Source of the DNA: Bacteroides fragilis
Lineage (GTDB): Bacteria > Bacteroidota > Bacteroidia > Bacteroidales > DTGW01
Direction: 5' to 3'
Assembly: GCA_945889005.1 (NCBI GenBank)
Contig: CAMDBI010000008.1
Location: 10,473 to 74,472 of the forward strand
Length of the DNA stretch: 64,000 bases
Positions 1 to 64,000 of the stretch are shown here, one piece after another. How positions within the stretch are numbered: position 1 is the stretch's first letter; each line of letters starts with the position of its first letter. Under the pieces are notes generated by a model that made no database searches, had not been told where the DNA came from, and saw only the letters and a list, made by a program, of their open reading frames with translations. The position numbers and the translations under genes are program-made.

Positions 1-68
1 TCCAAAAGAAACATTTCGAGCACCCGTTGGGCTTCCTGCAAATCTTGAATAATTATATCTTTTGACAT
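1..68 (-). CDS. Partial CDS, N-terminus only (gene continues off the left edge); function not assignable
   Basis: ATG at 68-66 on the minus strand reads MSKDIIIQDLQEAQRVLEMFLL to the window edge and is divergent from mutL. It faintly resembles N-termini of GmhA-type SIS proteins, but 22 aa is too little to call. Confidence 0.35.
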   Translation of the reverse strand, partial: MSKDIIIQDLQEAQRVLEMFLL

Positions 69-166
69 GTTAAATTTTTTCAGCTTTTCAGACTGTCTTG
101 TATTGCAAAAGTAAAAATATCGACCAAATAAACTACCTTTGAGAGCTAAAATTCGACTTTCAAACT

Positions 167-2002
167 ATGTCAGACATTATCAATCTTTTACCCGATTCGG
201 TAGCCAACCAGATAGCAGCTGGTGAAGTGGTTCAAAGACCAGCCTCGGTTGTAAAAGAACTGATAGAAAACTCGGTAGATGCATCTTGCACGTCAATAAA
301 TATTGTAATTAAAGACGCAGGACGCACCCTCATTCAGGTTATCGACAATGGCAAGGGAATGAGCGAGACCGATGCTCGTATGGCTTTCGAACGGCATGCA
401 ACTTCAAAAATCCACAATGCAAACGACTTATTTGCCTTGAGTTCGTATGGTTTTAGAGGCGAAGCATTGGCCTCTATTGCAGCAGTAGCTGAAGTGTCGT
501 TGCGAACAAAACGCGCTATCGACGAAACAGGAACAGAAATAGTGATTTCCGATTCACGAGTACACTCCCAAACCATTTGCACCTGCCCTTCCGGATGCAA
601 TTTCGAAGTAAAAAATCTGTTTTTCAATGTTCCGGCTCGTCGCAAATTTTTAAAATCAAACACTACAGAGTTTCGATACATATTATCGGAGTTTCAGCGA
701 GTGGCTTTGGCTTATCCGCAAATTGCATTTAGCCTGACTCACAACTCGCTCGAAATGTACAATTTGCCAGCAACTCATATCCGACAACGAATTGCTCATT
801 TATTTGGGAAAAATTTTAATCAATTCCTGATCGACATTAAATCTGAAACATCTGTAGCCCAAATTTCGGGCTTTATCGGGAAACCCGAGTGCTCCAAAAA
901 GAGCTATGGCGACCAGTTTATGTTTGTCAATAACCGATTTATGAAGCATAGTGGCTTTCACAGAGCCATAACTGACGCTTACAGCCGACTCATTGCCTCC
1001 GACGATATTCCTGTTTACTTTATCTTTTTTCAAATTGAACCTGAGAAAATTGATGTAAATATTCATCCTACAAAAACGGAAATAAAATTTGAAGACGAAC
1101 AAGTTGTTCGACAAATTCTTCATGCAACCGTTAAAGAGGCTCTTGGCAAATTCAACATTGTACCTTCTATCGATTTCGAAACCGACACATCGATCGATAT
1201 TCCTGTGTTAAACCGAAACAGTATTTTCGAAGCTCCTCAAATAAATCTGACACCCAATTACAACCCCTTCGACACCAACTCAAATGGCGGAAGTTCAACA
1301 TATCAAAGACATCAAGCGCCCAATGAACAAGACAATTTGAATAATTGGGAAAAACTATATGACGGATTTGAAAATAAAAAAATAGCCTTTCCCAGTGAAG
1401 ATATTGACCAGAATTCAAAGCTATTTGCCAATACAAATCAGCCTCCTGTAAGTCTAATGCAATTGAAGAACCGGTTTATTCTTTCGGCAGTAAAATCGGG
1501 CCTAATGCTTATTGACCAAAAACGAGCGCACGAACGCATATTATTTGAGCGATACATGGCAGTGCTTACCAATAGTTCTGTCGAAAGTCAGCAAAACATG
1601 TTCCCCGAAGCCATTGAGCTATCGCCCGACGCTTATGGCATAATAGCCTCATCGATCGATAGGGTCAATCAAACAGGATTCAGCATCAGCAATTTGGGCA
1701 ACAATACCATTGCAGTAAATGCCTATCCAGCTCATTTGCACAATCCCGACATAAAATCGCTGATCGAAAAATTGGCTCAGGCATTGATCGACAACAAAAA
1801 CCAACTCTATGAGCAAATCGAAACCATAGCCCTGTCGTTGGCAAAAGCTTCGGCAATAGACTATGGGCGAGTGCTCCGAAACGAAGAAATGACCGAATTG
1901 GTCGATCAACTTTTTGCCTGCCAAAGCCACAACCATACGGCCGATGGCAAAGCAATCATGTCGATTATTGAAATGAACGAAATTGAAAAACGATTTAAAT
2001 AA
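167..2002 (+). CDS. mutL: DNA mismatch repair protein MutL
   Basis: 611-aa ORF with N-terminal GHKL ATPase motifs (AAGEVVQRPASVVKELIENSVDA, DNGKGM, GFRGEAL) and a MutL-type C-terminal region. Confidence 0.95.
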   Translation: MSDIINLLPDSVANQIAAGEVVQRPASVVKELIENSVDASCTSINIVIKDAGRTLIQVIDNGKGMSETDARMAFERHATSKIHNANDLFALSSYGFRGEALASIAAVAEVSLRTKRAIDETGTEIVISDSRVHSQTICTCPSGCNFEVKNLFFNVPARRKFLKSNTTEFRYILSEFQRVALAYPQIAFSLTHNSLEMYNLPATHIRQRIAHLFGKNFNQFLIDIKSETSVAQISGFIGKPECSKKSYGDQFMFVNNRFMKHSGFHRAITDAYSRLIASDDIPVYFIFFQIEPEKIDVNIHPTKTEIKFEDEQVVRQILHATVKEALGKFNIVPSIDFETDTSIDIPVLNRNSIFEAPQINLTPNYNPFDTNSNGGSSTYQRHQAPNEQDNLNNWEKLYDGFENKKIAFPSEDIDQNSKLFANTNQPPVSLMQLKNRFILSAVKSGLMLIDQKRAHERILFERYMAVLTNSSVESQQNMFPEAIELSPDAYGIIASSIDRVNQTGFSISNLGNNTIAVNAYPAHLHNPDIKSLIEKLAQALIDNKNQLYEQIETIALSLAKASAIDYGRVLRNEEMTELVDQLFACQSHNHTADGKAIMSIIEMNEIEKRFK

Positions 2003-2010
2003 CAATTTTT

Positions 2011-2817
2011 ATGTTTAACAACATTCCTCCAGTTGTCCGAAACTTATTGATCATAAATGTAATAATGCTATTGGCTACTTTAACCATTAGAGCCATGTAT
2101 GGAATTGAACTTGCCGATTGGTTGGGCTACCACTATCCGCTTTCCGAATCTTTTAAGCCTTTTCAGTACGTTACTTACATGTTTTTACATGCCGACTTTT
2201 TTCATTTGTTTTTCAACATGTTTGCCCTATTTATGTTTGGTCGCATATTGGAACAAGTTTGGGGTGGAAAACGTTTTTTCTTATATTATATGGTCACCGG
2301 AATTGGGGCAGTATTGGTTCAAACCGTTGTAAATTATTTCGAATATAAAGAATTATTTGAAGCTGCTGCAGCTTTTGCAAACAATCCAACTCCAAAAGCA
2401 TTGGATGTTTTTGTAAACCAAAATTTCAAAGAATATTACGATCAAGTTTACAACAAGGTTTTGTCAGCATGGAGCGACGACCCCTCAAATTCCTTGCTAA
2501 TAATGAGAGCAGCGGATTTTGTCAACGATCTGGTAGAAATGCGCATCGATATACCTACAGTAGGAGCTTCTGGAGCTGTATTTGGCGTACTGCTTGCATT
2601 TGGAATGTTGTTTCCCAATACAGAGCTTATGTTGCTTATTCCGCCAATGCCTATAAAAGCCAAATATATGGTCATTATCTATGGTGTACTCGAATTGTTT
2701 TTGGGTGTGGCAGATTTACAAAGCAATGTGGCACATTTTGCACATTTGGGCGGTATGCTTTTTGGCTTCTTTCTTATTTTATATTGGAATAAAAACAAGC
2801 GCGACACATTTTATTAG
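2011..2817 (+). CDS. Rhomboid family intramembrane serine protease
   Basis: 268-aa polytopic ORF with HADFFHLFFNM (HxxxxHxxxN), the catalytic-Ser motif GASGAVFG and the His motif AHLGGMLFG. Confidence 0.85.
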   Translation: MFNNIPPVVRNLLIINVIMLLATLTIRAMYGIELADWLGYHYPLSESFKPFQYVTYMFLHADFFHLFFNMFALFMFGRILEQVWGGKRFFLYYMVTGIGAVLVQTVVNYFEYKELFEAAAAFANNPTPKALDVFVNQNFKEYYDQVYNKVLSAWSDDPSNSLLIMRAADFVNDLVEMRIDIPTVGASGAVFGVLLAFGMLFPNTELMLLIPPMPIKAKYMVIIYGVLELFLGVADLQSNVAHFAHLGGMLFGFFLILYWNKNKRDTFY

Positions 2818-2820
2818 ACC

Positions 2821-3765
2821 ATGGCTATTAGGTACTTAAGAAGCAACGAGATCGACTTTTCGGCATGGAACAAGTGCATAGAAAATGCAATTAATGGCAG
2901 CATTTTTGCCTACACCTGGTACCTCGAAATAGTTTCGCCCAAGTGGGAAGCTCTTGTTGAAGACGATTACAAAAGCGTAATGCCAATACTTTCTACGAAA
3001 TTTTTCGGATTTAAAATTTTCACACAATCGAAATTCGTTTATTTTTCGGGTATTTATTCCAATTTGCTTATCGACAAGCATCTTACTGAAAGATTTTTAA
3101 GCAAACTTCCGAAAGAATTAACTAATATTAATATCAATCTCAACAAATACAACCGCATTGACGAATCAAATTCGATAGTTGCCGGCAAAAAAAACATTTT
3201 CGAGCTTGATATTATTCGAAAATATACTTTTTTGAGAAACCAATACCACCCTTGGCTCGAAAAAACTCTTCAAAAAATTGAAAAAAACAATATCAATATC
3301 ATTAGCGGTATTCAGAGCAATGAATTGGTAAATCTTCACCTCAAAAATTCGAAATATTCTTTTTTCTCCTTAAAAGAATCTGAAATAAAAAAATTTAGAC
3401 TGCTCACGTCTATAACATTGAGAAACAATACAGGCGAAATTATTGGAGCCTACAGCAACAATGTATTGCAAGCAGCTGCTGTTTTTGTATCGTCGCACAA
3501 CAATGTACACTTACTTTTCTATGCACAAACACGCAATGGTTTCAAATCGAAATTACTCTATTCGATTGTCGATTTTTTTATTAAAAAACATGCAGAAAAA
3601 AACATTACTATTTCAGTTTATCCTACTGGCCGTCTTTCGAAATATTTCGATCTAAAAATGTATGGTGCACAGCTTACTGAGCATTTTTGCCTTTATCAGA
3701 ATTGTTTGCCATGGTACCTCAAGCATATCTTAAAAAAACTTGGCAATCTGAAAAACTTCATATAA
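2821..3765 (+). CDS. Conserved hypothetical protein, function unknown
   Basis: 314-aa ORF starting 3 nt after the rhomboid stop, with coding-like composition. I cannot name a motif with confidence (possibly a FemAB/GNAT-like fold). Confidence 0.6.
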   Translation: MAIRYLRSNEIDFSAWNKCIENAINGSIFAYTWYLEIVSPKWEALVEDDYKSVMPILSTKFFGFKIFTQSKFVYFSGIYSNLLIDKHLTERFLSKLPKELTNININLNKYNRIDESNSIVAGKKNIFELDIIRKYTFLRNQYHPWLEKTLQKIEKNNINIISGIQSNELVNLHLKNSKYSFFSLKESEIKKFRLLTSITLRNNTGEIIGAYSNNVLQAAAVFVSSHNNVHLLFYAQTRNGFKSKLLYSIVDFFIKKHAEKNITISVYPTGRLSKYFDLKMYGAQLTEHFCLYQNCLPWYLKHILKKLGNLKNFI

Positions 3766-3837
3766 ATTTGCCAAAGCTTTTGAAATGCCGAAAACTATTC
3801 ATTTACAATATATTAAATCAAATAATTACATAACAAG

Positions 3838-5070
3838 ATGAAAGAAGCAGTAGCTATTTTGTGCGCAGGAGGTCCAGCTCCCGGTATCAATACCGTGATC
3901 AGTAGTGTTACAAAAATCTTTTTAAGCAACGGATACCGTGTGCTTGGTTTAAACGAAGGTTACAAAACCTTGTTTACCGAAAATCCAAACTTTTTTGAAC
4001 TTTCGTTCGAATTTGCAGACGATATCTACACTCGTGGTGGATCGGCATTGCGCATGAGTCGCTACAAACCAAAAGACAGCGAGTTTAAAGTTGATTTTTT
4101 CAGCAAAAACAATGTAAAATTGTTGGTTACCATTGGTGGCGACGATACCGCTTCGTCGGCAAGTCGTTTGACTCGTTTTTTGTTGTCGAACAACCTACAA
4201 ATACAAAACATACACGTACCAAAAACTATCGACAACGACCTTCCATTATCTGAAGGAACACCTACATTTGGCTACCATTCTGCAAAAGAAGAAGGTGTAC
4301 AAATTGCAACCACTATGTACGAAGATGCTCGCACTAGCGGCAACTGGTTTATAGTATCTGCAATGGGTCGCGAAGCAGGTCATTTGGCATTTGGTATTGG
4401 TACAGCATGTCACTATCCTATGATTATAATTCCAGAAATGTTCAACAAAACAGAACTTACAATTGATAAGATTGTAAATCTTTGTATTTCTGCAATGCTT
4501 AAACGAAAACTTCTTGGAATTGAATATGGTGCAGCAATCATTAGCGAAGGTATATTTCACTTCTTGAGCGATACTGAAATTCTTAATACCGGCATACAAT
4601 TTACATTCGACGATCACGGACACCCCGAATTAGGAAATGTGAGTAAATCGCATATTTTCAACGTACTTATTCAAAAGAAACTTCACGAATTAGGCATCAA
4701 AATTAAGAGCCGTCCAAACGAACTTGGATACGAGCTCCGTTGCTGCCGTCCAATTGCATACGACCTTACTTATGCTACTATGCTTGGCTTAGGTGTATAC
4801 CAATTGTTCAAAGAAGGAAAAACAGGCTGTATGGTTAGCACCAATAGTGGTGGCAATATAGCTCCATTGTATTTGAAAGATGTATCTGACGAAAATGGCA
4901 AAGTAATTCCTCGTTTGGTAAACATCAACTCAAATAAAGTTCAGTTGATCCTCAACAACAATATGCACTTCATTACAAAAGACGATTACGAAGCAGCCAA
5001 ACGTTTTGTAGCCAACCCAGCAGATTTCGATTTCTACAAAATATTAAATTGGGAAGCTCCTAAGAAATAA
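3838..5070 (+). CDS. pfp: Pyrophosphate-dependent 6-phosphofructokinase (diphosphate--fructose-6-phosphate 1-phosphotransferase)
   Basis: 410-aa PFK-family ORF (CAGGPAPGINTVI). It has GGDDT rather than GGDGS and PKTIDND rather than PGTIDND; Asp and Lys at these two positions are the established PPi-versus-ATP discriminators. Confidence 0.85.
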   Translation: MKEAVAILCAGGPAPGINTVISSVTKIFLSNGYRVLGLNEGYKTLFTENPNFFELSFEFADDIYTRGGSALRMSRYKPKDSEFKVDFFSKNNVKLLVTIGGDDTASSASRLTRFLLSNNLQIQNIHVPKTIDNDLPLSEGTPTFGYHSAKEEGVQIATTMYEDARTSGNWFIVSAMGREAGHLAFGIGTACHYPMIIIPEMFNKTELTIDKIVNLCISAMLKRKLLGIEYGAAIISEGIFHFLSDTEILNTGIQFTFDDHGHPELGNVSKSHIFNVLIQKKLHELGIKIKSRPNELGYELRCCRPIAYDLTYATMLGLGVYQLFKEGKTGCMVSTNSGGNIAPLYLKDVSDENGKVIPRLVNINSNKVQLILNNNMHFITKDDYEAAKRFVANPADFDFYKILNWEAPKK

Positions 5071-5080
5071 TTTTATTAAA

Positions 5081-5134
5081 CGCTAGGGCAAGTTTGAGCA
5101 TTTATAATGTTTTAAAGTGCCTTAGCGTTTTTTT
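5081..5134 (+). terminator. Candidate intrinsic terminator downstream of pfp
   Basis: Stem CGCTAGGGCA (5081-5090) pairs with TGCCTTAGCG (5118-5127, one G-U) and is followed by a T-run at 5128-5134. The loop is large (27 nt), so confidence is moderate. Confidence 0.45.
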
Positions 5135-5212
5135 CTAAAAAAGTAAATAATTTTATTGCAGAGAATAAAAAATTATATACTTTTGCACCACCAAAAATTA
5201 AAAAAAACTTTT

Positions 5213-5284
5213 GGCCCGTTCATCTAGGGGTTAGGATACATGGTTTTCATCCATGGTACAGGGGTTCGATTCCCCTACGGGCTA
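5213..5284 (+). tRNA. tRNA-Glu (anticodon TTC)
   Basis: 72-nt cloverleaf. Acceptor GGCCCGT/ACGGGCT, anticodon stem CATGG/CCATG with loop TTTTCAT (anticodon TTC), T-arm AGGGG-TTCGATT-CCCCT, discriminator A. Confidence 0.9.
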
Positions 5285-5298
5285 CTTACTCAAAACAA

Positions 5299-5335
5299 AA
5301 ACCCTTACAAGCTAAATACTTGCAAGGGTTTTTTC
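5299..5335 (+). terminator. Intrinsic terminator after tRNA-Glu
   Basis: ACCCTTACAAG (5301-5311) pairs with CTTGCAAGGGT (5319-5329, one mismatch). The loop is 7 nt and a T-run follows. Confidence 0.7.
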
Positions 5336-5593
5336 GTTTCTACGTACACTAAAGCGTACACTTTCCTTTTTTTACATTCGAAAAACAATTCTTTTTTAAT
5401 CAGTTAAATAATTTCTACAGTAACTCTCACATTTTCGGCATTCTATTTTGATAAGTCGGCATAACTGCAATTTTCTTCTAATACTTCACTATTTATGTCT
5501 GTTAGTCGATAGGTTTTAAAACCTTCGTTCTGAACTGCAAAAAGCAATTTATATACTTAGCATCGAATAAGACGAAAACATAGTATAATAAAT

Positions 5594-5733
5594 GCAACAT
5601 AGTTGCGACATCTTTGTAGAAAGACAATATACCAAAACAATAAGGTGCGTAGCACCGAAATAATATTTCGACACTATGTGGCTTAATAATTTTGAATAAC
5701 ATTTTTTTTACAAATATTTCGCCGCTCTGCGGC
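5594..5733. repeat. Cluster of three REP-like units, each a 5-bp stem / 3-nt loop hairpin next to an AAATAT..TTC/TACAAA box
   Basis: GCAAC-ATA-GTTGC (5594-5606) + GACATCTTTGTAG. GGTGC-GTA-GCACC (5644-5656) + GAAATAATATTTCGAC. TACAAATATTTC + GCCGC-TCT-GCGGC (5709-5733). The third unit is inverted relative to the first two. Confidence 0.55.
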
Positions 5734-5798
5734 TATTAGAAAGATATTGCAAATCTATCAAAGTAGAACTAATCAAAGTTTCATAAAAACTAGTCTCC

Positions 5799-6704
5799 CT
5801 ACCTGGTCAATTCTCCAAACACTTCTTCCAATTTCTTTTCTTTACGTTGTTGCGACAGTATTGTAAGCCCATTATCCACAGCAAAACGGAATATAATAGG
5901 TCGAATGTCTGTATCTCCTGTGGTTTCGATCAACCAAAGGTTTTCGTGTTTTTTAAGATTCGAAATTTCTACAATCGACCGTAGTTTCTCGGCATCGATA
6001 TCTTTGTCGAACTCCACCACTATGGTTTGTTGCTTGTTGGCATTGTTCATTATAGTTTGAGGAGTGTCGTTGGCTACAATCTCGCCTTTATTGATCACGA
6101 TAATGCGATCGCAAATGGCCTCAACCTCTTGCATAATATGGGTACTCATCAGAACAGTTTTCGATTTGCCAAGCTCCGATATAAGGTTTCTGATTTCGAT
6201 TATCTGGTTTGGATCGAGCCCTGTAGTAGGCTCGTCGAGAATAAGTATTGCCGGGTCGTGAACCAATGCTTGAGCTAAGCCTACACGTTGCCGATAACCT
6301 TTAGACAAGGCTCCTATCTTTTTATTGGCTTCGATACTCAAGCCTGTGGTTTGAATCATCTCTTCAACTCTGTCGCGTTTGTTTTGGCCCATGTTGTATA
6401 GCCCAGCAATAAACAACAAGTATTCGCGGACATACATATTGAGGTACAAGGGATTGTTTTCGGGCAAATATCCAATATTTTTGCGAACTTCGACTGGATT
6501 TTCGAGCACATCAATGCCATTGACCGTAACTATACCAATGGTTTGAGGTATATAGCCATTGATAATCTTCATGGTAGTAGATTTACCCGCTCCATTGGGC
6601 CCGATAAAACCAACTATTTCGCCCTTATTGAGCGTAAAAGAAATGTTATTGACTGCTAAAGATGATTTGTACGTTTTTGAAACGTTTTGAAGAACTATTG
6701 ACAT
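5799..6704 (-). CDS. gldA: ABC transporter ATP-binding protein, GldA-like (gliding-motility-associated)
   Basis: 301-aa ORF with Walker A GPNGAGKST, signature LSKGYRQRV and Walker B ILILDEPTTGLD. Length and sequence are collinear with my recollection of Flavobacterium GldA (STHIMQEVEAICDRIIVINKGEIVA). Confidence 0.8.
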   Translation of the reverse strand: MSIVLQNVSKTYKSSLAVNNISFTLNKGEIVGFIGPNGAGKSTTMKIINGYIPQTIGIVTVNGIDVLENPVEVRKNIGYLPENNPLYLNMYVREYLLFIAGLYNMGQNKRDRVEEMIQTTGLSIEANKKIGALSKGYRQRVGLAQALVHDPAILILDEPTTGLDPNQIIEIRNLISELGKSKTVLMSTHIMQEVEAICDRIIVINKGEIVANDTPQTIMNNANKQQTIVVEFDKDIDAEKLRSIVEISNLKKHENLWLIETTGDTDIRPIIFRFAVDNGLTILSQQRKEKKLEEVFGELTR

Positions 6705-7054
6705 ACTATTAAATAAATTACTCTTTGTCTAATTCGATATTGCCTCGAATTTGAAAGTAAATCATCACCAAAAATCCTATTAATACGATAGCTCCAAATA
6801 TTATTCCCCAAATCATACCTTAAAAAGTTTAAATACTTATTTTTCCTTTTTATTGATGTAATTAAAGAAATAAATATTGCTATTAAAATCAATAAACCAA
6901 TAATAAATAATAAAAAATTCAAATTGTTTTTATTGAAACTTCCTGAAAGCATCATGCTTCCAATGCCAGTTATTAAAGCAATTTCAATTAAAATATAAAT
7001 TTTGAAAATTTCTATTTCCTTTTTTAAAGCTTCTTTTAAATAATCAGAATTCAT
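6695..7054 (-). CDS. Small hypothetical membrane protein
   Basis: 119-aa ORF with an ATG start and two strongly hydrophobic segments. It overlaps the gldA start by 10 nt, and the C-terminal third looks less protein-like. Confidence 0.4.
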   Translation of the reverse strand: MNSDYLKEALKKEIEIFKIYILIEIALITGIGSMMLSGSFNKNNLNFLLFIIGLLILIAIFISLITSIKRKNKYLNFLRYDLGNNIWSYRINRIFGDDLLSNSRQYRIRQRVIYLIVCQ

Positions 7055-7098
7055 ATTTCATTCACAAAATTAATCTTAATATACAGAGAATCCAAACA

Positions 7099-7944
7099 TT
7101 AATATGATGTCGCACCATACATAAACTGCCCCATAGACGATAGACTTGTACGGGGATTAACGACCATTACTGGTATTTTGGCACTATTGGCAATAATATA
7201 TTGTTCGCTGGTGCCAAAAATAAAATCGAAAAAGGTCATATTTTTGCTGGTAACAATCAATATAAGGTCTGAATTTATATCGCGGGCAAATTTGAGCGTT
7301 TCCTTAGCAAAATCGCCTTGTGGGGCATTGTGTATTTGATAATCGAGATTGTTTTGAATCAAAAACCTAATGGCAAAGTTGAGGTTTGTGTTCACTTTTT
7401 TTACCAAAGCCGAATCAGCAACAGGGTATTTGAACAAATGAACTTTCGAATTAAAATATTTCCCCAAAAAGATAGCCCAATATAGCTTTTCTTTGTTTTC
7501 TCCTCTAAAATCGATTGGAAATACAATGTTTTGAAATTTTTCTTCGTTTTGCGGTGGTCCCTGAACGACTATAAATGGAACTTTCGATCCCAGTATTACT
7601 TTAAGGGCAAAGCTACCTGTAAGTCGCTGTACTCCAGTAATACCATGGGTGCCCATTATTACCATGTTAGCTTTGTTTTCGGTTGCATAGGTTGCAATTT
7701 TCGAAAAGATACTACCTGTAAGTACTTGAATACTTGGCCGTACACCATATCTCTCAAATGCTTCGTCTGTAACCACGCTGAGCTTCTTCATGGCATCGTT
7801 GATCTGATCGACCGATTTAACAATATGCAAGAGCTCAATCTTCTTGTCCAAAGTACGAGCAATACGTTCGGCATGTTCGAGAGCGTAAGTTGCTACGTCC
7901 GAAAAATCCCATGGGACTATGATTGTGCGGGTATCTTTTGTCAT
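7099..7944 (-). CDS. Universal stress protein (tandem UspA domains)
   Basis: 281-aa ORF with two Usp-like halves, the first carrying the MGTHGITG nucleotide-binding-type motif. Confidence 0.8.
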   Translation of the reverse strand: MTKDTRTIIVPWDFSDVATYALEHAERIARTLDKKIELLHIVKSVDQINDAMKKLSVVTDEAFERYGVRPSIQVLTGSIFSKIATYATENKANMVIMGTHGITGVQRLTGSFALKVILGSKVPFIVVQGPPQNEEKFQNIVFPIDFRGENKEKLYWAIFLGKYFNSKVHLFKYPVADSALVKKVNTNLNFAIRFLIQNNLDYQIHNAPQGDFAKETLKFARDINSDLILIVTSKNMTFFDFIFGTSEQYIIANSAKIPVMVVNPRTSLSSMGQFMYGATSY

Positions 7945-8016
7945 ACTTTACCTTATGATATTAATTCCTAAAATTATATCATAAAAAACCAATTGTCAAA
8001 AAGAAAATGATATTAT

Positions 8017-8619
8017 TTACAAAAAGAATACTGCTAATGAAACTAAGTAGCCCAAAAAGTAACCACCATACACTTGAAATGAACTGTGTTTTTGTAGTTG
8101 TAATCGGGCAAAGCCAGCTAAACCCGAAATCAAAATTCCGATAATTAAAAAAAGTGTAATATCAACATGCAAACGAAACGAAAGAGCCGACATAAGTGCG
8201 GTTAAACCTCCCAGACCAATCATGTGCGAACTAATTTTCCAGCGTAAGTTTATCAGAAAATTGATAAAAACCGCCAATGAAGCTGCTAAAAGAAATGCAT
8301 TAATAATGGGTAACGGGAAACGTCGGGTAAAGTAATATGTCATAAAATAAAGAATGCTTGTAATTAACAAAGGAAATGTGCGTTCCGATGCTTTATCGAT
8401 TTCAATATTACTTATTACCCTAAAGTATGAGAAAACTGGCACCATACTCAAAGGCAGTATAAGCGTTCCCAATATGACAATCGATATAAGAAATGTTTTT
8501 GCCTCAAAGGGCAGGTACGACATATAGTTGCCCGAGTTTAAAATAAACACCATGCCCAAAGTTGGCATTAGCAATGGGTGTAGAATAAATGAAATTATTT
8601 TAGCAATTTTGTCAGACAT
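8017..8619 (-). CDS. Polytopic membrane protein, PAP2-like
   Basis: 200-aa ORF with six hydrophobic segments. KISSHMIGLGG and ARLQLQKHSSFQVYGG resemble the PAP2 SxH and R...H..(D/Q)V..G motifs. Its start lies 1 nt beyond the rpoN stop. Confidence 0.6.
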   Translation of the reverse strand: MSDKIAKIISFILHPLLMPTLGMVFILNSGNYMSYLPFEAKTFLISIVILGTLILPLSMVPVFSYFRVISNIEIDKASERTFPLLITSILYFMTYYFTRRFPLPIINAFLLAASLAVFINFLINLRWKISSHMIGLGGLTALMSALSFRLHVDITLFLIIGILISGLAGFARLQLQKHSSFQVYGGYFLGYLVSLAVFFL

Positions 8620-8620
8620 A

Positions 8621-10087
8621 TCAGTTTAGCTCCTTTCTCAGACGAGCTACTGGCAAGTCCATTTGTTCGCGGTATTTGGCAATGGTTCGTCGGGCAATCG
8701 GGTAGCCTTTTTCTTTCAGTATATCCGTAAGCTCGTCGTCGGTTAGTGGTTTGCGTTTATTTTCGTTGGCAATACATTCTCTGAGGATGTTTTTCACCTC
8801 ATGGGTCGAAATTTCTTCGCCGCTATCGTTCTGAATACCTTCTGAGAAAAAATATTTCAGTGGGAAAACTCCAAAGTGTGTTTGTATGTATTTGCTGTTG
8901 GCAACCCTTGATATGGTAGAAATATCGAGCTCGGTCAAGTCTGCAATATCTTTCAGAATCATGGGTTTGAGTTTTTTCTCATCGCCATCTCTAAAATACT
9001 CGGTCTGAAACTCGAGAATAGCCTCCATGGTAACTAGCAGTGTCGATTGACGTTGCTTTATAGCATCAATAAACCATTTTGCCGATTCAAGTTTTTGCTT
9101 TACAAAACCAACTAGTTCCTTTTGATCTCGCGATTGAGCGGCTTTATTTTGTCTGTAACCTTCTATGAGGTCGCTGTATGATCGGCTAATACGCAACTCG
9201 GGTACATTTGAGTTGTTGAGCGACAAATACAGCTGCCCTTCTTTGATCTCGAGCAAAAAATCGGGAATTACATGTTCGCTTGCTGCTGTGTAGTGGTTGC
9301 TAAACAATGACCCGGGCTTGGGGTTGAGCCTCAGTATTTCGTCGATGGCTGCTTTGAGATCGTTGTTGTTCAAATTGAGCCTCTGAGCAATGCGGTCGTA
9401 ATGTTTCTTGGTAAATTCCTCGAAGTAATTTTTTAAAATATATTTGGCATCCTTATAAGCTTTGTCCGACGAGCTTTTCGACTCAATTTGCAACAACAAG
9501 CATTCCTGCAAATCGCGTGCTCCAACGCCTGCCGGCTCAAACTCTTGAATCTGACTAAGAATTTGAAGTAGTTCATGTTTAGTAGTTTCAATATTTTGAC
9601 TAAATGCAATATCGTCGACCATCGAGTTCAAATCGCGACGCAAATATCCATCTTCGTCGATGCTTCCGAGTATATGTAGCGCCAGTTTCAGCTCGCGGTC
9701 GTCGAGGTGAAGTTCTCCCAATTGGTTCTCGAGAAAGTCGTGAAACGAAGTCTCGGCAGTAAAAGGCATCTCTCCTTGCTTGTCGTCTGCCGAATAATTA
9801 TTAGCAGCAAGTTTGTACGATGGAATGTACTCTTCCTCGTCAAAATAATCTTCGAACGAAAATTCTTCCTGTTCGCTTGCTGCCTGATCGTCTTCTTCTT
9901 TTGTATGATCGGGTTCGGGTTTGTCGTAGTCGTCGTTTTCGCCTTCTTCCAATAAGGGGTTTTCTTCCAACTCTTTCTTTACCCTTTGCTCAAGCTGCAA
10001 CGCAGGTATCTCCAACAGCTTAATCATTTGAATCTGCTGTGGAGATAACTTTTGAAGTAATTTTTGTTGCAGCCTTTGCTTTAGCAT
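8621..10087 (-). CDS. rpoN: RNA polymerase sigma-54 factor
   Basis: N-terminal Gln/Leu-rich region (MLKQRLQQKLLQKLSPQQIQMIKLL), acidic linker and C-terminal RpoN box ARRTIAKYRE. I place the start at ATG 10087, because the 25 codons the track adds upstream are read out of a heptad repeat array. Confidence 0.93.
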   Translation of the reverse strand: MLKQRLQQKLLQKLSPQQIQMIKLLEIPALQLEQRVKKELEENPLLEEGENDDYDKPEPDHTKEEDDQAASEQEEFSFEDYFDEEEYIPSYKLAANNYSADDKQGEMPFTAETSFHDFLENQLGELHLDDRELKLALHILGSIDEDGYLRRDLNSMVDDIAFSQNIETTKHELLQILSQIQEFEPAGVGARDLQECLLLQIESKSSSDKAYKDAKYILKNYFEEFTKKHYDRIAQRLNLNNNDLKAAIDEILRLNPKPGSLFSNHYTAASEHVIPDFLLEIKEGQLYLSLNNSNVPELRISRSYSDLIEGYRQNKAAQSRDQKELVGFVKQKLESAKWFIDAIKQRQSTLLVTMEAILEFQTEYFRDGDEKKLKPMILKDIADLTELDISTISRVANSKYIQTHFGVFPLKYFFSEGIQNDSGEEISTHEVKNILRECIANENKRKPLTDDELTDILKEKGYPIARRTIAKYREQMDLPVARLRKELN

Positions 10088-10090
10088 AAA

Positions 10091-10162
10091 TTCGTTATTC
10101 GTTGTTCGTGCAGCGTGCTTCGTGCTTCGTACACAGTGCACGATGCACGATGCACGAAGCAC
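10091..10162. repeat. Heptanucleotide tandem array (TTCGTGC-type x6, then inverted GCACGAW-type x4)
   Basis: Exact 7-nt phase: ttcgtta ttcgttg ttcgtgc agcgtgc ttcgtgc ttcgtac acagtgc acgatgc acgatgc acgaagc. There is a perfect 11-bp inverted repeat, GTGCTTCGTGC (10115-10125) / GCACGAAGCAC (10152-10162). The array fills the asnS-rpoN spacer. Confidence 0.85.
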
Positions 10163-10171
10163 TATTCATAT

Positions 10172-11569
10172 TTAAAACTCTGCATTCTTTGGTGTTCGTG
10201 GGAAAGGAATAACATCTCTAATATTTCCCATACCGGTTACAAAAAGCATGAGTCGTTCAAATCCTAGACCAAATCCACTGTGAGGTGCTGTACCATATTT
10301 TCGGGTATCGAGGTACCACCACAAATCTTTCTGAGGCATATCGAGCTCAACAATTCGATTGAAAAGCTTATCGTAGTTTTCTTCGCGCTCAGAACCGCCA
10401 ATAATCTCGCCTATTCGTGGAAACAAAACATCCATAGCACGTACCGTTTTGCCATCGGGATTTTGTTTCATGTAAAATGCCTTTATCTCTTTGGGGTAGC
10501 CGGTCAATATTACCGGACAGTTAAACACTTTTTCGACCAAATAGCGCTCGTGTTCCGATTGCAGGTCTACTCCCCATTCAACTTTATATTCAAACTTTTC
10601 TCCACTTTTTACAAGTATATCAATGGCTTCAGTGTATGTTAATCTTTTAAAACTATTGTTGGTAACAAACTGCAAACGTTCGATCAATTCTTTGTCGTAC
10701 ATTTCATTTAAGAACTTGAGATCGTCCATATTGTTCTCAAGTGCATACTTAACAAGGTACTTGAGAAAGTCTTCGGCCAAATCCATGTTGTCGTTAATAT
10801 CGTTAAAAGCCACTTCGGGTTCAATCATCCAAAACTCGGCTAAATGTCGCGGAGTATTAGAGTTTTCGGCACGGAAGGTTGGTCCAAAGGTATAAATTGA
10901 ACCCACAGCCATGGCTCCCAATTCTCCTTCGAGTTGCCCCGAAACGGTCAAATTGGCTGCTTTGCCAAAAAAGTCTTCTTCTTCGTTTATTTTTCCATCT
11001 GAGGTTTTGGGTATATTGTTGAGATCTAGTGTTGTAACACGAAACATGGCACCTGCACCTTCACAATCGGAAGCTGTAATAATGGGTGTATGCATATAGC
11101 AAAAACTCCGATCGTTAAAATACTTGTGAATAGCGAATGCCATAGCGTGTCGTAAACGCAATACACAGCCAAACGTGTTGGTACGTGGACGAAGATGCGC
11201 TATTTCGCGTAAAAACTCCAGTGTATGACCTTTCTTTTGCAATGGATATGTGTCGGGATCGGCTGTACCATATATCTCTATTTCACTTGCCTGAATTTCG
11301 ACCGACTGCCCTTGTCCTTGCGATTGAACAAGTTTGCCTTGTACTCTTAAACACGAACCGGTTGTTACGGGTTTGAGCATTTCATCGGAATGTACTGCCA
11401 AATCGACCACGACCTGAATACTATTGACCGTTGAACCATCGTTGATAGCTATAAACTGTACATTCTTATTGCCTCGGCGGGTTCGTACCCAACCTTTTAC
11501 TGTTACTTCGCTTCCTACTGCTCCACTTAAAAGCAATTCTTTTACTAATTTCCTTTCGTTCTGTGCCAT
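10172..11569 (-). CDS. asnS: Asparagine--tRNA ligase
   Basis: 465-aa class II aaRS with an N-terminal OB fold, [21 protein letters not shown] (motif 2) and a [10 protein letters not shown]-terminus. Confidence 0.95.
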
Positions 11570-11660
11570 TTTTATTAATTCTTTTTATAAATTAGTATCA
11601 AATAAACCCGCTTTGCAAAAATATAATATTTAGAGTTAATTCAATCGCTTTACAAACATT

Positions 11661-12356
11661 ATGCTCAATATAAAAAAATATTTTTCGAGTTTCGCTTTGC
11701 TTTTCTATCCTAATTATTGCTGTAGTTGTGGTTACTTGCTATTTACCAGCGAACAACATATCTGCACTAAATGTCTCTACAAGTTGCCCAAAACCAATTT
11801 TCATAAAACTCCCGACAATGTTATTGCACAAAAATTTTGGGGCAAAGTGCAGGTCGAACATGCAACGGCATTTTACAATTTTCAAAAAAGCTTAAGAATA
11901 CAAAAGATTATGCACCATCTCAAATACAGAAACAATACAGATGTTGGGGTTTTACTGGGCAAACTAGCGGCCATAGAGCTCAAAGATACTCAATTCAACC
12001 ATGTTGACTGTATCGTGAGCATTCCTCTTCACAAACTTCGCGAGAAACAACGTGGCTACAATCAGAGCGACTACATTGCCATTGGATTAGCTGAAGGATT
12101 GGGAAAAGAATTTGTTAAAAATGCATTAATCCGAAACACAAATACATCGTCGCAAACCCGCAAGAATCGCTTTGAACGTTGGAAAAACACCGAAAATATT
12201 TTTGATGCTTCGCCCACTGCAAACTTCTATGGAAAACATATTTTACTTGTCGACGATGTTATTACCACTGGCTCAACCCTCGAATCGTGCGCCATAGCAC
12301 TAAAAAAACAATTCGATTGCAAAGTGAGTATTTTTGCCTTGGCTGTAGCTTCGTAA
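11661..12356 (+). CDS. ComF family protein (phosphoribosyltransferase domain)
   Basis: 231-aa ORF with N-terminal Cys pairs (CCSCG...CTKC) and the C-terminal PRTase motif ILLVDDVITTGST. Confidence 0.85.
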   Translation: MLNIKKYFSSFALLFYPNYCCSCGYLLFTSEQHICTKCLYKLPKTNFHKTPDNVIAQKFWGKVQVEHATAFYNFQKSLRIQKIMHHLKYRNNTDVGVLLGKLAAIELKDTQFNHVDCIVSIPLHKLREKQRGYNQSDYIAIGLAEGLGKEFVKNALIRNTNTSSQTRKNRFERWKNTENIFDASPTANFYGKHILLVDDVITTGSTLESCAIALKKQFDCKVSIFALAVAS

Positions 12357-12572
12357 TATATTGAACAAGACACAATTCGCAAGCTGAATTTCTATCCCGA
12401 ATTTTTCTTTTCAAAACCAATTACAATCTATGAATCAAAATCGACAAGTCTAATACACTACAAATTGTAATTTGCGACATTTGGAGTGTTGGGGTAAATC
12501 AAATGGCGCTACTTCATTATTCGTAGAAAATGTTTATTTAATCATCATTTATAATCTTTGTTAAAGACGAAA

Positions 12573-12631
12573 GTCAGAAGTCAGAAGCAACTACACTTCT
12601 TGCTTCCATGTTCCAACTTCTAGCCTCTAAC
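12573..12631. repeat. Weak heptanucleotide array (GTCAGAA x2, then inverted NNCTTCY x5)
   Basis: gtcagaa gtcagaa gcaacta cacttct tgcttcc atgttcc aacttct agcctct, all in one 7-nt phase. The two halves are partly complementary (GAAGCAA/TTGCTTC). Confidence 0.45.
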
Positions 12632-12730
12632 TTTATCAAATCAAAGATCATTCTGCAAAAATTATAGTAGAACCATAAAAAATAAGTCATTAAATTGTAA
12701 CTTGCAGCCTGTTTTTCAAAATCAGAAACA

Positions 12731-13264
12731 ATGAATTTTCTGTCATTCTTCAAACTACAATTTATCCTTTGGATATTACCCATTGCAGTAATTATTCAAA
12801 ACATCGAAGTGTCGTCGAACCTATATTCGTGGCTCATTCATCATGAACTAACATTACCTGCATCAATAAAAGAACTTATCGGCGATGTGTATGCTCCTTC
12901 ATTTAAAGACCGGTTAAATACCAGCTTATTCTTAGCATCAGTCTTACCACTGCTCGTAGTGTCGTTTTTCAACCGCACCAACAATAAATCGTATACACGC
13001 CATATACTAACTATTGCCGGTTTTGTAATCATAATCGGTGCCATGACTAAAATGGTGTTGGTTTTATTATATCAATCGTACATACCCGGTGTTGTAACTG
13101 CCATGTTTTTGTGCCTTCCATTAAGTTTTAGGTTGGTCAAATATTGCTTCGATACATTCAACTTCCCATATTACATCAAATTGCTTGTGTTTATATTTTC
13201 AATCATATTGTATTTGCCCTTAACATGGGCTATTTGGATGTTTTCATCTTTACTCATTTTTTAG
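12731..13264 (+). CDS. Hypothetical polytopic membrane protein
   Basis: 177-aa ORF with five hydrophobic segments, ending 1 nt before the next gene. No recognisable motif. Confidence 0.55.
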   Translation: MNFLSFFKLQFILWILPIAVIIQNIEVSSNLYSWLIHHELTLPASIKELIGDVYAPSFKDRLNTSLFLASVLPLLVVSFFNRTNNKSYTRHILTIAGFVIIIGAMTKMVLVLLYQSYIPGVVTAMFLCLPLSFRLVKYCFDTFNFPYYIKLLVFIFSIILYLPLTWAIWMFSSLLIF

Positions 13265-13265
13265 T

Positions 13266-14114
13266 ATGGATAAAAAAGTAAAAACCGCTAGGCTTTCTAT
13301 TATTTCGAACACTAGCCTTATCGTTTTGAAGCTTGTAGCGGGTTTTCTGAGTGGCTCGGTAAGTATTATATCTGAAGCCATTCACTCTGCCATGGATTTG
13401 CTGGCATCGATCATTGCTTTTTTTGCTGTAAAAATTTCGGACAGCCCACCCGACAAAGAGCACCCTTATGGTCACGGTAAGTTCGAGAATGTTTCGGGTG
13501 TTATAGAAGCCGTTCTGATATTTGTTGCAGCCGGATGGATTATATTCGAAGCCATCGAGAAGCTTCATCACCCTGGCCCCATCAATTCGATAGGCATAGG
13601 TGCCGCAGTAATGTTTGTTTCGGGCTTGGTCAATTGGTTTGTTGCACGTCGTTTGTACAAAGTAGCCCGCGAAACCGACTCTATAGCTCTCGAAGCCGAT
13701 GCCCTTCACCTCAAAACCGATGTGTACACTTCAGTTGGCGTTGGATCAGGTTTATTGTTGATATGGGCAACCGGCTACCACTTTCTCGATCCGGTTATTG
13801 CCATTCTGGTTGCCATGTTCATTATTCGCGAATCGTTCCATCTTTTAAAAAATGCCTACACCCCCTTGCTCGATGTATCGCTCTCAGAAAAAGAAATTGC
13901 CATTATTAAAGAATGTATTTCTGAGCATTCGCTCACCTTTCACGACCTCAAAACCCGCAAGTCGGGACAATTTCGCTTTGCCGACCTGCACCTCGAAATG
14001 GATGGAGCCACTAGCCTTCAAAAAGTACACGATGTTTGCGATATGATTGAAGAAGAAATCAAAAAGAAAATTAATAACATCGACATAAACATACATGTAG
14101 AACCAAAAGAATGA
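13266..14114 (+). CDS. Cation diffusion facilitator family transporter
   Basis: 282-aa ORF with the CDF signature around SEAIHSAMDLL, HLKTDVY in TM5 and a C-terminal cytoplasmic domain. Confidence 0.9.
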   Translation: MDKKVKTARLSIISNTSLIVLKLVAGFLSGSVSIISEAIHSAMDLLASIIAFFAVKISDSPPDKEHPYGHGKFENVSGVIEAVLIFVAAGWIIFEAIEKLHHPGPINSIGIGAAVMFVSGLVNWFVARRLYKVARETDSIALEADALHLKTDVYTSVGVGSGLLLIWATGYHFLDPVIAILVAMFIIRESFHLLKNAYTPLLDVSLSEKEIAIIKECISEHSLTFHDLKTRKSGQFRFADLHLEMDGATSLQKVHDVCDMIEEEIKKKINNIDINIHVEPKE

Positions 14115-14188
14115 ATCAAAAAACAAATAGATTTAATTGTAATTCAAATGTTTTAAACTAATTTTGAGTTATTATAAGTATAATAATC

Positions 14189-14405
14189 ATGCAAACACTC
14201 CTTGTTGAAGTAAAAGATATTAATGGTCTAAAAATACTACAAGATATAGAACAAGCGCATATTATTAAACTCATCCATACCTCAAGAAAAACCATCCTAT
14301 CGATTGTCTTCGCTACTTAGAGGCTCCATTTCTAAAGAAACTGCTCAACAAATGAAAATGGAACATGAACAAATGCGTAAAGAATGGCAATATCGCAATA
14401 TTTAA
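14189..14405 (+). pseudogene. Frameshifted antitoxin remnant (VapB-like partner of a PIN toxin)
   Basis: ATG 14189 gives MQTLLVEVKDINGLKILQDIEQAHIIKLI... and hits TAG. The conserved C-terminus (KPSYRLSSLLRGSISKETAQQMKMEHEQMRKEWQYRNI*) continues in the +1 frame to 14405. Confidence 0.5.
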
Positions 14406-14575
14406 TCGACACAATTGAACAAACCATCCAACTTAGAAAAACATACAAAACAAAACTTCCAGATGCAATCATTGCAGCTACAGCTATGGTTTATAAATTG
14501 AAATTGATTACCCGTAATACTTGCTATTTTAATAATATTGAAGGCTTAGAATTAATAAATCCTTGGGAAATTTAG
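14384..14575 (+). pseudogene. Internally deleted PIN-domain (VapC-like) toxin remnant
   Basis: 63-aa ORF. The N-terminus MAISQYLIDT (PIN start motif) is fused to a PIN C-terminal segment (KLPDAIIAATAMVYKLKLITRN), so about half of a normal ~130-aa PIN protein is missing. It overlaps the antitoxin remnant in the usual TA manner. Confidence 0.5.
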
Positions 14576-14758
14576 AGTCAAAATAAAATATAAATAAGAA
14601 AAATATTTTTTTGAAAATAAAAAAAATATAATTTTACATCTCGAAATGTGGAAAAATTTGCGTCGGCTTGTAACCACTTTAAAAAAATACTAAAGAGACA
14701 ATCGCCTCCTTTTTGTTGTTGATTATAAGCCGCTTATTAAGATTCCCTTTTTAAATTT

Positions 14759-14786
14759 TCAATTGTCAATTAACAATTATCAATTA
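14759..14786. repeat. Heptanucleotide array TCAATTR x4 in the metK 5' leader
   Basis: tcaattg tcaatta acaatta tcaatta, ending 5 nt before the metK ATG (14792). It uses the same unit as the array at 63820-63854. Confidence 0.6.
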
Positions 14787-14791
14787 AAATT

Positions 14792-16081
14792 ATGGCTTAT
14801 TTATTTACATCAGAATCAGTATCTGAAGGTCATCCAGACAAAGTTTCGGATCAAATTTCAGACGCGCTGTTAGACGAATTTCTACGTCACGACCCCAATT
14901 CAAAAGTAGCATGCGAAACCCTCTGTACCACCGGTTTGGTAGTTCTTGCAGGCGAAGTAAAATCTAAAGGAGTAATCGATGCTCAAGGCGTTGCTCGCAT
15001 GGTAGTCGAAAAAATTGGCTACAACAAAGGCGAATATATGTTCGAAAGCAAATCGTGCGGTGTAATCTCTGCGATTCACGAACAATCGCCCGATATTAAC
15101 CAAGGTGTTGAACGCAAAAAAGACGAAGAACAAGGTGCAGGCGACCAAGGTATGATGTTTGGTTATGCAACCAACGAAACCAAAAACCTGATGCCTTTAA
15201 CTCTCGACCTGGCTCACCTTCTATTGCTCGAGCTTGCCGACATACGCCGCGAAGGCAAACAAATGAAATACCTTCGTCCCGATGCAAAATCGCAAGTAAC
15301 CATCGAATATGGCGACGACAACAAACCAAAGAAAATCCACACCATCGTTATTTCGACCCAACACGACGATTTCGGTGCCGAAAAAGAAATGCTTGCAACC
15401 ATCAAAAAAGACGTTGCAGATATTCTCATCCCTCGTGTTTTGAAAAAATTGAGCAAAGAAAACAAAGCTTTGTTCGAAAGCAAATATATCCTTCACGTGA
15501 ACCCAACCGGTAAGTTTGTAATTGGTGGTCCACACGGCGATACTGGTTTAACAGGTCGTAAGATCATCGTAGATACTTATGGTGGTCACGGTGCTCACGG
15601 TGGTGGAGCATTCTCAGGTAAAGACTCTTCGAAAGTAGACCGTTCGGCAGCTTATGCAGCTCGTCACATTGCAAAAAACATAGTAGCAGCAGGTATTGCC
15701 GAAAAAGCACTGGTACAAGTGGCGTATGCCATTGGTGTTGCTCAACCAGTTAGTGTTTTTGTCGATACTTATGGAACAGCCAAGGTAAAAGCAAAAGATG
15801 GCGAAATAGCCGAAAAAATTGCTAAAATATTTGACCTTCGCCCTTATGCTATTGTTAGCCGTTATGGTTTGAAAAACCCTGTATTTTTACCAACCGCTTC
15901 GTATGGTCACTTTGGACGCGATAGCTACGAACAAGAAGTTGAAGTCTACTACAAAGACGAAACAACCAAAACCAAGAAAGTAAAAGGCAAAGACATCAAT
16001 GTAAAAACTGTAAAATTCTTTGCTTGGGAAGAACTCAGCTATGTCGATGCCATTAAAAAAGAATTTGGCATTAAGAAATAA
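14792..16081 (+). CDS. metK: S-adenosylmethionine synthase
   Basis: 429-aa ORF with [25 protein letters not shown] and GGGAFSGKD. Confidence 0.97.
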
Positions 16082-16102
16082 TTCTTACATTCAGCTATTT
16101 AT

Positions 16103-16136
16103 AAAACCCGATAGTTTACTCTTATCGGGTTTTCTT
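16103..16136 (+). terminator. Intrinsic terminator after metK
   Basis: ACCCGATA (16106-16113) pairs with TATCGGGT (16123-16130), followed by TTTCTTATTT. Confidence 0.8.
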
Positions 16137-16216
16137 ATTTATTATTTTCATTTTTAGAAGTTTTTATATACCTTTTCCGATGATTTTTATTTATTAACCC
16201 GAAATGTCAATCAGTA

Positions 16217-19200
16217 ATGAAATCTTTCCAATACCTGATTTTATTAATACTATTAAATACTCTAACGTATTCAGTTCGTTCGCAATCGTATTACTTCGAC
16301 AACTATAGTGTTTCTGAGGGATTATATCAATCGCGTATATACGATATCATGCAGGACAAAGACCGCTACCTGTGGCTAGGTTCTATGGGCGGTGTATCGC
16401 GTTTCGATGGAATTACATTTAACAACTATACTTCGCAAGACGGGCTAGCGGTAAATGGCGTGCAAGCTATATGCCAAGACACGTCGGGAACAATATGGTT
16501 TGGGCATTTGGGCGGAGGCATTTCGCGTTTAAAAAACAATGTTTTTGAAGTCATTATGGCATCGGGTAGTATCATTAAGAACGATGTTATTGATCTTGAG
16601 ATTGCCAACAATGGCTGGATTTGGGCATCAACCGATGGATCGGGGGCTATTGCCATTACAAATCCTTACGATAAAGCATCTAAGATCGAAACCCAACAAT
16701 ATAAAGGCGACAAACTGAGCGACCGGGTTTTTAATATTAGCAAAACATCGAGCGGACAACTCTATTTTATAACCGATTTTGGGGTAAAACGTTTAAACGA
16801 GTCAAAAAACAATTTTGAAAGTTATCATCCCGATGGATTATCGCGCTATTGGCCTATTACTTATTTTTTTGAGGACAGCCGAAAAGACCAGTGGTTTGGC
16901 ACATACCATGGTGGTATATACAAATACACACCGTCTACCAATACAATAAAAGTGTACGATATACGCGATGGTATTTCGTCTAACTGGATTACCTATATTT
17001 CTGAAGACAACAAAGGAAATATCTGGCTTGGTTCATGGGGCAAAGGCATAACCTTGGTCACAGACAATACCTTTAAAATATTCGATACCTCCAATGGTTT
17101 GCCCGACGACAAAATCGATTGTTTTTTCCCCGACTATGAAGGAAATATGCTTATAGGTACCAACGAACATGGTTTGTGCCTTTATAAAGGCGATCAAATA
17201 GTTGCCTACACTACCAAACAAGGCATAGTAAACCCTCAAATATGGGCCATTACTCAAGACAAAATGAATCGAATGTGGTTTGGTACAAATGGTGGAATCT
17301 CAGTTATTGACCCTAGCAAATCGACAGACAAACAAGTAATAAGTTATACCGAAACCAAAGATGCCATTAGCAATCAAATACGCTTTTTTGCAACCGACAA
17401 AAACGACAATATTTGGATTGGCTCAAACGACCAGGGTGTTATGCGTTTCGATTTGAAACGAAATCGTTTTGTTTACGATGCCTCTTTTAACCAAAGTTAT
17501 ATGCCTTCGCCACAAGTAACTGCATTGGTAGTCGACAGCAAAAATATCCTTTGGATCGGAACAGTCGATGGTTTGGTGCGCTACAACATTGACAAGGGAA
17601 ATGCTATTCGACTTTCGCAAGTCAATGGACTGGCAAGCAACGAAATAACCTCGCTTTGCAAAAATCCAAAGGGTGGTGTATGGGTAGGCTCAAAAGGAAA
17701 GGGAATTACATTTATTAAAGATACCATTTTTAAAAGATATAGTATTGGCGAAGGTATTACACCTTCTAATATATACGCCGACAATGAAGGATTACTTTGG
17801 ATCGGAACCATGGGGCAAGGCTTGTTTGTAATGAAAAACGGGAAAATCATTAAAAAATATACCGAAAACTCTGGTTTACTCTCTAATTTAGTCAATTTAA
17901 TAGCATCTGACAATAAGGGATTTATCTATATAGGCAGTAACAAAGGTTTAAACAAAATAGACCCTAGCAATGGCAATATTTCGACTTATACCCTTCGAAA
18001 CGGGTTTACTGGTATAGAAACAAAAAACAACGCAGTAAGCATCGACCATCGGGGTCGGTTATGGTTTGGAACCATCAATGGAGCTATGGTTTACAATCCA
18101 ACAATGGAAAATAACTTCATAACCGAACCCCATACTCTATTTACACGGCTCAGGGTAAACCTACAAGACAAGCCATTTATTCAACATTCGAAACTTAGCT
18201 ACACCGACAATTCATTGATTTTCAATTTTCAAGGAATCAATCTTTCGAACCCCGAGGCTGTTACATACAAAATATTTTTAAAAGGACAAGACAAAGATTG
18301 GCACCTACATACCGGACAAGCCGAAGTCAACTATTCGGCTCTTTCGCCCGGAAAATACACGTTTATGGTCAAGGCCCGAAACCAAAATGGTCAATGGAAC
18401 AAAAATGCTATCGAGTATCATTTCGAAATACAACCTCCCTTCTACCAAACATGGTGGTTCATTATGGTATGTATATTTACGGGTTCTTTCATAATTATTA
18501 CATATATAAAGATTAGAGAGAAAAAATTAATCGCCGAAAAACGCATTCTCGAAGATAAAGTACGCGAACGAACGCAAGAAGTAACTCAAAAAAACGAAGA
18601 ACTTGCCTATAAAAACAAAAACATAACCGACAGTATTCGTTATGCAAAACGTATTCAATTTGCGATTTTACCCCCGGTAATTCCTTTCGACAATGCGTTT
18701 ATTCTTTTTAAACCCAAGGATATTGTAAGTGGCGATTTCTATTGGCTCTTGAGATTGGGCAATCTAGAATTTTTTGCTGCTGTAGACTGTACCGGACATG
18801 GCGTTCCTGGGGCTTTCATGTCTATTATCGGTCATACTATGCTCAACAAAATTGTAAAAGAATACAATATTTACCAACCGGCAGCTATTCTCAACCAACT
18901 CAACAACGAGCTCAACAATACGCTGAACAAAAAAGATGAATCGGGCATTATTATGGATGGTATGGACATTGCACTGGCTTGTTACCATACCGACACTTCT
19001 GTAGTCGAATTTGCAGGAGCATTTAACTCGGCATATTTAGTCCGACAAGGAGTCCTTAGCGAAATTCCTGCCAATAGATTCCCGGTTGGGCGATCCAATA
19101 TCCAAGACAAAGTATTTGTAAATCAAGAATTTAAAATTAACAAAGGCGACTGTTTATATCTCTATTCCGATGGTTACGCCGATCAATTTGGAGGCCCATT

Positions 19201-19360
19201 GGGCAAAAAATTCAAGACCAAGGTTATGATGAAACTTCTCGAACAACTCTACCCGGTCGATATTGATTTGCAAAAAGAGCAACTCGAAGAGGCATTTGAA
19301 ACATGGCGCGGCGATATCGAACAGGTCGACGATGTATTGGTTATTGGCAGAAGATTTTAA
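16217..19360 (+). CDS. Periplasmic beta-propeller / Y_Y_Y sensor fused to a cytoplasmic PP2C (SpoIIE-type) phosphatase
   Basis: 1047 aa with a signal peptide and many two-component-regulator-propeller-like repeats (WIGT..GL..Y). It also has a Y_Y_Y-like segment (YSALSPGKYTFMVKARNQNGQWN), one TM (WWFIMVCIFTGSFIIITYI), a coiled coil, and PP2C motifs (SGDFYW, DCTGHGVPGAFMS, YSDGYADQFGG, DDVLVIG). Confidence 0.85.
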   Translation: MKSFQYLILLILLNTLTYSVRSQSYYFDNYSVSEGLYQSRIYDIMQDKDRYLWLGSMGGVSRFDGITFNNYTSQDGLAVNGVQAICQDTSGTIWFGHLGGGISRLKNNVFEVIMASGSIIKNDVIDLEIANNGWIWASTDGSGAIAITNPYDKASKIETQQYKGDKLSDRVFNISKTSSGQLYFITDFGVKRLNESKNNFESYHPDGLSRYWPITYFFEDSRKDQWFGTYHGGIYKYTPSTNTIKVYDIRDGISSNWITYISEDNKGNIWLGSWGKGITLVTDNTFKIFDTSNGLPDDKIDCFFPDYEGNMLIGTNEHGLCLYKGDQIVAYTTKQGIVNPQIWAITQDKMNRMWFGTNGGISVIDPSKSTDKQVISYTETKDAISNQIRFFATDKNDNIWIGSNDQGVMRFDLKRNRFVYDASFNQSYMPSPQVTALVVDSKNILWIGTVDGLVRYNIDKGNAIRLSQVNGLASNEITSLCKNPKGGVWVGSKGKGITFIKDTIFKRYSIGEGITPSNIYADNEGLLWIGTMGQGLFVMKNGKIIKKYTENSGLLSNLVNLIASDNKGFIYIGSNKGLNKIDPSNGNISTYTLRNGFTGIETKNNAVSIDHRGRLWFGTINGAMVYNPTMENNFITEPHTLFTRLRVNLQDKPFIQHSKLSYTDNSLIFNFQGINLSNPEAVTYKIFLKGQDKDWHLHTGQAEVNYSALSPGKYTFMVKARNQNGQWNKNAIEYHFEIQPPFYQTWWFIMVCIFTGSFIIITYIKIREKKLIAEKRILEDKVRERTQEVTQKNEELAYKNKNITDSIRYAKRIQFAILPPVIPFDNAFILFKPKDIVSGDFYWLLRLGNLEFFAAVDCTGHGVPGAFMSIIGHTMLNKIVKEYNIYQPAAILNQLNNELNNTLNKKDESGIIMDGMDIALACYHTDTSVVEFAGAFNSAYLVRQGVLSEIPANRFPVGRSNIQDKVFVNQEFKINKGDCLYLYSDGYADQFGGPLGKKFKTKVMMKLLEQLYPVDIDLQKEQLEEAFETWRGDIEQVDDVLVIGRRF

Positions 19361-19364
19361 ATTA

Positions 19365-20498
19365 TTAAACCATTGTCGATACTTTCTTTTCGTATTTTTT
19401 ATACAGCAAGCTATCGGGCTTATTGTTTCTTACAAAATTTAAAATGAAATGGTTAAAGGTCTTTTCCTCTCCATTTAAAAATGTTACTTCTACCGGGATG
19501 TAAAACATAGCTGCTTTTATTTTGTCATCTATATCTGCTTTATGCTGAAAACGCATGGCATCTTTCTCGGTAGTGATTATAACTTTATCTTTATTGTCGA
19601 TAAGTTCAAACTTTTCAATAATATATTGAATGTCGAGTGATGAATACGAATAATGGTCAGGAAAACTTAATTCAGTAATAAAAGGGGTTAATATCTGTAT
19701 ATGACTTTTTAGAGGTTTCGAATTTGCTATGCCAGTAATAAGCAGCACATGTGTATTTTCGCTAATTTTCAAAGTGTTGTTAACTTTCTTCACTCCTTCA
19801 AAAACGGGCATCGGTTCGTTATATGACAGGGTTGTAAAATAAATTTTCTGATACGGATATTGCTTAAATCTCTTCTCGAGCAACCTTTGTTCTATAGGTT
19901 TAATATTTGGAGAACATTTGGTAATAATGATGATATTGGCTCTATGAAGTTCCGAAGCCGACTCCCTAAGACGACCTAAAGGCAACAAGCGATCTTCGTC
20001 AATAGGATTATTGTTGTCGATCAGCAGTATGTTTAATCCTGGGTTAATGTAGCGGTGCTGGTAAGCATCGTCGAGCAAAACAACCTGAGTATCTTTTCGT
20101 TCTTCAAGCAATCTTTTTACTCCCCTTACTCTATTGCCATCTACAGCAATTTCTATATCCGAAAATTTCTTTTTCATTTGAGCGGGCTCATCGCCTATTT
20201 GCTCGAAATTCGAATCATTATCGGCCAATATGAAACCATTGGTAAGTCTCTTATATCCTCTGCTCAAGGTCGCAATCTTATAGTCGTCCTTCAATAGCTT
20301 TATTAGATACTCGGTGTGCGGAGTTTTACCTGTGCCTCCAACGCTTATATTCCCAACCGATATAATAGGTAACTTAAACTCAACAGAACGTAATACTTTT
20401 ATATTAAAAAGAAAATTACGAAAACCTACCACAAAACCATACAACAACGACAAAGGGAAAAACATTATATCTCTTAACTCGAATCTATTCGCCTTCAT
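19365..20498 (-). CDS. lpxK: Tetraacyldisaccharide 4'-kinase
   Basis: 377-aa ORF with the P-loop GNISVGGTGKTP and LSRGYKR. Confidence 0.9.
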   Translation of the reverse strand: MKANRFELRDIMFFPLSLLYGFVVGFRNFLFNIKVLRSVEFKLPIISVGNISVGGTGKTPHTEYLIKLLKDDYKIATLSRGYKRLTNGFILADNDSNFEQIGDEPAQMKKKFSDIEIAVDGNRVRGVKRLLEERKDTQVVLLDDAYQHRYINPGLNILLIDNNNPIDEDRLLPLGRLRESASELHRANIIIITKCSPNIKPIEQRLLEKRFKQYPYQKIYFTTLSYNEPMPVFEGVKKVNNTLKISENTHVLLITGIANSKPLKSHIQILTPFITELSFPDHYSYSSLDIQYIIEKFELIDNKDKVIITTEKDAMRFQHKADIDDKIKAAMFYIPVEVTFLNGEEKTFNHFILNFVRNNKPDSLLYKKYEKKVSTMV

Positions 20499-20562
20499 TA
20501 GCCCACCTACTTTTAATAAGTTTTAAATTTGAGCCACAAATATACAGATTTATTGCCTTTAT

Positions 20563-22980
20563 CTAACTCTTTCTATCACCGATTTTAAATATTTTGTCAA
20601 AAATGCTGGTTTTCTTTTTCTTATAATGATTGTAATTGTATGAATAATTGTACTTATATGCATTGTTGTAATAATTGCCTCGACTTATATCTATATCATT
20701 TATAATAAGATGCATATCGGGTATTTTTCTTTTCCTAATTGTATCTATTACATCGGCAAGTATGTGTTTGTCGGTATGATTGTGCCTAACCACAAATAAA
20801 TTGATGTTTGAATAACAAACCAACAACAATGCATCGGGTATAATGCCTACTGGAGGAGTGTCTATTACAATGATATCGTAAATTGTTTTTAGGTATTCAA
20901 ACAACAACTCGCAACGAACCGATGAAATAAGTTCTGAAGAGTTTGGAGGTACCGGACCGGGTAAAATAACATCTAGATTTGTGTAAGGCGAAGGGCAAAT
21001 TAATTCGTCAATCTCGCATTTTCGGCTCAAATAAGTACTTAAGCCATTTTCTAATTCACAATTAAACGGTTTGTTGTTCAACGGCTTACGCATATCAAAG
21101 TTGAGTAAAACAGTTTTTTTGTTGTTTTGCGAAAAACTGAGTGCAATATTGAGACTTACAAAACTTTTTCCTTCGTTCATCAACGATGAAGTTACCAGTA
21201 TAGTTTGTTTTACTTTTTCTTGATCAATAAACTGAAAATTGGTCCTTATAAACCTAAAATCTTCTGCCATAAACGACTCAGGGTCGTCCATTATTGATTT
21301 GATAAGCTTTGTATCGGTTCTAACAATTTTCCCTAAAAGCTGAAATCCAGTAATTCTTTCGATTTCTTGTAGTGTTCTTACTTTGGTATTGAGAAAATCA
21401 ATTAAAAGTAAAATTACCAATGGCAACCCCAATCCAAAAATTACAGCAAATGTATAGCTTTGGTTCTTTTTTGGCGAAATAAGTACTGCATATTGCGAAT
21501 CGGCTTTGTCTACAATTTCATTCTCGGGCATTATCGACGATTTTGCAATCTGAATCTCGCTTCTTTTGGTTAGCAAAAATGTATATAACTCATCTATAAC
21601 CTTGTATTTTCGTTCGTAATTGAACAAATCGCGTTGTGTTTGAGGCAAAGTGCCCGCTTGTTCCGACAATGCCACTATTTCGTTGTCGTATTCTTTTAAT
21701 GTTATTTTTTCGGAATTTATAACATTCTTAATGTTTTCGGCCAACACTTTACGAATCGATAATATTTTCTGATCTTGAGCAACAATATAGGGATTCTCTT
21801 TTTTTGAAATTGAAGCTAATTCGCGCCGTTCGTTCAATGCAGTAATCAGATCGGAAAGTAAATTGTTCATCAATGGATCGTCGATACCTATCGATGCTGG
21901 TGCTATAAGCTCTTTATTGTCAGACTCTTTCGACTCCAAATATTTTTTTAAGTATTCGTAATATCGAAGCTTAACCAACGATTGGGTTTGCTGGTTTTGC
22001 AATTTCTCGAGCTTCTGAAACACTCTTTGCGACTCCGTTTCAATATCCATCAATTTGCGCGTCGATTTAAAATTGAGCAATTGCGATTCCGAAATCTTTA
22101 ACGAGTCTTGAATTTCCGAAATTTGTTTTTCTATAAATCCGATTGTATTGCTGGTCGATGAAAGTTTTTTTTCAACACTTTTTTCTAAATATACTTCGGA
22201 AAAAGTATTCAAGAAATAGGCAATTTTTCGAGGGTTATTCCCAGTTAAACTTATATTTATTATCGATGTAGATTTGTTATTACTAAGGACCATTGTTTTG
22301 TACTTCGAAACCAATGAATAACGCGATTCGAAATTGAACTCGTATTTTTGCCCTACATAATCACGAAGATCTATTAAACCTGGTTTTGTAAGTAAAACAA
22401 AAGCAAAATATTTATTTTGAAAAAATGAATTGATCTTGCAAGTAACTGAATAAAAGTCAATTTTTGTAGATTCTGAGCACTCCTCGGTTTTAAAATTACA
22501 GAGTTGCACTGTTGCCTTTTCTGAAACAATCTGCACCAAACTATCATTTAATATAACGACTTTAATTGGGATATTAATTGGTTGACTCTTAGACGAATCA
22601 ACTTGTACCACGAAGGGACATTCGTCGAACAATTCTGTTTTCTTAAAACCATTTACTCTATAATATGTTACACCATAATTTATCCTCGAAAGTGTTGTAT
22701 TAATTAATGTATAGGACGACAACTTATTCATTTCGTTGTCGACCGTCGATTCAAATCCCGAAAGCGACAAACGCCCAACATCAAGAGCTGGTTTGTTTTG
22801 ATTAATTAGTATACTTGTATTAACAACAAATTCCTGATATTTATATTTATTGTATAAAAAAGCAACTAACAGCAATAGTATTAATGAGAAAAGAAATAAA
22901 CGCCAGTTTGCAATAACTTTAAATAATATTCCCTTAAAATCAATATTGTCGCTTTTCTCGTCAATCGATTGTTGTTCCAT
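20563..22980 (-). CDS. Polysaccharide co-polymerase / tyrosine autokinase (Wzc-like)
   Basis: 805 aa with an N-terminal TM plus Wzz-like periplasmic coiled-coil region and a second TM. The C-terminal kinase domain has Walker A VTSSLMNEGKS and Walker B-like IIVIDTPP, followed by a Tyr-rich tail (YYNNAYKYNYSYNYNHY). Confidence 0.88.
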   Translation of the reverse strand: MEQQSIDEKSDNIDFKGILFKVIANWRLFLFSLILLLLVAFLYNKYKYQEFVVNTSILINQNKPALDVGRLSLSGFESTVDNEMNKLSSYTLINTTLSRINYGVTYYRVNGFKKTELFDECPFVVQVDSSKSQPINIPIKVVILNDSLVQIVSEKATVQLCNFKTEECSESTKIDFYSVTCKINSFFQNKYFAFVLLTKPGLIDLRDYVGQKYEFNFESRYSLVSKYKTMVLSNNKSTSIINISLTGNNPRKIAYFLNTFSEVYLEKSVEKKLSSTSNTIGFIEKQISEIQDSLKISESQLLNFKSTRKLMDIETESQRVFQKLEKLQNQQTQSLVKLRYYEYLKKYLESKESDNKELIAPASIGIDDPLMNNLLSDLITALNERRELASISKKENPYIVAQDQKILSIRKVLAENIKNVINSEKITLKEYDNEIVALSEQAGTLPQTQRDLFNYERKYKVIDELYTFLLTKRSEIQIAKSSIMPENEIVDKADSQYAVLISPKKNQSYTFAVIFGLGLPLVILLLIDFLNTKVRTLQEIERITGFQLLGKIVRTDTKLIKSIMDDPESFMAEDFRFIRTNFQFIDQEKVKQTILVTSSLMNEGKSFVSLNIALSFSQNNKKTVLLNFDMRKPLNNKPFNCELENGLSTYLSRKCEIDELICPSPYTNLDVILPGPVPPNSSELISSVRCELLFEYLKTIYDIIVIDTPPVGIIPDALLLVCYSNINLFVVRHNHTDKHILADVIDTIRKRKIPDMHLIINDIDISRGNYYNNAYKYNYSYNYNHYKKKKTSIFDKIFKIGDRKS

Positions 22981-23056
22981 GGTTTGATATTAAATAAAAA
23001 AAGCGGACGAAACTGTCTGTCGATCAATTTGGTCCGCTTATTTGTGTATGTATTTT

Positions 23057-23824
23057 TTATTTCGAAACCGACATATAAGTCATGGCTATAGCGCCCAATG
23101 TAAACAACCATTCGTAAGGGAAACGTTCGAAAGCCCATGATTTAGCCTTTCTGGGTTCTACTAAAACAATGTCGTTTGGCATTAGATAGAAGAAATCTGA
23201 CTGAAGGATGTCTTTTTCAGACAAATTGAAAACAAATACATCGGAACCTTTCAAGGTTTGACGTACAATTTTTACACGTTTCAAATTTGCCCATTGGGAG
23301 GTACCTCCAGCCAAACCAATTGCCTGAAAAATATTAATTTGATCTTTATCGATAGTTACCGTTCCTGGACTTCCAACTTCGCCCAATATGGTTACTTCGA
23401 AGTTAACCAAACGAACAATAACCGATGTTTCTTTAAAATATTCGTTCAAAGTTTTCTGTATAAGCGACTTTACCTCTTCTATGGTAAGCCCACGTACATA
23501 CATTTTATCAACAAAAGAGAAATTAATATAACCCTGTTCGTCAACTACATAACTATTCAAGTACAAGTACGTAGGATTCATCAATGCAGGCAAATCGGTC
23601 TGAAAAAACTTAGACGTCTTTGGATCGACACTAAATATTTTGATATACAAGTGATCGCCTGTTTGAACTCGATAAGTTATTTTCTTGCTATTTTCGAAGC
23701 TGGTTTGAAGCTCTGCTTCTTTCAGCATTGTAACTTTCTTTTGCGATATACACGAAGAAAAGAGAGCAGCAACAATAGCTACTGCGGTTACAATTCTTAA
23801 TATACTTCTTATTGCTCGTTTCAT
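23057..23824 (-). CDS. Polysaccharide export outer-membrane protein (Wza/BexD family)
   Basis: 255 aa with a lipoprotein-type signal (ALFSSC), a Poly_export-like YRVQTGDHLYIKIF and an SLBB-like region (VTILGEVGSPG). Confidence 0.88.
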   Translation of the reverse strand: MKRAIRSILRIVTAVAIVAALFSSCISQKKVTMLKEAELQTSFENSKKITYRVQTGDHLYIKIFSVDPKTSKFFQTDLPALMNPTYLYLNSYVVDEQGYINFSFVDKMYVRGLTIEEVKSLIQKTLNEYFKETSVIVRLVNFEVTILGEVGSPGTVTIDKDQINIFQAIGLAGGTSQWANLKRVKIVRQTLKGSDVFVFNLSEKDILQSDFFYLMPNDIVLVEPRKAKSWAFERFPYEWLFTLGAIAMTYMSVSK

Positions 23825-23855
23825 GGCACTTCAGATAATGGTTGCTATTATAAAT

Positions 23856-25787
23856 TTATAATTTATTTTTCAATTTCAAAGCATCTTTAATAGAAATTTT
23901 TTGCCCAAAATGATAAACAGTAATAAATGCTCCCGGAATAGCAAGATCGTTTAGCAATTTACTTGCTAATTTATAACTACTTCCACAATTGATGGTGTAT
24001 TTGTACCATCCATCTTCCTCAACTACTTCTATATTTTCTGATCCATTATATATCTTCTTCAATTCATTGTCGTCAATATTACTTTCGCTGGCTGCTATCT
24101 GAATTCTGAAAACCAAGTCATGTGTAGCTTGACTCGTATTTTGAACACTAGATGATGAACTATATTCGTCGGCATTTGAACTTACAAGAGCTTTACTGAC
24201 ATTAATTTTTTTGCCATTCAAAAACGCAACAACGAAGGCTCCGGGAACATTGATCTGATCGCATATATCGCGTGCCGAAGCATACGTATCGAAACTGCCA
24301 ATTGAATATTTGTACCATCCGTGTTCTAATGTTTCTACTGGCTGCTCGGGTCCTGAATATATGCCTTGCAAAGTTTCACTAATCATAGGTACTCTACATG
24401 CCACAATTTGTATTTGAAATGTAAACCCGGGTACAGATTCAAACTCTCGTTTATTTGATGTATAGGTTTGTGTGTGCTCGCTTGATTGAGTGTACTCAGC
24501 AGATGGTTCTGCTTTTGGCGTTTTCTGTTTCTTCTGTTTCTTTTTAGATTGTGTATTTGTTTCAGAAGCCGGCGTTTCGACAGGTACTTGTGCTATTGTT
24601 TCTGGTGTAGGTGTAAGAACTACAGAGGCTTCGGCCGTTGGCTCAGTAGTAGAAATCTGTGCTATGTTTTCTGTTGGCGATGCTTGCTGTGCTGTGTCGA
24701 CGGCTACAACTTGCTGCGGTTTGACCGAGTCTGTCATCAATACAGCAGCTTCTTCGCCATATTGATAGGTATACCATGCATTTTTTATCGATTCGAGATT
24801 GGAATAATCAAGATTGGAATAATCAATTACAAATTTCTCGTAATCATTTGGATATGTTTCTGTTAAAAACTTATTAAACTGATCAACTGATTTCTCGTTG
24901 ACCGGAATTGCCTGATAAATATTGGTGACCTCTTGTGTTTGAAGCGGAGTTTGAGATATTGATTCTGGTTGAACTTGTGCTTGAGTATAACTAGTATCAG
25001 GTACATACGATGCCGTAGGTTCTGTAGCTGATGGAATAGTCTCATAAGAAACAGGCGAAGTATAGCTTACTGTGTCGTATGTTGTGGGTGTTGCATACGA
25101 TGTCGATTGCAAAGTCGAACTGGCAGAAGTTGCTACTGTGCTCGTGTCTAAAGTTGTTAACGATGCTAAATCGGTAAGATTGTCGGTTGATGTTGCCGAT
25201 GTTTCTTGTGCTTGAGGTGTTGAACTGCCTTTATATGGTATTAATGTATATAATTCAAATGCCTTTTTCAAATTTTCAATTGAACTATTCTCAGTTTGTA
25301 TAACCGAATTTACTTTTGCAAATTTTATAAGATAATCGCTTTCGCCCTCAGAATCGGTTCGTTGACCTTGTGCACTAGCATAATCGCTTTTAGCCTGAGT
25401 TTCCAAAATCTTGGCATAACCAATTTCTTCTTGTGAACCTTTAAAATAAAAATTAAAATCAGATATCTTTGATGTATAAACCTCGTATTTTATTTGGTTT
25501 GCCTTTTTGTAATTTTCAGCAGCATCGGCTTGTTTTGAAACAGCTTGTTTGTTTTTTTTGTCTATAGCACCCTGATCGGTCATTTGACCCGATTCGGCCA
25601 TAAAACTTTCTGCCTCCTGCATTTGTAAAGTGCCTTTCTGAAAAATCGATTCCGCTTTTTCGAGTTTACTTATGTCGTCGATACTCAAACTTATACGGTC
25701 ACTTTCCTGTGATCTTATGTATATCGCGGCATTCAAAAGCACTATTAATGCTAAAGTAATCTTATATATACTTTTTGAAACCTTCAT
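23856..25787 (-). CDS. Secreted SPOR-domain protein with a long Ser/Thr/Gln/Pro-rich linker
   Basis: 643 aa with a signal peptide, helical N-terminal region and low-complexity T/S/Q/P centre. Two C-terminal SPOR-like repeats follow (FTFQIQIVACR...GWYKYSIGSF...PGAFVV and VFRIQIAASE...GWYKYTINCG...PGAFIT). The gene lies 32 nt upstream of wza. Confidence 0.7.
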   Translation of the reverse strand: MKVSKSIYKITLALIVLLNAAIYIRSQESDRISLSIDDISKLEKAESIFQKGTLQMQEAESFMAESGQMTDQGAIDKKNKQAVSKQADAAENYKKANQIKYEVYTSKISDFNFYFKGSQEEIGYAKILETQAKSDYASAQGQRTDSEGESDYLIKFAKVNSVIQTENSSIENLKKAFELYTLIPYKGSSTPQAQETSATSTDNLTDLASLTTLDTSTVATSASSTLQSTSYATPTTYDTVSYTSPVSYETIPSATEPTASYVPDTSYTQAQVQPESISQTPLQTQEVTNIYQAIPVNEKSVDQFNKFLTETYPNDYEKFVIDYSNLDYSNLESIKNAWYTYQYGEEAAVLMTDSVKPQQVVAVDTAQQASPTENIAQISTTEPTAEASVVLTPTPETIAQVPVETPASETNTQSKKKQKKQKTPKAEPSAEYTQSSEHTQTYTSNKREFESVPGFTFQIQIVACRVPMISETLQGIYSGPEQPVETLEHGWYKYSIGSFDTYASARDICDQINVPGAFVVAFLNGKKINVSKALVSSNADEYSSSSSVQNTSQATHDLVFRIQIAASESNIDDNELKKIYNGSENIEVVEEDGWYKYTINCGSSYKLASKLLNDLAIPGAFITVYHFGQKISIKDALKLKNKL

Positions 25788-26052
25788 TACAATTGAAAAA
25801 AATTAATCCTATTTTGCAAATTCAAATATAATAAAATTTGTTTTGTAAACAACTTATTTTCAATGCAAATTACACATTGATACATAGCAATATATAATTT
25901 ACAGATATTCAGGAATATAAATTTACAAATATTTTTGTAAAAAATCAAATAAAAACCTAAAAAAATGTGTTTATTAATATATTTGTGTATTTCTTTATCA
26001 AATTAGGTAAAATTCAATTAGGTTTGTTGTTTGAGTGAACATATCATATTAA

Positions 26053-26502
26053 ATGAGAATTAAAGATAAAAAACAATTGCAATTTGATACCCGATACCTC
26101 GAAATGGCACGTATTTGGGCAAAGAATTCGTATTGCAAACGTCGACAAGTAGGAGCAATTTTGGTGAAAGACAAAATGATTATCTCTGATGGATTCAATG
26201 GTACCCCATCGGGTTTCGAAAACAATTGCGAAGACAACGACAACAAAACAAAACCCTACGTTTTACATGCCGAAGCCAATGCTATTACAAAGGTTGCAAA
26301 GTCGAACAATAGCAGCGAGGGTGCTACTCTTTATGTTACCACTGCACCATGTCTCGAATGTGCCAAGCTAATTATTCAGTCGGGTATAGTTCGAGTTGTA
26401 TACTGCGACAACTATCACAAAGACGACGGTTTGGCTGTTTTGCAACGTGCCGGTATCGAAACATTTTATTTAAATATTGATGAAGATGAAACAAACAAAT
26501 AA
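26053..26502 (+). CDS. comEB: dCMP deaminase (ComEB family)
   Basis: 149 aa with zinc motifs HAEANAI and PCLECAK. Confidence 0.9.
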   Translation: MRIKDKKQLQFDTRYLEMARIWAKNSYCKRRQVGAILVKDKMIISDGFNGTPSGFENNCEDNDNKTKPYVLHAEANAITKVAKSNNSSEGATLYVTTAPCLECAKLIIQSGIVRVVYCDNYHKDDGLAVLQRAGIETFYLNIDEDETNK

Positions 26503-28087
26503 TAACATTCGAATATATTTACCAATACTTATAGCTGTTGCTGTTGTATTGGGCATTGTTATTGGACTAAGCTTGTCGCGAAAACAAATAGTTCAGGAAA
26601 ACATGTTTCTGATGCCAAAATCGGACAAACTCAATTCGGTTATGCGCTACATAAACGAAGAATATGTCGATACGGTCGATTTAAGTAAGTTGAACGAAGA
26701 AGCAATAAATGCGATACTCAAAAAACTTGACCCGCATTCGGTTTATATTCCTGCCGAAGATGTTACGGCTGTAAACGAACCTTTAGAAGGCAATTTTAGT
26801 GGAATAGGTGTTGAATTTAATATGCCACAAGATACGGTAGTAATCATCAACACCATACCCAACGGTCCGTCTGCTCTTTTAGGAATAATGCCAGGCGACC
26901 GTATTATAAAAGTAAATGGTAAAAACGTTGCTGGCATTAAACTCCCGAGCGATTCGATTGTAAAGAAACTTAAAGGGCCAAGAGGAACTCATGTTTCTGT
27001 AACTATTTTGCGCAGACCCAACAAAACTTTGGTGTTTGATATAACCCGCGACAAAATACCACTATATAGCATAGACGTAGCCTATATGGCAGATAGCTCG
27101 ACCGGTTATATAAAAATTAACCAATTTGCCCGAACTACCTATAGCGAGTTTACAGATGCTGTAAATAAATTGAAAAACGAAGGTATGAAAGGCATTATTA
27201 TCGACCTGAGAAGCAACGGCGGCGGCTTCTTGGACGAAGCCATCAATTTGGCCGATGAATTTCTACCCAACGGACAACTTATTGTGTATACTAAAGGAAA
27301 ATCGCACCCACGCGAAAATTACTATGCAAGCAACAAAGGATCTCTCGAAAAAATAAAAATCTCTATTCTAATCGACGAATTTTCGGCATCTGCTTCCGAA
27401 ATATTATCGGGAGCCATACAGGACAACGACCGTGGAACAATTATTGGGCGCCGATCGTTTGGCAAGGGTTTGGTTCAGGAACCTATTGTATTTGCCGACC
27501 AATCGATGATTCGTCTCACTGTTGCCCGATACTATACTCCTACCGGACGATGCATACAACGCTCGTACAGCAATGGAACCGACGACTATTATGCCGATAT
27601 TTATTCGCGCTTTGCTCATAAAGAAATGTTGACTGCCGATAGTATCAAATTCAACGATTCGTTGAAATACACAACCCCTGCCGGAAAAATAGTATATGGA
27701 GGAGGTGGCATTATGCCCGATATCTTTATTCCTATCGATACCACTGGCATGACTCCCTACTTCGACGAAGTACGCGACAATGGACTCATTTATCGCTTTG
27801 CTTTTGAATATAGCGACAACAACCGAGCAAAACTCAATACTTTTAAAGACTACAAAGAATTGCTTGCTTATCTTGAGATAAACAATATTGTAGATTTGTT
27901 TGTAAAATATTCGGAAGCGAATGGATTTAAACCCAACGTTAATGAAATTGAAATATCAAAACAATTACTTTCAACTTATCTAAATGCTTACATTGTTCGA
28001 AACTTCTTCAAAAATGAAGGGTATTACCCTGTTATTGGGGCTATCGACAATACTTTGACGAGGGCTTTGGAGGAGATGAGGAAATAA
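26480..28087 (+). CDS. Carboxy-terminal processing peptidase (S41 family)
   Basis: About 535 aa with an N-terminal TM, PDZ region (GIGVEF...GPSALLGIMPGDRIIKVNG) and S41 core (DLRSNGGGFL, SASASEILSGAIQD, GKGLVQ). The track start at 26477 is TTG; the first ATG is 26480. Confidence 0.9.
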   Translation: MKMKQTNNNIRIYLPILIAVAVVLGIVIGLSLSRKQIVQENMFLMPKSDKLNSVMRYINEEYVDTVDLSKLNEEAINAILKKLDPHSVYIPAEDVTAVNEPLEGNFSGIGVEFNMPQDTVVIINTIPNGPSALLGIMPGDRIIKVNGKNVAGIKLPSDSIVKKLKGPRGTHVSVTILRRPNKTLVFDITRDKIPLYSIDVAYMADSSTGYIKINQFARTTYSEFTDAVNKLKNEGMKGIIIDLRSNGGGFLDEAINLADEFLPNGQLIVYTKGKSHPRENYYASNKGSLEKIKISILIDEFSASASEILSGAIQDNDRGTIIGRRSFGKGLVQEPIVFADQSMIRLTVARYYTPTGRCIQRSYSNGTDDYYADIYSRFAHKEMLTADSIKFNDSLKYTTPAGKIVYGGGGIMPDIFIPIDTTGMTPYFDEVRDNGLIYRFAFEYSDNNRAKLNTFKDYKELLAYLEINNIVDLFVKYSEANGFKPNVNEIEISKQLLSTYLNAYIVRNFFKNEGYYPVIGAIDNTLTRALEEMRK

Positions 28088-28159
28088 GATATGAGATGAA
28101 AGATTGTCTAGTAAAAGAATAACAGATTTCTTACTACGTTTACAATAGAGATTATTTGA

Positions 28160-29083
28160 TTAAAAAATCTTTCTCCATCTATGGCAATAAGGAGCTTTGC
28201 CGTTTTTGTGGTAATAGAGTTGATGATAGTCCTCGGCTTTCCAAAATAGGTCGGATTTTATTAGTTTTGTAGCCACAGCATAGCCTTTTTGAGACAGCGA
28301 TTTAATAATTTTATTTGCAATTTTTTTTTGTTCTTCAGTTTTATAAAAAACTGCCGATAAGTACTGTGGACCAATATCGGGACCTTGTCCATCGGTTTGC
28401 GAAAAATCGTGTATTTCGAAAAAATACTGGCACAGCTTCTCGAACGATACTTTTTGCGGGTCATATACCACTTCTATAGCCTCGAGGTGTCCTGTTGTAT
28501 GGTTACACACTTCTTTGTATGATGGATTCTTCACAGTACCTCCGGTATAGCCAACTAAAGTGCTTTTGACACCTTCTATTTGCTCGAAATAATACTGCAC
28601 ACCCCAAAAACAACCGGCTGCAAATATTGCAGTATCGGTTATTGAAGCTCTTATAGATGGAACAAAAGTCATAGAAATTGAATTGACACAATGACGTGTA
28701 TTTTTGTCGGTTAACCTCTCGCCGGCAAATACATGCCCCAAATGCCCGCCACAACTAGCACATACAATCTCTGTTCGTCTGCCATCGGCATCGGTATGGC
28801 GTGTAATAGCTCCGAGTATCTCGTCGTCGAAAGCCGGCCAACCACAGCCCGAGTCGAACTTATCGGTACTTCGATAAAGGGCACTGTTGCACTGTTTGCA
28901 ATGGTAAGTCCCCGATTCGAAAAACTTATCGTATTGTCCGGTATATGGGCGTTCGGTTCCTTTGTGAAGTATTACTCTTTCTTCTTCTATCGTTAATTTT
29001 TTAAAAACCATGGGCTTATTGCTTTGCGAGGTACACGACTGAATATTCAATCCCAATACTAAAAGTATTAAAATACGTTTCAT
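28160..29083 (-). CDS. msrAB: Exported bifunctional methionine sulfoxide reductase MsrB-MsrA
   Basis: 307 aa with a lipoprotein-like signal (LGLNIQSC), an MsrB half (CxxC...CGWPAF...RHCVN) and an MsrA half (GCFWG). Confidence 0.92.
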   Translation of the reverse strand: MKRILILLVLGLNIQSCTSQSNKPMVFKKLTIEEERVILHKGTERPYTGQYDKFFESGTYHCKQCNSALYRSTDKFDSGCGWPAFDDEILGAITRHTDADGRRTEIVCASCGGHLGHVFAGERLTDKNTRHCVNSISMTFVPSIRASITDTAIFAAGCFWGVQYYFEQIEGVKSTLVGYTGGTVKNPSYKEVCNHTTGHLEAIEVVYDPQKVSFEKLCQYFFEIHDFSQTDGQGPDIGPQYLSAVFYKTEEQKKIANKIIKSLSQKGYAVATKLIKSDLFWKAEDYHQLYYHKNGKAPYCHRWRKIF

Positions 29084-29262
29084 TTTTGTCTTTTTGAATA
29101 AACAAAATTTAATGAAGAAAGTTTAGTATAGTAATAATATTAAATAACTTGCAGTTCAAAATGTAGCGTTTTTTCAAAAACGTTAATTTGCAACTTAGAA
29201 TGCCGAACTGAGGTTGGTGGGCTTTTACACGAGTTAGAAGAACTGCACTTGATTATAGTTTA

Positions 29263-29379
29263 ATGGAAAATATTGAACCTGTTAAAACTAAACTATTTGA
29301 TAAATACAAAGGCATTATTAGCAAAGAGGATGGACAACATCTAAATGAACATATCAAACAAATGCGCAGCGAAGATTGA
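29263..29379 (+). pseudogene. Orphan antitoxin-like remnant (same family as 14189-14405), no toxin partner
   Basis: 38-codon ORF MENIEPVKTKLFDKYKGIISKEDGQHLNEHIKQMRSED*. Its C-terminus parallels RGSISKETAQQMKMEHEQMRKEW of the other remnant, and no PIN gene follows. Confidence 0.3.
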
Positions 29380-29610
29380 TTTAAATACTTATTCGATCTC
29401 TAACTGATTGAATAGAATTTTTCCATTCATCCATTTCTGTTTGTTTCTTTGTAATTTTACTAAAGCCTTCTTTTCGCAAGTATGCTTCAGCTTCTTTTAT
29501 ACTAAAACTATTCGTTTTCATTTGTAAACCTCCAAATATAAAAAATCATTGCTAAAAACATCCAAAAATAAATTTAAAGCAAGGTGCTGATACTTTCCTC
29601 GCTAAGCTGT

Positions 29611-29688
29611 AATTGCAAATAAAACGTAGCAAATGCTACAAAACTTTGTACGACGTAGTTACGCTGCGCTAAACTACGCCGAACCGAG
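29611..29688 (+). repeat. 78-nt structured repeat, copy 1 (flanks the ParE/antitoxin cassette)
   Basis: AATTGCAAATAAAACGTAGCAAATGCTACAAAAC...CGACGTAGTTACGCTGCGCTAAACTACGCCGAACCGAG. It matches 30429-30506 at 71/78 positions (hand-aligned) and contains hairpins GTAGCA/TGCTAC and CGTAGTT/AACTACG. Confidence 0.8.
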
Positions 29689-29698
29689 GGTATCTAAA

Positions 29699-29992
29699 TT
29701 ATTGAATTGTTTTCAGTAATCTTGCAGAATGAAAAATTCTTAAAATATCGATATGTATTTCGTTTTTAATCAAGTAAATAATTCTATAATTGCCCTCAAT
29801 TAATTCATGTATATTTTTGTCATTAAATTCAGGCACAATTCTTCCCATGGATGGATTGTCTATAATAAATTGCACCTTTTGATATATTTTTTGAGTAGTA
29901 ACATTGTCATATCTCTTTGAATCTTCGGCAATGAAATCAAATATTTCTTTCAAATCAATAATTGCAATCTCGGTCCAGACTACTTTGTCCAT
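29699..29992 (-). CDS. Type II toxin, RelE/ParE family
   Basis: 97 aa with GRIVPEF...HELIEGNYRIIYLIKNEIHIDILRIFHSARLL, the typical RelE/ParE fold signature. It overlaps the upstream antitoxin gene by 13 nt. Confidence 0.85.
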   Translation of the reverse strand: MDKVVWTEIAIIDLKEIFDFIAEDSKRYDNVTTQKIYQKVQFIIDNPSMGRIVPEFNDKNIHELIEGNYRIIYLIKNEIHIDILRIFHSARLLKTIQ

Positions 29993-30162
29993 TTTTCAAT
30001 CATTAATTTGACCTCATCATTAGCAACCACTCGACCTTCCTTTGACTGCAACAATCCAACTTCTACTTTCTCAATAAAAATAAGCTGTTCTATTAATTCG
30101 TCTATTGAAAAAGAATCGGGAAGTCTCTTTACCATCTTATTTACAATTGCTTTTGTCAACAT
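29980..30162 (-). CDS. Cognate antitoxin (small, upstream of the ParE-like toxin)
   Basis: 60-aa ORF overlapping the toxin start in the position and at the size typical of an antitoxin. The sequence family is not nameable. Confidence 0.65.
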   Translation of the reverse strand: MLTKAIVNKMVKRLPDSFSIDELIEQLIFIEKVEVGLLQSKEGRVVANDEVKLMIEKWTK

Positions 30163-30428
30163 GGATTTTTTCTGTAAAGATAAAAACTTTTAATGCAAAA
30201 CTTAATCCCAAATTGATAAATTTAGGAGCACGCATTATTGTTCTCTTTACTAAAATGAATCGTATTATTTTCAATTGAACGATATAGAATATAGCCGATT
30301 TAGTAGATAGGCTATATTCCAAGCGACCGAGTTACATTCTACGCCAATCTGTGTTGTTAATCGAAGCTTTCGCTTCGATCTTTATATCTTTATTTGCATT
30401 TGCAAAAAACATCAATATTGCTTTATAA

Positions 30429-30506
30429 AATTGCAATTAAAACGTAGCAAATGCTACAAGACATTGTTCGACGTAGTTACGCAGCACTAAACTACGCCGA
30501 ACCAAG
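30429..30506 (+). repeat. 78-nt structured repeat, copy 2
   Basis: Direct repeat of 29611-29688 (7 mismatches). Together the two copies bracket the 29699-30162 TA cassette. Confidence 0.8.
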
Positions 30507-30616
30507 CTACTGGCTCATTCTAGCCGATCAGAGGGTTTAATATTGTTTTTTATGATTGAATATGTTATATCTTATTTTTAATGATTTAATTTTGCTAATG
30601 TTCAAAATAAAACAAT

Positions 30617-30868
30617 ATGAATACACAACATATACAGTTAAATGTTCCGCTAAGTTTTAAGCAGTTAATTGACATTATAAAGCAGCTATCGCCTATTGAG
30701 AAGCAGCAACTTAGTGAAGTTTTGTGGACTGAACAAAGTGTTGACGATGTTGTAATTCCCGATGAACATAAACAAATTGTTAAGCAGCGCATAAAAAAAT
30801 ATGAAAACCAGCCAAATAGCTATCTTTCTTGGGATGATATTGAATGCAAAATGGCTGCCCGAAAATGA
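30617..30868 (+). CDS. Antitoxin, 'addiction module component' type
   Basis: 83 aa with a C-terminal IPDEHKQIVKQRIKKYENQPNSYLSWDDIE, typical of the Unstab_antitox-type family. Its stop overlaps the toxin start (ATGA). Confidence 0.75.
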   Translation: MNTQHIQLNVPLSFKQLIDIIKQLSPIEKQQLSEVLWTEQSVDDVVIPDEHKQIVKQRIKKYENQPNSYLSWDDIECKMAARK

Positions 30869-31173
30869 AATTTACAATTGAATATAACCCCGATTTCTTT
30901 AACGACATAGTAGCAGCTGTTGACTGGTACAATGAAAAACAAGCAGGACTGGGCGACAAGTTTTTTAAAATCATAAAACAACAAACAGCCAAGCTTTCAA
31001 CTTCTGCTTTGCATTATGCTGTAAAATACGATGATATTCGCTGTATGGGTGTAAACAAGTTCCCATATCTGATACATTACCGTGTTAATGAGTACACCAA
31101 AACAGTAAAAGTTGAAGCTTTATTCCATACCAGCCGAAACCCCAATATCTGGAACGAACGTACATATTATTAA
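30865..31173 (+). CDS. Type II toxin, RelE/ParE family
   Basis: 102 aa from ATG 30865, with FPYLIHYRVNEYTKTVKVEALFHTSRNPNIW, the characteristic C-terminus. Confidence 0.8.
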   Translation: MKFTIEYNPDFFNDIVAAVDWYNEKQAGLGDKFFKIIKQQTAKLSTSALHYAVKYDDIRCMGVNKFPYLIHYRVNEYTKTVKVEALFHTSRNPNIWNERTYY

Positions 31174-31176
31174 ACA

Positions 31177-31208
31177 CAAAAAGCCCCGGTATTACGAGGC
31201 TTTTTGCT
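31177..31208. terminator. Bidirectional-looking terminator hairpin (A-tract / GC hairpin / T-tract)
   Basis: AAAAAGCCCCGGTATTACGAGGCTTTTTGC. A near-copy occurs at 32204-32233. Confidence 0.6.
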
Positions 31209-31336
31209 TTTTTTCTCTTGCTGAATTGCAAATTCAGACATATTACAAGCGGCATTGCAACCGACCAAAGGGAGCTCAGCGAAGCTAAATGCCGCTTGGC
31301 GCTTTGTACAATCATTTGCCGCTCAGCAAGGGGAGG

Positions 31337-31400
31337 CCTTCGCACTTGGCTGGCGCGCGTCTGTGACGCGTGCCTTTACCTACCGTCGTTTGTAACGACA
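31337..31400 (-). repeat. REP-like element R1 (two hairpins)
   Basis: CGCGTC-TGT-GACGCG (31356-31370, extendable to 31352-31374) and GTCGTT-TGT-AACGAC (31385-31399). Confidence 0.75.
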
Positions 31401-31419
31401 TATATAAATATACCCTTCA

Positions 31420-31989
31420 CTAGTCGTAAGGTTTCCATTTTCTCGATATTAAACAAACATCTAAAACATAAGCCAATTCAGCATAATTCCTTGCAGAACT
31501 GAACAAATAGTCTTCTGCTTTTGAAACTATCATTTCTTCTACTGGATTATTGTGTATATAATCAAGCTTTTGTTCCATAAAGCTATTGCCATAAATTTCT
31601 TTAGCCTGATTGCCATCTTGCCAAAACTTATAATTTTTTATTCGCTTTAATGGTTCACCAGCTTTGGCAAATCGCTCAAGTAGCCATTCTCGGCGACTTT
31701 CAGGTTCTTCTTCAATTTGTCTTACTATGACCTTTGATGTGAATTTTTTAAAATCACGTAAAATATCCGAAAGTGTATTTTCTGCTTCTGCCTTTACAAT
31801 CATATGCAAATGACTTGGCATAAGGCACCAGCCAAATATTACCAAACCTTTATGTTGCTGACAATATTTCAACGACTCTACTATTGATAATTTATGGTTT
31901 TTGCGAGTGAAAACATCAATCCAATCAACAACAGTTAACGTAACGAAATATGCCTTTTCGTTATCATTAATTTTATACTTGTCAGACAT
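31420..31989 (-). CDS. REP-associated tyrosine transposase-like protein (IS200/IS605-superfamily Y1 HUH enzyme)
   Basis: 189 aa with the HUH motif in LMPSHLHMIV and a catalytic-Tyr helix KLDYIHNNP. The size and single-gene layout are typical of RAYTs. Confidence 0.85.
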   Translation of the reverse strand: MSDKYKINDNEKAYFVTLTVVDWIDVFTRKNHKLSIVESLKYCQQHKGLVIFGWCLMPSHLHMIVKAEAENTLSDILRDFKKFTSKVIVRQIEEEPESRREWLLERFAKAGEPLKRIKNYKFWQDGNQAKEIYGNSFMEQKLDYIHNNPVEEMIVSKAEDYLFSSARNYAELAYVLDVCLISRKWKPYD

Positions 31990-32099
31990 ATAGGTTTATG
32001 TTTTTTATGCAAGTTATAAAATATTATAGAATATTATAACAGCCCATTTGCTGCTTGCGCTCGTTTGCAATGAGTGCAAGTAATATATTTTGCATATCG

Positions 32100-32183
32100 A
32101 CAATTGTCGTTACAAACGACAGTTGAAAAAAGGATGCATTGTAAATGCGCGCCCGCCTTCGTTGCGAACATCCGCCCATCTGG
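32100..32183 (+). repeat. REP-like element R2
   Basis: TGTCGTT-ACA-AACGACA (32105-32121) and GCATT-GTA-AATGC (32136-32148), then GCGCGCCCGCCTTCGTTGCGAACATCCGCCCATCTGG. It is inverted relative to R1. Confidence 0.75.
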
Positions 32184-32203
32184 GCTTATTAGGTAAAACA
32201 GCA

Positions 32204-32233
32204 AAAAGCCCCGGTCTCCCGAGGCTTTTCTAT
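32204..32233. terminator. Terminator-like hairpin, second copy
   Basis: AAAAAGCCCCGGTCTCCCGAGGCTTTTC (stem GCC.CGG / CCG.GGC). Confidence 0.55.
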
Positions 32234-32267
32234 TTTATTCACTTTCTATTCTCAAAAACCTTTGCTA

Positions 32268-32351
32268 CGCAATTGTCGTTGCAAACGACTGCTTAAAAGG
32301 CACGCATTGTAAATGCGCGCCAGCCTTCGTTGCGAACATCCGCGCCAGCTG
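32268..32351 (+). repeat. REP-like element R3 (direct copy of R2)
   Basis: GTCGTT-GCA-AACGAC (32275-32289) and CGCATT-GTA-AATGCG (32303-32317), then GCGCCAGCCTTCGTTGCGAACATCCGCGCCAGCTGG. Confidence 0.75.
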
Positions 32352-32379
32352 GAAATAAACAAACTCAGGGCGAGAAAGT

Positions 32380-33360
32380 TTAAAATCTGTTCATCCACCT
32401 ATACCGGCGTACCGACTCGCCAAAACGAAGAGCTGCCGTTATCTCGTGCGAGCCAAAGGTCGATAGTTGGCTGGTTTGGAAATTGTAATCGAAGGCGTAA
32501 CCTGCAAAGAATTTGTTTTTCTGTATACCCAAGAGCACCACCGCTGTTGAAACGGTGCGATACGAAAGCCCAAACCAATATTGATCGAGGTAATAGATGC
32601 GTGCCGACAGGTCGAATTGAAAGGTAAGCTGCTCGGTGGTTTTGAGGTAAACCGATGGCTCGAATACAAAATCTTCGGAACGAGAAAACTTATTGCTAAA
32701 TATAAAATTGTACTGGCGGTTGAGCTTATAATTCCTGAGCTTCTCGCTACCAATTTTTATATACGATTCAAAAAGATTTGAAACAGAAAACCCTGCCGTT
32801 AACGTACGGTTATAAAAAAAAGTTCCGGTCGAGAAATCGGGAACAAATACAGGCTCTGCCAATCCTTCTAAATACGTATTGTCGAGCTTGTTGCGAAAAG
32901 AAAGACTAGAGGTATTTATTGCAAACTGCGCTCCAGTAAATGCAAGCCCGAACGACAATTGGGCATTTGGGAAAGCTATATGATGTGCATACGATAAATT
33001 GAACGAAGAGCGTTTGAAAATACCGTGTATATCGCTGTCGATACTTGCTCCCAAGCCTGTTCGTCCGCTTCGCGAAGGTTTGAATTTATTTTTGCCCAAA
33101 AATTTCTGTTTTTTGACAATATAACTTCGACTCAATATACGACCCTGAGTACTAAGCGAGTAATTCCTGGGAGCATCTTTTAGCCCAATCCATTGCTGTC
33201 GCGAAGTAAGATTGATTACAGTATAACCATCGTAACCTGCCAATGCCGGATTGATTAAAAAGCCATTAAGCATATATTGGCTATAATTGGGCATTTGCTG
33301 TGCAAGTACACCAAGTGAGCAAAGCAAAAAAATGAGTATTATCTTAGGGCTACTTTTCAT
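32380..33360 (-). CDS. Type IX secretion system membrane protein, PorP/SprF family
   Basis: 326 aa with a signal peptide followed by the family N-terminus QQMPNYSQYMLNGFLINPALAG...RQQWIGLKDAP and a beta-barrel-like remainder. Its start overlaps the adhesin stop (ATGA). Confidence 0.88.
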   Translation of the reverse strand: MKSSPKIILIFLLCSLGVLAQQMPNYSQYMLNGFLINPALAGYDGYTVINLTSRQQWIGLKDAPRNYSLSTQGRILSRSYIVKKQKFLGKNKFKPSRSGRTGLGASIDSDIHGIFKRSSFNLSYAHHIAFPNAQLSFGLAFTGAQFAINTSSLSFRNKLDNTYLEGLAEPVFVPDFSTGTFFYNRTLTAGFSVSNLFESYIKIGSEKLRNYKLNRQYNFIFSNKFSRSEDFVFEPSVYLKTTEQLTFQFDLSARIYYLDQYWFGLSYRTVSTAVVLLGIQKNKFFAGYAFDYNFQTSQLSTFGSHEITAALRFGESVRRYRWMNRF

Positions 33361-36300
33361 CGAACAATCGAAATTACCCCGGTTAATTTTTCGGAACCAT
33401 CGCCCGGATCAATTACATAGTAATATGAGTCCATAGGTAAATCGCGACCATTGCGAGTTCTGCCATCCCAAATCCGTTTATATCCTCTATCTGATTGAAA
33501 TACCAATTCGCCCCAACGATTGAATACTTGAATAATAGTATTACTGTAATGTGGCACTTCTTTGACATCTTGAGGATCGGCAGTTAACCCAGCTTTAATG
33601 TCCCATATGTCGTTGATACCATCGTTGTTGGGCGAAAATGCATTGGGTACATCGAAACAAGATACCTTGATATTTTTAAGCCTAATAGTGTCGCGCACCA
33701 AACAGCCGTTTTGGTCGGTTATGGCAACATGGTAAATTCCATTGACAAGGTTAAAAATACTATCGCCGGTATCGCCGTTACTCCATTTGATAGCATAGGG
33801 CGGAGTAGCGCCAGTAACCGATACCCGAATCGATCCATCGTGAGTAGCCGGACAATAAGGGTCTCTCGAGATAGTGGTTTCGACCAATGGTTTCGGATGT
33901 GTTACTTCTACACTCTGCTTGCTGTAACAATTGTTGATGTCCTGTATAAGCACTTCGTGTGTGCCCTTTGGAAGGTTCACTGCCGTTTGTGTAATCTGGC
34001 CATCGTTCCACAAGAACTTGTATGGCATAGTGCCTCCAAAAGGAATAGCTCGGGCAGTGCCATCGTTGAAACCAAAGCACGAAGCATTTTTTACATCGAA
34101 ATTGGAAGTAATAATCTCGGGTTGCGTAACCTCTATAGAGTCGCGACCTTTACAATTGTGCAAATCGGTAACTACGACCGAGTACAAACCTGCACCCAAA
34201 CCGGTAACTATGGTATCTTGATCTTTGGAGCTCCACTGGTAGGTAAACGGAGGAGTTCCTCCTTTGGCAGTAACCGAAAGCGATGCGTCTTTTTTGCCCT
34301 GACACGTAATGTTTTGCCCATTGTAATCTGATTCAATACTGATGCTTGGCTTTATAAAATTGGGTTGCGTCAACAAAACAGTGTCTTTTCTCACACAATT
34401 ATTCAAATCGTGCGTTTCGACAGCATACCAACGAGCATCGAGTTCGGCAACCGATGCTGTAAGCGGGCCATGCTCCCATTTGTATCGATAAGGTGCTACA
34501 CCACCATAAGCATCGATGCTTGCTTTGCCATCGTGCGATTCGAAGCAAGTGAGCGGTACGGTGTTTTTAAACGATTCGAGAGGTGTTGATTGGGTCAGGC
34601 TAATTTCTTTCGATTTTGTACACATATTTTTGTCGGTAACCTCTACCTTATACTTGCCAGCTTTGAGGCTATATTGGTTTTGTAAGATTGTATTGACCGT
34701 ATTGCCTGGTGTTACAGCTGTCCAATTGTATGTATATTCCGGAATACCTCCTTTTACAGTCAGAAAAGCACTGCCATTGGCTGATCCGGCACACGAAACC
34801 GAATAGCCTTGATAGTTCGACAAAGAATCTTTAATCGCGATAGAATCGGGCTGGTTAAGTTCAAAATCAAAGGTTTTAGAGCACGATTGACCATATTTTA
34901 CTTTTACAGAGTATTTACCTTCAGAAAGATTTACAATCTTATTAACATCTTGAAGCAATACATTCTTGTTGCTATCGAGCCAATCGTATGTGTAAGTACC
35001 AAATCCGCCCGAAGGATGCACTTCTATCCAAGCATTGTTTCCTCCGTAACAGGCTACATTTTTACCATTGTAATCGGAATATTCCGGTGTTACCTGAGGT
35101 TCGGCGGGCTTGGTAAGAGTAACTGTTGTCGGTACCATACATAATTTATAGCTGTTTTTCAAAGCATCTGTATTATTTAAATCGTTATTTCCCTGAAGAT
35201 TCACCGAATCGATAACAGTTATGATATATTGACCCGATTCGAGATTTTCGCGATACGATGTTGAAATTTTCGACGAAGCATCGGGGTCTAACCATTGATA
35301 TCTAAGTCTGTTCGTATAACTTCGGGCGTCTATTTTGATCCAACCATTGGCCGAATTGTGACACGAAATGTTGTAGGCATCGTAGAAATTGGATTTTGAA
35401 TGAGTTATACTAATTTTTGGAGCACTTAATACCGTAAATTCTTTAGAATTTTCGCAACCTATGATGGTATTTTTAAATAAAAAGAGATATTTGCCAGGAG
35501 CTAGTGATGAAATATTTTTAGTATTACTTATTAAACTATCTTCGATTGGGCTTTCTCCTTTATACCAATAATATTGACTATTATCCCAAGGGAGATCATA
35601 AGGATATATAAATGCATCTTTTGCTCCATAGCATATTTCGTAAATAGATTCTTCTGAATTATAATAATTGCTAGCTATTACAGGCCATTCTAAATTTGTT
35701 TCTACTTTATGACTAGCTTTTGCAGAATCCAAACAGCTATTTGCATCAACCACAACTACTCCATAATCCTTATCTGGGCGAACACCAATAATAGTATCTT
35801 TTAACCTGTAACTTATATTAAAATCTTTAGCCCAAATAGAGACTCGTGCCCAATCATATGTATAAGGTTCGGTTCCTCCTCTAACATAGCATGTTGCCAT
35901 GCCATTGCTTGCTTCTGCGCACGGAGGCAAGCCAAAAATACTAACACTGTCTACAACAAGCTTTTGGGGTTCATAAAGTGTAATCTGTGTACTGTCTTTA
36001 CAACCCTCGCGATGATCCGAAACAATTACTTTGTAGAAACCAACCCCATTTTGTGAAATTATACGGCTTGTCTTGTTATTGCTCCATTTAAAGGTACAAC
36101 TATCTTCGGTATATTTGTATCCATAACTAGCTTCAGTTGCCCCACCATTTACTTTAACCCTTATTGTGTCGTTCTTATCGCCTTTGCACTTCACGTTCCA
36201 TCCCCCGACGTAATTTTTTGCTATTATGTCTAGTTTCATATCGGGCAGCACTTTAACATCGAAAACCGTATCCTTACCTTCGCAAATCTTGCCCGATGCA

Positions 36301-38099
36301 TATTGCAGATTTTTGATAAGTGGTTTGATGGTATATTTAACATTTTGCTCAATGTTAGATGTATTGATGAGTTTGTTGTAAAAAGTATCTAATTCGTAAG
36401 TGCCAGTAATCGCCTCATTGAGTACCGAAATATCGGCTGAGGTGGTAACATGGTAATACTTACTTCCATCGACAATTCCATTGAGCGTTGTCAAAGCAAA
36501 ACGCAAGTTGGTGCTGTCGCATACCCTGTTGTTTGGGTCATCGACAACCAGCGAAATATTGGGCGTTGGGTTCACTTGTATGATTACATCTTTAGTTTCG
36601 CCAATACAATATGTCGTGCTTGGACCGGTTGGTGTAATGCTATAGGTAATATTCAATTTTTTAGAATCATTATTGGTCAATATCTGATTGATGGGATTTG
36701 CAATCGGGACTATGGAATCATTGCTAGAACCGTCTAAAAGAGGATCGGCAGTAACTTTCCATGAATAGGTCGTATTTACAACATCTGTAGTTGGTACTAT
36801 AATGGCAGCATCATTGTTACAAATCGAAATTAGTGAACTCAGAAATGATATCACGGGTATAGAGTCAACTGTCAACAATATTATATCGCTATACTTTTCG
36901 TTGTTGACTTCATCTTTGATCAAACAACGGTATCTGAAACCCGACATATCGAGTGTAGCCTTTTTGATTTCGAGGGTATCGTTTTGGGTATTTGAATAAA
37001 AATCGTTATCGGTAATATTTGAGAATGAGCCGGCTATTGGGGCGACTTGCCATTGGTATGTAAGAGTGCCCTGTCCGGTAGAATTTACAGCAAATGGTGT
37101 AGCAAAGCCATTGCAAATAGCAGTATCCTTTGACTGATAAGGAATACGCGGGCGACCTCGACCTATGGCAAAGTCGGTACTGTCGGTTAAAATTTTGTCG
37201 AGAGCTTTGCGGCTAATTACCGGACTATTCACATTGCCATGTGTGCCGTTTAATGCTAAATCTCCATTATTGTCGCGTCGAAGTATACGCGAAGCACTGT
37301 TGACTCCCGAAAATCCGGAATAATCGAGCTTAATGGAATCAATGTTTACATTGAGCCCATTAAATGCTTTGGTTGCCCAATAACCTTCAGGATGAGTTTC
37401 ATAAACCTCCACACCATTGTCGTCGAAGCCTGGCGATATAATGCCAGCATTGCCAATGGCTGCACTGTTGTATTTTACAAGCAGAGAACCAGTTGGGTTA
37501 CTTGCAAATGATATTTTGAAGGGATTATAGTTGCTTTCTCCGACAGGATAAAGGTATTCGTTGCTATTGTTGACCGTGCGCTCCAAATTGCCAACAACCC
37601 AGCCGTTATCGTGCTCTATAGCTGCATTGTCTGCATTGCTTACGTGTATCCTGTTTGTCCCGGTTTCGATGGTTCCAGACTCGAGCAACAGAGTGCTGTT
37701 GACCAACACATTGTTGTTTAGGCTAATATGCTTGTCGCTTGTTTTGCGCACTTCGAGTCGGTAGAAGGTGTCTTCATCGGTGCAACTTATAGATTTGCTG
37801 TCGAGACCTTCGAAAGCAACCCTACCTGTACCGGGCGTATATGTTGCACTATTGCTCCAGTTGCCGGTTAGGTATAAATTGCCATTGTTTTCGATATCGC
37901 CATTGGCTTCATTGTAGAGGTCTGTGGTGGTAACATGCGTAGAATTACCTATGAAAACTTTTGCACTATGATTATTTACAACTACCTGAGAATATGATAT
38001 TAAGCTGACTGAAACTAGGCTTATAATTAAACATAGTTTTTTCACTATGCCAATATAAGCATTTACGAGTGTTGTAGTATGTTTTTTAAAAACTAACAA
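33357..38099 (-). CDS. SprB-repeat cell-surface adhesin with gliding-motility-associated (T9SS type B) C-terminal domain
   Basis: About 1560-1580 aa with many Cys-anchored SprB-type repeats (C.G..DG...V...GG.PPY.Y.W, e.g. CFESHDGKASIDAYGGVAPYRYKW). The C-terminus reads VPNAFSPNNDGINDIWDIK...FNRWGELVF...WDGRTRNGRDLPMDSYYYVI. The track start 38099 is TTG; GTG at 38045 (MKKLCLIISLVSVSLISYSQ) is the more plausible start. Confidence 0.9.
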   Translation of the reverse strand: MLVFKKHTTTLVNAYIGIVKKLCLIISLVSVSLISYSQVVVNNHSAKVFIGNSTHVTTTDLYNEANGDIENNGNLYLTGNWSNSATYTPGTGRVAFEGLDSKSISCTDEDTFYRLEVRKTSDKHISLNNNVLVNSTLLLESGTIETGTNRIHVSNADNAAIEHDNGWVVGNLERTVNNSNEYLYPVGESNYNPFKISFASNPTGSLLVKYNSAAIGNAGIISPGFDDNGVEVYETHPEGYWATKAFNGLNVNIDSIKLDYSGFSGVNSASRILRRDNNGDLALNGTHGNVNSPVISRKALDKILTDSTDFAIGRGRPRIPYQSKDTAICNGFATPFAVNSTGQGTLTYQWQVAPIAGSFSNITDNDFYSNTQNDTLEIKKATLDMSGFRYRCLIKDEVNNEKYSDIILLTVDSIPVISFLSSLISICNNDAAIIVPTTDVVNTTYSWKVTADPLLDGSSNDSIVPIANPINQILTNNDSKKLNITYSITPTGPSTTYCIGETKDVIIQVNPTPNISLVVDDPNNRVCDSTNLRFALTTLNGIVDGSKYYHVTTSADISVLNEAITGTYELDTFYNKLINTSNIEQNVKYTIKPLIKNLQYASGKICEGKDTVFDVKVLPDMKLDIIAKNYVGGWNVKCKGDKNDTIRVKVNGGATEASYGYKYTEDSCTFKWSNNKTSRIISQNGVGFYKVIVSDHREGCKDSTQITLYEPQKLVVDSVSIFGLPPCAEASNGMATCYVRGGTEPYTYDWARVSIWAKDFNISYRLKDTIIGVRPDKDYGVVVVDANSCLDSAKASHKVETNLEWPVIASNYYNSEESIYEICYGAKDAFIYPYDLPWDNSQYYWYKGESPIEDSLISNTKNISSLAPGKYLFLFKNTIIGCENSKEFTVLSAPKISITHSKSNFYDAYNISCHNSANGWIKIDARSYTNRLRYQWLDPDASSKISTSYRENLESGQYIITVIDSVNLQGNNDLNNTDALKNSYKLCMVPTTVTLTKPAEPQVTPEYSDYNGKNVACYGGNNAWIEVHPSGGFGTYTYDWLDSNKNVLLQDVNKIVNLSEGKYSVKVKYGQSCSKTFDFELNQPDSIAIKDSLSNYQGYSVSCAGSANGSAFLTVKGGIPEYTYNWTAVTPGNTVNTILQNQYSLKAGKYKVEVTDKNMCTKSKEISLTQSTPLESFKNTVPLTCFESHDGKASIDAYGGVAPYRYKWEHGPLTASVAELDARWYAVETHDLNNCVRKDTVLLTQPNFIKPSISIESDYNGQNITCQGKKDASLSVTAKGGTPPFTYQWSSKDQDTIVTGLGAGLYSVVVTDLHNCKGRDSIEVTQPEIITSNFDVKNASCFGFNDGTARAIPFGGTMPYKFLWNDGQITQTAVNLPKGTHEVLIQDINNCYSKQSVEVTHPKPLVETTISRDPYCPATHDGSIRVSVTGATPPYAIKWSNGDTGDSIFNLVNGIYHVAITDQNGCLVRDTIRLKNIKVSCFDVPNAFSPNNDGINDIWDIKAGLTADPQDVKEVPHYSNTIIQVFNRWGELVFQSDRGYKRIWDGRTRNGRDLPMDSYYYVIDPGDGSEKLTGVISIVR

Positions 38100-38114
38100 T
38101 AATATTAATTTAAA

Positions 38115-38153
38115 CGTGAACCGTGGACTGTGAACCGTGGACCGTGAACCGTA
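38115..38153. repeat. Heptanucleotide array CGTGRAC x5.5 (GTYCACG on the minus strand)
   Basis: cgtgaac cgtggac tgtgaac cgtggac cgtgaac cgta, followed by the CTTCGACTCCGCTCAGCAACC motif (38154-38178). It sits in the 88-nt spacer between the FKBP gene and the adhesin gene. Confidence 0.8.
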
Positions 38154-38187
38154 CTTCGACTCCGCTCAGCAACCAAAGTATATATTT

Positions 38188-38880
38188 TTATTTCAAAAGT
38201 TCCAACTCGTACACCAACGCCGAATAGGGCGGAATAATATCTTTCAAACCCTTTTCGCCATAAGCACTTGCCGAAGGTATAAAAACCTTCCACAACGAAC
38301 CGGCTGGCATAATTTGTACTATCTCGCTAATGCCGGGAATTAATCCGGCTGGCGTAGTATGATACGGAACATTTTTAGTGTATGTATCTTCAATCAAACG
38401 TCCGTCGGGTAAAAATCCTTTGATATGAATTTTTACGGAATCGGTTGCCTGAGGTTTCAAACCTGTACCCGATTTAATAATACTGTAACACACCCCATCG
38501 GGCAACATGCCAATACCGGGTTGAGCTTTAACCGCTTCGAACAATTTTTTTTCCAGGGCTTTGCTGCGCTCTGCTGTCATATTGCTTTGATGTTGGCTTA
38601 TTCGGGCTGTGAGGGTTTTGGCATCGACCAATAGGGTCTTGTTTCCAAGGGCATCGTTCATTCCTTGTATAAATAGGTTGGCATTGGTAATAGTAAAGCC
38701 ATTGCCAGCAATAAACTGACCCAAATAAGCCCCCAATGAGTATTGTAAGGTGTCGGACGAGCTCTGTAGCTTAATATCGACAGCTGCAGGCTTCGAAGCT
38801 GCCACTTTTTGAGGTTTGGGTTGAGCCACTAGGGCGAATGTACCTATAAACATGACTAAAAGGAAGATTTGTTTTCTCAT
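38188..38880 (-). CDS. FKBP-type peptidyl-prolyl cis-trans isomerase (FkpA/Mip-like, exported)
   Basis: About 230 aa with a signal peptide, helical dimerisation-like N-domain and C-terminal FKBP domain (GFLPDGRLIEDTY...IPGISEIVQIMPAGSLWKVFIPSASAYGEKG...IPPYSALVYELELL). The first ATG is 38880; the track start 38886 is TTG. Confidence 0.9.
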   Translation of the reverse strand: MRKQIFLLVMFIGTFALVAQPKPQKVAASKPAAVDIKLQSSSDTLQYSLGAYLGQFIAGNGFTITNANLFIQGMNDALGNKTLLVDAKTLTARISQHQSNMTAERSKALEKKLFEAVKAQPGIGMLPDGVCYSIIKSGTGLKPQATDSVKIHIKGFLPDGRLIEDTYTKNVPYHTTPAGLIPGISEIVQIMPAGSLWKVFIPSASAYGEKGLKDIIPPYSALVYELELLK

Positions 38881-38889
38881 TTTCAAATA

Positions 38890-39597
38890 TTAAATTTTTA
38901 TGTTAGCTTCATATATAGACATTTTGTCTTTACCCAGTGAGTTGTCCTTTCCTAAGAAAAAATCGTCGGTAAGCTGCATCAGGTTTTCGTGTAGATCATT
39001 TTTATTAAATGTATTTATATGCCAATCGACATTGTTGAGCATATCAATTGAGAATGTTCTTAACCGCTGTTCAACATCTATTTCATTTATCAAACTTTTA
39101 TTTTTTGCAAATGAAAAAATATCAATCCAATTAAATGAATAATTATTTGAAATATTTATAATATCAAATACATCTTTAGCTTCATTTCTACTTGCAATTG
39201 CCGTAATTTTATTTGAAAGGATATTTGCAACACAATCTATTTTGGTTTTTTGAAATAAAATAGGTTTATTCACCCTAAAACCAACATCATTTACAAATTC
39301 AACTTTTAAAGCTATTTCATCAAACACAACAAAAAACCTAACAAAATCATCAGAAATCACACTTTTGGCTGTATTTAAAATATAATTGTCTGTTAAATTT
39401 TCATGCGTTTTGTTAATATAATTTATAAAATCTTTATCTCTATTTACAAAAAAATCTAAGTCTTCACTATATCTATGATGAAGATAAAAACGACTCAATG
39501 CTGTTCCACCTGTAAGGTAGAATGCATCGTGAATTGCTCCAGAATTAAGAACTTCGTCTTGAAGCTTATACAAACTCTTGTAATCGTTTTTCTGCAT
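38890..39597 (-). CDS. Nucleotidyltransferase, AbiEii/AbiGii toxin family
   Basis: 235 aa. The N-terminal YLTGGTALSRFYLHHRYSEDLDFF matches the AbiEii signature (GGTAL...R.S.DLDF). Confidence 0.8.
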   Translation of the reverse strand: MQKNDYKSLYKLQDEVLNSGAIHDAFYLTGGTALSRFYLHHRYSEDLDFFVNRDKDFINYINKTHENLTDNYILNTAKSVISDDFVRFFVVFDEIALKVEFVNDVGFRVNKPILFQKTKIDCVANILSNKITAIASRNEAKDVFDIINISNNYSFNWIDIFSFAKNKSLINEIDVEQRLRTFSIDMLNNVDWHINTFNKNDLHENLMQLTDDFFLGKDNSLGKDKMSIYEANIKI

Positions 39598-39859
39598 ATT
39601 GATACTTATTTTGCAATGATTTAGATCTTAATTGAATATATATTCCATTTGATAAGTATTCTTTAATTTCTTTAACTGAAAAAAGTTGAAGAATAGTAAA
39701 CCATGAATATGTTTCCAACAACTTCTTGAACAGCATTTCGCGAGTGTAATGCCCGGCTATTTCTTTCTCGCCACGCAATACCGCATCGACCTCCTCGGGG
39801 GCTATGTTGTAGTCCCACATGAGCTGACGAAATAATTGTAAACGTTCTTCGTATGTCAT
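39566..39859 (-). CDS. Small protein upstream of AbiEii; candidate cognate antitoxin lacking a recognisable DNA-binding domain
   Basis: 97-aa ORF overlapping the AbiEii start by 32 nt. LMWDYNIAPEEVDAVLRG resembles the short partner proteins seen next to AbiEii-like genes in Bacteroidota; this is recollection, not a search. Confidence 0.55.
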   Translation of the reverse strand: MTYEERLQLFRQLMWDYNIAPEEVDAVLRGEKEIAGHYTREMLFKKLLETYSWFTILQLFSVKEIKEYLSNGIYIQLRSKSLQNKYQYAEKRLQEFV

Positions 39860-39871
39860 TTTATTTTTATT

Positions 39872-40699
39872 TTATTCTATCTCTTTTTTATCTTTGGTTG
39901 GAGGTAGAAAATTTTCACCACTAACTACTTTCTTACCCGTTTTATCTTCTAACTCTTTACGAGCATTTTTTGCAATTGCTCCTCCTTTTTTACTCGCTTT
40001 TGCATTATCAATTAAGCCTTTGGCTTCATCAGTTTCTGCTATCTGACGGGTCGACAATTCTGCAAGAGCAGTAAAAATAAGCTCTGCTTCTGTCATATGG
40101 TCTCGCAAGTTTTGACTTTTCAGGCCTTTTAAGTCTTTATGTTTTTTTACAGTCAAACCTGTCCACTCCTGATGAATAATATTGGTCAACAAAGCAAATT
40201 CACTTTGCTGTTTAACTCCAGCATCTTTCCAATAATCGGTTAGTTTGTTGCGTGTTTCCTGACCGGTCATTCGTTGTTGAATCCATTTTTCGCTACGACC
40301 AAGCTTTTGCCAATTGTCGCGTGCACGTTCAATACTTTGTACAGGATCGGCAATCTCCTGCATTCGCTCATAACCTACTTTTGCAAGCCATTGCTTAAAC
40401 GGTTCTGCTTTAGGCGATGGAACTGATTGAATAATTCGCAACAGATTTTGTGTATTGGCACAGTCTGTGGCATATTTTTTTCCATCTGACGACTCCAATT
40501 TCAGTTGTCGACAAATTGTCGACAACTCAATACCAGCCTCTAACTTAACACGTATTTTCATCTTAAACCAATAATCGCGTGGGTTCGCGCTATCGGTCAA
40601 TATCTCGACCACATCCACTACAGAGAAATACCATTGCTCCTCAGCCTCATCCCAGTGACTGCGAACTCCTTTATTCTCGAATAGTTTAACGCTGCTCAT
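39872..40699 (-). CDS. Bro-N domain protein with DinD-like (DNA-damage-inducible protein D) C-terminal region
   Basis: 275 aa. The N-terminus (FENKGVRSHWDEAEEQWYFSVVDVVEILT) is Bro-N-like. The C-terminal part (KNLRDHMTEAELIFTALAELSTRQI...) parallels E. coli DinD (ILDHMGSTELAANLFRATQTEE). It ends 12 nt before the next gene. Confidence 0.7.
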   Translation of the reverse strand: MSSVKLFENKGVRSHWDEAEEQWYFSVVDVVEILTDSANPRDYWFKMKIRVKLEAGIELSTICRQLKLESSDGKKYATDCANTQNLLRIIQSVPSPKAEPFKQWLAKVGYERMQEIADPVQSIERARDNWQKLGRSEKWIQQRMTGQETRNKLTDYWKDAGVKQQSEFALLTNIIHQEWTGLTVKKHKDLKGLKSQNLRDHMTEAELIFTALAELSTRQIAETDEAKGLIDNAKASKKGGAIAKNARKELEDKTGKKVVSGENFLPPTKDKKEIE

Positions 40700-40746
40700 T
40701 TTTAACTACTTTTTTTCTTCTTGCCTTGCGGCTATTTTTTTATTTC

Positions 40747-40779
40747 AACTTATCCAAAGATTTAAACTTTGGATAAGTT
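40747..40779. promoter_or_regulatory. Perfect 13-bp inverted repeat upstream of the Bro-N gene (operator or terminator candidate)
   Basis: AACTTATCCAAAG (40747-40759), a 7-nt spacer, then CTTTGGATAAGTT (40767-40779), lying 48-80 nt upstream of ATG 40699. Confidence 0.4.
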
Positions 40780-40884
40780 TATCCTGTTTCAATTAACCTT
40801 TGTTCAGAGTAGCTTCATCGCTTCTCTTTTTGTATTTCCCTGTCATTCTTACTCTTCATTTAGGCCAGAGGCCTTGAATTATCT

Positions 40885-40963
40885 GGCGTAGTGGGCATTT
40901 CGGCTTACTTCGACTGCGCTCAGTACAAGTCGCTCAATAACCAACGCTACGCCGAACGGGGGG
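40885..40963. repeat. REP-like hairpin element with CTACGCCGAAC terminus
   Basis: GGCGTAG (40885-40891) pairs with CTACGCC (40947-40953). The loop carries CTTCGACTGCGCTCAG...CAATAACC, and the 3' end ...CTACGCCGAACGGGG matches the ends of the 78-nt repeats at 29611 and 30429. Confidence 0.55.
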
Positions 40964-40978
40964 AGTCACGCTTGCAGC

Positions 40979-41218
40979 TTAAATATTAACTTCAATTTGC
41001 TGTTCGTGCCCCGACAATTGATTTATAAACAACAACTTACCGTCGTCCGATTTTTGTAATTGCTCATTAGCATTGAGCAATTCAAAACCATATATGGTTC
41101 CATCGGCTGCCATATCAACAACTAAATCGTCGCTTAATTTTATTGAATTCACCTTGGTAGGTTTATTCTTCAATGCTACATAAGCAATGTTGAATTTGTG
41201 GTCGTAAGTTATTTTCAT
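40979..41218 (-). CDS. DUF2283-family small protein (putative antitoxin of a DUF4258 toxin)
   Basis: 79 aa from ATG 41218 (MKITYDHKFNIAYVALKN...). It is a paralogue of 61128-61340, and its start overlaps the stop of the upstream gene (ATGA). Confidence 0.7.
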   Translation of the reverse strand: MKITYDHKFNIAYVALKNKPTKVNSIKLSDDLVVDMAADGTIYGFELLNANEQLQKSDDGKLLFINQLSGHEQQIEVNI

Positions 41219-41481
41219 ATTTTTAAGTATTTTACTAAAACTGTAATTACTAACCATTCTTCGATTTCGGATACTGCAAAGGCTTCAATTTGTTTGGTTG
41301 CGAAATATTTGCCGTTCCATTCATTATTGAAAATAAAATTCAATCGAAACCCTGTTCTCCCGTGTTTTGCAGGAAACTGTTCTCAACAATCGACTGTTAA
41401 AATTACTTCAATTTCCTCTGCTCCTCTTTCGAATAGCCGGAGTAAAGCATGTGGATGTAGAATTGGTTTGTTTTTATTCAT
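41215..41481 (-). pseudogene. DUF4258-family toxin gene with an in-frame TGA
   Basis: Minus-strand translation from ATG 41481 gives MNKNKPILHPHALLRLFERGAEEIEVILTVDC*EQFPAKHGRTGFRLNFIFNNEWNGKYFATKQIEAFAVSEIEEWLVITVLVKYLKI*. It is collinear across the stop (41385-41383) with the intact paralogue at 60863-61138. Confidence 0.7.
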
Positions 41482-41521
41482 TAATATTTTTTGTGCCTCG
41501 CGGCTATTTTTAATTAAAACA

Positions 41522-44500
41522 TTACCAATACACAATAACCAAGCCAGCTGCGCCATTGCCACCAACTCCACCATCTACAGCACCACCACCGCCACCGCCG
41601 CCAGGAAATGTTCCTGCAGATCCATTTTTATTTGTATTTGTACTACCGCCTACACCGCCACTACCACCAGCACCTCCAAACGGACTAGAGCCGCCACTGC
41701 CACCAGCGGCGCCAGTTGTTTCCGCTCCATCATTTCCAGCACTTCCGGCTACTTTAAGTGTTCCAGCACCAGATGTTGCACCACCAGCACCTCCGGAAAC
41801 AGCATTTACCGATTCCCCACCATTTGCAAATACAACAAAACTACCTGCTGTAAAACTACTAGCGCCGCCAGGAGTTGTAGTCTCGCCAGGCCCTGCAGCA
41901 CCCACTACCACCGCACATGTAAAAACGCTTGATACATCTACCAGGCTTTCACTGTATGCTCCACCGCCACCACCGCCATTACTTCTAGTAGAAGAAGCAG
42001 TACCACCACCACCACCAGCGCCCCATACTTTTACCCAGGCATATTTTACACCTGCTGGTTTAGTCCAGGTACCACTATCCGTAAATGCCTGCATTCCATT
42101 AGGGAAGCCAACTCTTCTTATTGCTCCACCTGTTCCTACAGATAATACATCATCATCTGTGTCCCAAGCTATTTGTCCTTCTGCGGTAGCTGCTGAATTA
42201 TCAGATGATTGAGGGAGCCTTAAACCTTCGGCATTGTCCGAATTATTTATTTGTGATAAATCTAGCATAACATCATCGGGCACAATTACCCCTCCCGAAC
42301 CTGCCTTTAAGGTTAAAGAAGAAGTTCCAGAGCCACCAATACTAATATCATTTGAGGTCATTGCAGAACCAATACTAATAGTGCCGGCTATTTGAAAGTT
42401 GCCAATGGCAATGGTATTTGCGCCTGTGCCACCAATGGAAATGGTGTTAGCAACCGCCCCTGTACCAATATTGATGGTTTTGGTTGCAGTTGCATCTGTA
42501 GCTATATTAACAGTTCCACCACCTATACCATTTGCAATATTAACATTTTGAGTTCCTGCAGAAGAGCCAATATCAATCACTGTTGTAGAACCTGCAACAC
42601 CGCCTGTTCCAATATTAATAGTCTTATTACTTCCAGAGACAGTAGCACCTCCAAATAAATTAACTGTTTGTGCAGCAGTTGAAGTATTGCCGATATTAAG
42701 AGTAGTAGCTGCATTTGCCACATTCAAAATAGTTGCAGCCCCTGCAAAATTAACAGTTGTTGCAGTTGCGTTGATTAAATCAAAAGATGCAGAAGGGGTA
42801 GTGAGAGATGTGGTAACATCAGGGCTAGTAAAGCTCTGAATACCAGTGAATGTTTGAGCTGCATCGGTACGGGCAAATTCAGCATCACTTAGTGCTGTAT
42901 TGAATTGAGCCAATGTGCCAGATATACCGACTATTGAGGATTGATCGCCGTTATTGCTGCCTGATATTGATGCATCTCCTGTTAATGTTAATATTCTATC
43001 AGAATTTCCTGTTCTTATATTTAATGTTCTACCAGCTGTTAATGTCTCATCTGGTTTTATTGTAAGTGCATTGTCGTCATCGCCTTTTACAACCAATCCT
43101 GTTTGATTTAACAAAACTGAGGTAATGTCTGTATTTGCTCCTTTGGCAGCTTTATTATCAAGTTGTCCCTGAATGCCTGATGTTACGCCATCGACATAGT
43201 TTAGTTCGGTAGCTGTTGAGGTTAAAACTACATCTTCATTTATTTTTGGACTTGTTAATGTTTTACCGGTAAGAGTTTCAGTTCCTGCTAAGGTTGCCAA
43301 AGTGCCTGTTGTTGGCAATGTGACATTTGAAGCTGTAGTTGTTGTTAATGTCGTAGAAAATCCACCTGCTGTAACCAAATTGCCTGCTAAAGTTATTGTT
43401 TTACCTGTGTTTGCTACACCAGTACCTCCGTTTGCGCCTAATACAATGCCTGTAACATTGGCAGATGTACCACTGACATTGCCCGTTACATCGCCTGTGA
43501 GCGAACCACTAAATGATGTGGATGCTAAAACACCTGTGCTTGGGTTAAAGGTTAATTTTGAATCACTTACTGTTTGAGCCAAATTACCTGTATTAGCTGA
43601 CACAAATGTGGGATAAAATGTTGCATTCGATGCTACATCGTTTGTTATAGCAGTGGTTGTGGCGGAACCTGCATTGCCTGTAACAGTTGTTTGATCACCT
43701 GTGTTGCTGCCTGATATTGTAGAGGTTCCTGCAACTGTTAATGTGTAACTATCTGTTGAGCCTCCTTCTATTGTATAACCACTTGCCAATTCGGTTGGTA
43801 CTAAACCATTGATACTTGTCGCCGTTGCAACTCCCAATGTTGAAGTTCCGTTAACGTTTAAAGTACCTGCAATAGATGTGTTTCCAGACGCATCGTCAAC
43901 AGTAAATTTAGTGCCACCAACAGTCAAATCTGCATTAGTGATATCAACACCAGTATTAACTTTAAGATTACCACCAAATGTAACCTGTCCATTACCAGTT
44001 GTAATAGTTCCATTTCCAGCAGTGATGTTGCCGTCTGGGGCAATGCTAAGGGCAGTGGCACCTGCGTCATTATTGATTGTTAAAGAAGTTCCTGTTTTCA
44101 CTCCTATAGTTGTAGCCTTTATCAGATCACCACCCAATTGAACAGTTCCAGAGTTATTCTCTAGTCCATTGTTTACACTAATACCAGTGATTGCATCACG
44201 TACAGCTTTCTCAGTCGGAAGGGTAGTATGGTCACCAGTTGCATCGAGGGTGTTGGCTATATCGTTGACTTTAGCACCAGTGGCTAAAGTTAGATTAGTT
44301 GCTATTGTGACATCGCCTCCATTCAAAGTTGTTGCGCCTTGTATTGTAATAACATCTGCAGCATTGTCGCCAATGTTGATAGTGTTACTGTTGATATTAA
44401 CAGCACCTCCAATTACAGTAACCCCGGCATTACCTGTAATCAATCCCGCAGAAGTAATAGTACCCGTTCCAGTAGTACTGATATTGCCGCTTGTTGTAAT

Positions 44501-45196
44501 TGCATCGCCTACATTTGACGGACTAAGTGCTGTACCTGTACGATTCCAAAACCCTAATACGCCTATACTTGGAGGTATTGATGTTAATTTTTTTGATGCG
44601 TCTGTGTAAATGCCATTATTTGGAGTTAATCCAGTAATAGTTGCCCCTGCAAACTGAGGGCTTGCCCCCGTATGTATTTCCTGAGGCAATTTAATAACTA
44701 TTGAACCTGCTGTGGTTGTGGTATCGATAATAACCTGATTTTCGAAACCATTCAAAGTTTTGTATTCAAAGTCTGTTCCAGTTTTGTTAATACCTAAAAT
44801 TTGGTGCTTATTACCCAAACGTATATTGGTCGAAGTAATCGATCGCCACTCCCCAGCCACAGTGTCGCGGTACCAAAACGATTTGGTTTCTTTATCATAA
44901 ACTAGCAATCCGTTTGCAGCTTGTGCCGACAGTGCGTTTCTCTCGTCAGTCGTCAACCTCGGCACCAAAAACCCTTTGTCTGCTGTTCGTAGCTCTAGTA
45001 TGGCGCTTGAGTGGGCTGTAAATTTGCTGTCGCCTATACCTACTCCGCTTTGGGCATTGGCAATAAGCGTCGCAAAAAACAATAAAACAAAAACGACTGT
45101 CGTTGATATAGCACGACTCCTATATTGGGAATATTCCCAAACACTCGAACTTTTAACGCTTTGCAAAAAGACGAATTGATTTTTTGAGGTATTCAT
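41522..45196 (-). CDS. Large secreted tail-fibre-like protein with a glycine-rich C-terminal domain
   Basis: 1224 aa with a signal/anchor (TTVVFVLLFFATLIANAQ) and a conserved N-module (SSAILELRTADKGFLVPRLTTDERNAL...GLLVYD). A long T/G/N/A/V-rich repeat region contains LPTEKAVRDAI and SGSNTGDQ / SGSNNGDQ motifs. The C-terminus reads GTWTKPAGVKYAWVKVWGAGGGGG...GGGGGGGAVDGGVGGNGAAGLVIVYW. Confidence 0.8.
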   Translation of the reverse strand: MNTSKNQFVFLQSVKSSSVWEYSQYRSRAISTTVVFVLLFFATLIANAQSGVGIGDSKFTAHSSAILELRTADKGFLVPRLTTDERNALSAQAANGLLVYDKETKSFWYRDTVAGEWRSITSTNIRLGNKHQILGINKTGTDFEYKTLNGFENQVIIDTTTTAGSIVIKLPQEIHTGASPQFAGATITGLTPNNGIYTDASKKLTSIPPSIGVLGFWNRTGTALSPSNVGDAITTSGNISTTGTGTITSAGLITGNAGVTVIGGAVNINSNTINIGDNAADVITIQGATTLNGGDVTIATNLTLATGAKVNDIANTLDATGDHTTLPTEKAVRDAITGISVNNGLENNSGTVQLGGDLIKATTIGVKTGTSLTINNDAGATALSIAPDGNITAGNGTITTGNGQVTFGGNLKVNTGVDITNADLTVGGTKFTVDDASGNTSIAGTLNVNGTSTLGVATATSINGLVPTELASGYTIEGGSTDSYTLTVAGTSTISGSNTGDQTTVTGNAGSATTTAITNDVASNATFYPTFVSANTGNLAQTVSDSKLTFNPSTGVLASTSFSGSLTGDVTGNVSGTSANVTGIVLGANGGTGVANTGKTITLAGNLVTAGGFSTTLTTTTASNVTLPTTGTLATLAGTETLTGKTLTSPKINEDVVLTSTATELNYVDGVTSGIQGQLDNKAAKGANTDITSVLLNQTGLVVKGDDDNALTIKPDETLTAGRTLNIRTGNSDRILTLTGDASISGSNNGDQSSIVGISGTLAQFNTALSDAEFARTDAAQTFTGIQSFTSPDVTTSLTTPSASFDLINATATTVNFAGAATILNVANAATTLNIGNTSTAAQTVNLFGGATVSGSNKTINIGTGGVAGSTTVIDIGSSAGTQNVNIANGIGGGTVNIATDATATKTINIGTGAVANTISIGGTGANTIAIGNFQIAGTISIGSAMTSNDISIGGSGTSSLTLKAGSGGVIVPDDVMLDLSQINNSDNAEGLRLPQSSDNSAATAEGQIAWDTDDDVLSVGTGGAIRRVGFPNGMQAFTDSGTWTKPAGVKYAWVKVWGAGGGGGTASSTRSNGGGGGGAYSESLVDVSSVFTCAVVVGAAGPGETTTPGGASSFTAGSFVVFANGGESVNAVSGGAGGATSGAGTLKVAGSAGNDGAETTGAAGGSGGSSPFGGAGGSGGVGGSTNTNKNGSAGTFPGGGGGGGAVDGGVGGNGAAGLVIVYW

Positions 45197-45578
45197 ATCT
45201 TAAATTTTGTAATTTCTTATTCCAAAAAAATAAAAAAGACTATCGAATATTTCTTAATAAAACTATCGTTTGTAACACTCTAGCCCACTAAAACCGATTG
45301 TTTCAAGCCTTTTACAGTTATTTAAACCTGTAAATATAAAAATTAAATGCCACATATACACAATTTTACGCATAAACAAATGACCCAAAAACAAATTTAT
45401 AATGATGAATAAAACAATTTATTGATTTAAGCTAAATTTCTAATAAATAATTTGTTATTCAAATCATTTGTTAGATAACAATAAAATAAGTTTTAAATTG
45501 ATTGATACGAAAATAATATAATTTAGTTGCATTGGAAGATTGAAAGCAATTACATTAAAAAGCATTTAATTCTGATAT

Positions 45579-46304
45579 TCAATTGAATACTTCTCTCATT
45601 ATCTCAAGCGATTTTATTTCGCCCATGCCGTGCAAATGAAGTTGATAGTATATAACAATACATTGAAGCAATATCTTACGTTCGGCTCTGATCAAGTGTA
45701 GAGCAGTGCCATCGGATATAACCAGTTTTAATGCATTTGAAAGTATCAGACTCAAATCTTTGTCGCAAAATTGACCATGAGCCGGTATATAATCGACAAA
45801 TTGTCCATTGATCAAATCGAAAAAACAATCGTTTTCCGAAAAATTGTTAGATGGATAAAAGCCAAGAAATTTTGATAGTTGAAGTAAGAATAAAATATGA
45901 AAATCTTGAATATTATTGGTTTCAAGATCGAGCAACTCAAAAGAGCCAGAAAGAAATGCAAATAATGGAGGATTTGATATTTCTTCTTTCAATACTTTAT
46001 GAAGAATTTCGGATAAAAATAAAACTAACGAGGTTTTGATGATAGACGACGAAATATTGGCAAATGGACGATAAATCCTAGCTTCTTTAAGTATATTGAG
46101 TTCCCGGTTTTCCTTTTTGTACACTTCGATATCTAACAAAAATAGAGACTGAAATAAATTTACTTTTAATGCCGCCTTTTTGCCATGCACTCCTTTTGCC
46201 ATAAACGCTTGCCGACCCCATTGTTCGGTATATGTATGCACAACAAGACTCGATTCTGAGTACTTGTAGGTTCGAAGCACAATTGCCCTACTTGATTGAA
46301 TCAT
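45579..46304 (-). CDS. recO: DNA repair protein RecO
   Basis: 241 aa with an N-terminal OB-fold-like region (AIVLRTYKYSESSLVVHTYTEQWGRQAFMAKG) and a size typical of Bacteroidota RecO. The call rests on resemblance only. Confidence 0.7.
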   Translation of the reverse strand: MIQSSRAIVLRTYKYSESSLVVHTYTEQWGRQAFMAKGVHGKKAALKVNLFQSLFLLDIEVYKKENRELNILKEARIYRPFANISSSIIKTSLVLFLSEILHKVLKEEISNPPLFAFLSGSFELLDLETNNIQDFHILFLLQLSKFLGFYPSNNFSENDCFFDLINGQFVDYIPAHGQFCDKDLSLILSNALKLVISDGTALHLIRAERKILLQCIVIYYQLHLHGMGEIKSLEIMREVFN

Positions 46305-46342
46305 CTAGATGTTGTATTTTTATGCAAATTTATGAGAATTTT

Positions 46343-46384
46343 GTCATTTGTCATTAGTCATTAGTAATTAGTCATTAGTCATTT
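46343..46384. repeat. Heptanucleotide array GTCATTA x6
   Basis: gtcattt gtcatta gtcatta gtaatta gtcatta gtcattt, ending 6 nt before ATG 46391, in the divergent recO / 46391 spacer. Confidence 0.85.
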
Positions 46385-46390
46385 ATTATT

Positions 46391-46795
46391 ATGGAACTAT
46401 CAATATCAACACCAACATTGCTTTTTTCGGGAATATCTTTGGTATTACTTGCTTTTACCAATCGCTTTCTGGCCCTTGCTCAACTTATTAGAAACTTGCA
46501 TTCGGAATACAAACTCAATCCAACAACATTGTTGCATAAACAAATAAAAAATATACGTCTTCGACTACGGCTCATACGTACTACACAAGTGAGCGGAATG
46601 TCGAGTATGCTGCTTTGTGTGGTTAGCATGATTTTCATCTATTTCAGATTGAGTTTGGCTGCCGATATCTGTTTTGCACTGGCACTGCTCCTAATGATGT
46701 TGTCGCTCATGTATTCAATTTGGGAAATACAAATATCTGTTCATGCTCTCGACACACACCTTAGCGACATTGAAGAAAAAAACGACACTGATTAA
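46391..46795 (+). CDS. DUF2721-like membrane protein
   Basis: 134 aa with three hydrophobic segments; LLAFTNRFLALAQLIRNLH resembles the DUF2721 N-terminal motif. Confidence 0.65.
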   Translation: MELSISTPTLLFSGISLVLLAFTNRFLALAQLIRNLHSEYKLNPTTLLHKQIKNIRLRLRLIRTTQVSGMSSMLLCVVSMIFIYFRLSLAADICFALALLLMMLSLMYSIWEIQISVHALDTHLSDIEEKNDTD

Positions 46796-46847
46796 GCTTT
46801 TTAATAAAAAAATTACTACATTTAAACTGCTTTTAAACTGCTATTTT

Positions 46848-48854
46848 ATGAAAATAAAACACAAACTATTATTCAGTTTTGGAATTACCATTCTATTAAC
46901 AGGATTTATTTTGGTTTTATTTGCATTTTATAGCTACCGCACCACACAAAAGATAACAACACTCAAAAATTATTACTCAGATTTTATCGACGATGCCGGC
47001 TCAACACAAAAAACAATCCAACAAATCAATTTTAACATCGAGCATTTCGAAATTCTTTTTAACGACAAACAATTTCTTAAACTCGAGAAATCAAAACAAG
47101 AATTAAAGGCTTATACAGATAAGCTCAATTCTGTAATAGAACGTTGGAGAAGCGATGTCGATAGGGCAGTTGCAGTGGGAAAGCAAATTGATATACCATA
47201 CAAAATCGATGAGTTTAATAAGTTGAGCAATGAAATTCGAATTTATGAAGAATTAGTAAAAAATTTAATTCAGTATAATACTTTTGAACTCACATATAAG
47301 GATATAAGGAACAAAGAATTAGCAATTTACAAAGTATCGTTGCAAATCGAAACCAAATTGCAAAAAATTCAGGATTTATTGAAATTCGAAATAGATACAA
47401 ATCTAAATGAGCTTTATGTATCAACCAACAAATACTTTTACTTAAGCATTTCAACAGCAATATTACTAATCTTGTTGTCGATATTTGCGGGCATTTCGGT
47501 TTACAATTCGATCAATACACCTATTGAACAATTAAAAGAAAATTTTAAAAAGATCGATCGAGGCGATTATTTAAATGTAATCGATTACAATAAAAAAGAT
47601 GAAATTGGCGAACTTATTGAATCGTTCAATCATGTTGCAAAAAATTTACACGATGTTCAGCAGGAATTAAAGACAAAAAATAGCGAATTGCTCGAAATTA
47701 ACCAATCGCTATTGAATGCAAAAGACAAGGCAGAAGAAGCCGATCGTTTGAAATCTGCTTTTTTGGCAAATATGAGCCACGAAATAAGAACCCCACTTAA
47801 TGGTATTATTGGCTACGCCGATCTGCTACGAAACCCCAACAAAACGCCCGAAAAACAAATTCGCTATGTCGATATGATTAAAAATAGCGGTAAACAACTG
47901 CTTCATATAATAAACGATATCATAGACATCTCACGAATAGAAGCCGGTACAATGAAAAAATACGAATCGGTTTTTGATCTTAATTTTATTTTGGACGAAG
48001 CACGTCAATCGTTTGTTGCAGAAACCAAAAAAAGAAACAAAAATATTGAAATACTTTTTTTCAAAACCTTTGAAAAACCATTGTTTATAAAAAGCGATGA
48101 ATACAAACTACGACAAATAATTAACAACCTAATAGGCAATGCAATAAAATTTACCAATATCGGCTATATTGAATACTCGTACAAAATTAAAAATAATTTT
48201 ATAGATTTTTATGTAAAAGATACCGGCATCGGAATAGCTCCAGAAAATCATGAGCATTTGTTCAACCGGTTTAACCAAACCTCGTCGGATATTGCCCATC
48301 GCGAAGGTGGTACTGGTTTAGGTTTATCGATTTCAAAAGGTTTAGTTGAAATTTTAGGAGGTAGTATATGGTTCGAATCGGTAGAAAACCAAGGAAGCGT
48401 TTTTTATTTTTCCATTCCATTTCTGCCCGACGACTTATTGAACCAATCTGACAATATAATTGAACACATAAACTTTAACTGGGAAAATAAAACCATTCTA
48501 ATAGTAGAAGATAATATCATAAATGCCGAGTATATTTCGGAATTGCTGAGCGAAACAAATGTAAAAGTACATTACGAAAATTCGGGCTCACAAGCAATTG
48601 AACGCTGCATGTCCGACAAATCTATCGATTTGGTTCTTATGGATATTCGCCTTCCCGATCTCGATGGTTACGAAACAACTCAGATCATTAAACAGTATAG
48701 ACCCGAACTTCCGGTTATAGCACAAACGGCTCATGCATCTGACGAACATCGGCAGAAATGTATCGATGCCGGATGCAACGATTTTATTTCAAAACCTATC
48801 GAACACGTAGCTTTACTCAATCTGCTCGATAAATTTCTGAGTAAAAAAGAGTAA
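46848..48854 (+). CDS. Hybrid sensor histidine kinase / response regulator
   Basis: Starts at ATG 46848 (MKIKHKLLFSF). It has two TMs flanking a sensor region, HAMP, the H-box SHEIRTPLNGI, N/G boxes (NLIGNAIKFT, GTGLGLSI) and a C-terminal receiver (ILIVEDN...LVLMDIRLPDLDG...K). Confidence 0.9.
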   Translation: MKIKHKLLFSFGITILLTGFILVLFAFYSYRTTQKITTLKNYYSDFIDDAGSTQKTIQQINFNIEHFEILFNDKQFLKLEKSKQELKAYTDKLNSVIERWRSDVDRAVAVGKQIDIPYKIDEFNKLSNEIRIYEELVKNLIQYNTFELTYKDIRNKELAIYKVSLQIETKLQKIQDLLKFEIDTNLNELYVSTNKYFYLSISTAILLILLSIFAGISVYNSINTPIEQLKENFKKIDRGDYLNVIDYNKKDEIGELIESFNHVAKNLHDVQQELKTKNSELLEINQSLLNAKDKAEEADRLKSAFLANMSHEIRTPLNGIIGYADLLRNPNKTPEKQIRYVDMIKNSGKQLLHIINDIIDISRIEAGTMKKYESVFDLNFILDEARQSFVAETKKRNKNIEILFFKTFEKPLFIKSDEYKLRQIINNLIGNAIKFTNIGYIEYSYKIKNNFIDFYVKDTGIGIAPENHEHLFNRFNQTSSDIAHREGGTGLGLSISKGLVEILGGSIWFESVENQGSVFYFSIPFLPDDLLNQSDNIIEHINFNWENKTILIVEDNIINAEYISELLSETNVKVHYENSGSQAIERCMSDKSIDLVLMDIRLPDLDGYETTQIIKQYRPELPVIAQTAHASDEHRQKCIDAGCNDFISKPIEHVALLNLLDKFLSKKE

Positions 48855-48940
48855 AAATAGTTAATAGTTGAATTTGTGTTTCGACAGGCTCAACAACCGA
48901 AGTTGAAAGTTGAAAGCAAAAAAAATAACTCTATTACTTT

Positions 48941-49134
48941 CCACTGTTCACTTTCCACTGTTCACTATCCACTGTTCACTGTCCACGGTTCACTGTCCAC
49001 GGTTCACTGTCCACGGTTCACTGTCCACTGTTCACTATCCACTGTTCACTGTCCACGGTTCACTGTCCACGGTTCACTGTCCACGGTTCACTGTCCACGG
49101 TTCACTGTTCACTGTTCACGGTTCACTGTTCACT
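48941..49134. repeat. Heptanucleotide array YCACKGT x28 (14-nt CCACGGTTCACTGT super-unit; 70-nt higher-order duplication)
   Basis: 194 nt in one 7-nt phase. Heptads 3-12 (48955-49024) are repeated exactly as heptads 13-22 (49025-49094). The array is preceded by GTTGAAA x2 (48901-48917) and its last unit overlaps the carB stop codon (49133-49135). Confidence 0.95.
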
Positions 49135-52100
49135 AAACCGTGTATTCGTCCCAGCTTTTAATAGCGATATCGTCTACATCTTTCTTGCACACAGCCGTTA
49201 AAAACGAATTTGCCAAACGAGCATTGGTCAAAAGCGGTATATTGAAATCGATTGCTCCACGGCGTATTTCGTAATCGTTGTTCAACTCGAGCTTCGAAAG
49301 GTTTTTAGGTATGTTTACCACCATGTCGAATTTCTTGTTGCGGATCAAGTCCATTACATTGGGGCTTTGGTTTTCGTCGGGCCAGTATACCATGGTGCTT
49401 TCAACTCCATTGAGTTTAAAAAACTCGTGGGTTCCACGGGTGGCAAACAATTCAAATCCCTTTTCGAGCAAAAGACGAGCAGGTCCGAGCATTTCGACTT
49501 TCGACTTTGTTTCGCCGGTCGAAAACATAATATTATTCTTTGGAATACGATAACCCACAGACAGCATCGATTTCAACAAAGCTTCGTAATAATCGTCGCC
49601 AATGCATCCTACCTCGCCAGTCGAAGCCATGTCGACTCCCAATACGGGATCAGCTTTTTGTAAACGCGAGAACGAGAATTGTGGTGCTTTTACACCTATA
49701 TGCTCAATCTCAAAAATCGATTTGTCGAGTTTTTCGACCTTTTCGCCCAACATTACTTTGGTAGCCATTTCAATAAAGTTCTGTTTCAAAACCTTAGAAA
49801 CAAAAGGGAAACTGCGCGATGCACGAAGGTTACATTCAATAACCTTTATATCGTTGTCTTTGGCAAGAAACTGAATGTTGAATGGGCCAGAAATATTAAG
49901 TTCTTCGGCTATTTCGCGACTAATGCGCTTAATACGACGAACCGTTTCGAAATAAATTTTTTGTGCAGGAAATACCATAGTTGCATCGCCCGAGTGAACA
50001 CCAGCAAACTCAACATGTTCGGAAATAGCATACGCCATTATTTCTCCATCTTTTGCTACTGCATCAATTTCAATCTCTTTGGCATTCTCGATAAACTCCG
50101 AAACTACAACAGGATGCTCTTTCGATACTTTAGCTGCCAGTCTAAGAAATTGCTCAAGCTCTTCGTTGTTGGAACACACGTTCATAGCAGCTCCCGAAAG
50201 CACGTACGACGGGCGAACCAAAACAGGAAAACCCACTTTATCGACAAATGTATGTATTTCGTCCATATTGGTAAGTTCTTGCCAACGAGGTTGATCTATT
50301 TCAAGGCGATCGAGCATCGACGAAAATTTGTGTCGGTTCTCGGCACGGTCGATCGACTCGGGTGCTGTACCCAAAATTGGGACGCTTTGCTGATGCAAAC
50401 GCATTACCAAATTATTGGGTATTTGCCCGCCCATCGAAACAACTACTCCTTTTGGAGTCTCGAGATCGATAATGTCCATCACTCGTTCAAACGAAAGTTC
50501 GTCGAAATATAATCGATCGCACATATCGTAGTCGGTACTAACCGTTTCGGGATTGTAGTTGATCATAATAGAGCGATAGCCATACTTATGAGCAGTCGTT
50601 ATTGCATTTACCGAGCACCAATCGAACTCTACAGAACTTCCAATACGGTAAGCTCCAGAGCCAAGAACAATTACCGACTTATTGTCGTTCAGAAAATCGA
50701 TATCGTGAACGATTCCATGATAGGTCATGTACAAATAATTGGTCTTTGCAGGGTATTCGGCTGCAAGGGTATCAATTTGCTTCACGCTTGGAAGTACACC
50801 TAACTTTTTTCGATAGTTACGAGCCCTGAGCATGGCTTCGTGCATTGAGCCTTCAAATTCTTTTTCGACCGAACGAGCTATTTGAAAATCGGAAAAGCCT
50901 TTTTTCTTGGCTTCCAAAATGGTATCGGCACTAAGTTCTTCTAGTTTATTATATCCGGCAAGGGTTTTCTGAAGATCGAATATGCTTTTGAGTTTGTACA
51001 GGAACCATTTGTCAATTTTTGTCAGATCGTGAATTTTGTCGACCGTGTAGCCTTTGTCAAATGCTTTTTCGATAACGAAAATACGCATATCGGTTGGTTC
51101 GCTTAGCTCGCGGTCTACATCTTCAATCTCTATATCGCGATTGCCTACAAAACCGTGCATGCCCTGACCAATCATACGCAAGCCCTTTTGAATAGCCTCT
51201 TCAAACGAGCGACCAATACTCATTACCTCGCCTACAGACTTCATCGAAGAGCCAATCTGCTTCGAAACACCAATAAACTTGTTCAAATCCCAACGAGGAA
51301 TTTTACAAACAATATAATCGAGTGCAGGCTCAAAAAATGCCGATGTAGTCTTAGTTACAGAGTTTGTTAGTTCGTGAAGACCATATCCTAGCGACAATTT
51401 GGCTGCAACAAACGCAAGAGGATAACCAGTGGCCTTCGATGCCAAAGCCGACGAGCGCGACAAACGAGCATTTACTTCTATTACACGGTAATCTTCAGAA
51501 TTCGGGTCAAGGGCATATTGAATGTTACATTCGCCAATAATACCAATATGGCGAATGGTACGTATCGAAATTTCGCGAAGCTTATGATATTCGCTATTGG
51601 TAAGCGTTTGCGAAGGAGCAACCACAATACTCTCGCCAGTATGAATACCTAGCGGATCGAAATTCTCCATGTTACAAACCGTAATACAGTTGTCGAACTG
51701 GTCGCGTACAACCTCATATTCAACTTCTTTCCATCCTTTGAGAGATTCTTCGACCAGTATTTGTGGTGCATACGAAAAGGCTTTCTCGGCCATTTTACGC
51801 AGTTCGTCTACATTGTTAGAAAAACCACTACCTTGACCGCCCAATGTATAAGCAGCTCTGATAATAACCGGGAAACCCAGACGTTCTGCTGCCTTTACTG
51901 CATCATCTACCGTTGTAACAGCTTCGCTGCGACAGGTTTTTACATCTATCTCGTTCAGTAGATTGACAAAAAGTTCGCGATCTTCGGTATTCATAATGGC
52001 TTTTACTGGTGTACCAAGCACCCGAACATTGTATTTTTCTAAAACTCCCGATGTATATAGTGCCGTACCACAGTTAAGCGCAGTTTGACCACCAAAAGAA

Positions 52101-52357
52101 AGGAGAATACCATCGGGCTGTTCCTTTTTTATTACTTTTTCGACAAAATAAGGAGTAACCGGGTGAAAATAGATCTTATCGGCAATCCCTTCAGATGTTT
52201 GAACAGTTGCAATATTCGGATTAATAAGAATAGTAAATACACCTTCTTCTTTCAATGCTTTTAATGCTTGCGAACCAGAATAATCAAATTCGCCTGCTTC
52301 ACCAATTTTCAAGGCTCCCGAACCAAGAATAACTACTTTTTTAACCGTTTTATCCAT
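49133..52357 (-). CDS. carB: Carbamoyl-phosphate synthase large subunit
   Basis: About 1074 aa with duplicated ATP-grasp halves (VVILGSGALKIGEAGEFDYSGSQA; VIVLGSGAYRIGSSVEFDWC) and an MGS-like C-terminus. The first ATG is 52357; the track start 52381 is TTG. Confidence 0.95.
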   Translation of the reverse strand: MDKTVKKVVILGSGALKIGEAGEFDYSGSQALKALKEEGVFTILINPNIATVQTSEGIADKIYFHPVTPYFVEKVIKKEQPDGILLSFGGQTALNCGTALYTSGVLEKYNVRVLGTPVKAIMNTEDRELFVNLLNEIDVKTCRSEAVTTVDDAVKAAERLGFPVIIRAAYTLGGQGSGFSNNVDELRKMAEKAFSYAPQILVEESLKGWKEVEYEVVRDQFDNCITVCNMENFDPLGIHTGESIVVAPSQTLTNSEYHKLREISIRTIRHIGIIGECNIQYALDPNSEDYRVIEVNARLSRSSALASKATGYPLAFVAAKLSLGYGLHELTNSVTKTTSAFFEPALDYIVCKIPRWDLNKFIGVSKQIGSSMKSVGEVMSIGRSFEEAIQKGLRMIGQGMHGFVGNRDIEIEDVDRELSEPTDMRIFVIEKAFDKGYTVDKIHDLTKIDKWFLYKLKSIFDLQKTLAGYNKLEELSADTILEAKKKGFSDFQIARSVEKEFEGSMHEAMLRARNYRKKLGVLPSVKQIDTLAAEYPAKTNYLYMTYHGIVHDIDFLNDNKSVIVLGSGAYRIGSSVEFDWCSVNAITTAHKYGYRSIMINYNPETVSTDYDMCDRLYFDELSFERVMDIIDLETPKGVVVSMGGQIPNNLVMRLHQQSVPILGTAPESIDRAENRHKFSSMLDRLEIDQPRWQELTNMDEIHTFVDKVGFPVLVRPSYVLSGAAMNVCSNNEELEQFLRLAAKVSKEHPVVVSEFIENAKEIEIDAVAKDGEIMAYAISEHVEFAGVHSGDATMVFPAQKIYFETVRRIKRISREIAEELNISGPFNIQFLAKDNDIKVIECNLRASRSFPFVSKVLKQNFIEMATKVMLGEKVEKLDKSIFEIEHIGVKAPQFSFSRLQKADPVLGVDMASTGEVGCIGDDYYEALLKSMLSVGYRIPKNNIMFSTGETKSKVEMLGPARLLLEKGFELFATRGTHEFFKLNGVESTMVYWPDENQSPNVMDLIRNKKFDMVVNIPKNLSKLELNNDYEIRRGAIDFNIPLLTNARLANSFLTAVCKKDVDDIAIKSWDEYTV

Positions 52358-52396
52358 TTCTTTTATATTTTTCTTCTTCAAACTCGACTTTAGTGC

Positions 52397-52422
52397 AAAA
52401 AAATACCCCTAATGAAGGGGTA
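52397..52422 (-). terminator. Terminator-like hairpin + U-run in the carB 5' leader (attenuator candidate)
   Basis: On the minus strand TACCCCT-TCATT-AGGGGTA (52422-52404) is followed by TTTTTTT (52403-52397), about 40 nt upstream of carB ATG 52357. Confidence 0.45.
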
Positions 52423-52788
52423 ATAATTATAATAGAATGATGCTTATGTTGTTTTTTACCAATCTGTTACTCTTTTTTCTTGCCACTTTTTGTTCTTTTT
52501 TTAAATCTCGGCAAAATTAATAAATTTGGCAAACAAATCAAAAAAATTTTGGGTTTGAAAACTTATTTATTGAATCAATATTGTCCAATTTAATAAATAG
52601 TGATGAGATTTTGACCGACATGTGCTAAGCACAAACGAAGTAAAAGAGAAATCTGTATTTTTAACCAAACAGTAGTGTTATTGAAACAACAAATATTCAT
52701 TAATGTCAAAAATTGCAGTTTTTTATTACATTTGTGCATCATTTTTGATTTTTTTTAAATTCTTATGTGCTTACGTTTTAAATAAAAA

Positions 52789-54612
52789 ATGAGAAAAATA
52801 CTTTCGCTCGCGAAATACATAAAACCATATTGGATAAAAGCAACAGCTAGTATACTTTGTAACATAGTTGGAGGTCTTTTTACTATTTCTACAATCGTTT
52901 TTTTACAACCATTTTTCGATATTTTATTTGGAACGCAACCATTAGTAGTTGTTAAACCCGAACAATTTACAATTTTTGAATATAAAAAAAATTTCGACTA
53001 TATTTTTTCTCAACTTATAATCGAATATGGGCAATATAAAACATTGATTATAGTTGCTTTAGCCATTGCTTTTTTTTCATTACTACGCAATGTATTTGCA
53101 TACCTAGCCGCATACTTGCAAGCACCCGTTAGAACCTATATGCTACGCGACATACGCAACAAGCTGTTCGACAAAATATTGCAATTGCCACTCTCCTATT
53201 TTTCCAACGAACGAAAAGGCGATTTGATGTCGCGTATGACCTCCGATGTGCAAGAAATTGAAGCATCGGTCATTAGCTCCATTGAAATGATTTTTCGCGA
53301 TCCACTACTCATCCTAATATATTTGATTACCCTGTTGGCGATGAGCGTGCATCTTACATTGTTTGTGCTGGTTATGCTTCCACTGAGTGCATTGCTAATT
53401 GGGCAAATAGGCAAAACATTAAAAAAACAATCGTTTAAAAGTCAAACAAAATTAGGTACTATAATATCGCTTATCGAAGAAACCCTTTCGGGACTAAGAA
53501 TTATTAAAGCATTTAATGCAGAGAAACCGATAAATAATAAGTTTAGAGCCCAAAACCAAGAATTTGCCCGAATGAACAAATGGATTATGCGCAGAAGGTC
53601 ATTGGCAGGTCCAACAAGCGAATTTCTTGGTACTCTTGTAATGCTTACCATATTGGTCTATGGAGCCATATTGATTCTCAACAAATCGATAGCCATGCAA
53701 CCATCGGGACTATTGGCATTTTTGGTAACCTTTTATCTTATACTCGAGCCAGCCAAAAGACTCTCATCGGCTTGGTACAATATTCAGAAGGGTTTGGCAT
53801 CGGCCGACCGAATCGATTTTATACTCGAAGCCGAAAATAAAATAAGCGATAAAAAAGATGCCATTTCAAAAAACGACTTCGCCTCTACAATCGAATACCG
53901 AAATGTTTCATTTAAATATGTCCAACATTTTGTATTGAAAAATATCAATTTGAAAATAGAGAAGGGAAAAACTATAGCCCTGGTAGGTCAGTCGGGTTCG
54001 GGAAAATCGACCCTTGTCGACCTTCTTCCCCGATTTTACGATGTAGAAGAGGGCGAAGTGCTACTCGATGGCATCAATATAAAGGACTACAAGATAAAAG
54101 ACCTGCGGTCAAAAATTGGCATTGTAAACCAAGAACCCATACTATTTAACGACACATTCTTCAACAACATAGTGTTTGGACGCGAAAATGTGACTGAAAA
54201 CGAGGTCGTAGCTGCGTCGAAAGTTGCTCATGCACATGAATTTATATCGACCAAAAAAGATCAATACCAACACAATATAGGCGACCGAGGAGGCAAACTT
54301 TCGGGTGGGCAGCGCCAGCGTTTGAGTATAGCTCGTGCCGTACTAAGCAACCCTCCTATACTCATATTGGACGAAGCAACCTCGGCACTCGATACCGAAA
54401 GCGAGCGTTTGGTGCAAGATGCCTTAACCTCACTAATGCACAATAGAACATCGATAGTTATCGCGCACAGGCTTTCGACAGTAATACATGCCGACGAAAT
54501 ATGCGTATTGCACGAAGGAGAGATTGTTGAACGAGGCAAACACGAATATCTACTGTCGCTCAACGGGTATTACAAAAGATTACACGATTTACAAATGTTC
54601 TCTAACGAATAA
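52789..54612 (+). CDS. ABC transporter permease/ATPase, MsbA-like exporter
   Basis: 607 aa with a six-TM domain plus an NBD carrying GQSGSGKST, LSGGQRQRLSIARA and ILILDEATSALD. Confidence 0.9.
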   Translation: MRKILSLAKYIKPYWIKATASILCNIVGGLFTISTIVFLQPFFDILFGTQPLVVVKPEQFTIFEYKKNFDYIFSQLIIEYGQYKTLIIVALAIAFFSLLRNVFAYLAAYLQAPVRTYMLRDIRNKLFDKILQLPLSYFSNERKGDLMSRMTSDVQEIEASVISSIEMIFRDPLLILIYLITLLAMSVHLTLFVLVMLPLSALLIGQIGKTLKKQSFKSQTKLGTIISLIEETLSGLRIIKAFNAEKPINNKFRAQNQEFARMNKWIMRRRSLAGPTSEFLGTLVMLTILVYGAILILNKSIAMQPSGLLAFLVTFYLILEPAKRLSSAWYNIQKGLASADRIDFILEAENKISDKKDAISKNDFASTIEYRNVSFKYVQHFVLKNINLKIEKGKTIALVGQSGSGKSTLVDLLPRFYDVEEGEVLLDGINIKDYKIKDLRSKIGIVNQEPILFNDTFFNNIVFGRENVTENEVVAASKVAHAHEFISTKKDQYQHNIGDRGGKLSGGQRQRLSIARAVLSNPPILILDEATSALDTESERLVQDALTSLMHNRTSIVIAHRLSTVIHADEICVLHEGEIVERGKHEYLLSLNGYYKRLHDLQMFSNE

Positions 54613-54625
54613 AATCTAATAGGAA

Positions 54626-55570
54626 ATGAAGATTAGCGGTTTTACAATGGGTAAAAATGTTACAAAACTTTATTACCCTGTTAAAGAATCAATAATGTCA
54701 ATTTTGCCAATTTGCGATGAATTTATTGTAGTCTTAGGCAAAGGAGATACCGACGATCGAACACTTCAGGAAATTGAAAGTATAGGCAGTTCAAAAATTA
54801 AAATCTTTCATTCCGAATGGGATACTCAAAAATACCCCAATGGAACTGAAATGGCTCATCAAACTGATATAGCAAAAAGCTATTGTACAGGCGATTGGCT
54901 GTTCTATATTCAGGCAGATGAAGTTGTACACGAAAAATATTTACCTATAATAGAAAATATATGTAAACAATTGTTGAATGACAATCAAGTAGAAGGCTTA
55001 CTATTTAAATATATACACTTCTGGGGCGATTACTCACACCATAACGATGCTCATGGGTGGTACAAAAATGAAATACGAATAATTCGAAACAAACCTGAGA
55101 TTCACTCATGGAAAGATGCACAATCATTTAGAAAATTTTCAAATTTTGATCAAAATTCCTATAATAAAAAAGAAGGAAGTTCAAAACTTGAAGTAGCAAA
55201 AGTAGATGCATATATATTTCATTATGGATGGGTGCGTCCACCATCTGTAATGAACTCAAAAAGACAAGCATTTTCAAATATATACAAAGGTCAGAATAAT
55301 CAAAATTCTGCAAATGAAAAAGAAATGAAATTTGAATATGGCCCTTTAGATCGTTATTCAATATTTAAAGATTCGCACCCAAAAGTTATGAGTGAATGGA
55401 TAAATAAATTTTACTGGGAATCGGAAATTCAACAAACAGGAAAAATTAAAAAAATAAATGGACTGAAAAAACACGAACAATTTAAATATCGATTTGTTAC
55501 TTTTTTGGAAAAACATATCTTTTTCAGACCTATGTGGGAATTCAAAAATTATAAGTTAATTAAGCGATAA
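54626..55570 (+). CDS. Glycosyltransferase-like protein (GT2-like fold, LPS/core-type context)
   Basis: 314-aa ORF 13 nt after the ABC exporter gene. The N-terminus is typical of small GT-A proteins (ILPICDEFIVVLGKGDTDDRT...YIQADEV with a DxD-like ADE). The assignment is tentative. Confidence 0.55.
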   Translation: MKISGFTMGKNVTKLYYPVKESIMSILPICDEFIVVLGKGDTDDRTLQEIESIGSSKIKIFHSEWDTQKYPNGTEMAHQTDIAKSYCTGDWLFYIQADEVVHEKYLPIIENICKQLLNDNQVEGLLFKYIHFWGDYSHHNDAHGWYKNEIRIIRNKPEIHSWKDAQSFRKFSNFDQNSYNKKEGSSKLEVAKVDAYIFHYGWVRPPSVMNSKRQAFSNIYKGQNNQNSANEKEMKFEYGPLDRYSIFKDSHPKVMSEWINKFYWESEIQQTGKIKKINGLKKHEQFKYRFVTFLEKHIFFRPMWEFKNYKLIKR

Positions 55571-55739
55571 GCGTAAATAAAATGCAATTTTTCTTGTTGT
55601 TTCGAACAATTATCAAAATCCATAATTCAAACAACAATAGTCTCCGTATTGAATACTCGCATCGGCTGAAATCCATTTATAAATAAGAGACTATAAATTA
55701 AAAGTCATTAACTATTGAAATACTATGGTTTATCAATTG

Positions 55740-56489
55740 TTAATAAATGTTTTTTTCATTGAAAAATCTTCTGAAATAGGTTTTATAAGCTTTCTGAAAA
55801 AACCACGATATTTTACGTTTTGTTGAAGACGATTTAGTAGAGATTGTTGAACTCATTAGTCCATTATGTGACCCTTGCTCTACAATAGACGGATATGCCC
55901 AATAATATTTTATTATTTTTCTATCTATCATATCATTGTGCCACCAGTCAATAATTCTTGCACATTTATTATTCTCTAAGTCTTTCAGAATATCTGCAGC
56001 TCCCTTTAAATCGATAATATATGCACCTGCAGCTCTGCTCATTTTGGCTCTATATATATTTTGCTCCTTTTTGGTTTGCCAAATTGATGGAGTTTTCAAA
56101 GTTGTATTTTCCAATGAAATAATAAAACCCTTTTCGATACTCTCAATCTCTGAGGAATACTTTTTTAATTGCTTCACAAAATTTCCTAAAAAAACCGGAT
56201 CATTTTCAAAGATTATAGCATATTTGATATTACGTTTAACTATTCGCTCGTATGCTAATATATGATTGAGAGTACAAGAGAGTGTTCCTTATGGCATTAT
56301 ATTATTAATGTCATTAACAAAGTACTTCTTAATAAGCTCTTCTGTAAATAAACTAGGATCGCCATCAGTAACAAATTCAAATTGAATTTTATTTTTCCCA
56401 AATAATTCAATTATTCTTTTTTCGTGAAATTCATATCCTTTTAAAGCATGAATTACAAATACTCCTTCAGTTATTAATTTATCAAGCAT
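55740..56489 (-). pseudogene. Glycosyltransferase family 25 (LPS biosynthesis) gene interrupted by one in-frame TAA
   Basis: ORFs 56289-56489 and 55740-56177 are in the same frame. Reading through TAA at 56291-56289 gives ...DINNIMP*GTLSCTLNHILAYERIVKRNIKYAIIFENDPVFLGNFVKQLKK..., a continuous GT25-like sequence. Confidence 0.7.
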
Positions 56490-56697
56490 TATGGGTGTTG
56501 TATTATTTTTTATTCATTATCATGTAAATGCATGTTAAAAAGATGCAATATTAATACTTTTTTCTTGTTCATAGACAGTTTAATAAAAATTGAAATCCCC
56601 AATTTTACTCACTTTAGTAAAAAATCTTCGATGTTAAGGATATAAAAAAGTTTATTCTCAAATTGATTAAAACATTTTTTTTTTGCAAAACAAAAAA

Positions 56698-56732
56698 TGC
56701 ATACTTTTGCAGAAGTATTGTATAAGTATACG
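56698..56732. promoter_or_regulatory. Two ARG-box-like palindromes 21 bp apart, immediately upstream of argR
   Basis: TGCATACTTTTGCA (56698-56711) and TGTATAAGTATACG (56719-56732) approximate TGAAT-N4-ATTCA. The 21-bp phasing matches tandem ARG boxes. Matches to consensus are partial. Confidence 0.35.
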
Positions 56733-56734
56733 AC

Positions 56735-57217
56735 ATGAGCAGCAAAACGAAGAGGTTACTTACGATCAGGAAAATAATAGCCAGTTCAAAAATAAGTACA
56801 CAAGACGAATTGATTCAAGTGCTTTCCGAAAAAGGTTTTGAACTCACGCAAGCTACACTGTCGCGCGATTTGAAATACTTGAAAGTTGGTAAAACATCTG
56901 ACCCCGAAAAAGGTTACATCTACTTTTTGCCCGAAAATGGAGTTGCCGAGAAATTGGATCTCGAGAAAGCATCGACATTGTTCCCTTTGAGTGGCGTGCA
57001 ATCGCTCAAATTCTCGGGCAATTTTGGGGTACTTCGAACCAAATCGGGCTATGCAAGTAGTGTTGCTACCTTGATCGATAGCAGCAACTCGTACGACATA
57101 TTGGGTACCATTGCCGGCGACGATACCATACTCATTATCCCGGCCGATGGGGTTTCGCGCAACGACCTGCGCAATGCGCTCATTGTAATGATTCCGGAAT
57201 TGGAAGGAAGGATATAA
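56735..57217 (+). CDS. argR: Arginine repressor
   Basis: 160 aa with a winged-helix N-domain (TQDELIQVLSEKGFELTQATLSRDLKYL) and a C-terminal oligomerisation/arginine-binding domain (GTIAGDDTILII). Confidence 0.92.
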   Translation: MSSKTKRLLTIRKIIASSKISTQDELIQVLSEKGFELTQATLSRDLKYLKVGKTSDPEKGYIYFLPENGVAEKLDLEKASTLFPLSGVQSLKFSGNFGVLRTKSGYASSVATLIDSSNSYDILGTIAGDDTILIIPADGVSRNDLRNALIVMIPELEGRI

Positions 57218-57220
57218 AAT

Positions 57221-57384
57221 CGTGGATAGTAGACCGTGAACCGTTGACAGTGGACCGTGAACCGTAAATTTCACGTTTCACGTTTCACGGTCCACGGTTC
57301 ACGAATTACGGTTCACGACTCACGGTTCACGGTTCACGGTTCACGGTTCACGAATTACGGTTCACGAATTACGGTTCACGAATT
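57221..57384. repeat. Heptanucleotide array: CGTGRAC x7, then inverted TTCACGR x16
   Basis: The orientation switch at about 57268 creates a perfect 12-bp inverted repeat, GTGGACCGTGAA (57250-57261) / TTCACGGTCCAC (57284-57295). The array occupies most of the argR-argG spacer. Confidence 0.95.
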
Positions 57385-57420
57385 TATTAACAACGGTCTA
57401 AAGACCAAAAATTAAATAAA

Positions 57421-58647
57421 ATGGCAAAAGAAAAAATTGTATTGGCGTATAGTGGTGGATTAGACACTTCGGTAATATTGAAATGGTTAATCGACAAAGA
57501 TTTTGAAGTGGTTGCATATATTGCAAATGTTGGACAAGAAGAAGACTTTGAAGCAGCAAAGGAAAAAGCTCTTTTGTTGGGTGCAAGCAAAGTATATATC
57601 GAAGATTTGCAAAAAGAACTTGTTACAGACTTTGTATTTCCAGCAATAAAAGCCAATGCCATTTACGAAGGACGCTATATGCTTGGCACTTCGCTGGCTC
57701 GCCCAATTATAGCCAAGCGCCAGATTGAGATTGCCGAGATAGAAAAAGCAGGGTATGTTGGTCACGGAGCCACCGGAAAAGGCAATGATCAAGTACGTTT
57801 CGAGCTGACTTTCTATGCTTTAAACCCAAAAATAAAGGTAATTGCCCCATGGAAAATGCAAGAATTCCTCGACCAATTCAAAGGCCGTACCGATATGCTC
57901 AACTATGCAGAGGCAAAAGGTATTCCTGTAAAAGCATCGTTGAAAAAACCATATAGCGAAGACGACAACCTCATACACATCAGCCACGAAGCAGGTATCT
58001 TGGAAGACCCAAAACATTCGTGGACAGCAGATATGTTGACCAAAATGGTGAGCCCACAAGCCGCTCCGGACAAAGAAACTAAAATAGAAATTCACTTCAA
58101 GGCTGGTGTACCAGTAAAAGTAGTAAACCATAACGATAAAACTACCGTTACGGAACCTCTCCAATTGATCAATTACCTCAACAAAATAGGTGGCGAAAAC
58201 GGAATAGGTCTTTGCGATATGGTCGAAAACCGCTTTGTTGGTTTAAAATCGCGCGGAGTGTACGAAACACCAGGGTATACCATTCTTCGTACAGCTCACA
58301 TGGATATTGAAGGTATTACCATGGATCGCGAAGTAATGAAACTGCGCAATATGATGTCCGAAAAATTCTCGGATCTTATTTACAATGGTTTCTGGTACAG
58401 TCCGGAAGGCGATTTCCTACTGTCAATTATCGATAAAAGTCAGGAAAACATCGATGGTATCGTGTATTTGACCCTCTACAAAGGAAATGTATTGGTCAAT
58501 GGTCGCGAGTCTGACAAGTCGCTATACAATCAAGACCTTTCGAGTATGGATATTGCCGGAGGCTTCGATCAAAAAGACAGCGCCGGGTTTATCAAAATAA
58601 ATGCCGTTCGTCTTATGGCAAATAACCTGATTAGAAATAAAAAATAA
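57421..58647 (+). CDS. argG: Argininosuccinate synthase
   Basis: 408 aa with AYSGGLDTS (PP-loop) and [13 protein letters not shown]. Confidence 0.96.
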
Positions 58648-58653
58648 ACCGAA

Positions 58654-59187
58654 ATGCCACTTAACTTCGAAATAAGTATTGTCTCCGAAAAGCATATAAA
58701 ATACTCTAAAGATATTGCCATAGAGATAGAGATTGCTGCATCTGTTCAAGGAACAGGTATTGCTATTAGATCTGCGGAATATATCGAAAGTAAAATACGC
58801 AGCGGGCAAGGGATTATTGCCCTTCTCGACAACAAATTGGCCGGATTTTGTTACATCGAAGCTTGGGAAGGCAACAAATACGTTGCCAATTCGGGTTTAT
58901 TGGTAGTTGAACTATTTCGCGGAAAGGGTTTAGGTCGAAAAATAAAGAACGAAGCGTTTGCACTTACCCGTAAACTTTTTCCAGATTCAATATTCCTGGG
59001 ACTAACAACCAGTTTGGCGGTAATGAAAATAAACTCCGAACTGGGATATGCACCTGTAACATTCTCGGAACTTACCGACGATAGCGAATTCTGGAAAGGT
59101 TGCGAAACCTGCTCATATTACGACATCTTATTCCGCACACGTCGTTCCAATTGCCTTTGTACAGCAATGAAATACAATCCGAAATAG
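58654..59187 (+). CDS. GNAT family acyltransferase in the arg cluster (possible N-acyl-glutamate synthase)
   Basis: 177 aa with the acyl-CoA-binding motif RGKGLGRKI. The position directly after argG is typical of Bacteroidota arginine clusters, but its function in the pathway is inferred, not shown. Confidence 0.7.
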   Translation: MPLNFEISIVSEKHIKYSKDIAIEIEIAASVQGTGIAIRSAEYIESKIRSGQGIIALLDNKLAGFCYIEAWEGNKYVANSGLLVVELFRGKGLGRKIKNEAFALTRKLFPDSIFLGLTTSLAVMKINSELGYAPVTFSELTDDSEFWKGCETCSYYDILFRTRRSNCLCTAMKYNPK

Positions 59188-59214
59188 AACATAGAGCAAA
59201 GCATTTATAATTAA

Positions 59215-59343
59215 GGGACTGTCTTAAAAGACAAGAATAAATTAAAACGCAAAGACTCAAAGGCGCAAAGTATTATAGATCAACAATTATTTTCTTTGCG
59301 TATTAGCGACTTAGCGTTTTAAATAAACTTTTGAGACAGCCTC
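59215..59343. repeat. About 129-nt MITE/REP-like nested imperfect palindrome followed by a T-run
   Basis: The outer arms are GGGACTGTCTTAAAAG (59215-59230) / CTTTTGAGACAGCCTC (59328-59343). The inner arms are TTAAAACGCAAAGAC...GCGCAAAG / CTTTGCG...GACTTAGCGTTTTAA (22/29 complementary), followed by TTTTTTT. Confidence 0.6.
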
Positions 59344-59417
59344 TTTTTTTATTACAAATCTGCTAAACAATTTGCCGACAAAAATTTATCTTTGCTATTC
59401 GCGTAAATTATAAAAAC

Positions 59418-60227
59418 ATGCAGACTATCAACAAAATTGCCGTTATTGGAGGCGGCAACATAGGAACAGCAATTATAACAGGACTTACAAGATCAGGTGT
59501 TTTTAAAAAATCTGATATTACTGTAACTCGTTTACCTTCGCAATCACTCACAGATCTTCAAAAGGAAGGTTTTAATGCAACACATTCTAATATCGAAGCC
59601 ATTTCAAATGCTGAAATGATCATAGTTGCTGTACAACCTCGCCAGGCAAAACAAATTTTTGCTGAGTTAAAAGAACATATTGACCATAAAAAGCAAACCG
59701 TCGTTTCAATAGTTTCGGGTCTTGCCATTGAAGATATTGAGAAACACATAGGAGGTAAAACAGAGGTCATTCGAGTGATGCCCAATACAGCAATTGCCGT
59801 CTGTGAATCAATGACTTGCATGGCTTCAAAAAATACTTCATCAAAACGTTTCGAAGAAGTAAAAGCAATTTTTTGTAAAGTAGGAAAAGTACTGGTTATT
59901 GATGAAAAACTAATGGCGTCGGCAACAGTGTTAGCAGCATGTGGAACAGGTTTCTTCCTTCGAATAATACGAGCAGCCTCACAAGGTGGTATTCAGGTCG
60001 GGTTTCATGCCGATGAAGCACAACTTATTGCAGCTCAGGTAGCCAAGGGTGCCACTACTTTGGTACTTGAAACAGGCAACCACCCCGAAGCAGAGATCGA
60101 TAAGGTTACAACCCCTATGGGTCTCACCATTAAAGGTCTGAACGAAATGGAACATAATGGATTAAGCTCTGCAATTATCAAAGGTATAGTTCATTCGTAT
60201 ACTGAGATGGATAAACTTACGAAATAG
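59418..60227 (+). CDS. proC: Pyrroline-5-carboxylate reductase
   Basis: 269 aa with the Rossmann motif VIGGGNIGTAI and the C-terminal P5CR dimerisation domain (TTPMGLTIKGL). Confidence 0.9.
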   Translation: MQTINKIAVIGGGNIGTAIITGLTRSGVFKKSDITVTRLPSQSLTDLQKEGFNATHSNIEAISNAEMIIVAVQPRQAKQIFAELKEHIDHKKQTVVSIVSGLAIEDIEKHIGGKTEVIRVMPNTAIAVCESMTCMASKNTSSKRFEEVKAIFCKVGKVLVIDEKLMASATVLAACGTGFFLRIIRAASQGGIQVGFHADEAQLIAAQVAKGATTLVLETGNHPEAEIDKVTTPMGLTIKGLNEMEHNGLSSAIIKGIVHSYTEMDKLTK

Positions 60228-60296
60228 ACGGAAGACGGAAGACGGTTTACGGTACACGGTACACGGTTCACGGTACACGGTTCACGGTTCACGTAT
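60227..60296. repeat. Heptanucleotide array, exactly 10 units, grading from GACGGAA to CACGGTT
   Basis: gacggaa gacggaa gacggtt tacggta cacggta cacggtt cacggta cacggtt cacggtt cacgtat. The first base is the G of the proC TAG stop. Confidence 0.95.
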
Positions 60297-60332
60297 AAAA
60301 AAGATAATAGACACTAGACAATAAATATAAGG

Positions 60333-60794
60333 ATGGGAACAACATTTTTGACAAAATCGGGCGAGTGCGAATTGACGAATGAGAAGATAATCTTACATAT
60401 CGATCCGGAACTTCCTAAATTTAAACTGGGTTACGACGAATTTAATTACAAAACAAGAATTGCTGTTGTGTCTTTTTTTGGACTATTCGTGCTAATGTAT
60501 TTGTTTTTATATAGCGCACAAATAAAAAATACCACATTGGTTATGATTATGTTGTCTGTTGTGTATGGTTTCCAGTTTTATCAATTGTATCTCTACTCAA
60601 CGGTCGATGTACTATATAGAAAAGATATTACCCGTATCCTTTACCGCAAGAGCTTTTTGTCGTTTGGATCATACTTCCATATTTTTTATGTCGATGAAAA
60701 AGGTCATAACAAAAACCGTCTTATCATGTTCCGAAACAAAGACGAACGCCAAAAAGCACTTAAGATGTTTAAGGAAGCGGGTATTATGGCATAG
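60333..60794 (+). CDS. Hypothetical membrane protein
   Basis: 153 aa with two central hydrophobic segments and no recognisable motif. Confidence 0.5.
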   Translation: MGTTFLTKSGECELTNEKIILHIDPELPKFKLGYDEFNYKTRIAVVSFFGLFVLMYLFLYSAQIKNTTLVMIMLSVVYGFQFYQLYLYSTVDVLYRKDITRILYRKSFLSFGSYFHIFYVDEKGHNKNRLIMFRNKDERQKALKMFKEAGIMA

Positions 60795-60862
60795 TTTTGA
60801 ACTCATTACAACAAAAAGACTTCCATGATATTAATTTAATAAACATTATCTTTGTATTGAAA

Positions 60863-61138
60863 ATGATAAAAATCGAGCCCCATACGATTGAGAGAGCATT
60901 AGAGAGAGGAACGACAAGTGAAGAAATTTTTGACACAATAAATAATGGGGTATTTGGAATTGCAAAAAAAGACCGATTTTTAAAATATAAGATATTCATA
61001 TTTAACGATATCAGAAATGGAAAATATTATAAGCATAAAAAAGTTGAAGTAATTTTTAAAAAAGAGGAATCAACATTTATTACTATAACAGTATATGTAT
61101 ATTACGGAACTTGGGAGGAAATGAAAGATGATAATTAA
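60863..61138 (+). CDS. DUF4258-family protein (putative toxin)
   Basis: 91 aa from ATG 60863 (MIKIEPHTIERALERGTTSEEIFDTINNG...). The track start 60797 is TTG. It overlaps the downstream DUF2283 gene by 11 nt. Confidence 0.7.
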   Translation: MIKIEPHTIERALERGTTSEEIFDTINNGVFGIAKKDRFLKYKIFIFNDIRNGKYYKHKKVEVIFKKEESTFITITVYVYYGTWEEMKDDN

Positions 61139-61340
61139 TTATGATTCTAAAAATGATCTGCTTTATATTAGGTTCGACAAAGCAAGTCAACCCATTATAA
61201 ACAAACGAATAGATGATACAATTGTATTGGATTTAGGCGAAAACGACCGTATTGTTGGTATTGAAATAACAGATGCATCAGAACATATTCAATTAAATGA
61301 AATATTACCAATTGAATATGCAATTAGAAAAGCGTCATAG
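61128..61340 (+). CDS. DUF2283-family small protein (putative antitoxin)
   Basis: 70 aa (MIINYDSKNDLLYIRFDKAS...IVGIEITDAS), a paralogue of 40979-41218. Confidence 0.7.
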   Translation: MIINYDSKNDLLYIRFDKASQPIINKRIDDTIVLDLGENDRIVGIEITDASEHIQLNEILPIEYAIRKAS

Positions 61341-61429
61341 TTTTTTATTTGTAAAATCTATTAAAATAGTGTAATATATAGAAATGCAAATTCAACCTTT
61401 CATCAGTTTACATTTACTTTCAATAAAAC

Positions 61430-61462
61430 AAAAAAGCACCTCATTTATCGAGGTGCTTTTTT
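61430..61462. terminator. Bidirectional intrinsic terminator between convergent genes
   Basis: AAAAAA-GCACCTC-ATTTATC-GAGGTGC-TTTTTT. Confidence 0.85.
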
Positions 61463-61550
61463 GTTGAAATTTATATACTTATAAATCTGTTTCTAGAGTG
61501 AATCCTATATTATAAATTTATAAAAAGAGCATAAATACAGAATTATTATT

Positions 61551-62045
61551 TTATTGTTTTGTATAAATTTTCTTTTCATTACCCATCATAAGTGTCATCT
61601 TATCCCCAGCAATTGAGTAAGTAGCTTCACTTTTTAAACTTCCACCAAATGCTTCAACAAGAGCTTGCATTACTTCAAATTCTGTTGAACCATCTTTGTA
61701 CCATGTAAGCTCAAATTTTTGATCAGTTTTAATTTTGTCCTCACCATATTCAGAAAGTGTTGAAGTAATTTTATTGCCACTTACAGTGATATTACTTTTT
61801 GAACCATTCACATCAACATATAATGAACCTTATTTTTCCTGTTTTATTACAGTCACTGTACTTTTTGTAATAGTTACTGTTTCTTTAAAAAGAACACTTT
61901 CAACATCAGAATAATTTGGTTCATCGTAATAGGTAGTTACCCAAGTACCAACATAATCAGGATCAACTGTTTCTTCTTCTGTACAAGAACTTACGAAAAA
62001 AGAAAATGCTAAAATTGCAAATGAATAGAAAATAATTTTTTTCGT
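61551..62045 (-). pseudogene. Lipocalin-like lipoprotein gene with a mutated start (ACG) and one in-frame TAA
   Basis: The minus-strand frame reads (ACG)KKIIFYSFAILAFSFFVSSC TEEETVDPDYVGTWVTTYYDEP...TVIKQEK*GSLYVDVNGSKSNITV...KIYTKQ*. There is a classic lipobox but no ATG/GTG/TTG upstream, because ACG sits where ATG is expected (62045-62043). The TAA is at 61832-61830. Confidence 0.6.
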
Positions 62046-62237
62046 GTTAAATAGTTTTTGTGTTAATAATATAAATAAAAAAAATGTAATTACAAATGAA
62101 TAATTCTAGTTTTTTAAAAGTTATTATAACTTAAACTTAACATTCAAAAAAAACTGAAATTAATATATTTAAAGATATACTCATTTCAGTTGATTATAAG
62201 GATAAATACTTTTTTTGAAAAGTCAATAGTGAAATAC

Positions 62238-62274
62238 AAAAAAAAGCACCTTGGTTTCCCAAGGTGCTTTTTTT
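62238..62274 (-). terminator. Intrinsic terminator after gltD
   Basis: AAAAAAAA-GCACCTTGG-TTTC-CCAAGGTGC-TTTTTTT, which is bidirectional in form. Confidence 0.85.
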
Positions 62275-62303
62275 AGCGACTTAATGCCTTCGCGTAAAAT
62301 ATA

Positions 62304-63737
62304 TTACTTCTTTACTTCTGTCATCAAAAATTTGTGAACGTTTTCGGCCATTTTGCGTCCTTCGGCTATGGCATGTACTACTAATGATGGACCACGTACT
62401 GCATCGCCAGCTGCAAATACTTTAGCTACCGAGGTAAACTTTTTATCGTCGGCTTTCACATTGCCACGGTTGTCGTATTCAACTTTAAGACCATCGCAAA
62501 GTCCTTCGTGTACAGGGCTAACAAAACCCATCGAAAGAAACACTAAATCGGCTTTAATAACCTTATTGGTACCGGGAATTTCGCTCATTACCTGACGGCC
62601 ACTGGCATCTTTCTCCCATTTAACCTCAACAACTTCAACACCGGTAACTTTGCCATTTTCGCCAATAAATTTCTTTGATGCTAAGCTCCACTCGCGTTCG
62701 CAACCTTCTTCGTGGCTCGAAGAAGATTTTAGGGTATAAGGCCAGTATGGCCATGGATTGTCTTCGGCACGGTCGACAGGAGGCTTAGGCATAATCTCTA
62801 TCTGAGTTACACTCTTGGCTTTATGACGGTTCGATGTACCTACACAATCGGAACCGGTATCGCCACCACCGATGACAAGTACATGCTTATCTTTTGCGCT
62901 AATGCGTTCGACTTCCGAGAATTCTTTACCTGCAATAACACGGTTTTGCTGTGTAAGAAATTCCATGGCATAGTAAACACCTTTTAGATCGCGACCTTCG
63001 ATAGGCAAATCGCGAGGTTTCATTGCTCCAATAGCTATACAAACAGCATCGTAGTCTTTCAAGAGTTGTTCGGCTTTGATATCGACACCAACATTTACGC
63101 CGGTTTTCACTTCGAGACCTTCAGCTTTAAGAACATCCATACGGCGTTCAACAACTTCTTTGTTCAACTTAAAATCGGGGATACCAAAGCGAAGCAAACC
63201 ACCTACTGCTTCGTCTTTCTCGAAAAGAGTAACCGAATGACCCCATTTGTTGAGTAAATCGGCAGCAGCCATACCGGCTGGGCCCGATCCAATTACAGCA
63301 ACCTTCTTACCTGTGCGGCTTTTAGGAGGCTGAGGTTTGATATAACCTAAAGTAAAGGCATTCTCGATGGTTGCACATTCGTTTTCGCGAATGGTAACAG
63401 GTTCCTTATGAATGTTGAGTACACAACCCTTTTCGCAAGGCGCAGGACAGATACGACCAGTGAACTCTGGAAAATTGTTGGTAGAGTGAAGCACCTTAAT
63501 GGCTTCGTCCCATTTGCCACGGTAAATAGCATCTTGCCATTCGGGCATAGTGTTTGCAACCGGGCACGACCATTGACAAAATGGCACACCACAGTCCATA
63601 CAACGCGATGCTTGCAACTGACGTTCTGCATCGTTGAGTGTTTGTTCAACTTCGCCGTAATCGGCTATTCGCTCGTGAATGGGTCTGTTTCCAGCCTCTA
63701 AACGGGCTACTTCCATAAATCCTTTTGGATTTCCCAT
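62304..63737 (-). CDS. gltD: Glutamate synthase (NADPH) small subunit
   Basis: 477 aa with Fe-S Cys clusters (CMDCGVPFC, CPAPCEKGC), the dinucleotide fold VAVIGSGPAGMAAA and a second GGGDTGSDC. Confidence 0.95.
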   Translation of the reverse strand: MGNPKGFMEVARLEAGNRPIHERIADYGEVEQTLNDAERQLQASRCMDCGVPFCQWSCPVANTMPEWQDAIYRGKWDEAIKVLHSTNNFPEFTGRICPAPCEKGCVLNIHKEPVTIRENECATIENAFTLGYIKPQPPKSRTGKKVAVIGSGPAGMAAADLLNKWGHSVTLFEKDEAVGGLLRFGIPDFKLNKEVVERRMDVLKAEGLEVKTGVNVGVDIKAEQLLKDYDAVCIAIGAMKPRDLPIEGRDLKGVYYAMEFLTQQNRVIAGKEFSEVERISAKDKHVLVIGGGDTGSDCVGTSNRHKAKSVTQIEIMPKPPVDRAEDNPWPYWPYTLKSSSSHEEGCEREWSLASKKFIGENGKVTGVEVVEVKWEKDASGRQVMSEIPGTNKVIKADLVFLSMGFVSPVHEGLCDGLKVEYDNRGNVKADDKKFTSVAKVFAAGDAVRGPSLVVHAIAEGRKMAENVHKFLMTEVKK

Positions 63738-63746
63738 GATATTTTA

Positions 63747-63854
63747 TTATTGAAATTTGATTATTGACTAATATTAATTATATAGATTATTGATTTTTTG
63801 ATACTTAATTATTGATTTTTTAATTGTCAATAATCAATTATCAATTGTCAATTG
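63747..63854. repeat. TCAATWR heptad words: four inverted copies (TTATTGA), then five tandem units (63820-63854)
   Basis: TTATTGA occurs at 63747, 63761, 63787 and 63809, followed by ttaattg tcaataa tcaatta tcaattg tcaattg, ending at the gltB stop codon (63855-63857). The region spans the whole gltB-gltD spacer. Confidence 0.7.
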
Positions 63855-64000
63855 CTAGTATCTAACGTGTGGTTCATCCTGACTGGCAGCAAGCTTAGCT
63901 TGCAGTTCTTTCAGTTTCAACTCTTCCATAACCTTCTTGTATTCGAGAGGTATTACTTTCTTGAACTTTGGAAGGTATTCTTCCCAGTTGGTAAGTATAT
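63855..64000 (-). CDS. gltB: Glutamate synthase large subunit, C-terminal end (partial; runs off the right edge)
   Basis: The minus-strand frame reads ...ILTNWEEYLPKFKKVIPLEYKKVMEELKLKELQAKLAASQDEPHVRY*. The W..YLPKF.KV.P.EYK motif is typical of GltB C-termini, and the gene lies directly upstream of gltD. Confidence 0.75.
   Translation of the reverse strand, partial: ILTNWEEYLPKFKKVIPLEYKKVMEELKLKELQAKLAASQDEPHVRY

Follow-up and report, generated by a model that had tools for sequence, protein, structure and literature searches.

Intergenic heptanucleotide arrays in an uncultured Bacteroidales: a dense new example of a known repeat class

Why do the spacers of a short chromosomal stretch from an uncultured Bacteroidales carry 7-nt units repeated in tandem, and are these arrays working intercistronic elements or simple-sequence repeats? 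A sequence-only reading of this stretch (the window, 64,000 nt analysed as a whole) had described ten or more strictly intergenic arrays. Tandem Repeats Finder reports arrays of period 7, 14 or 21 at every locus listed there and, together with our own scan, bears out the coordinates (Table 1); eight of the loci are robust, and two (12573-12631 and 48901-48917) are marginal. Our scan, with a 21-nt window and a self-match of at least 85%, finds nine runs at period 7 in the whole window and zero at periods 2-6 and 8-13. The check proposed with the sequence-only reading, whether phase-7 repetition is enriched in spacers beyond composition, came out in its favour in the window: the spacers alone contain eight period-7 runs vs 0/500 mononucleotide shuffles and 0/500 first-order Markov simulations (0/1000 simulated). 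Intergenic self-match at lags 7, 14 and 21 is 0.335, 0.345 and 0.326 over a background of ∼0.30, and the coding DNA of the window displays no rise at these lags. The strictly intergenic placement is upheld, with 790 of the 793 array bases in non-coding DNA, which makes up 14.3% of the window. Array bases account for 8.7% of intergenic bases in the window and are present in 9 of its 34 spacers of at least 40 nt.

Table 1. Heptanucleotide arrays of the window, with units and predicted folds (z, fold z-score)
Positions	Strand	Feature	Units	Detection	Predicted fold
10091-10162	.	palindromic heptad array	TTCGTTR/TTCGTGC units, then GCACGAW	Tandem Repeats Finder, inverted repeats	RNA fold -35.7 kcal/mol, z -4.68
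12573-12631	.	marginal locus, comF-orf12731 spacer	GTCAGAA x2.4 plus weak inverted stretch	Tandem Repeats Finder	z -1.55
14759-14786	.	direct array, metK leader	TCAATTR x4	Tandem Repeats Finder	
38115-38153	.	direct array, FKBP-adhesin spacer	CGTGRAC x5.5	Tandem Repeats Finder, periods 7 and 14	z +0.52, unstructured
46343-46384	.	direct array, divergent recO / DUF2721-gene spacer	GTCATTA x6	Tandem Repeats Finder, 91% matches	z +0.27
48901-48917	.	marginal locus	GTTGAAA x2.4	Tandem Repeats Finder	
48941-49134	.	largest array	GTTCACT+GTCCACG 14-nt dimer x~14 (28 heptads)	Tandem Repeats Finder, score 300	z +0.39
57221-57384	.	palindromic array, argR-argG spacer	CGTGRAC x7, then GTTCACG-type x16	Tandem Repeats Finder	-55 and -74 kcal/mol, z -5.8
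60227-60296	.	direct array after proC	GACGGAA to TACGGTA to CACGGTT gradient, x10	Tandem Repeats Finder	z -0.51
63747-63854	.	gltB-gltD array	degenerate TTATTGA words 63747-63817, then inverted TCAATWR x5 63822-63854	Tandem Repeats Finder, 61% and 84% matches	-15.7 kcal/mol, z -2.84

NCBIfam names the flanking genes as asnS, rpoN, metK, FKBP, T9SS adhesin, carB, argR, argG, proC and gltD, in agreement with the names given earlier, and the gltB stop was placed at 63855-63857 by reading the sequence. The contacts with gene ends are likewise as first described (stops of proC, carB and gltB; starts of rpoN, metK, ATG 46391 and gltD). The array at 10091 fills the 84-nt spacer between asnS and rpoN, both on the minus strand, and stops 3 nt short of the rpoN ATG (10087); its rpoN-proximal units are AT-rich and unpaired in the predicted fold. 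The metK array sits between a SAM-II riboswitch aptamer (14642-14703, Rfam 46.6 bits vs a gathering score of 44) and the metK ATG (14792), from which its end is separated by 5 nt. The array at 46343 ends 6 nt upstream of ATG 46391, the start of a gene with Pfam DUF2721, and the array at 63747 fills the gltB-gltD spacer from the gltB stop onwards, leaving 9 nt to the gltD ATG (63737). The argR-argG array begins 3 nt past the argR stop and finishes 36 nt before the argG ATG, and the array after proC overlaps the proC TAG, with 36 nt from its end to ATG 60333. The largest array lies between a hybrid histidine kinase gene and carB, which are convergent, and runs with its final unit into the carB TAG (49133-49135, minus strand); the marginal locus at 48901 is directly upstream in the same convergent spacer. 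The array at 38115, which has the stop of FKBP (38188) on one side and the start of the adhesin gene (38099) on the other, reads GTTCACG in the sense of its minus-strand neighbour genes.

Two units recur in the window, GTTCACG with its variants at four loci and TCAATTR at two, the latter in sense for metK and antisense for gltD. The proposed core common to all loci holds for a CACG/CGTG group (10091, 38115, 48941, 57221 and 60227) and for the TCAATTR pair (14759 and 63822), but not beyond these. The largest array had been described as a 7-nt unit x28; the 28 heptads are there, but the true repeat is the 14-nt dimer, and identity peaks again at higher-order spacings of 70 and 84 nt. In Tandem Repeats Finder, positions 46346, 57221 and 60228 also show a super-period of 21 nt. 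Three of the five mid-array flips first claimed are robust (10091, 57221 and 63747), and that at 12573 is weak, with arms 70% complementary. The hairpin potential ascribed to the inverted arrays is strong by both inverted-repeat analysis and fold z-scores: hairpins of very high stability are predicted for three arrays in spacers of co-directional genes (argR-argG, with inverted arms of 49-55 nt, asnS-rpoN and gltB-gltD). Arrays that are purely direct have no structure in the predicted folds. No window array matches an intrinsic-terminator pattern, and the hairpins of the palindromic arrays have no U-tracts.

The argR-argG spacer of 44 relatives holds no heptads and has a median length of 36 nt. 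Three of the closest relatives, with ArgG 84-86% identical, contributed five loci (75 kb), all free of arrays, and ∼0.9 Mb of related Bacteroidales loci contain almost none. Judged from these sequences, the arrays are lineage-specific. At least 120 metagenome contigs, Acidobacteriota among them and with a GC content of 33-72%, contain (GTTCACG)x3. No strand bias relative to genes is seen in 170 metagenomic and viral arrays of GTTCACG (39:35, 29:41, 21:21), and 33% of such arrays lie next to an ORF end (≤10 nt). Heptamers of any kind repeated three times are far more frequent than chance in viral contigs, with counts of 3, 8 and 9 for shuffled controls, 22 for GTTCACG, 15 for GTCATTA and 107 for TAACTGA; GTTCACG is 2.4 to 7 times commoner than its composition-matched permutations. 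Loci chosen for GTTCACG arrays contain 253 period-7 runs, ∼98 of them from other units, and at most 15 runs at each of the other periods from 5 to 12. The Acidobacteriota contigs carry a stereotyped, sometimes clustered hairpin of 3-5 CGTGAAC, a complementary inner stem, a loop and 3-4 GTTCACG; one arm order prevails 12:1, a count in which several loci are related copies and which falls to ∼6:1 once these are collapsed.

Comparison with known repeats supports the STRR-type resemblance first proposed. The STRR heptamers of heterocystous cyanobacteria (Calothrix, Anabaena, Nostoc) are also tandem 7-nt units, several per genome, at many dispersed intergenic sites and often between co-transcribed genes. 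The window unit GAACAGT (reverse complement of ACTGTTC) differs by one mismatch from what we take to be the STRR3 unit, CAACAGT. No canonical STRR unit occurs in tandem in the window, the host here is not a cyanobacterium, and a large share of the present arrays is palindromic. Three heptamers exist in Calothrix, and intergenic heptamers are over-represented in many bacteria (Rehm 2015, PMC4692102). The suggestion that Bacteroidota have no equivalent is wrong, as TAACTGA and other intergenic heptamer direct repeats are described from Gramella forsetii, Aequorivita sublithincola, Flexibacter litoralis, Paludibacter propionicigenes and Elizabethkingia anophelis (MacGregor 2015, PMC4679880). The TAACTGA repeats, shared with Beggiatoaceae and cyanobacteria, are intergenic, number 2-43 copies and often lie a few nt from a start codon; other heptamers occupy the same spacers in Gramella, Aequorivita and Elizabethkingia, the corresponding spacers of close relatives lack repeats, and contigs break within the repeats (PMC4679880). 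Tandem TAACTGA is absent from the window, and Bacteroidetes have 2-14 sets per whole genome vs nine spacers in 64 kb here; some species show a forward bias towards starts (PMC4679880), whereas GTTCACG shows none. The GGGAATC and GGGGAYT repeats of Xanthomonas and Nostoc are likewise intergenic heptamer SSRs, at ∼100 sites per genome and mostly 0-50 bp from an ORF end; inverted pairs, in Xanthomonas within 0-50 bp of ORFs, could form stem-loops or cruciforms, and length and sequence differ between close species; slippage is put forward as a hypothesis (PMC4692102). In contrast to the window units, which have no G-runs, they are G-rich and form G-quadruplexes, and 90% of Xanthomonas sites are common to two species (PMC4692102), whereas the relatives sampled here lack the arrays. 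According to the summaries of Mrazek 2007 given in PMC4679880 and PMC4692102, that work reported heptamer over-representation and hypothesised slippage; in those summaries long simple sequence repeats (LSSR) are tandem 5-11 nt units beyond chance length, 7 nt being commonest, with units not a multiple of three kept out of coding DNA and a sporadic phylogenetic distribution. As so summarised, LSSR is an umbrella category with no difference in kind, of which the window is a dense instance. The arrays are a dense new example of a repeat class known from cyanobacteria, Xanthomonas, sulfur bacteria and a few Bacteroidetes.

Taken together, we lean, at slightly better than an even chance, towards STRR-type heptanucleotide long simple-sequence repeats that are generated by slippage and tolerated in spacers only, the palindromic ones probably being REP-like in action. 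The arrays would have arisen and grown by replication slippage and multi-unit duplication, their inverted halves by intrastrand template switching, and they may have multiplied recently in this Bacteroidales lineage. They would survive only where no reading frame is broken, and would therefore expand up to a stop codon or the next gene's translation-initiation region. Signs of growth by duplication are the 70- and 84-nt peaks of the dimer array, the 21-nt super-periods and the grading of GACGGAA into CACGGTT; period specificity and exclusion from coding DNA also back this reading, as do the lineage specificity and the generality of heptamer repetition in viral contigs and at GTTCACG loci. The direct arrays, AT-rich in the metK, gltD and DUF2721-gene leaders and GTTCACG-type after stops, would be unstructured filler that at most tunes expression through array length. 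REPs are units of 20-40 nt with conserved sequence, moved by RAYT transposases. The earlier exclusion of CRISPR is supported, and that of REP/BIME holds for the features tested: there is no common palindromic sequence or common flank, and the stems are 7-nt iterations whose sequence differs by locus. The likeness to enterobacterial REP/BIME lies in possible working, since the three palindromic arrays are stable hairpins between co-directional genes without U-tracts. They probably act like REP-type intercistronic hairpins, and could protect 3' ends or partially uncouple neighbouring cistrons. A dedicated intercistronic function is weakened because the arrays are absent from relatives' orthologous spacers, the GTTCACG unit has no strand bias in metagenomic and viral arrays, and no window array has a terminator pattern. 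Pure neutral slippage is in turn disfavoured because of the excess of GTTCACG over its permutations in viral contigs. Also against the slippage reading are the recurrence of a GTTCACG-type unit at four loci in 64 kb and the stereotyped, order-biased Acidobacteriota hairpin; the lack of U-tracts counts against it too, and heptamer-prone genomes beside non-prone relatives are not accounted for.

An unlikely alternative is that the arrays are dsDNA platforms, on which a protein would bind as dimers, one to each 7-bp heptad, and polymerise over contiguous heptads, direct or inverted, to form operators, roadblocks or insulators between genes. The precedent is the ribbon-helix-helix omega protein (a ParB) of plasmid pSM19035, whose operators and parS sites hold 7-10 contiguous WATCACW heptads, direct and inverted, over promoters, with at least four contiguous heptads required for activity (PMC9499535). 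The window arrays fit this architecture, with 4 to 28 abutting 7-bp units at each site, direct or inverted in register; the core TCAC is common to GTTCACG and WATCACW, the absence of strand bias fits a duplex-level role, and the 12:1 arm order could mean orientation-dependent binding. However, GTTCACG matches WATCACW at only 4/7 positions, the arm-order bias shrinks when related copies are collapsed, and the arrays are not conserved among relatives. The omega sites are plasmid-borne with a defined cognate protein and consensus (PMC9499535), whereas the window is chromosomal and its units GTCATTA, TCAATTR, TTCGTGC and GACGGAA are unrelated, so that no single specific binder can account for all of them. 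Pfam revealed no heptad-binding candidate, such as a ribbon-helix-helix protein, in ten small or unannotated window ORFs.

We regard as improbable that the arrays serve as RNA platforms, which would modulate translation initiation or mRNA stability through a single-strand-binding protein (ribosomal protein S1, or a cold-shock protein at ∼7 nt per monomer). Such a role was proposed for TAACTGA repeats upstream of start codons (MacGregor 2015), with CspB heptamer-binding data as cited there (PMC4679880). Four arrays end 3-9 nt before starts (rpoN, metK, the DUF2721 gene and gltD), where their units are AT-rich and unstructured, and the metK array is in a transcribed leader downstream of the SAM-II aptamer. 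Half of the arrays, however, come after stops; TCAATTR is used in both senses, GTTCACG arrays show no sense or antisense preference to adjacent genes in 170 cases, and relatives lack the arrays. We give a similarly small chance to contingency-type tuning, in which slippage alters copy number and thereby promoter spacing or leader length and neighbour expression, as is known for hmw1A of Haemophilus influenzae, which is preceded by 7-bp repeats. Copy-number control of expression by heptanucleotide repeats is documented (PMC8262952), the arrays at metK, gltD and the DUF2721 gene are in promoter or leader positions, and high unit identity implies recent change. The neighbours, though, are housekeeping biosynthetic genes rather than surface or host-interaction genes, many arrays are 3' of genes or between convergent genes, and the species is found in one sample only.

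That the arrays are copies of a MITE or REP-like element, small, non-autonomous and inserting into spacers, is very unlikely. One GTTCACG-type unit at four loci, the palindromic, at times clustered Acidobacteriota version, the intergenic siting and the hairpin-forming capacity of some arrays would fit, but neither the window loci nor 140 metagenomic and viral loci show conserved flanks, target duplications or terminal inverted repeats, and the scanned subset of window ORFs yielded no transposase or RAYT gene. Array length and unit also vary continuously. A strand-specific or mobile-element mechanism is opposed by the lack of both orientation bias and common flanks.

The independent Logan assembly of run ERR3719163 confirms the arrays in part. 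Its contigs are interrupted within the two longest arrays, at 57349/57355 in argR-argG and 47 nt into 48941-49134, and the copy numbers given for these two are therefore provisional. That the arrays are assembly artefacts is scarcely credible: despite those breaks in a short-read assembly, one Logan contig (L083) is identical over 60227-60296 and 63747-63854, the argR-argG array agrees base for base over its initial 129 nt, and arrays like these are present in hundreds of unrelated contigs.

A self-match scan of the whole 64-kb window, in which 21 nt had to agree in 85% or more of positions with the bases at distance p, returned nine runs at period 7 and none at periods 2-6 or 8-13. Within the spacers, eight strict period-7 runs stand against none in 500 mononucleotide shuffles and none in 500 Markov simulations, and the enrichment beyond composition proposed in the sequence-only reading of this DNA is borne out. 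Self-match at lags of 7, 14 and 21 is raised in intergenic DNA only; the autocorrelation of coding DNA carries just the usual period-3 signal. The arrays had also been described as intergenic, and 790 of their 793 bases lie outside coding DNA (gene models checked by NCBIfam). They account for 8.7% of intergenic DNA and occupy nine of the 34 spacers of at least 40 nt. Set out seven bases to a row, they keep register over tens of units, also across inversion points. TRF reports period-7, -14 or -21 arrays at every one of the ten loci that had been named, but two of these (12573-12631 and 48901-48917) are marginal. An assembly artefact can be eliminated as the source of the arrays, since the independent Logan assembly of ERR3719163 is base-identical to the window through two of them, 60227-60296 and 63747-63854. 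A single Logan contig is bounded at its ends by the two long arrays, which therefore exist; their copy numbers, ~23 and ~28 units, are those of the window assembly alone. ERR3719163 is the sole sample with this species, the nearest other ArgG being 86% identical.

The sequence-only reading saw one core shared by all units; what we find are two groups, CACG/CGTG units and a TCAATTR pair, with no core common to all. GTTCACG, the reverse complement of CGTGAAC, and its one-mismatch variants (GTTCACT, GTCCACG, GTACACG) occur at four positions and TCAATTR at two, and GTCATTA, TTCGTGC, GACGGAA, GTCAGAA and GTTGAAA are each confined to a single locus. The array at 48941, counted earlier as 28 heptads, is really a 14-nt dimer in ~14 copies; identity also peaks at 70 and 84 nt. 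Super-periods of several units and a gradient from GACGGAA to CACGGTT are present in the arrays, as is typical where repeats have grown by duplication. Of the five reversals of orientation reported, three are solid and one is weak.

Arrays and associated features (window positions unless a locus is named; a single number is a start)
Feature	Position	Strand	Description
Array, asnS-rpoN	10091-10162		palindromic
Array	12573-12631		marginal
Array, metK leader	14759		TCAATTR
Array	38115		GTTCACG type; precedes adhesin
Array	46343
Array	48901-48917		marginal
Array	48941		GTTCACG type
Array, argR-argG	57221-57384		palindromic; GTTCACG type
Array	60227-60296		GTTCACG type from 60242
Array, gltB-gltD	63747-63854		palindromic; TCAATTR from 63822
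Longest rpoN ORF	8621-10162	-	GTG start, 513 aa; array read as 25-residue N-terminal extension
SAM-II (long-loop) aptamer	14642-14703	+	upstream of metK
T9SS-sorted adhesin ORF	33357-38099	-	1580 aa; first ATG not before codon 385
Toxin-antitoxin-like module	29699-29992	-
Toxin-antitoxin-like module	30617-31173	+
Toxin-antitoxin-like module	40979-41257	-
Toxin-antitoxin-like module	60863-61340	+
8-nt repeat	59247-59270		ACGCAAAG x3, GNAT-proC spacer
Canonical terminator	62274-62239		3' of gltD
L004 array	2828-2856		GAATAAT, at upstream stop codon
L004 array	3008-3053		TTGGTTT/TTGATTC
L125 spacers	1275-1364, 1803-1878, 2204-2286		consecutive, co-directional; each filled by a heptad-stem hairpin

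Seven of the nine array spacers separate co-directional genes, one divergent genes (recO and a DUF2721 gene) and one convergent genes (a histidine kinase and carB); the neighbours are mostly housekeeping genes. Contacts with gene ends are as had been claimed: the TAG codons of proC and carB overlap terminal units, and the gltB stop, which we read at 63855-63857, abuts its array. From the array end to the ATG there are 3 nt at rpoN, 5 at metK, 6 at the DUF2721 gene and 9 at gltD. The units adjoining start codons are AT-rich and unpaired in the fold, for example AACGAAUAACGAAUUU 5' of the rpoN AUG, and the array edge looks trimmed by selection on the initiation region. We place the true rpoN start at ATG 10087, because the family alignment begins at residue 26-28 of the longest ORF. 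The adhesin must start at TTG or GTG (TTG 38099 is 15 nt past the array), or else its 5' part is untranslated. The metK array lies in the transcribed leader, 56 nt 3' of the aptamer. If this aptamer works, as SAM-II riboswitches usually do, by masking the ribosome-binding region near the start codon, the 88 nt from aptamer to ATG, which include the TCAATTR array, are an unusual spacing. Compared by eye with the consensus sequences, the arrays by argG and metK gave no convincing ARG-box or MetJ-box match.

The palindromic arrays fold stably. At argR-argG the predicted energy is -55 kcal/mol over 123 nt and -74 kcal/mol over 216 nt (z -5.8), at asnS-rpoN -35.7 kcal/mol (z -4.7) and at gltB-gltD -15.7 kcal/mol (z -2.8); the purely direct arrays gain no stability over shuffles (z -0.5 to +0.5). 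No U-tract follows the array hairpins and the terminator scan found no terminator-like pattern coinciding with an array, so these are not intrinsic terminators; a canonical one is present 3' of gltD. Rfam assigns the array hairpins to no family, returning only sub-threshold models of animal and plant microRNA precursors, which fit any long hairpin, and in the window its gathering-level matches are limited to one tRNA and the SAM-II aptamer. The most likely role of the three palindromic arrays, by analogy, is a REP/BIME-like effect, in which stable intercistronic hairpins would protect the upstream mRNA or partly uncouple neighbouring genes. They do not belong to the REP/BIME class itself, as the sequence-only reading also held: the three differ in unit, share no flanks and contain no conserved 20-40 nt palindrome. 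No RAYT (TnpA-REP) was identified among the window ORFs scanned, which cover part of the window.

Heptamer arrays between genes have been on record since 1990, and many bacteria carry more of them than expected; the canonical units of the short tandemly repeated repetitive heptamers (STRR) are CCCCAGT, TTGGTCA and CAACAGT. None of the three occurs in tandem in the window, where the closest unit is one mismatch from CAACAGT. Heptamer arrays of the STRR type are documented in Calothrix and Nostoc, and GGGAATC and GGGGAYT form inverted pairs in Xanthomonas and Nostoc, 0-50 bp from ORFs and varying in length between species (PMC4692102). The resemblance to STRR noted earlier extends to tandem heptamers dispersed in intergenic DNA but not to the units or to the host, which is an uncultured member of the Bacteroidales and not a heterocystous cyanobacterium. 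The earlier statement that no equivalent exists in Bacteroidota was mistaken, as TAACTGA and "other heptamer direct repeats" have been published from Beggiatoaceae, cyanobacteria and five Bacteroidetes; the TAACTGA repeats likewise have relatives without them, and contigs break within them (PMC4679880). Tandem TAACTGA is absent from the window, which holds seven single copies. CRISPR, already discounted, does not fit either, since its repeats of 23-50 nt are separated by unique spacers whereas the window units are 7 nt and contiguous. As in long simple sequence repeats (LSSR), a unit of 1-11 nt is repeated head to tail over a greater length than composition predicts, and units whose length is not divisible by three are kept out of coding DNA. 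A further trait of LSSR is a copy number that slippage makes unstable between strains. Because the arrays share the first two of these properties, and lack the STRR host and units, tandem TAACTGA, the REP palindrome, terminator features, CRISPR spacers and the omega operator consensus discussed below, we take them to be a dense case of the known heptanucleotide LSSR kind; no new mechanism is demonstrated.

A T9SS sorting domain, PorP/SprF and the long-loop SAM-II riboswitch mark the host as Bacteroidales, and its ArgG homologues all come from Bacteroidales/Bacteroidota MAGs at no more than 86% identity; the protein collection searched with ArgG holds no strain-level relative. A search of genome contigs with ArgG gave 80 loci; the closest of these (80-84% identity) do not share the gene order 5' of argG. 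The argG surroundings of related MAGs, ~0.9 Mb in all and in several cases presumably long-read assemblies to judge from the project name, contain almost no period-7 arrays. Heptads are absent from the argR-argG spacer in all 44 relatives that keep the junction (spacer 0-211 nt, median 36), and five loci from three of the nearest relatives (ArgG 84-86%, 75 kb) contain no heptad array. Among the nearest relatives only L004 (MAG DAOSPF01, ArgG 84%; L-numbers denote the compared sequence loci) has arrays, two short ones upstream of argG, and DAOSPF01 may be a second array-bearing genome of the clade. It follows that the arrays are recent and specific to this lineage rather than conserved regulatory elements. 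Many relatives instead carry a conserved stem, GGTTGRCCG...CGGTCAACC, followed by a T-run, with the loop CTTTTCATAGAT...AAGCTAT, within ~100 nt just 5' of argG (locus positions ~9890-10000; L010, L011, L013, L017, L023, L031, L033 and L042, also L012, L014, L030, L038 and L044). Four of its seven pairs show compensatory changes, it has no Rfam match, and it could be an attenuator, a terminator or an ArgR-operator hairpin. The heptamer palindrome stands in its place in the window, and the relatives' stem thus provides a precedent for a hairpin at this junction.

Outside this genome, at least 120 metagenome contigs and 22 viral contigs carry (GTTCACG)x3, with a G+C content of 33-72% among the matches listed. 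The published TAACTGA reaches 107 viral contigs at the same threshold of three units and the window unit GTCATTA 15, and shuffled controls reach nine (GTGCTCA), eight (GCTTCAG) and three (GTCTACG). Any heptamer can thus form arrays far above chance, and GTTCACG is moderately favoured, not unique. Among the matches listed, loci ascertained by GTTCACG contain 253 period-7 runs, no other period between 5 and 12 exceeding 15, and ~98 of the 253 consist of other units; where a genome has one heptamer array, further ones tend to be numerous. One third of the 170 GTTCACG arrays listed (metagenomic and viral) lie no more than 10 nt from an ORF end, and the orientation of these 170 is unbiased relative to adjacent genes, with genes called by a crude ORF heuristic that a weak bias may escape. 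The CGTGAAC arrays of the window look sharp at the 5' edge and degenerate at the 3' edge; over 135 arrays the polarity was not significant (3.44 vs 3.19 matches, p = 0.13). Opposed GTTCACG arrays within 120 nt of each other were found at 13 loci, 12 of them (L084, L088, L106, L125, L136, L155, L168, L170, L177, L181, L192, L200) ordered [CGTGAAC]n...[GTTCACG]n, as at 57221-57384 in the window, and one (L222) reversed, a 12:1 ratio that is effectively ~6:1 because several loci are related copies. Seven of the 12 (L125, L155, L168, L170, L177, L181, L192; G+C 0.61-0.70, taxonomy from L125 alone) share a single stereotyped form built round a complementary inner stem: 3-5 CGTGAAC, the inner stem CGTGAC(R)AGA, a ~10-nt loop, TCT(Y)GTCACG and 3-4 GTTCACG. 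L125 (Ga0213876_10000570) belongs to the Pyrinomonadaceae (Acidobacteriota) and has 69% G+C. Its three hairpins differ in unit (TTTTAGA, TTTTCAG and CGTGAAC; termed AT-rich) and one begins right at a start codon, which is the architecture of the window in another phylum. Our literature search found no bacterial paper on a GTTCACG tandem string.

Heptanucleotide long simple-sequence repeats are the best-supported account of the arrays. Slippage, proposed by Mrazek 2007 according to PMC4679880 and PMC4692102, would generate the arrays and template switching their inverted arms; arrays would be purged from reading frames and elsewhere expand freely up to the next stop codon or initiation region. 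A more active origin, with the arrays as substrate or product of a horizontally shared system (a DNA-binding protein that reads heptads, or an enzyme that generates repeats), strikes us as a long shot. Such a system would explain why heptamer-prone genomes sit beside array-free relatives with ArgG 84-86% identical, why GTTCACG appears in both Bacteroidales and Pyrinomonadaceae, and why high-G+C contigs, one of them Pyrinomonadaceae, have a stereotyped heptad-stem hairpin with a preferred arm order, which the window argR-argG array shares. We likewise rate as improbable a duplex heptad-binding protein acting like omega, a ribbon-helix-helix protein whose operator comprises at least four contiguous 7-bp heptads, direct and/or inverted, with the consensus WATCACW (PMC9499535). 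The window arrays match that number and arrangement of heptads but not WATCACW, with no AATCACA tandem in the window, and in Pfam scans ten window ORFs that are small or lack annotation yielded no candidate heptad-binding protein. What those scans gave were toxin-antitoxin modules, DUF2721, HXXEE and a deaminase, the toxin-antitoxin-like members being two ParE-family toxins, "Unstab_antitox" and DUF2283 twice with a DUF4258 partner. Similarly low is the probability that the arrays are an RNA-binding platform for S1 or CSP (PMC4679880), and so is that of phase-variable tuning, in which a simple-sequence repeat at the promoter or 5' end of a surface or host-interaction gene gives ON/OFF or graded expression. 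One window array, at 38115, precedes a T9SS adhesin gene, and most neighbours of the arrays are housekeeping genes. A mobile element is improbable, as neither the GTTCACG arrays listed nor the window loci share flanks.

If the window is representative, heptanucleotide LSSR are unusually dense in this genome, at ~1 array per 7 kb and ~9% of intergenic DNA, which adds new data for a phylum with only scattered earlier examples. Many of the arrays occupy the entire spacer between essential biosynthetic genes, and the unit GTTCACG is met in more than one phylum, at times in heptad-stem hairpins of stereotyped form. Operon junctions and a riboswitch leader gain up to ~160-190 nt of repeat, some of it able to form hairpins. 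In practice, the arrays can lead to mis-annotation as N-terminal extensions, as in the GTG form of rpoN, and they break short-read assemblies. We note that the 8-nt repeat in the GNAT-proC spacer also lies at a Logan join (L082 ends at 59271 and L083 starts at 59248).

What the first reader, a model, noticed from the sequence alone, without database searches (positions are those of the whole stretch)
48879..49135. 194-nt, 28-unit CACKGTY array with a 70-nt higher-order duplication between convergent genes, overlapping the carB stop
The largest array alternates CCACGGT and TCACTGT, forming a 14-nt super-unit. Heptads 3-12 (48955-49024) are repeated exactly as heptads 13-22 (49025-49094), which indicates recent unequal-exchange or slippage growth. 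The array is preceded by the TTCGAC..GCTCA..CAACC box and two GTTGAAA units. Its final unit supplies the carB TAG (CTA at 49133-49135). It fills the place where terminators for the histidine kinase gene and carB would be expected, but it has no inverted half and therefore no obvious hairpin. The ORF track yields two 83-86-aa ghost ORFs here (FTVHGSLSTVHCPR...).
Basis: seen in the sequence. Interest (0 to 1): 0.65.

Follow-up and report, generated by a model that had tools for sequence, protein, structure and literature searches.

The report
Largest heptamer repeat array behind carB
The 199-base stretch is real and is the longest of about 200 seven-base tandem repeat arrays filling the gaps between genes in this uncultured Bacteroidales genome. 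It is a new example of a kind of bacterial repeat already described in other phyla, whose function is still unknown.

Summary
Bases 48936-49134 are a 28-unit heptamer array (NGTGRAC on the carB strand) with a 14-nt dimer unit and an exact 70-nt block duplication. It overlaps the carB TAG and has no inverted half.

It is not a one-off:
- The genome holds 197-293 period-7 arrays, against about 20 each for periods 6 and 8. Of the 197, 152 lie mostly outside ORF calls.
- 57 arrays are of the GTGRAC type, and this is the longest.
- The family is lineage-specific. A 4-unit pattern has 149 hits here, 0 in three same-family genomes, and 1-6 hits in 12 of 300 genomes of the order.

The array follows a strict family rule. 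The purine-rich strand reads outward from a gene boundary, here the carB stop. The far end decays and stays about 77-90 nt from the next gene. The same rule was published for the GGGAATC and GGGGAYT heptamers of Xanthomonas and Nostoc.

Best reading (0.6): a slippage-grown heptanucleotide simple-sequence repeat, tolerated in this orientation and with no shown function.

Main rival (about 0.17): its C-rich, unstructured HK-sense transcript loads Rho.

Array length could not be checked independently.

The parts
46848..48854 (+). Hybrid histidine kinase gene (HAMP-HisKA-HATPase_c-receiver), stop TAA at 48852-48854. It converges on carB.
   Evidence: ORF list, translation, Pfam. The start at 46848 (MKIKHK...) is inferred. 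An identical 668-aa protein is on record, and the next best relative is only 46% identical.
48880..48898 (+). Box TTCGACAGGCTCAACAACC. It is a one-base-shorter variant of the dispersed motif TTCGACNNNGCTCANNAACC and here has no flanking stem.
   Evidence: There are 68 genome copies at up to 2 mismatches, where I estimate about 6 by chance. Most form the loop of a hairpin with a variable stem. A 97% identical 38-nt copy lies at C8:79465-79502. No Rfam match.
48900..48916 (+). 2.4 units of a second heptamer family (AGTTGAA), reading outward from the HK stop.
   Evidence: TRF. The same unit forms arrays at more than 10 other loci.
48905..48942 (-). Weak A/U-rich hairpin on the carB strand whose 3' arm is the U8 run (A8 on the + strand at 48918-48925). 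It is the only terminator-like feature after the array, and it is not canonical.
   Evidence: RNAfold gives -9.8 kcal/mol for 48900-48945(-). The terminator scan did not call it.
48936..49134 (-). The array: 28 heptads, NGTGRAC on the carB-sense strand, alternating AGTGAAC and CGTGGAC. Units are clean at the carB end and decay at the far end (AGTGGAA, AGTAATA).
48955..49024 (.). First copy of the exact 70-nt (10-unit) block.
   Evidence: string identity true.
49025..49094 (.). Second copy of the exact 70-nt block.
49133..52357 (-). carB (carbamoyl-phosphate synthase large subunit, 1074 aa), ending ...KSWDEYTV*. Its TAG overlaps the first array unit by 2 nt.
   Evidence: Relatives end ...SWDEYK*...SWDEYR* or ...SWNEYTV*, so the C-terminus is native length.

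Best explanation
The array is a heptanucleotide simple-sequence repeat and the largest member of a lineage-specific GTGRAC family.

Shown:
- It grew by duplication of existing units, from heptad to 14-nt dimer to an exact 70-nt block.
- It lies in the family's standard place. The purine-rich strand reads outward from a gene boundary (the carB stop), with clean units at that end and decayed units at the far end.
- It is not a hairpin.

Inferred:
- Growth is by replication slippage or unequal exchange, in spacer DNA that is free of promoters.
- This orientation is the tolerated one. On the carB strand each GTGAAC unit carries TGA, so three units close all three frames and no slip can lengthen carB. 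The opposite strand has no stop codon and no ATG, GTG or TTG.
- The array has no dedicated function. Any effect on the ends of the carB and HK transcripts is a by-product.
For: Period 7 is singled out genome-wide:
- 197 arrays at lag 7, against 20 at lag 6 and 18 at lag 8. TRF periods 7, 14 and 21 give 196, 143 and 86 rows.
- 152 of 197 arrays lie mostly outside ORF calls, in a genome that is 89% coding.
- Only 6 arrays lie in divergent spacers, 122 in tandem spacers and 19 in convergent spacers. The genome has 357, 1577 and 313 spacers of these types.

Block duplication is exact and copies the rare variants.

Polarity:
- 28 GTGRAC arrays follow a stop codon in sense, at a median of 4 nt. 26 of the 28 are within 15 nt.
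- 22 arrays face a gene start on the non-coding strand, at a median of 35 nt.
- The far side is at a median of 77 nt. The 5'-side neighbour is closer in 38 of 50 cases (p = 3e-4).
- The AATKACT family shows the same polarity in 42 of 45 cases (p = 9e-10).
- Unit decay is steeper on the 5' side (Wilcoxon p = 1.4e-4).

This array fits: -1 nt to the carB stop and 91 nt to the HK stop.

The family is lineage-specific and is not carried by viruses (16 hits in 2.9 million viral contigs).

The same position and orientation rule, and the same shortage in divergent spacers, are published for heptamer repeats in Xanthomonas and Nostoc, with no function found (PMC4692102). Heptamer over-representation and the slippage idea are cited there and in PMC4679880.
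Against: - Plain slippage does not explain why 57 dispersed arrays share one core.
- It does not explain why the polarity is so strict. An inverted partner arm lies on the 3' side in 22 of 57 arrays and never on the 5' side.
- The stop-codon and start-codon filter cannot explain the same polarity in GGGAATC, which has no stop codon.
- No strain comparison or read data could be obtained, so instability and true length are untested.
- A function in transcript-end formation is not excluded.
Confidence: 0.6

Rival explanations
1. Orientation-specific Rho loading site. An RNA polymerase that reads through from the HK gene toward carB transcribes the pyrimidine-rich strand. This yields about 250 nt of C-rich, G-poor, unstructured, untranslated RNA on which Rho can load. 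HK transcripts would then end before running antisense into carB. carB's own transcript carries the G/A-rich strand and passes through.
For: - The + strand of the array is 35% C and 16% G.
- Every 78-nt window from 48881 onward has a C/G ratio of 1.8-3.0.
- The + strand folds worse than 195 of 200 shuffles as DNA.
- Rho is present, scoring 628 bits against a cut-off of 509.
- No intrinsic terminator lies in the spacer.
- The family rule places the C-rich strand on any transcript moving toward the adjacent gene.
Against: - The AT-rich heptamer families obey the same polarity without a C-rich inward strand.
- Arrays 8-35 nt upstream of start codons would place a Rho site in the gene's own leader.
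- There is no transcript data.
- 28 units is far more than a Rho loading site needs.
Confidence: 0.17
2. Binding array for a protein that reads 7-nt steps. It could act on DNA, or on RNA in the way cold-shock/OB-fold proteins bind one heptamer each. It would act on nucleoid structure or on mRNA 3' ends.
For: - The period is fixed at 7 while unit sequences differ between families.
- 57 loci share one core.
- Period-21 superstructure is common, with 86 TRF rows.
- A heptamer-binding protein has been proposed for TAACTGA and for the Nostoc repeats (PMC4679880; bioRxiv 10.1101/2022.06.06.494920).
Against: - No candidate protein was identified.
- Several unrelated unit sequences would need several proteins or a sequence-blind one.
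- The family is absent from same-family genomes.
- Array length varies from 3 to 28 units with no preferred size.
Confidence: 0.1
3. Overgrown arm of a heptad-stem hairpin terminator. In this family the complete element is (GTGRAC)n-loop-(GTYCAC)m right after a stop codon. Here the carB-side arm expanded and the partner arm was lost or never formed.
For: - 22 of 57 arrays have an inverted partner within 100 nt, always on the 3' side.
- Such pairs fill the convergent spacers at C19:62153-62277 and C9:41441-41603, with each arm starting 3-5 nt after a stop, or overlapping it by 4 nt at C9:41441.
Against: - No trace of GTYCAC-type units is seen on the carB-sense strand between the array and the HK stop. 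That stretch holds AGTTGAA-type units and the box instead.
- 35 of 57 arrays are single-armed.
- I did not test whether the paired forms terminate transcription.
Confidence: 0.08
4. The unit count is an assembly product. The array exists, but its length and the 70-nt duplication reflect how the assembler walked a repeat cycle.
For: - Exact repeats of 75 nt at shift 70 and 51 nt at shift 14 cannot be resolved with k-mers shorter than that.
- The only other contig holding carB (Logan, ERR3719163) is 100% identical over 6272 nt and breaks 47 nt into the array.
Against: - The contig runs through the array in a 118-kb contig.
- No contig of this assembly ends in a period-7 array.
- The rare-variant pattern is coherent.
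- 199 nt is within reach of paired 150-nt reads.
- An error here would more likely collapse the array than expand it.
Confidence: 0.1

Closest known systems
GGGAATC (Xanthomonas) and GGGGA(C/T)T (Nostoc) intergenic heptamer repeats (Rehm et al. 2015, PMC4692102)
   Same: - 7-nt unit in tandem arrays at about 100 dispersed intergenic sites.
- Mostly between co-directional genes and under-represented between divergent genes.
[quoted passage not shown]
- Some arrays overlap the stop codon, and some form inverted pairs.
- Not linked to mobile elements. No function found.
   Different: - The unit here is GTGRAC, with no G-tracts and hence no G-quadruplex.
- The host is Bacteroidales.
- Arrays reach 28 units with 14-nt and 70-nt higher-order structure.
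- Several unrelated heptamer families coexist in one genome.
STRR heptanucleotide repeats of heterocystous cyanobacteria, as cited in PMC4692102 for Calothrix PCC 7601. The unit sequences are from my memory.
   Same: Several different 7-nt units, each tandemly repeated at many intergenic sites of one genome. Lineage-specific. Function unknown.
   Different: Different units and a different phylum. The positional rule was not compared here.
TAACTGA direct repeats of Beggiatoaceae, cyanobacteria and five Bacteroidetes (MacGregor 2015, PMC4679880)
   Same: - Intergenic heptamer arrays, with long arrays (up to 43 copies) in some Bacteroidetes alongside other heptamers.
- Orientation flips between sites upstream of starts and sites downstream of stops.
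- Absent from close relatives at the same junction.
- Contigs of relatives break inside the arrays.
   Different: - Most TAACTGA sets are 2-6 units, a few bases upstream of start codons.
- A role in translation was proposed there.
- This array lies at two 3' ends.
Contingency-locus simple-sequence repeats (phase variation)
   Same: Tandem short units that change in number by slippage.
   Different: Those sit in promoters or in the 5' part of coding regions of surface or restriction genes and switch them on and off. This array sits between two stop codons, next to a housekeeping gene.
Intrinsic (hairpin plus U-tract) terminators
   Same: It occupies the place after convergent stop codons where such terminators normally lie.
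   Different: No inverted half, no G+C-rich stem next to a U-tract, and folding no better than shuffled sequence.

Membership tests
Dispersed intergenic heptameric simple-sequence repeats (LSSR/STRR-like) | Head-to-tail tandem copies of a 7-nt unit | tested here: met
   TRF period 14 (2 x 7), 94% matches. The heptad register is listed.
Dispersed intergenic heptameric simple-sequence repeats (LSSR/STRR-like) | The same unit repeated at many separate loci, with period 7 over-represented against neighbouring periods | tested here: met
   57 GTGRAC arrays with 389 units. Lag 7 gives 197 arrays, lag 6 gives 20 and lag 8 gives 18.
Dispersed intergenic heptameric simple-sequence repeats (LSSR/STRR-like) | Strong bias to non-coding DNA and under-representation between divergent genes | tested here: met
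   152 of 197 arrays are mostly intergenic in an 89% coding genome. 6 of 147 lie in divergent spacers, which make up 16% of all spacers.
Dispersed intergenic heptameric simple-sequence repeats (LSSR/STRR-like) | Array lies close to the ORF on the 5' side of its purine-rich strand, whatever that ORF's orientation (rule of PMC4692102) | tested here: met
   38 of 50 (p = 3e-4), and 42 of 45 for the AATKACT family. This array is -1 nt from the carB stop and 91 nt from the HK stop.
Dispersed intergenic heptameric simple-sequence repeats (LSSR/STRR-like) | Copy number varies between close strains | not testable with these tools
Two metagenome scans were empty. The nearest HK relative is 46% identical. 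No same-genus genome is held.
Intrinsic terminator | G+C-rich hairpin directly followed by a U-tract | tested here: not met
   No site in the spacer, no inverted repeat, and fold z-scores of -1.2 and -0.2. There is only a -9.8 kcal/mol A/U hairpin that contains the U8 run.
Rho-dependent terminator (rut site) | About 80 nt or more of untranslated RNA with C well above G and little structure; Rho present | tested here: met
   C/G ratio of 1.8-3.0 across 250 nt of the HK-sense strand. Weak folding. Rho gene present.
Rho-dependent terminator (rut site) | Rho-dependent 3' ends downstream of the site | not testable with these tools
   No transcript data.
Phase-variation contingency repeat | Repeat lies in a promoter or reading frame, so that unit number switches a gene on or off | tested here: not met
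   It lies between two stop codons. On the carB strand TGA closes every frame.
CRISPR array | Repeats of 24-48 nt separated by unique spacers | tested here: not met
   Units are contiguous with no spacers.
TTCGAC...GCTCA hairpin-loop element (the box) | Conserved loop of about 20 nt enclosed by a variable complementary stem | tested here: not met
   The genome copies mostly have stems. The copy at 48880-48898 is one base short and is flanked by direct AGTTGAA-type units, not a stem.

The most novel reading that the evidence does not exclude
Heptamer arrays may be polar elements anchored at gene boundaries. They would grow only at the end that faces the gene, until selection stops them at the stop codon or the core promoter. 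They would serve as one-way transcription insulators: any polymerase approaching the gene from outside transcribes the start-codon-free, pyrimidine-rich strand and is removed (by Rho here), while outward transcripts pass. The same polarity in Bacteroidales (this genome), Xanthomonas, Nostoc and, in part, Flexibacter would then reflect one unrecognised cross-phylum mechanism rather than neutral slippage.
Probability: 0.12. Interest if true: 0.7.

Novelty: new member of a known kind. Interest (0 to 1): 0.35.

Why it matters
Intergenic heptamer arrays have been known since about 1990 and are the commonest long simple repeats in many bacteria, yet nobody knows why the period is 7 or what they do.

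This genome is a dense, clean case in a phylum where they have barely been described:
- It holds at least four unit families.
- It shows a strict outward polarity and an inverted-pair arrangement that occurs in one sense only.
- It shows a decay gradient along the arrays.

The unit here cannot form a G-quadruplex. The published polarity rule therefore cannot depend on quadruplexes.

On its own, the single array behind carB is an ordinary member of the family and changes no annotation, except that the two ghost ORFs should not be called.

Tried and rejected
- Hairpin or terminator: rejected.
- Known RNA family: none, for the array or the box, even at E up to 1.
- Coding repeat: the ghost ORFs have no Pfam match above the curated cut-off.
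- Box-plus-array composite element: the box is real, but it is not enriched near arrays (7 of 68 boxes, against 6% of intergenic bases).
- Viral or mobile carriage: only 16 hits among 2.9 million viral contigs.
- ECF-sigma promoter array (TGAAC...CGT): considered from the sequence and dropped. The period allows spacers of 14 or 21 nt only, not 16-17. The spacer requirement is from my own knowledge.
- Orthologous junction in relatives: six same-family and two same-order genomes have other genes after carB.
- Independent copies of the locus: two metagenome pattern scans were empty. Exact-protein look-ups for the HK gave nothing. The one carB contig is 100% identical and stops inside the array. 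The homologue search found nothing above 46% identity.
No read depth, length check or RNA evidence could therefore be obtained.
Full report
**1. The observation**

Tandem Repeats Finder reports 48936-49134, period 14, 14.2 copies, 94% matches, score 300. That is the highest-scoring repeat in the window.

In heptad register the + strand alternates CCACKGT and TCACTGT types. On the carB strand the units are AGTGAAC and CGTGGAC. Bases 48955-49024 are identical to 49025-49094, and the exact self-match at a shift of 70 runs for 75 nt. This is therefore a block duplication, not parallel change.

The carB stop (CTA at 49133-49135 on the + strand) overlaps the first unit by two bases. No inverted repeat is present, and the consensus scan finds no terminator-like site in the spacer. 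Folding either strand, as RNA or as DNA, is no better than dinucleotide shuffles (z -1.2, -0.2, -0.4, +1.9). The two ORFs across the array have no Pfam match above the curated cut-off. The 83-aa ORF has only a sub-threshold 5-residue ENOD40 hit.

The flanking genes are a hybrid histidine kinase (HAMP, HisKA, HATPase_c, receiver) and carB. carB ends ...KSWDEYTV*. Relatives end at the same point, and one ends ...NEYTV*, so the array has not altered the protein.

**2. It is one of many**

The window lies in a 3.26-Mb, 36% G+C genome of 62 contigs. A lag scan finds 197 period-7 arrays covering 9.1 kb, against 20 arrays for period 6 and 18 for period 8. TRF rows with periods 7, 14 and 21 number 196, 143 and 86.

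Of the 197 arrays, 152 lie mostly outside ORF calls, although 89% of the genome is coding. There are several unit families:
- GTGRACN: about 46 arrays by the lag scan, and 57 by core chaining with 389 units.
- AATTACT/AATGACT: about 56 arrays.
- AGTTGAA: 11 arrays.
- AATTGAC: 8 arrays.

The carB array is the longest of all.

**3. Position and orientation rule**

I oriented every GTGRAC array so that the purine-rich strand reads 5' to 3'. The results are:
- 28 of 50 arrays follow a gene's stop codon in sense, at a median distance of 4 nt. 26 of the 28 are within 15 nt.
- 22 arrays face a gene start from the non-coding strand, at a median of 35 nt.
- The other end is at a median of 77 nt from the next gene in both classes.
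- The 5'-side neighbour is the closer one in 38 of 50 cases (p = 3e-4).

The AATKACT family shows the same polarity in 42 of 45 cases (p = 9e-10). Its medians are -2 nt to stops and 8 nt to starts.

Where an inverted partner arm exists, it is on the 3' side in 22 of 57 arrays and never on the 5' side. Paired arrays therefore always point toward each other. Residual unit similarity decays more slowly beyond the 3' end than beyond the 5' end (Wilcoxon p = 1.4e-4).

Arrays are rare in divergent spacers: 6 of 147, although such spacers are 16% of all spacers.

The carB array obeys all of this. It is -1 nt from the carB stop in sense and 91 nt from the HK stop. Its units are clean at the carB end and decayed at the far end (AGTGGAA, AGTAATA). 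Unlike 22 of its relatives, it has no partner arm.

The remaining spacer, read from the HK side, contains AGTTGAA-type units reading outward from the HK stop, then the box, then an A8 run.

**4. Relatives**

No same-genus genome is held. Six same-family and two same-order genomes carry other genes after carB. In two of them (G005, G008) I read a plain hairpin-plus-T terminator there, by eye from the printed sequence.

A four-unit GTGRACN pattern has 149 hits in this genome and none in three same-family genomes. It has 1-6 hits in 12 of 300 genomes sampled across the order. In 400 kb sampled from four same-family genomes, period-7 arrays occur at 0-2.5 per 100 kb, against 6.0 here. One of those arrays is of the AGTAATT type. 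The GTGRAC expansion is therefore specific to this lineage, while some AT-rich heptamers are older. Viral contigs hold only 16 matches.

**5. What could not be tested**

There is therefore no read depth, no length check and no RNA evidence.

Two metagenome scans with flank sequences found nothing. The only other contig with this carB is 100% identical over 6272 nt and stops 47 nt into the array. It is not independent, and it shows only that a short-k assembly cannot cross the array. In a 5.8-billion-protein collection the HK has no relative above 46% identity, so this species appears to have been sampled once.

The exact repeats are 75 nt at shift 70 and 51 nt at shift 14. The unit count therefore depends on the assembler having used long k-mers or read pairs. 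No contig of this assembly ends in a period-7 array.

**6. The box**

TTCGACNNNGCTCANNAACC occurs 68 times at up to 2 mismatches, where I estimate about 6 by chance. It usually forms the loop of a hairpin with a variable stem, sometimes as inverted doublets or in tandem. The copy at 48880-48898 is one base shorter and has no stem. Its only near-identical copy is 20 kb away on the same contig.

When GTGRAC units lie beside a box they are always GTGRAC upstream and GTYCAC downstream (10:1 and 0:12). However, boxes are not enriched near arrays: 7 of 68 boxes, against 6% of intergenic bases. No Rfam family matches. Earlier notes of this scan describe the same loop motif in other phyla. I confirmed only its presence and hairpin form in this genome.

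**7. Comparison with what is known**

Rehm et al. (PMC4692102) described GGGAATC repeats in Xanthomonas and GGGGA(C/T)T repeats in Nostoc with these properties:
- 89-93% are intergenic.
- They lie almost always nearer the ORF on their 5' side, irrespective of that ORF's orientation.
- Some overlap stop codons.
- They are under-represented between divergent genes.
- They vary in length between related species.
- No function was found.

MacGregor (PMC4679880) described TAACTGA arrays. These include long arrays in some Bacteroidetes, alongside other heptamers, that are absent from close relatives. Orientation reverses between sites upstream of starts and sites downstream of stops. Both papers cite the earlier survey that found heptanucleotides to be the commonest long simple repeats and proposed polymerase slippage. 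A Nostoc preprint reports modest effects of heptamer repeats on promoter regulation.

The present array is therefore a new member (new unit, new host lineage) of a known kind. Because GTGRAC cannot form a G-quadruplex, the shared polarity rule cannot depend on quadruplexes.

**8. Explanation**

Best reading (0.6): a slippage-grown heptanucleotide repeat without a dedicated function.
- The block duplication and the decay gradient are shown. The mechanism (slippage or unequal exchange) is inferred.
- The orientation is plausibly the tolerated one. On the carB strand GTGAAC carries TGA, so three units close all frames and no slip can extend carB. The opposite strand has no stop codon and no ATG, GTG or TTG (read from the sequence). 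This is why it yields ghost ORFs, and why it can sit upstream of starts elsewhere.
- This filter does not explain the same polarity in GGGAATC. Nor does it explain why 57 loci share one core, or why arrays abut gene boundaries at all. These points remain unexplained.

Main rival (0.17): a Rho loading site.
- The HK-sense transcript of the array is 35% C and 16% G. The C/G ratio is 1.8-3.0 over 250 nt, and the strand is poorly structured. Rho is present.
- The array could therefore end HK transcripts and shield carB from antisense transcription.
- Against this, the AT-rich families share the polarity without C-richness.

Lesser rivals are a heptad-reading binding protein, an overgrown arm of a heptad-stem hairpin, and a mis-counted assembly.

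**9. Verdict**

The feature is a real, lineage-specific, unusually large member of a known class of bacterial repeats whose function is unknown. Interest is moderate to low for the single locus. The genome-wide polarity is the more interesting lead.

Noticed in passing
G000 C7:33180-33234 (outside the window): A GTYCAC-oriented heptad array lies in frame inside an 899-aa ORF that looks like valyl-tRNA synthetase (my reading from the ...IATTRPETILGDTAV motif; not checked with Pfam). It sits just before that motif and encodes TVHGSxx repeats, so the stop-free orientation can survive inside a coding loop.
   Followed up: partly
genome-wide, e.g. window 46343-46391 and C1:87950-87990: AATTACT/AATGACT heptamer arrays (48 chains) sit either on stop codons (median -2 nt) or 8 nt upstream of start codons on the opposite strand. 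Their polarity is 42 of 45. They must lie inside 5' leaders.
   Followed up: partly
genome-wide; window 38155-38174 and 48880-48898; C9:102740/102818; C12:85061-85130: The box TTCGACNNNGCTCANNAACC has 68 copies. It usually forms the loop of a hairpin with a variable stem. It also occurs as inverted doublets about 80 nt apart and as a 24-nt tandem triplet. No Rfam match.
   Followed up: partly
G000 C12:78800-94700: At least ten box copies at intervals of roughly 0.9-2.4 kb, several sharing a conserved upstream segment (GGAAGCAGCAAT...). This suggests a tandem gene family, each copy followed by the box.
   Followed up: no
G000 C3, about 107,800 on the reverse strand (outside the window): A box copy is followed directly by four tandem 11-nt units (GGGACCGATTT). 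Repeats of other periods can therefore also start at a box.
   Followed up: no
window 57221-57380: An inverted pair of GTGRAC arrays (3 and 9 core units) lies in a divergent spacer, one of only two GTGRAC cases in that spacer type.
   Followed up: no
window 14642-14703 (+): SAM-II riboswitch (long-loop variant) just above the Rfam gathering score (46.6 against 44 bits), next to AT-rich repeats at 14592-14635 and heptads at 14754-14793.
   Followed up: no
window 41522-45196 (-): A 1224-aa ORF with CCACC/ACC-type short repeats at 41581-42017, that is, a low-complexity coding tail near its 3' end.
   Followed up: no
L032 (G006:C1:3787230-3787260): A same-family genome has three TAGACTA-like heptads right after its carB stop. 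The habit of placing heptads at this gene end may be older than the GTGRAC family.
   Followed up: no
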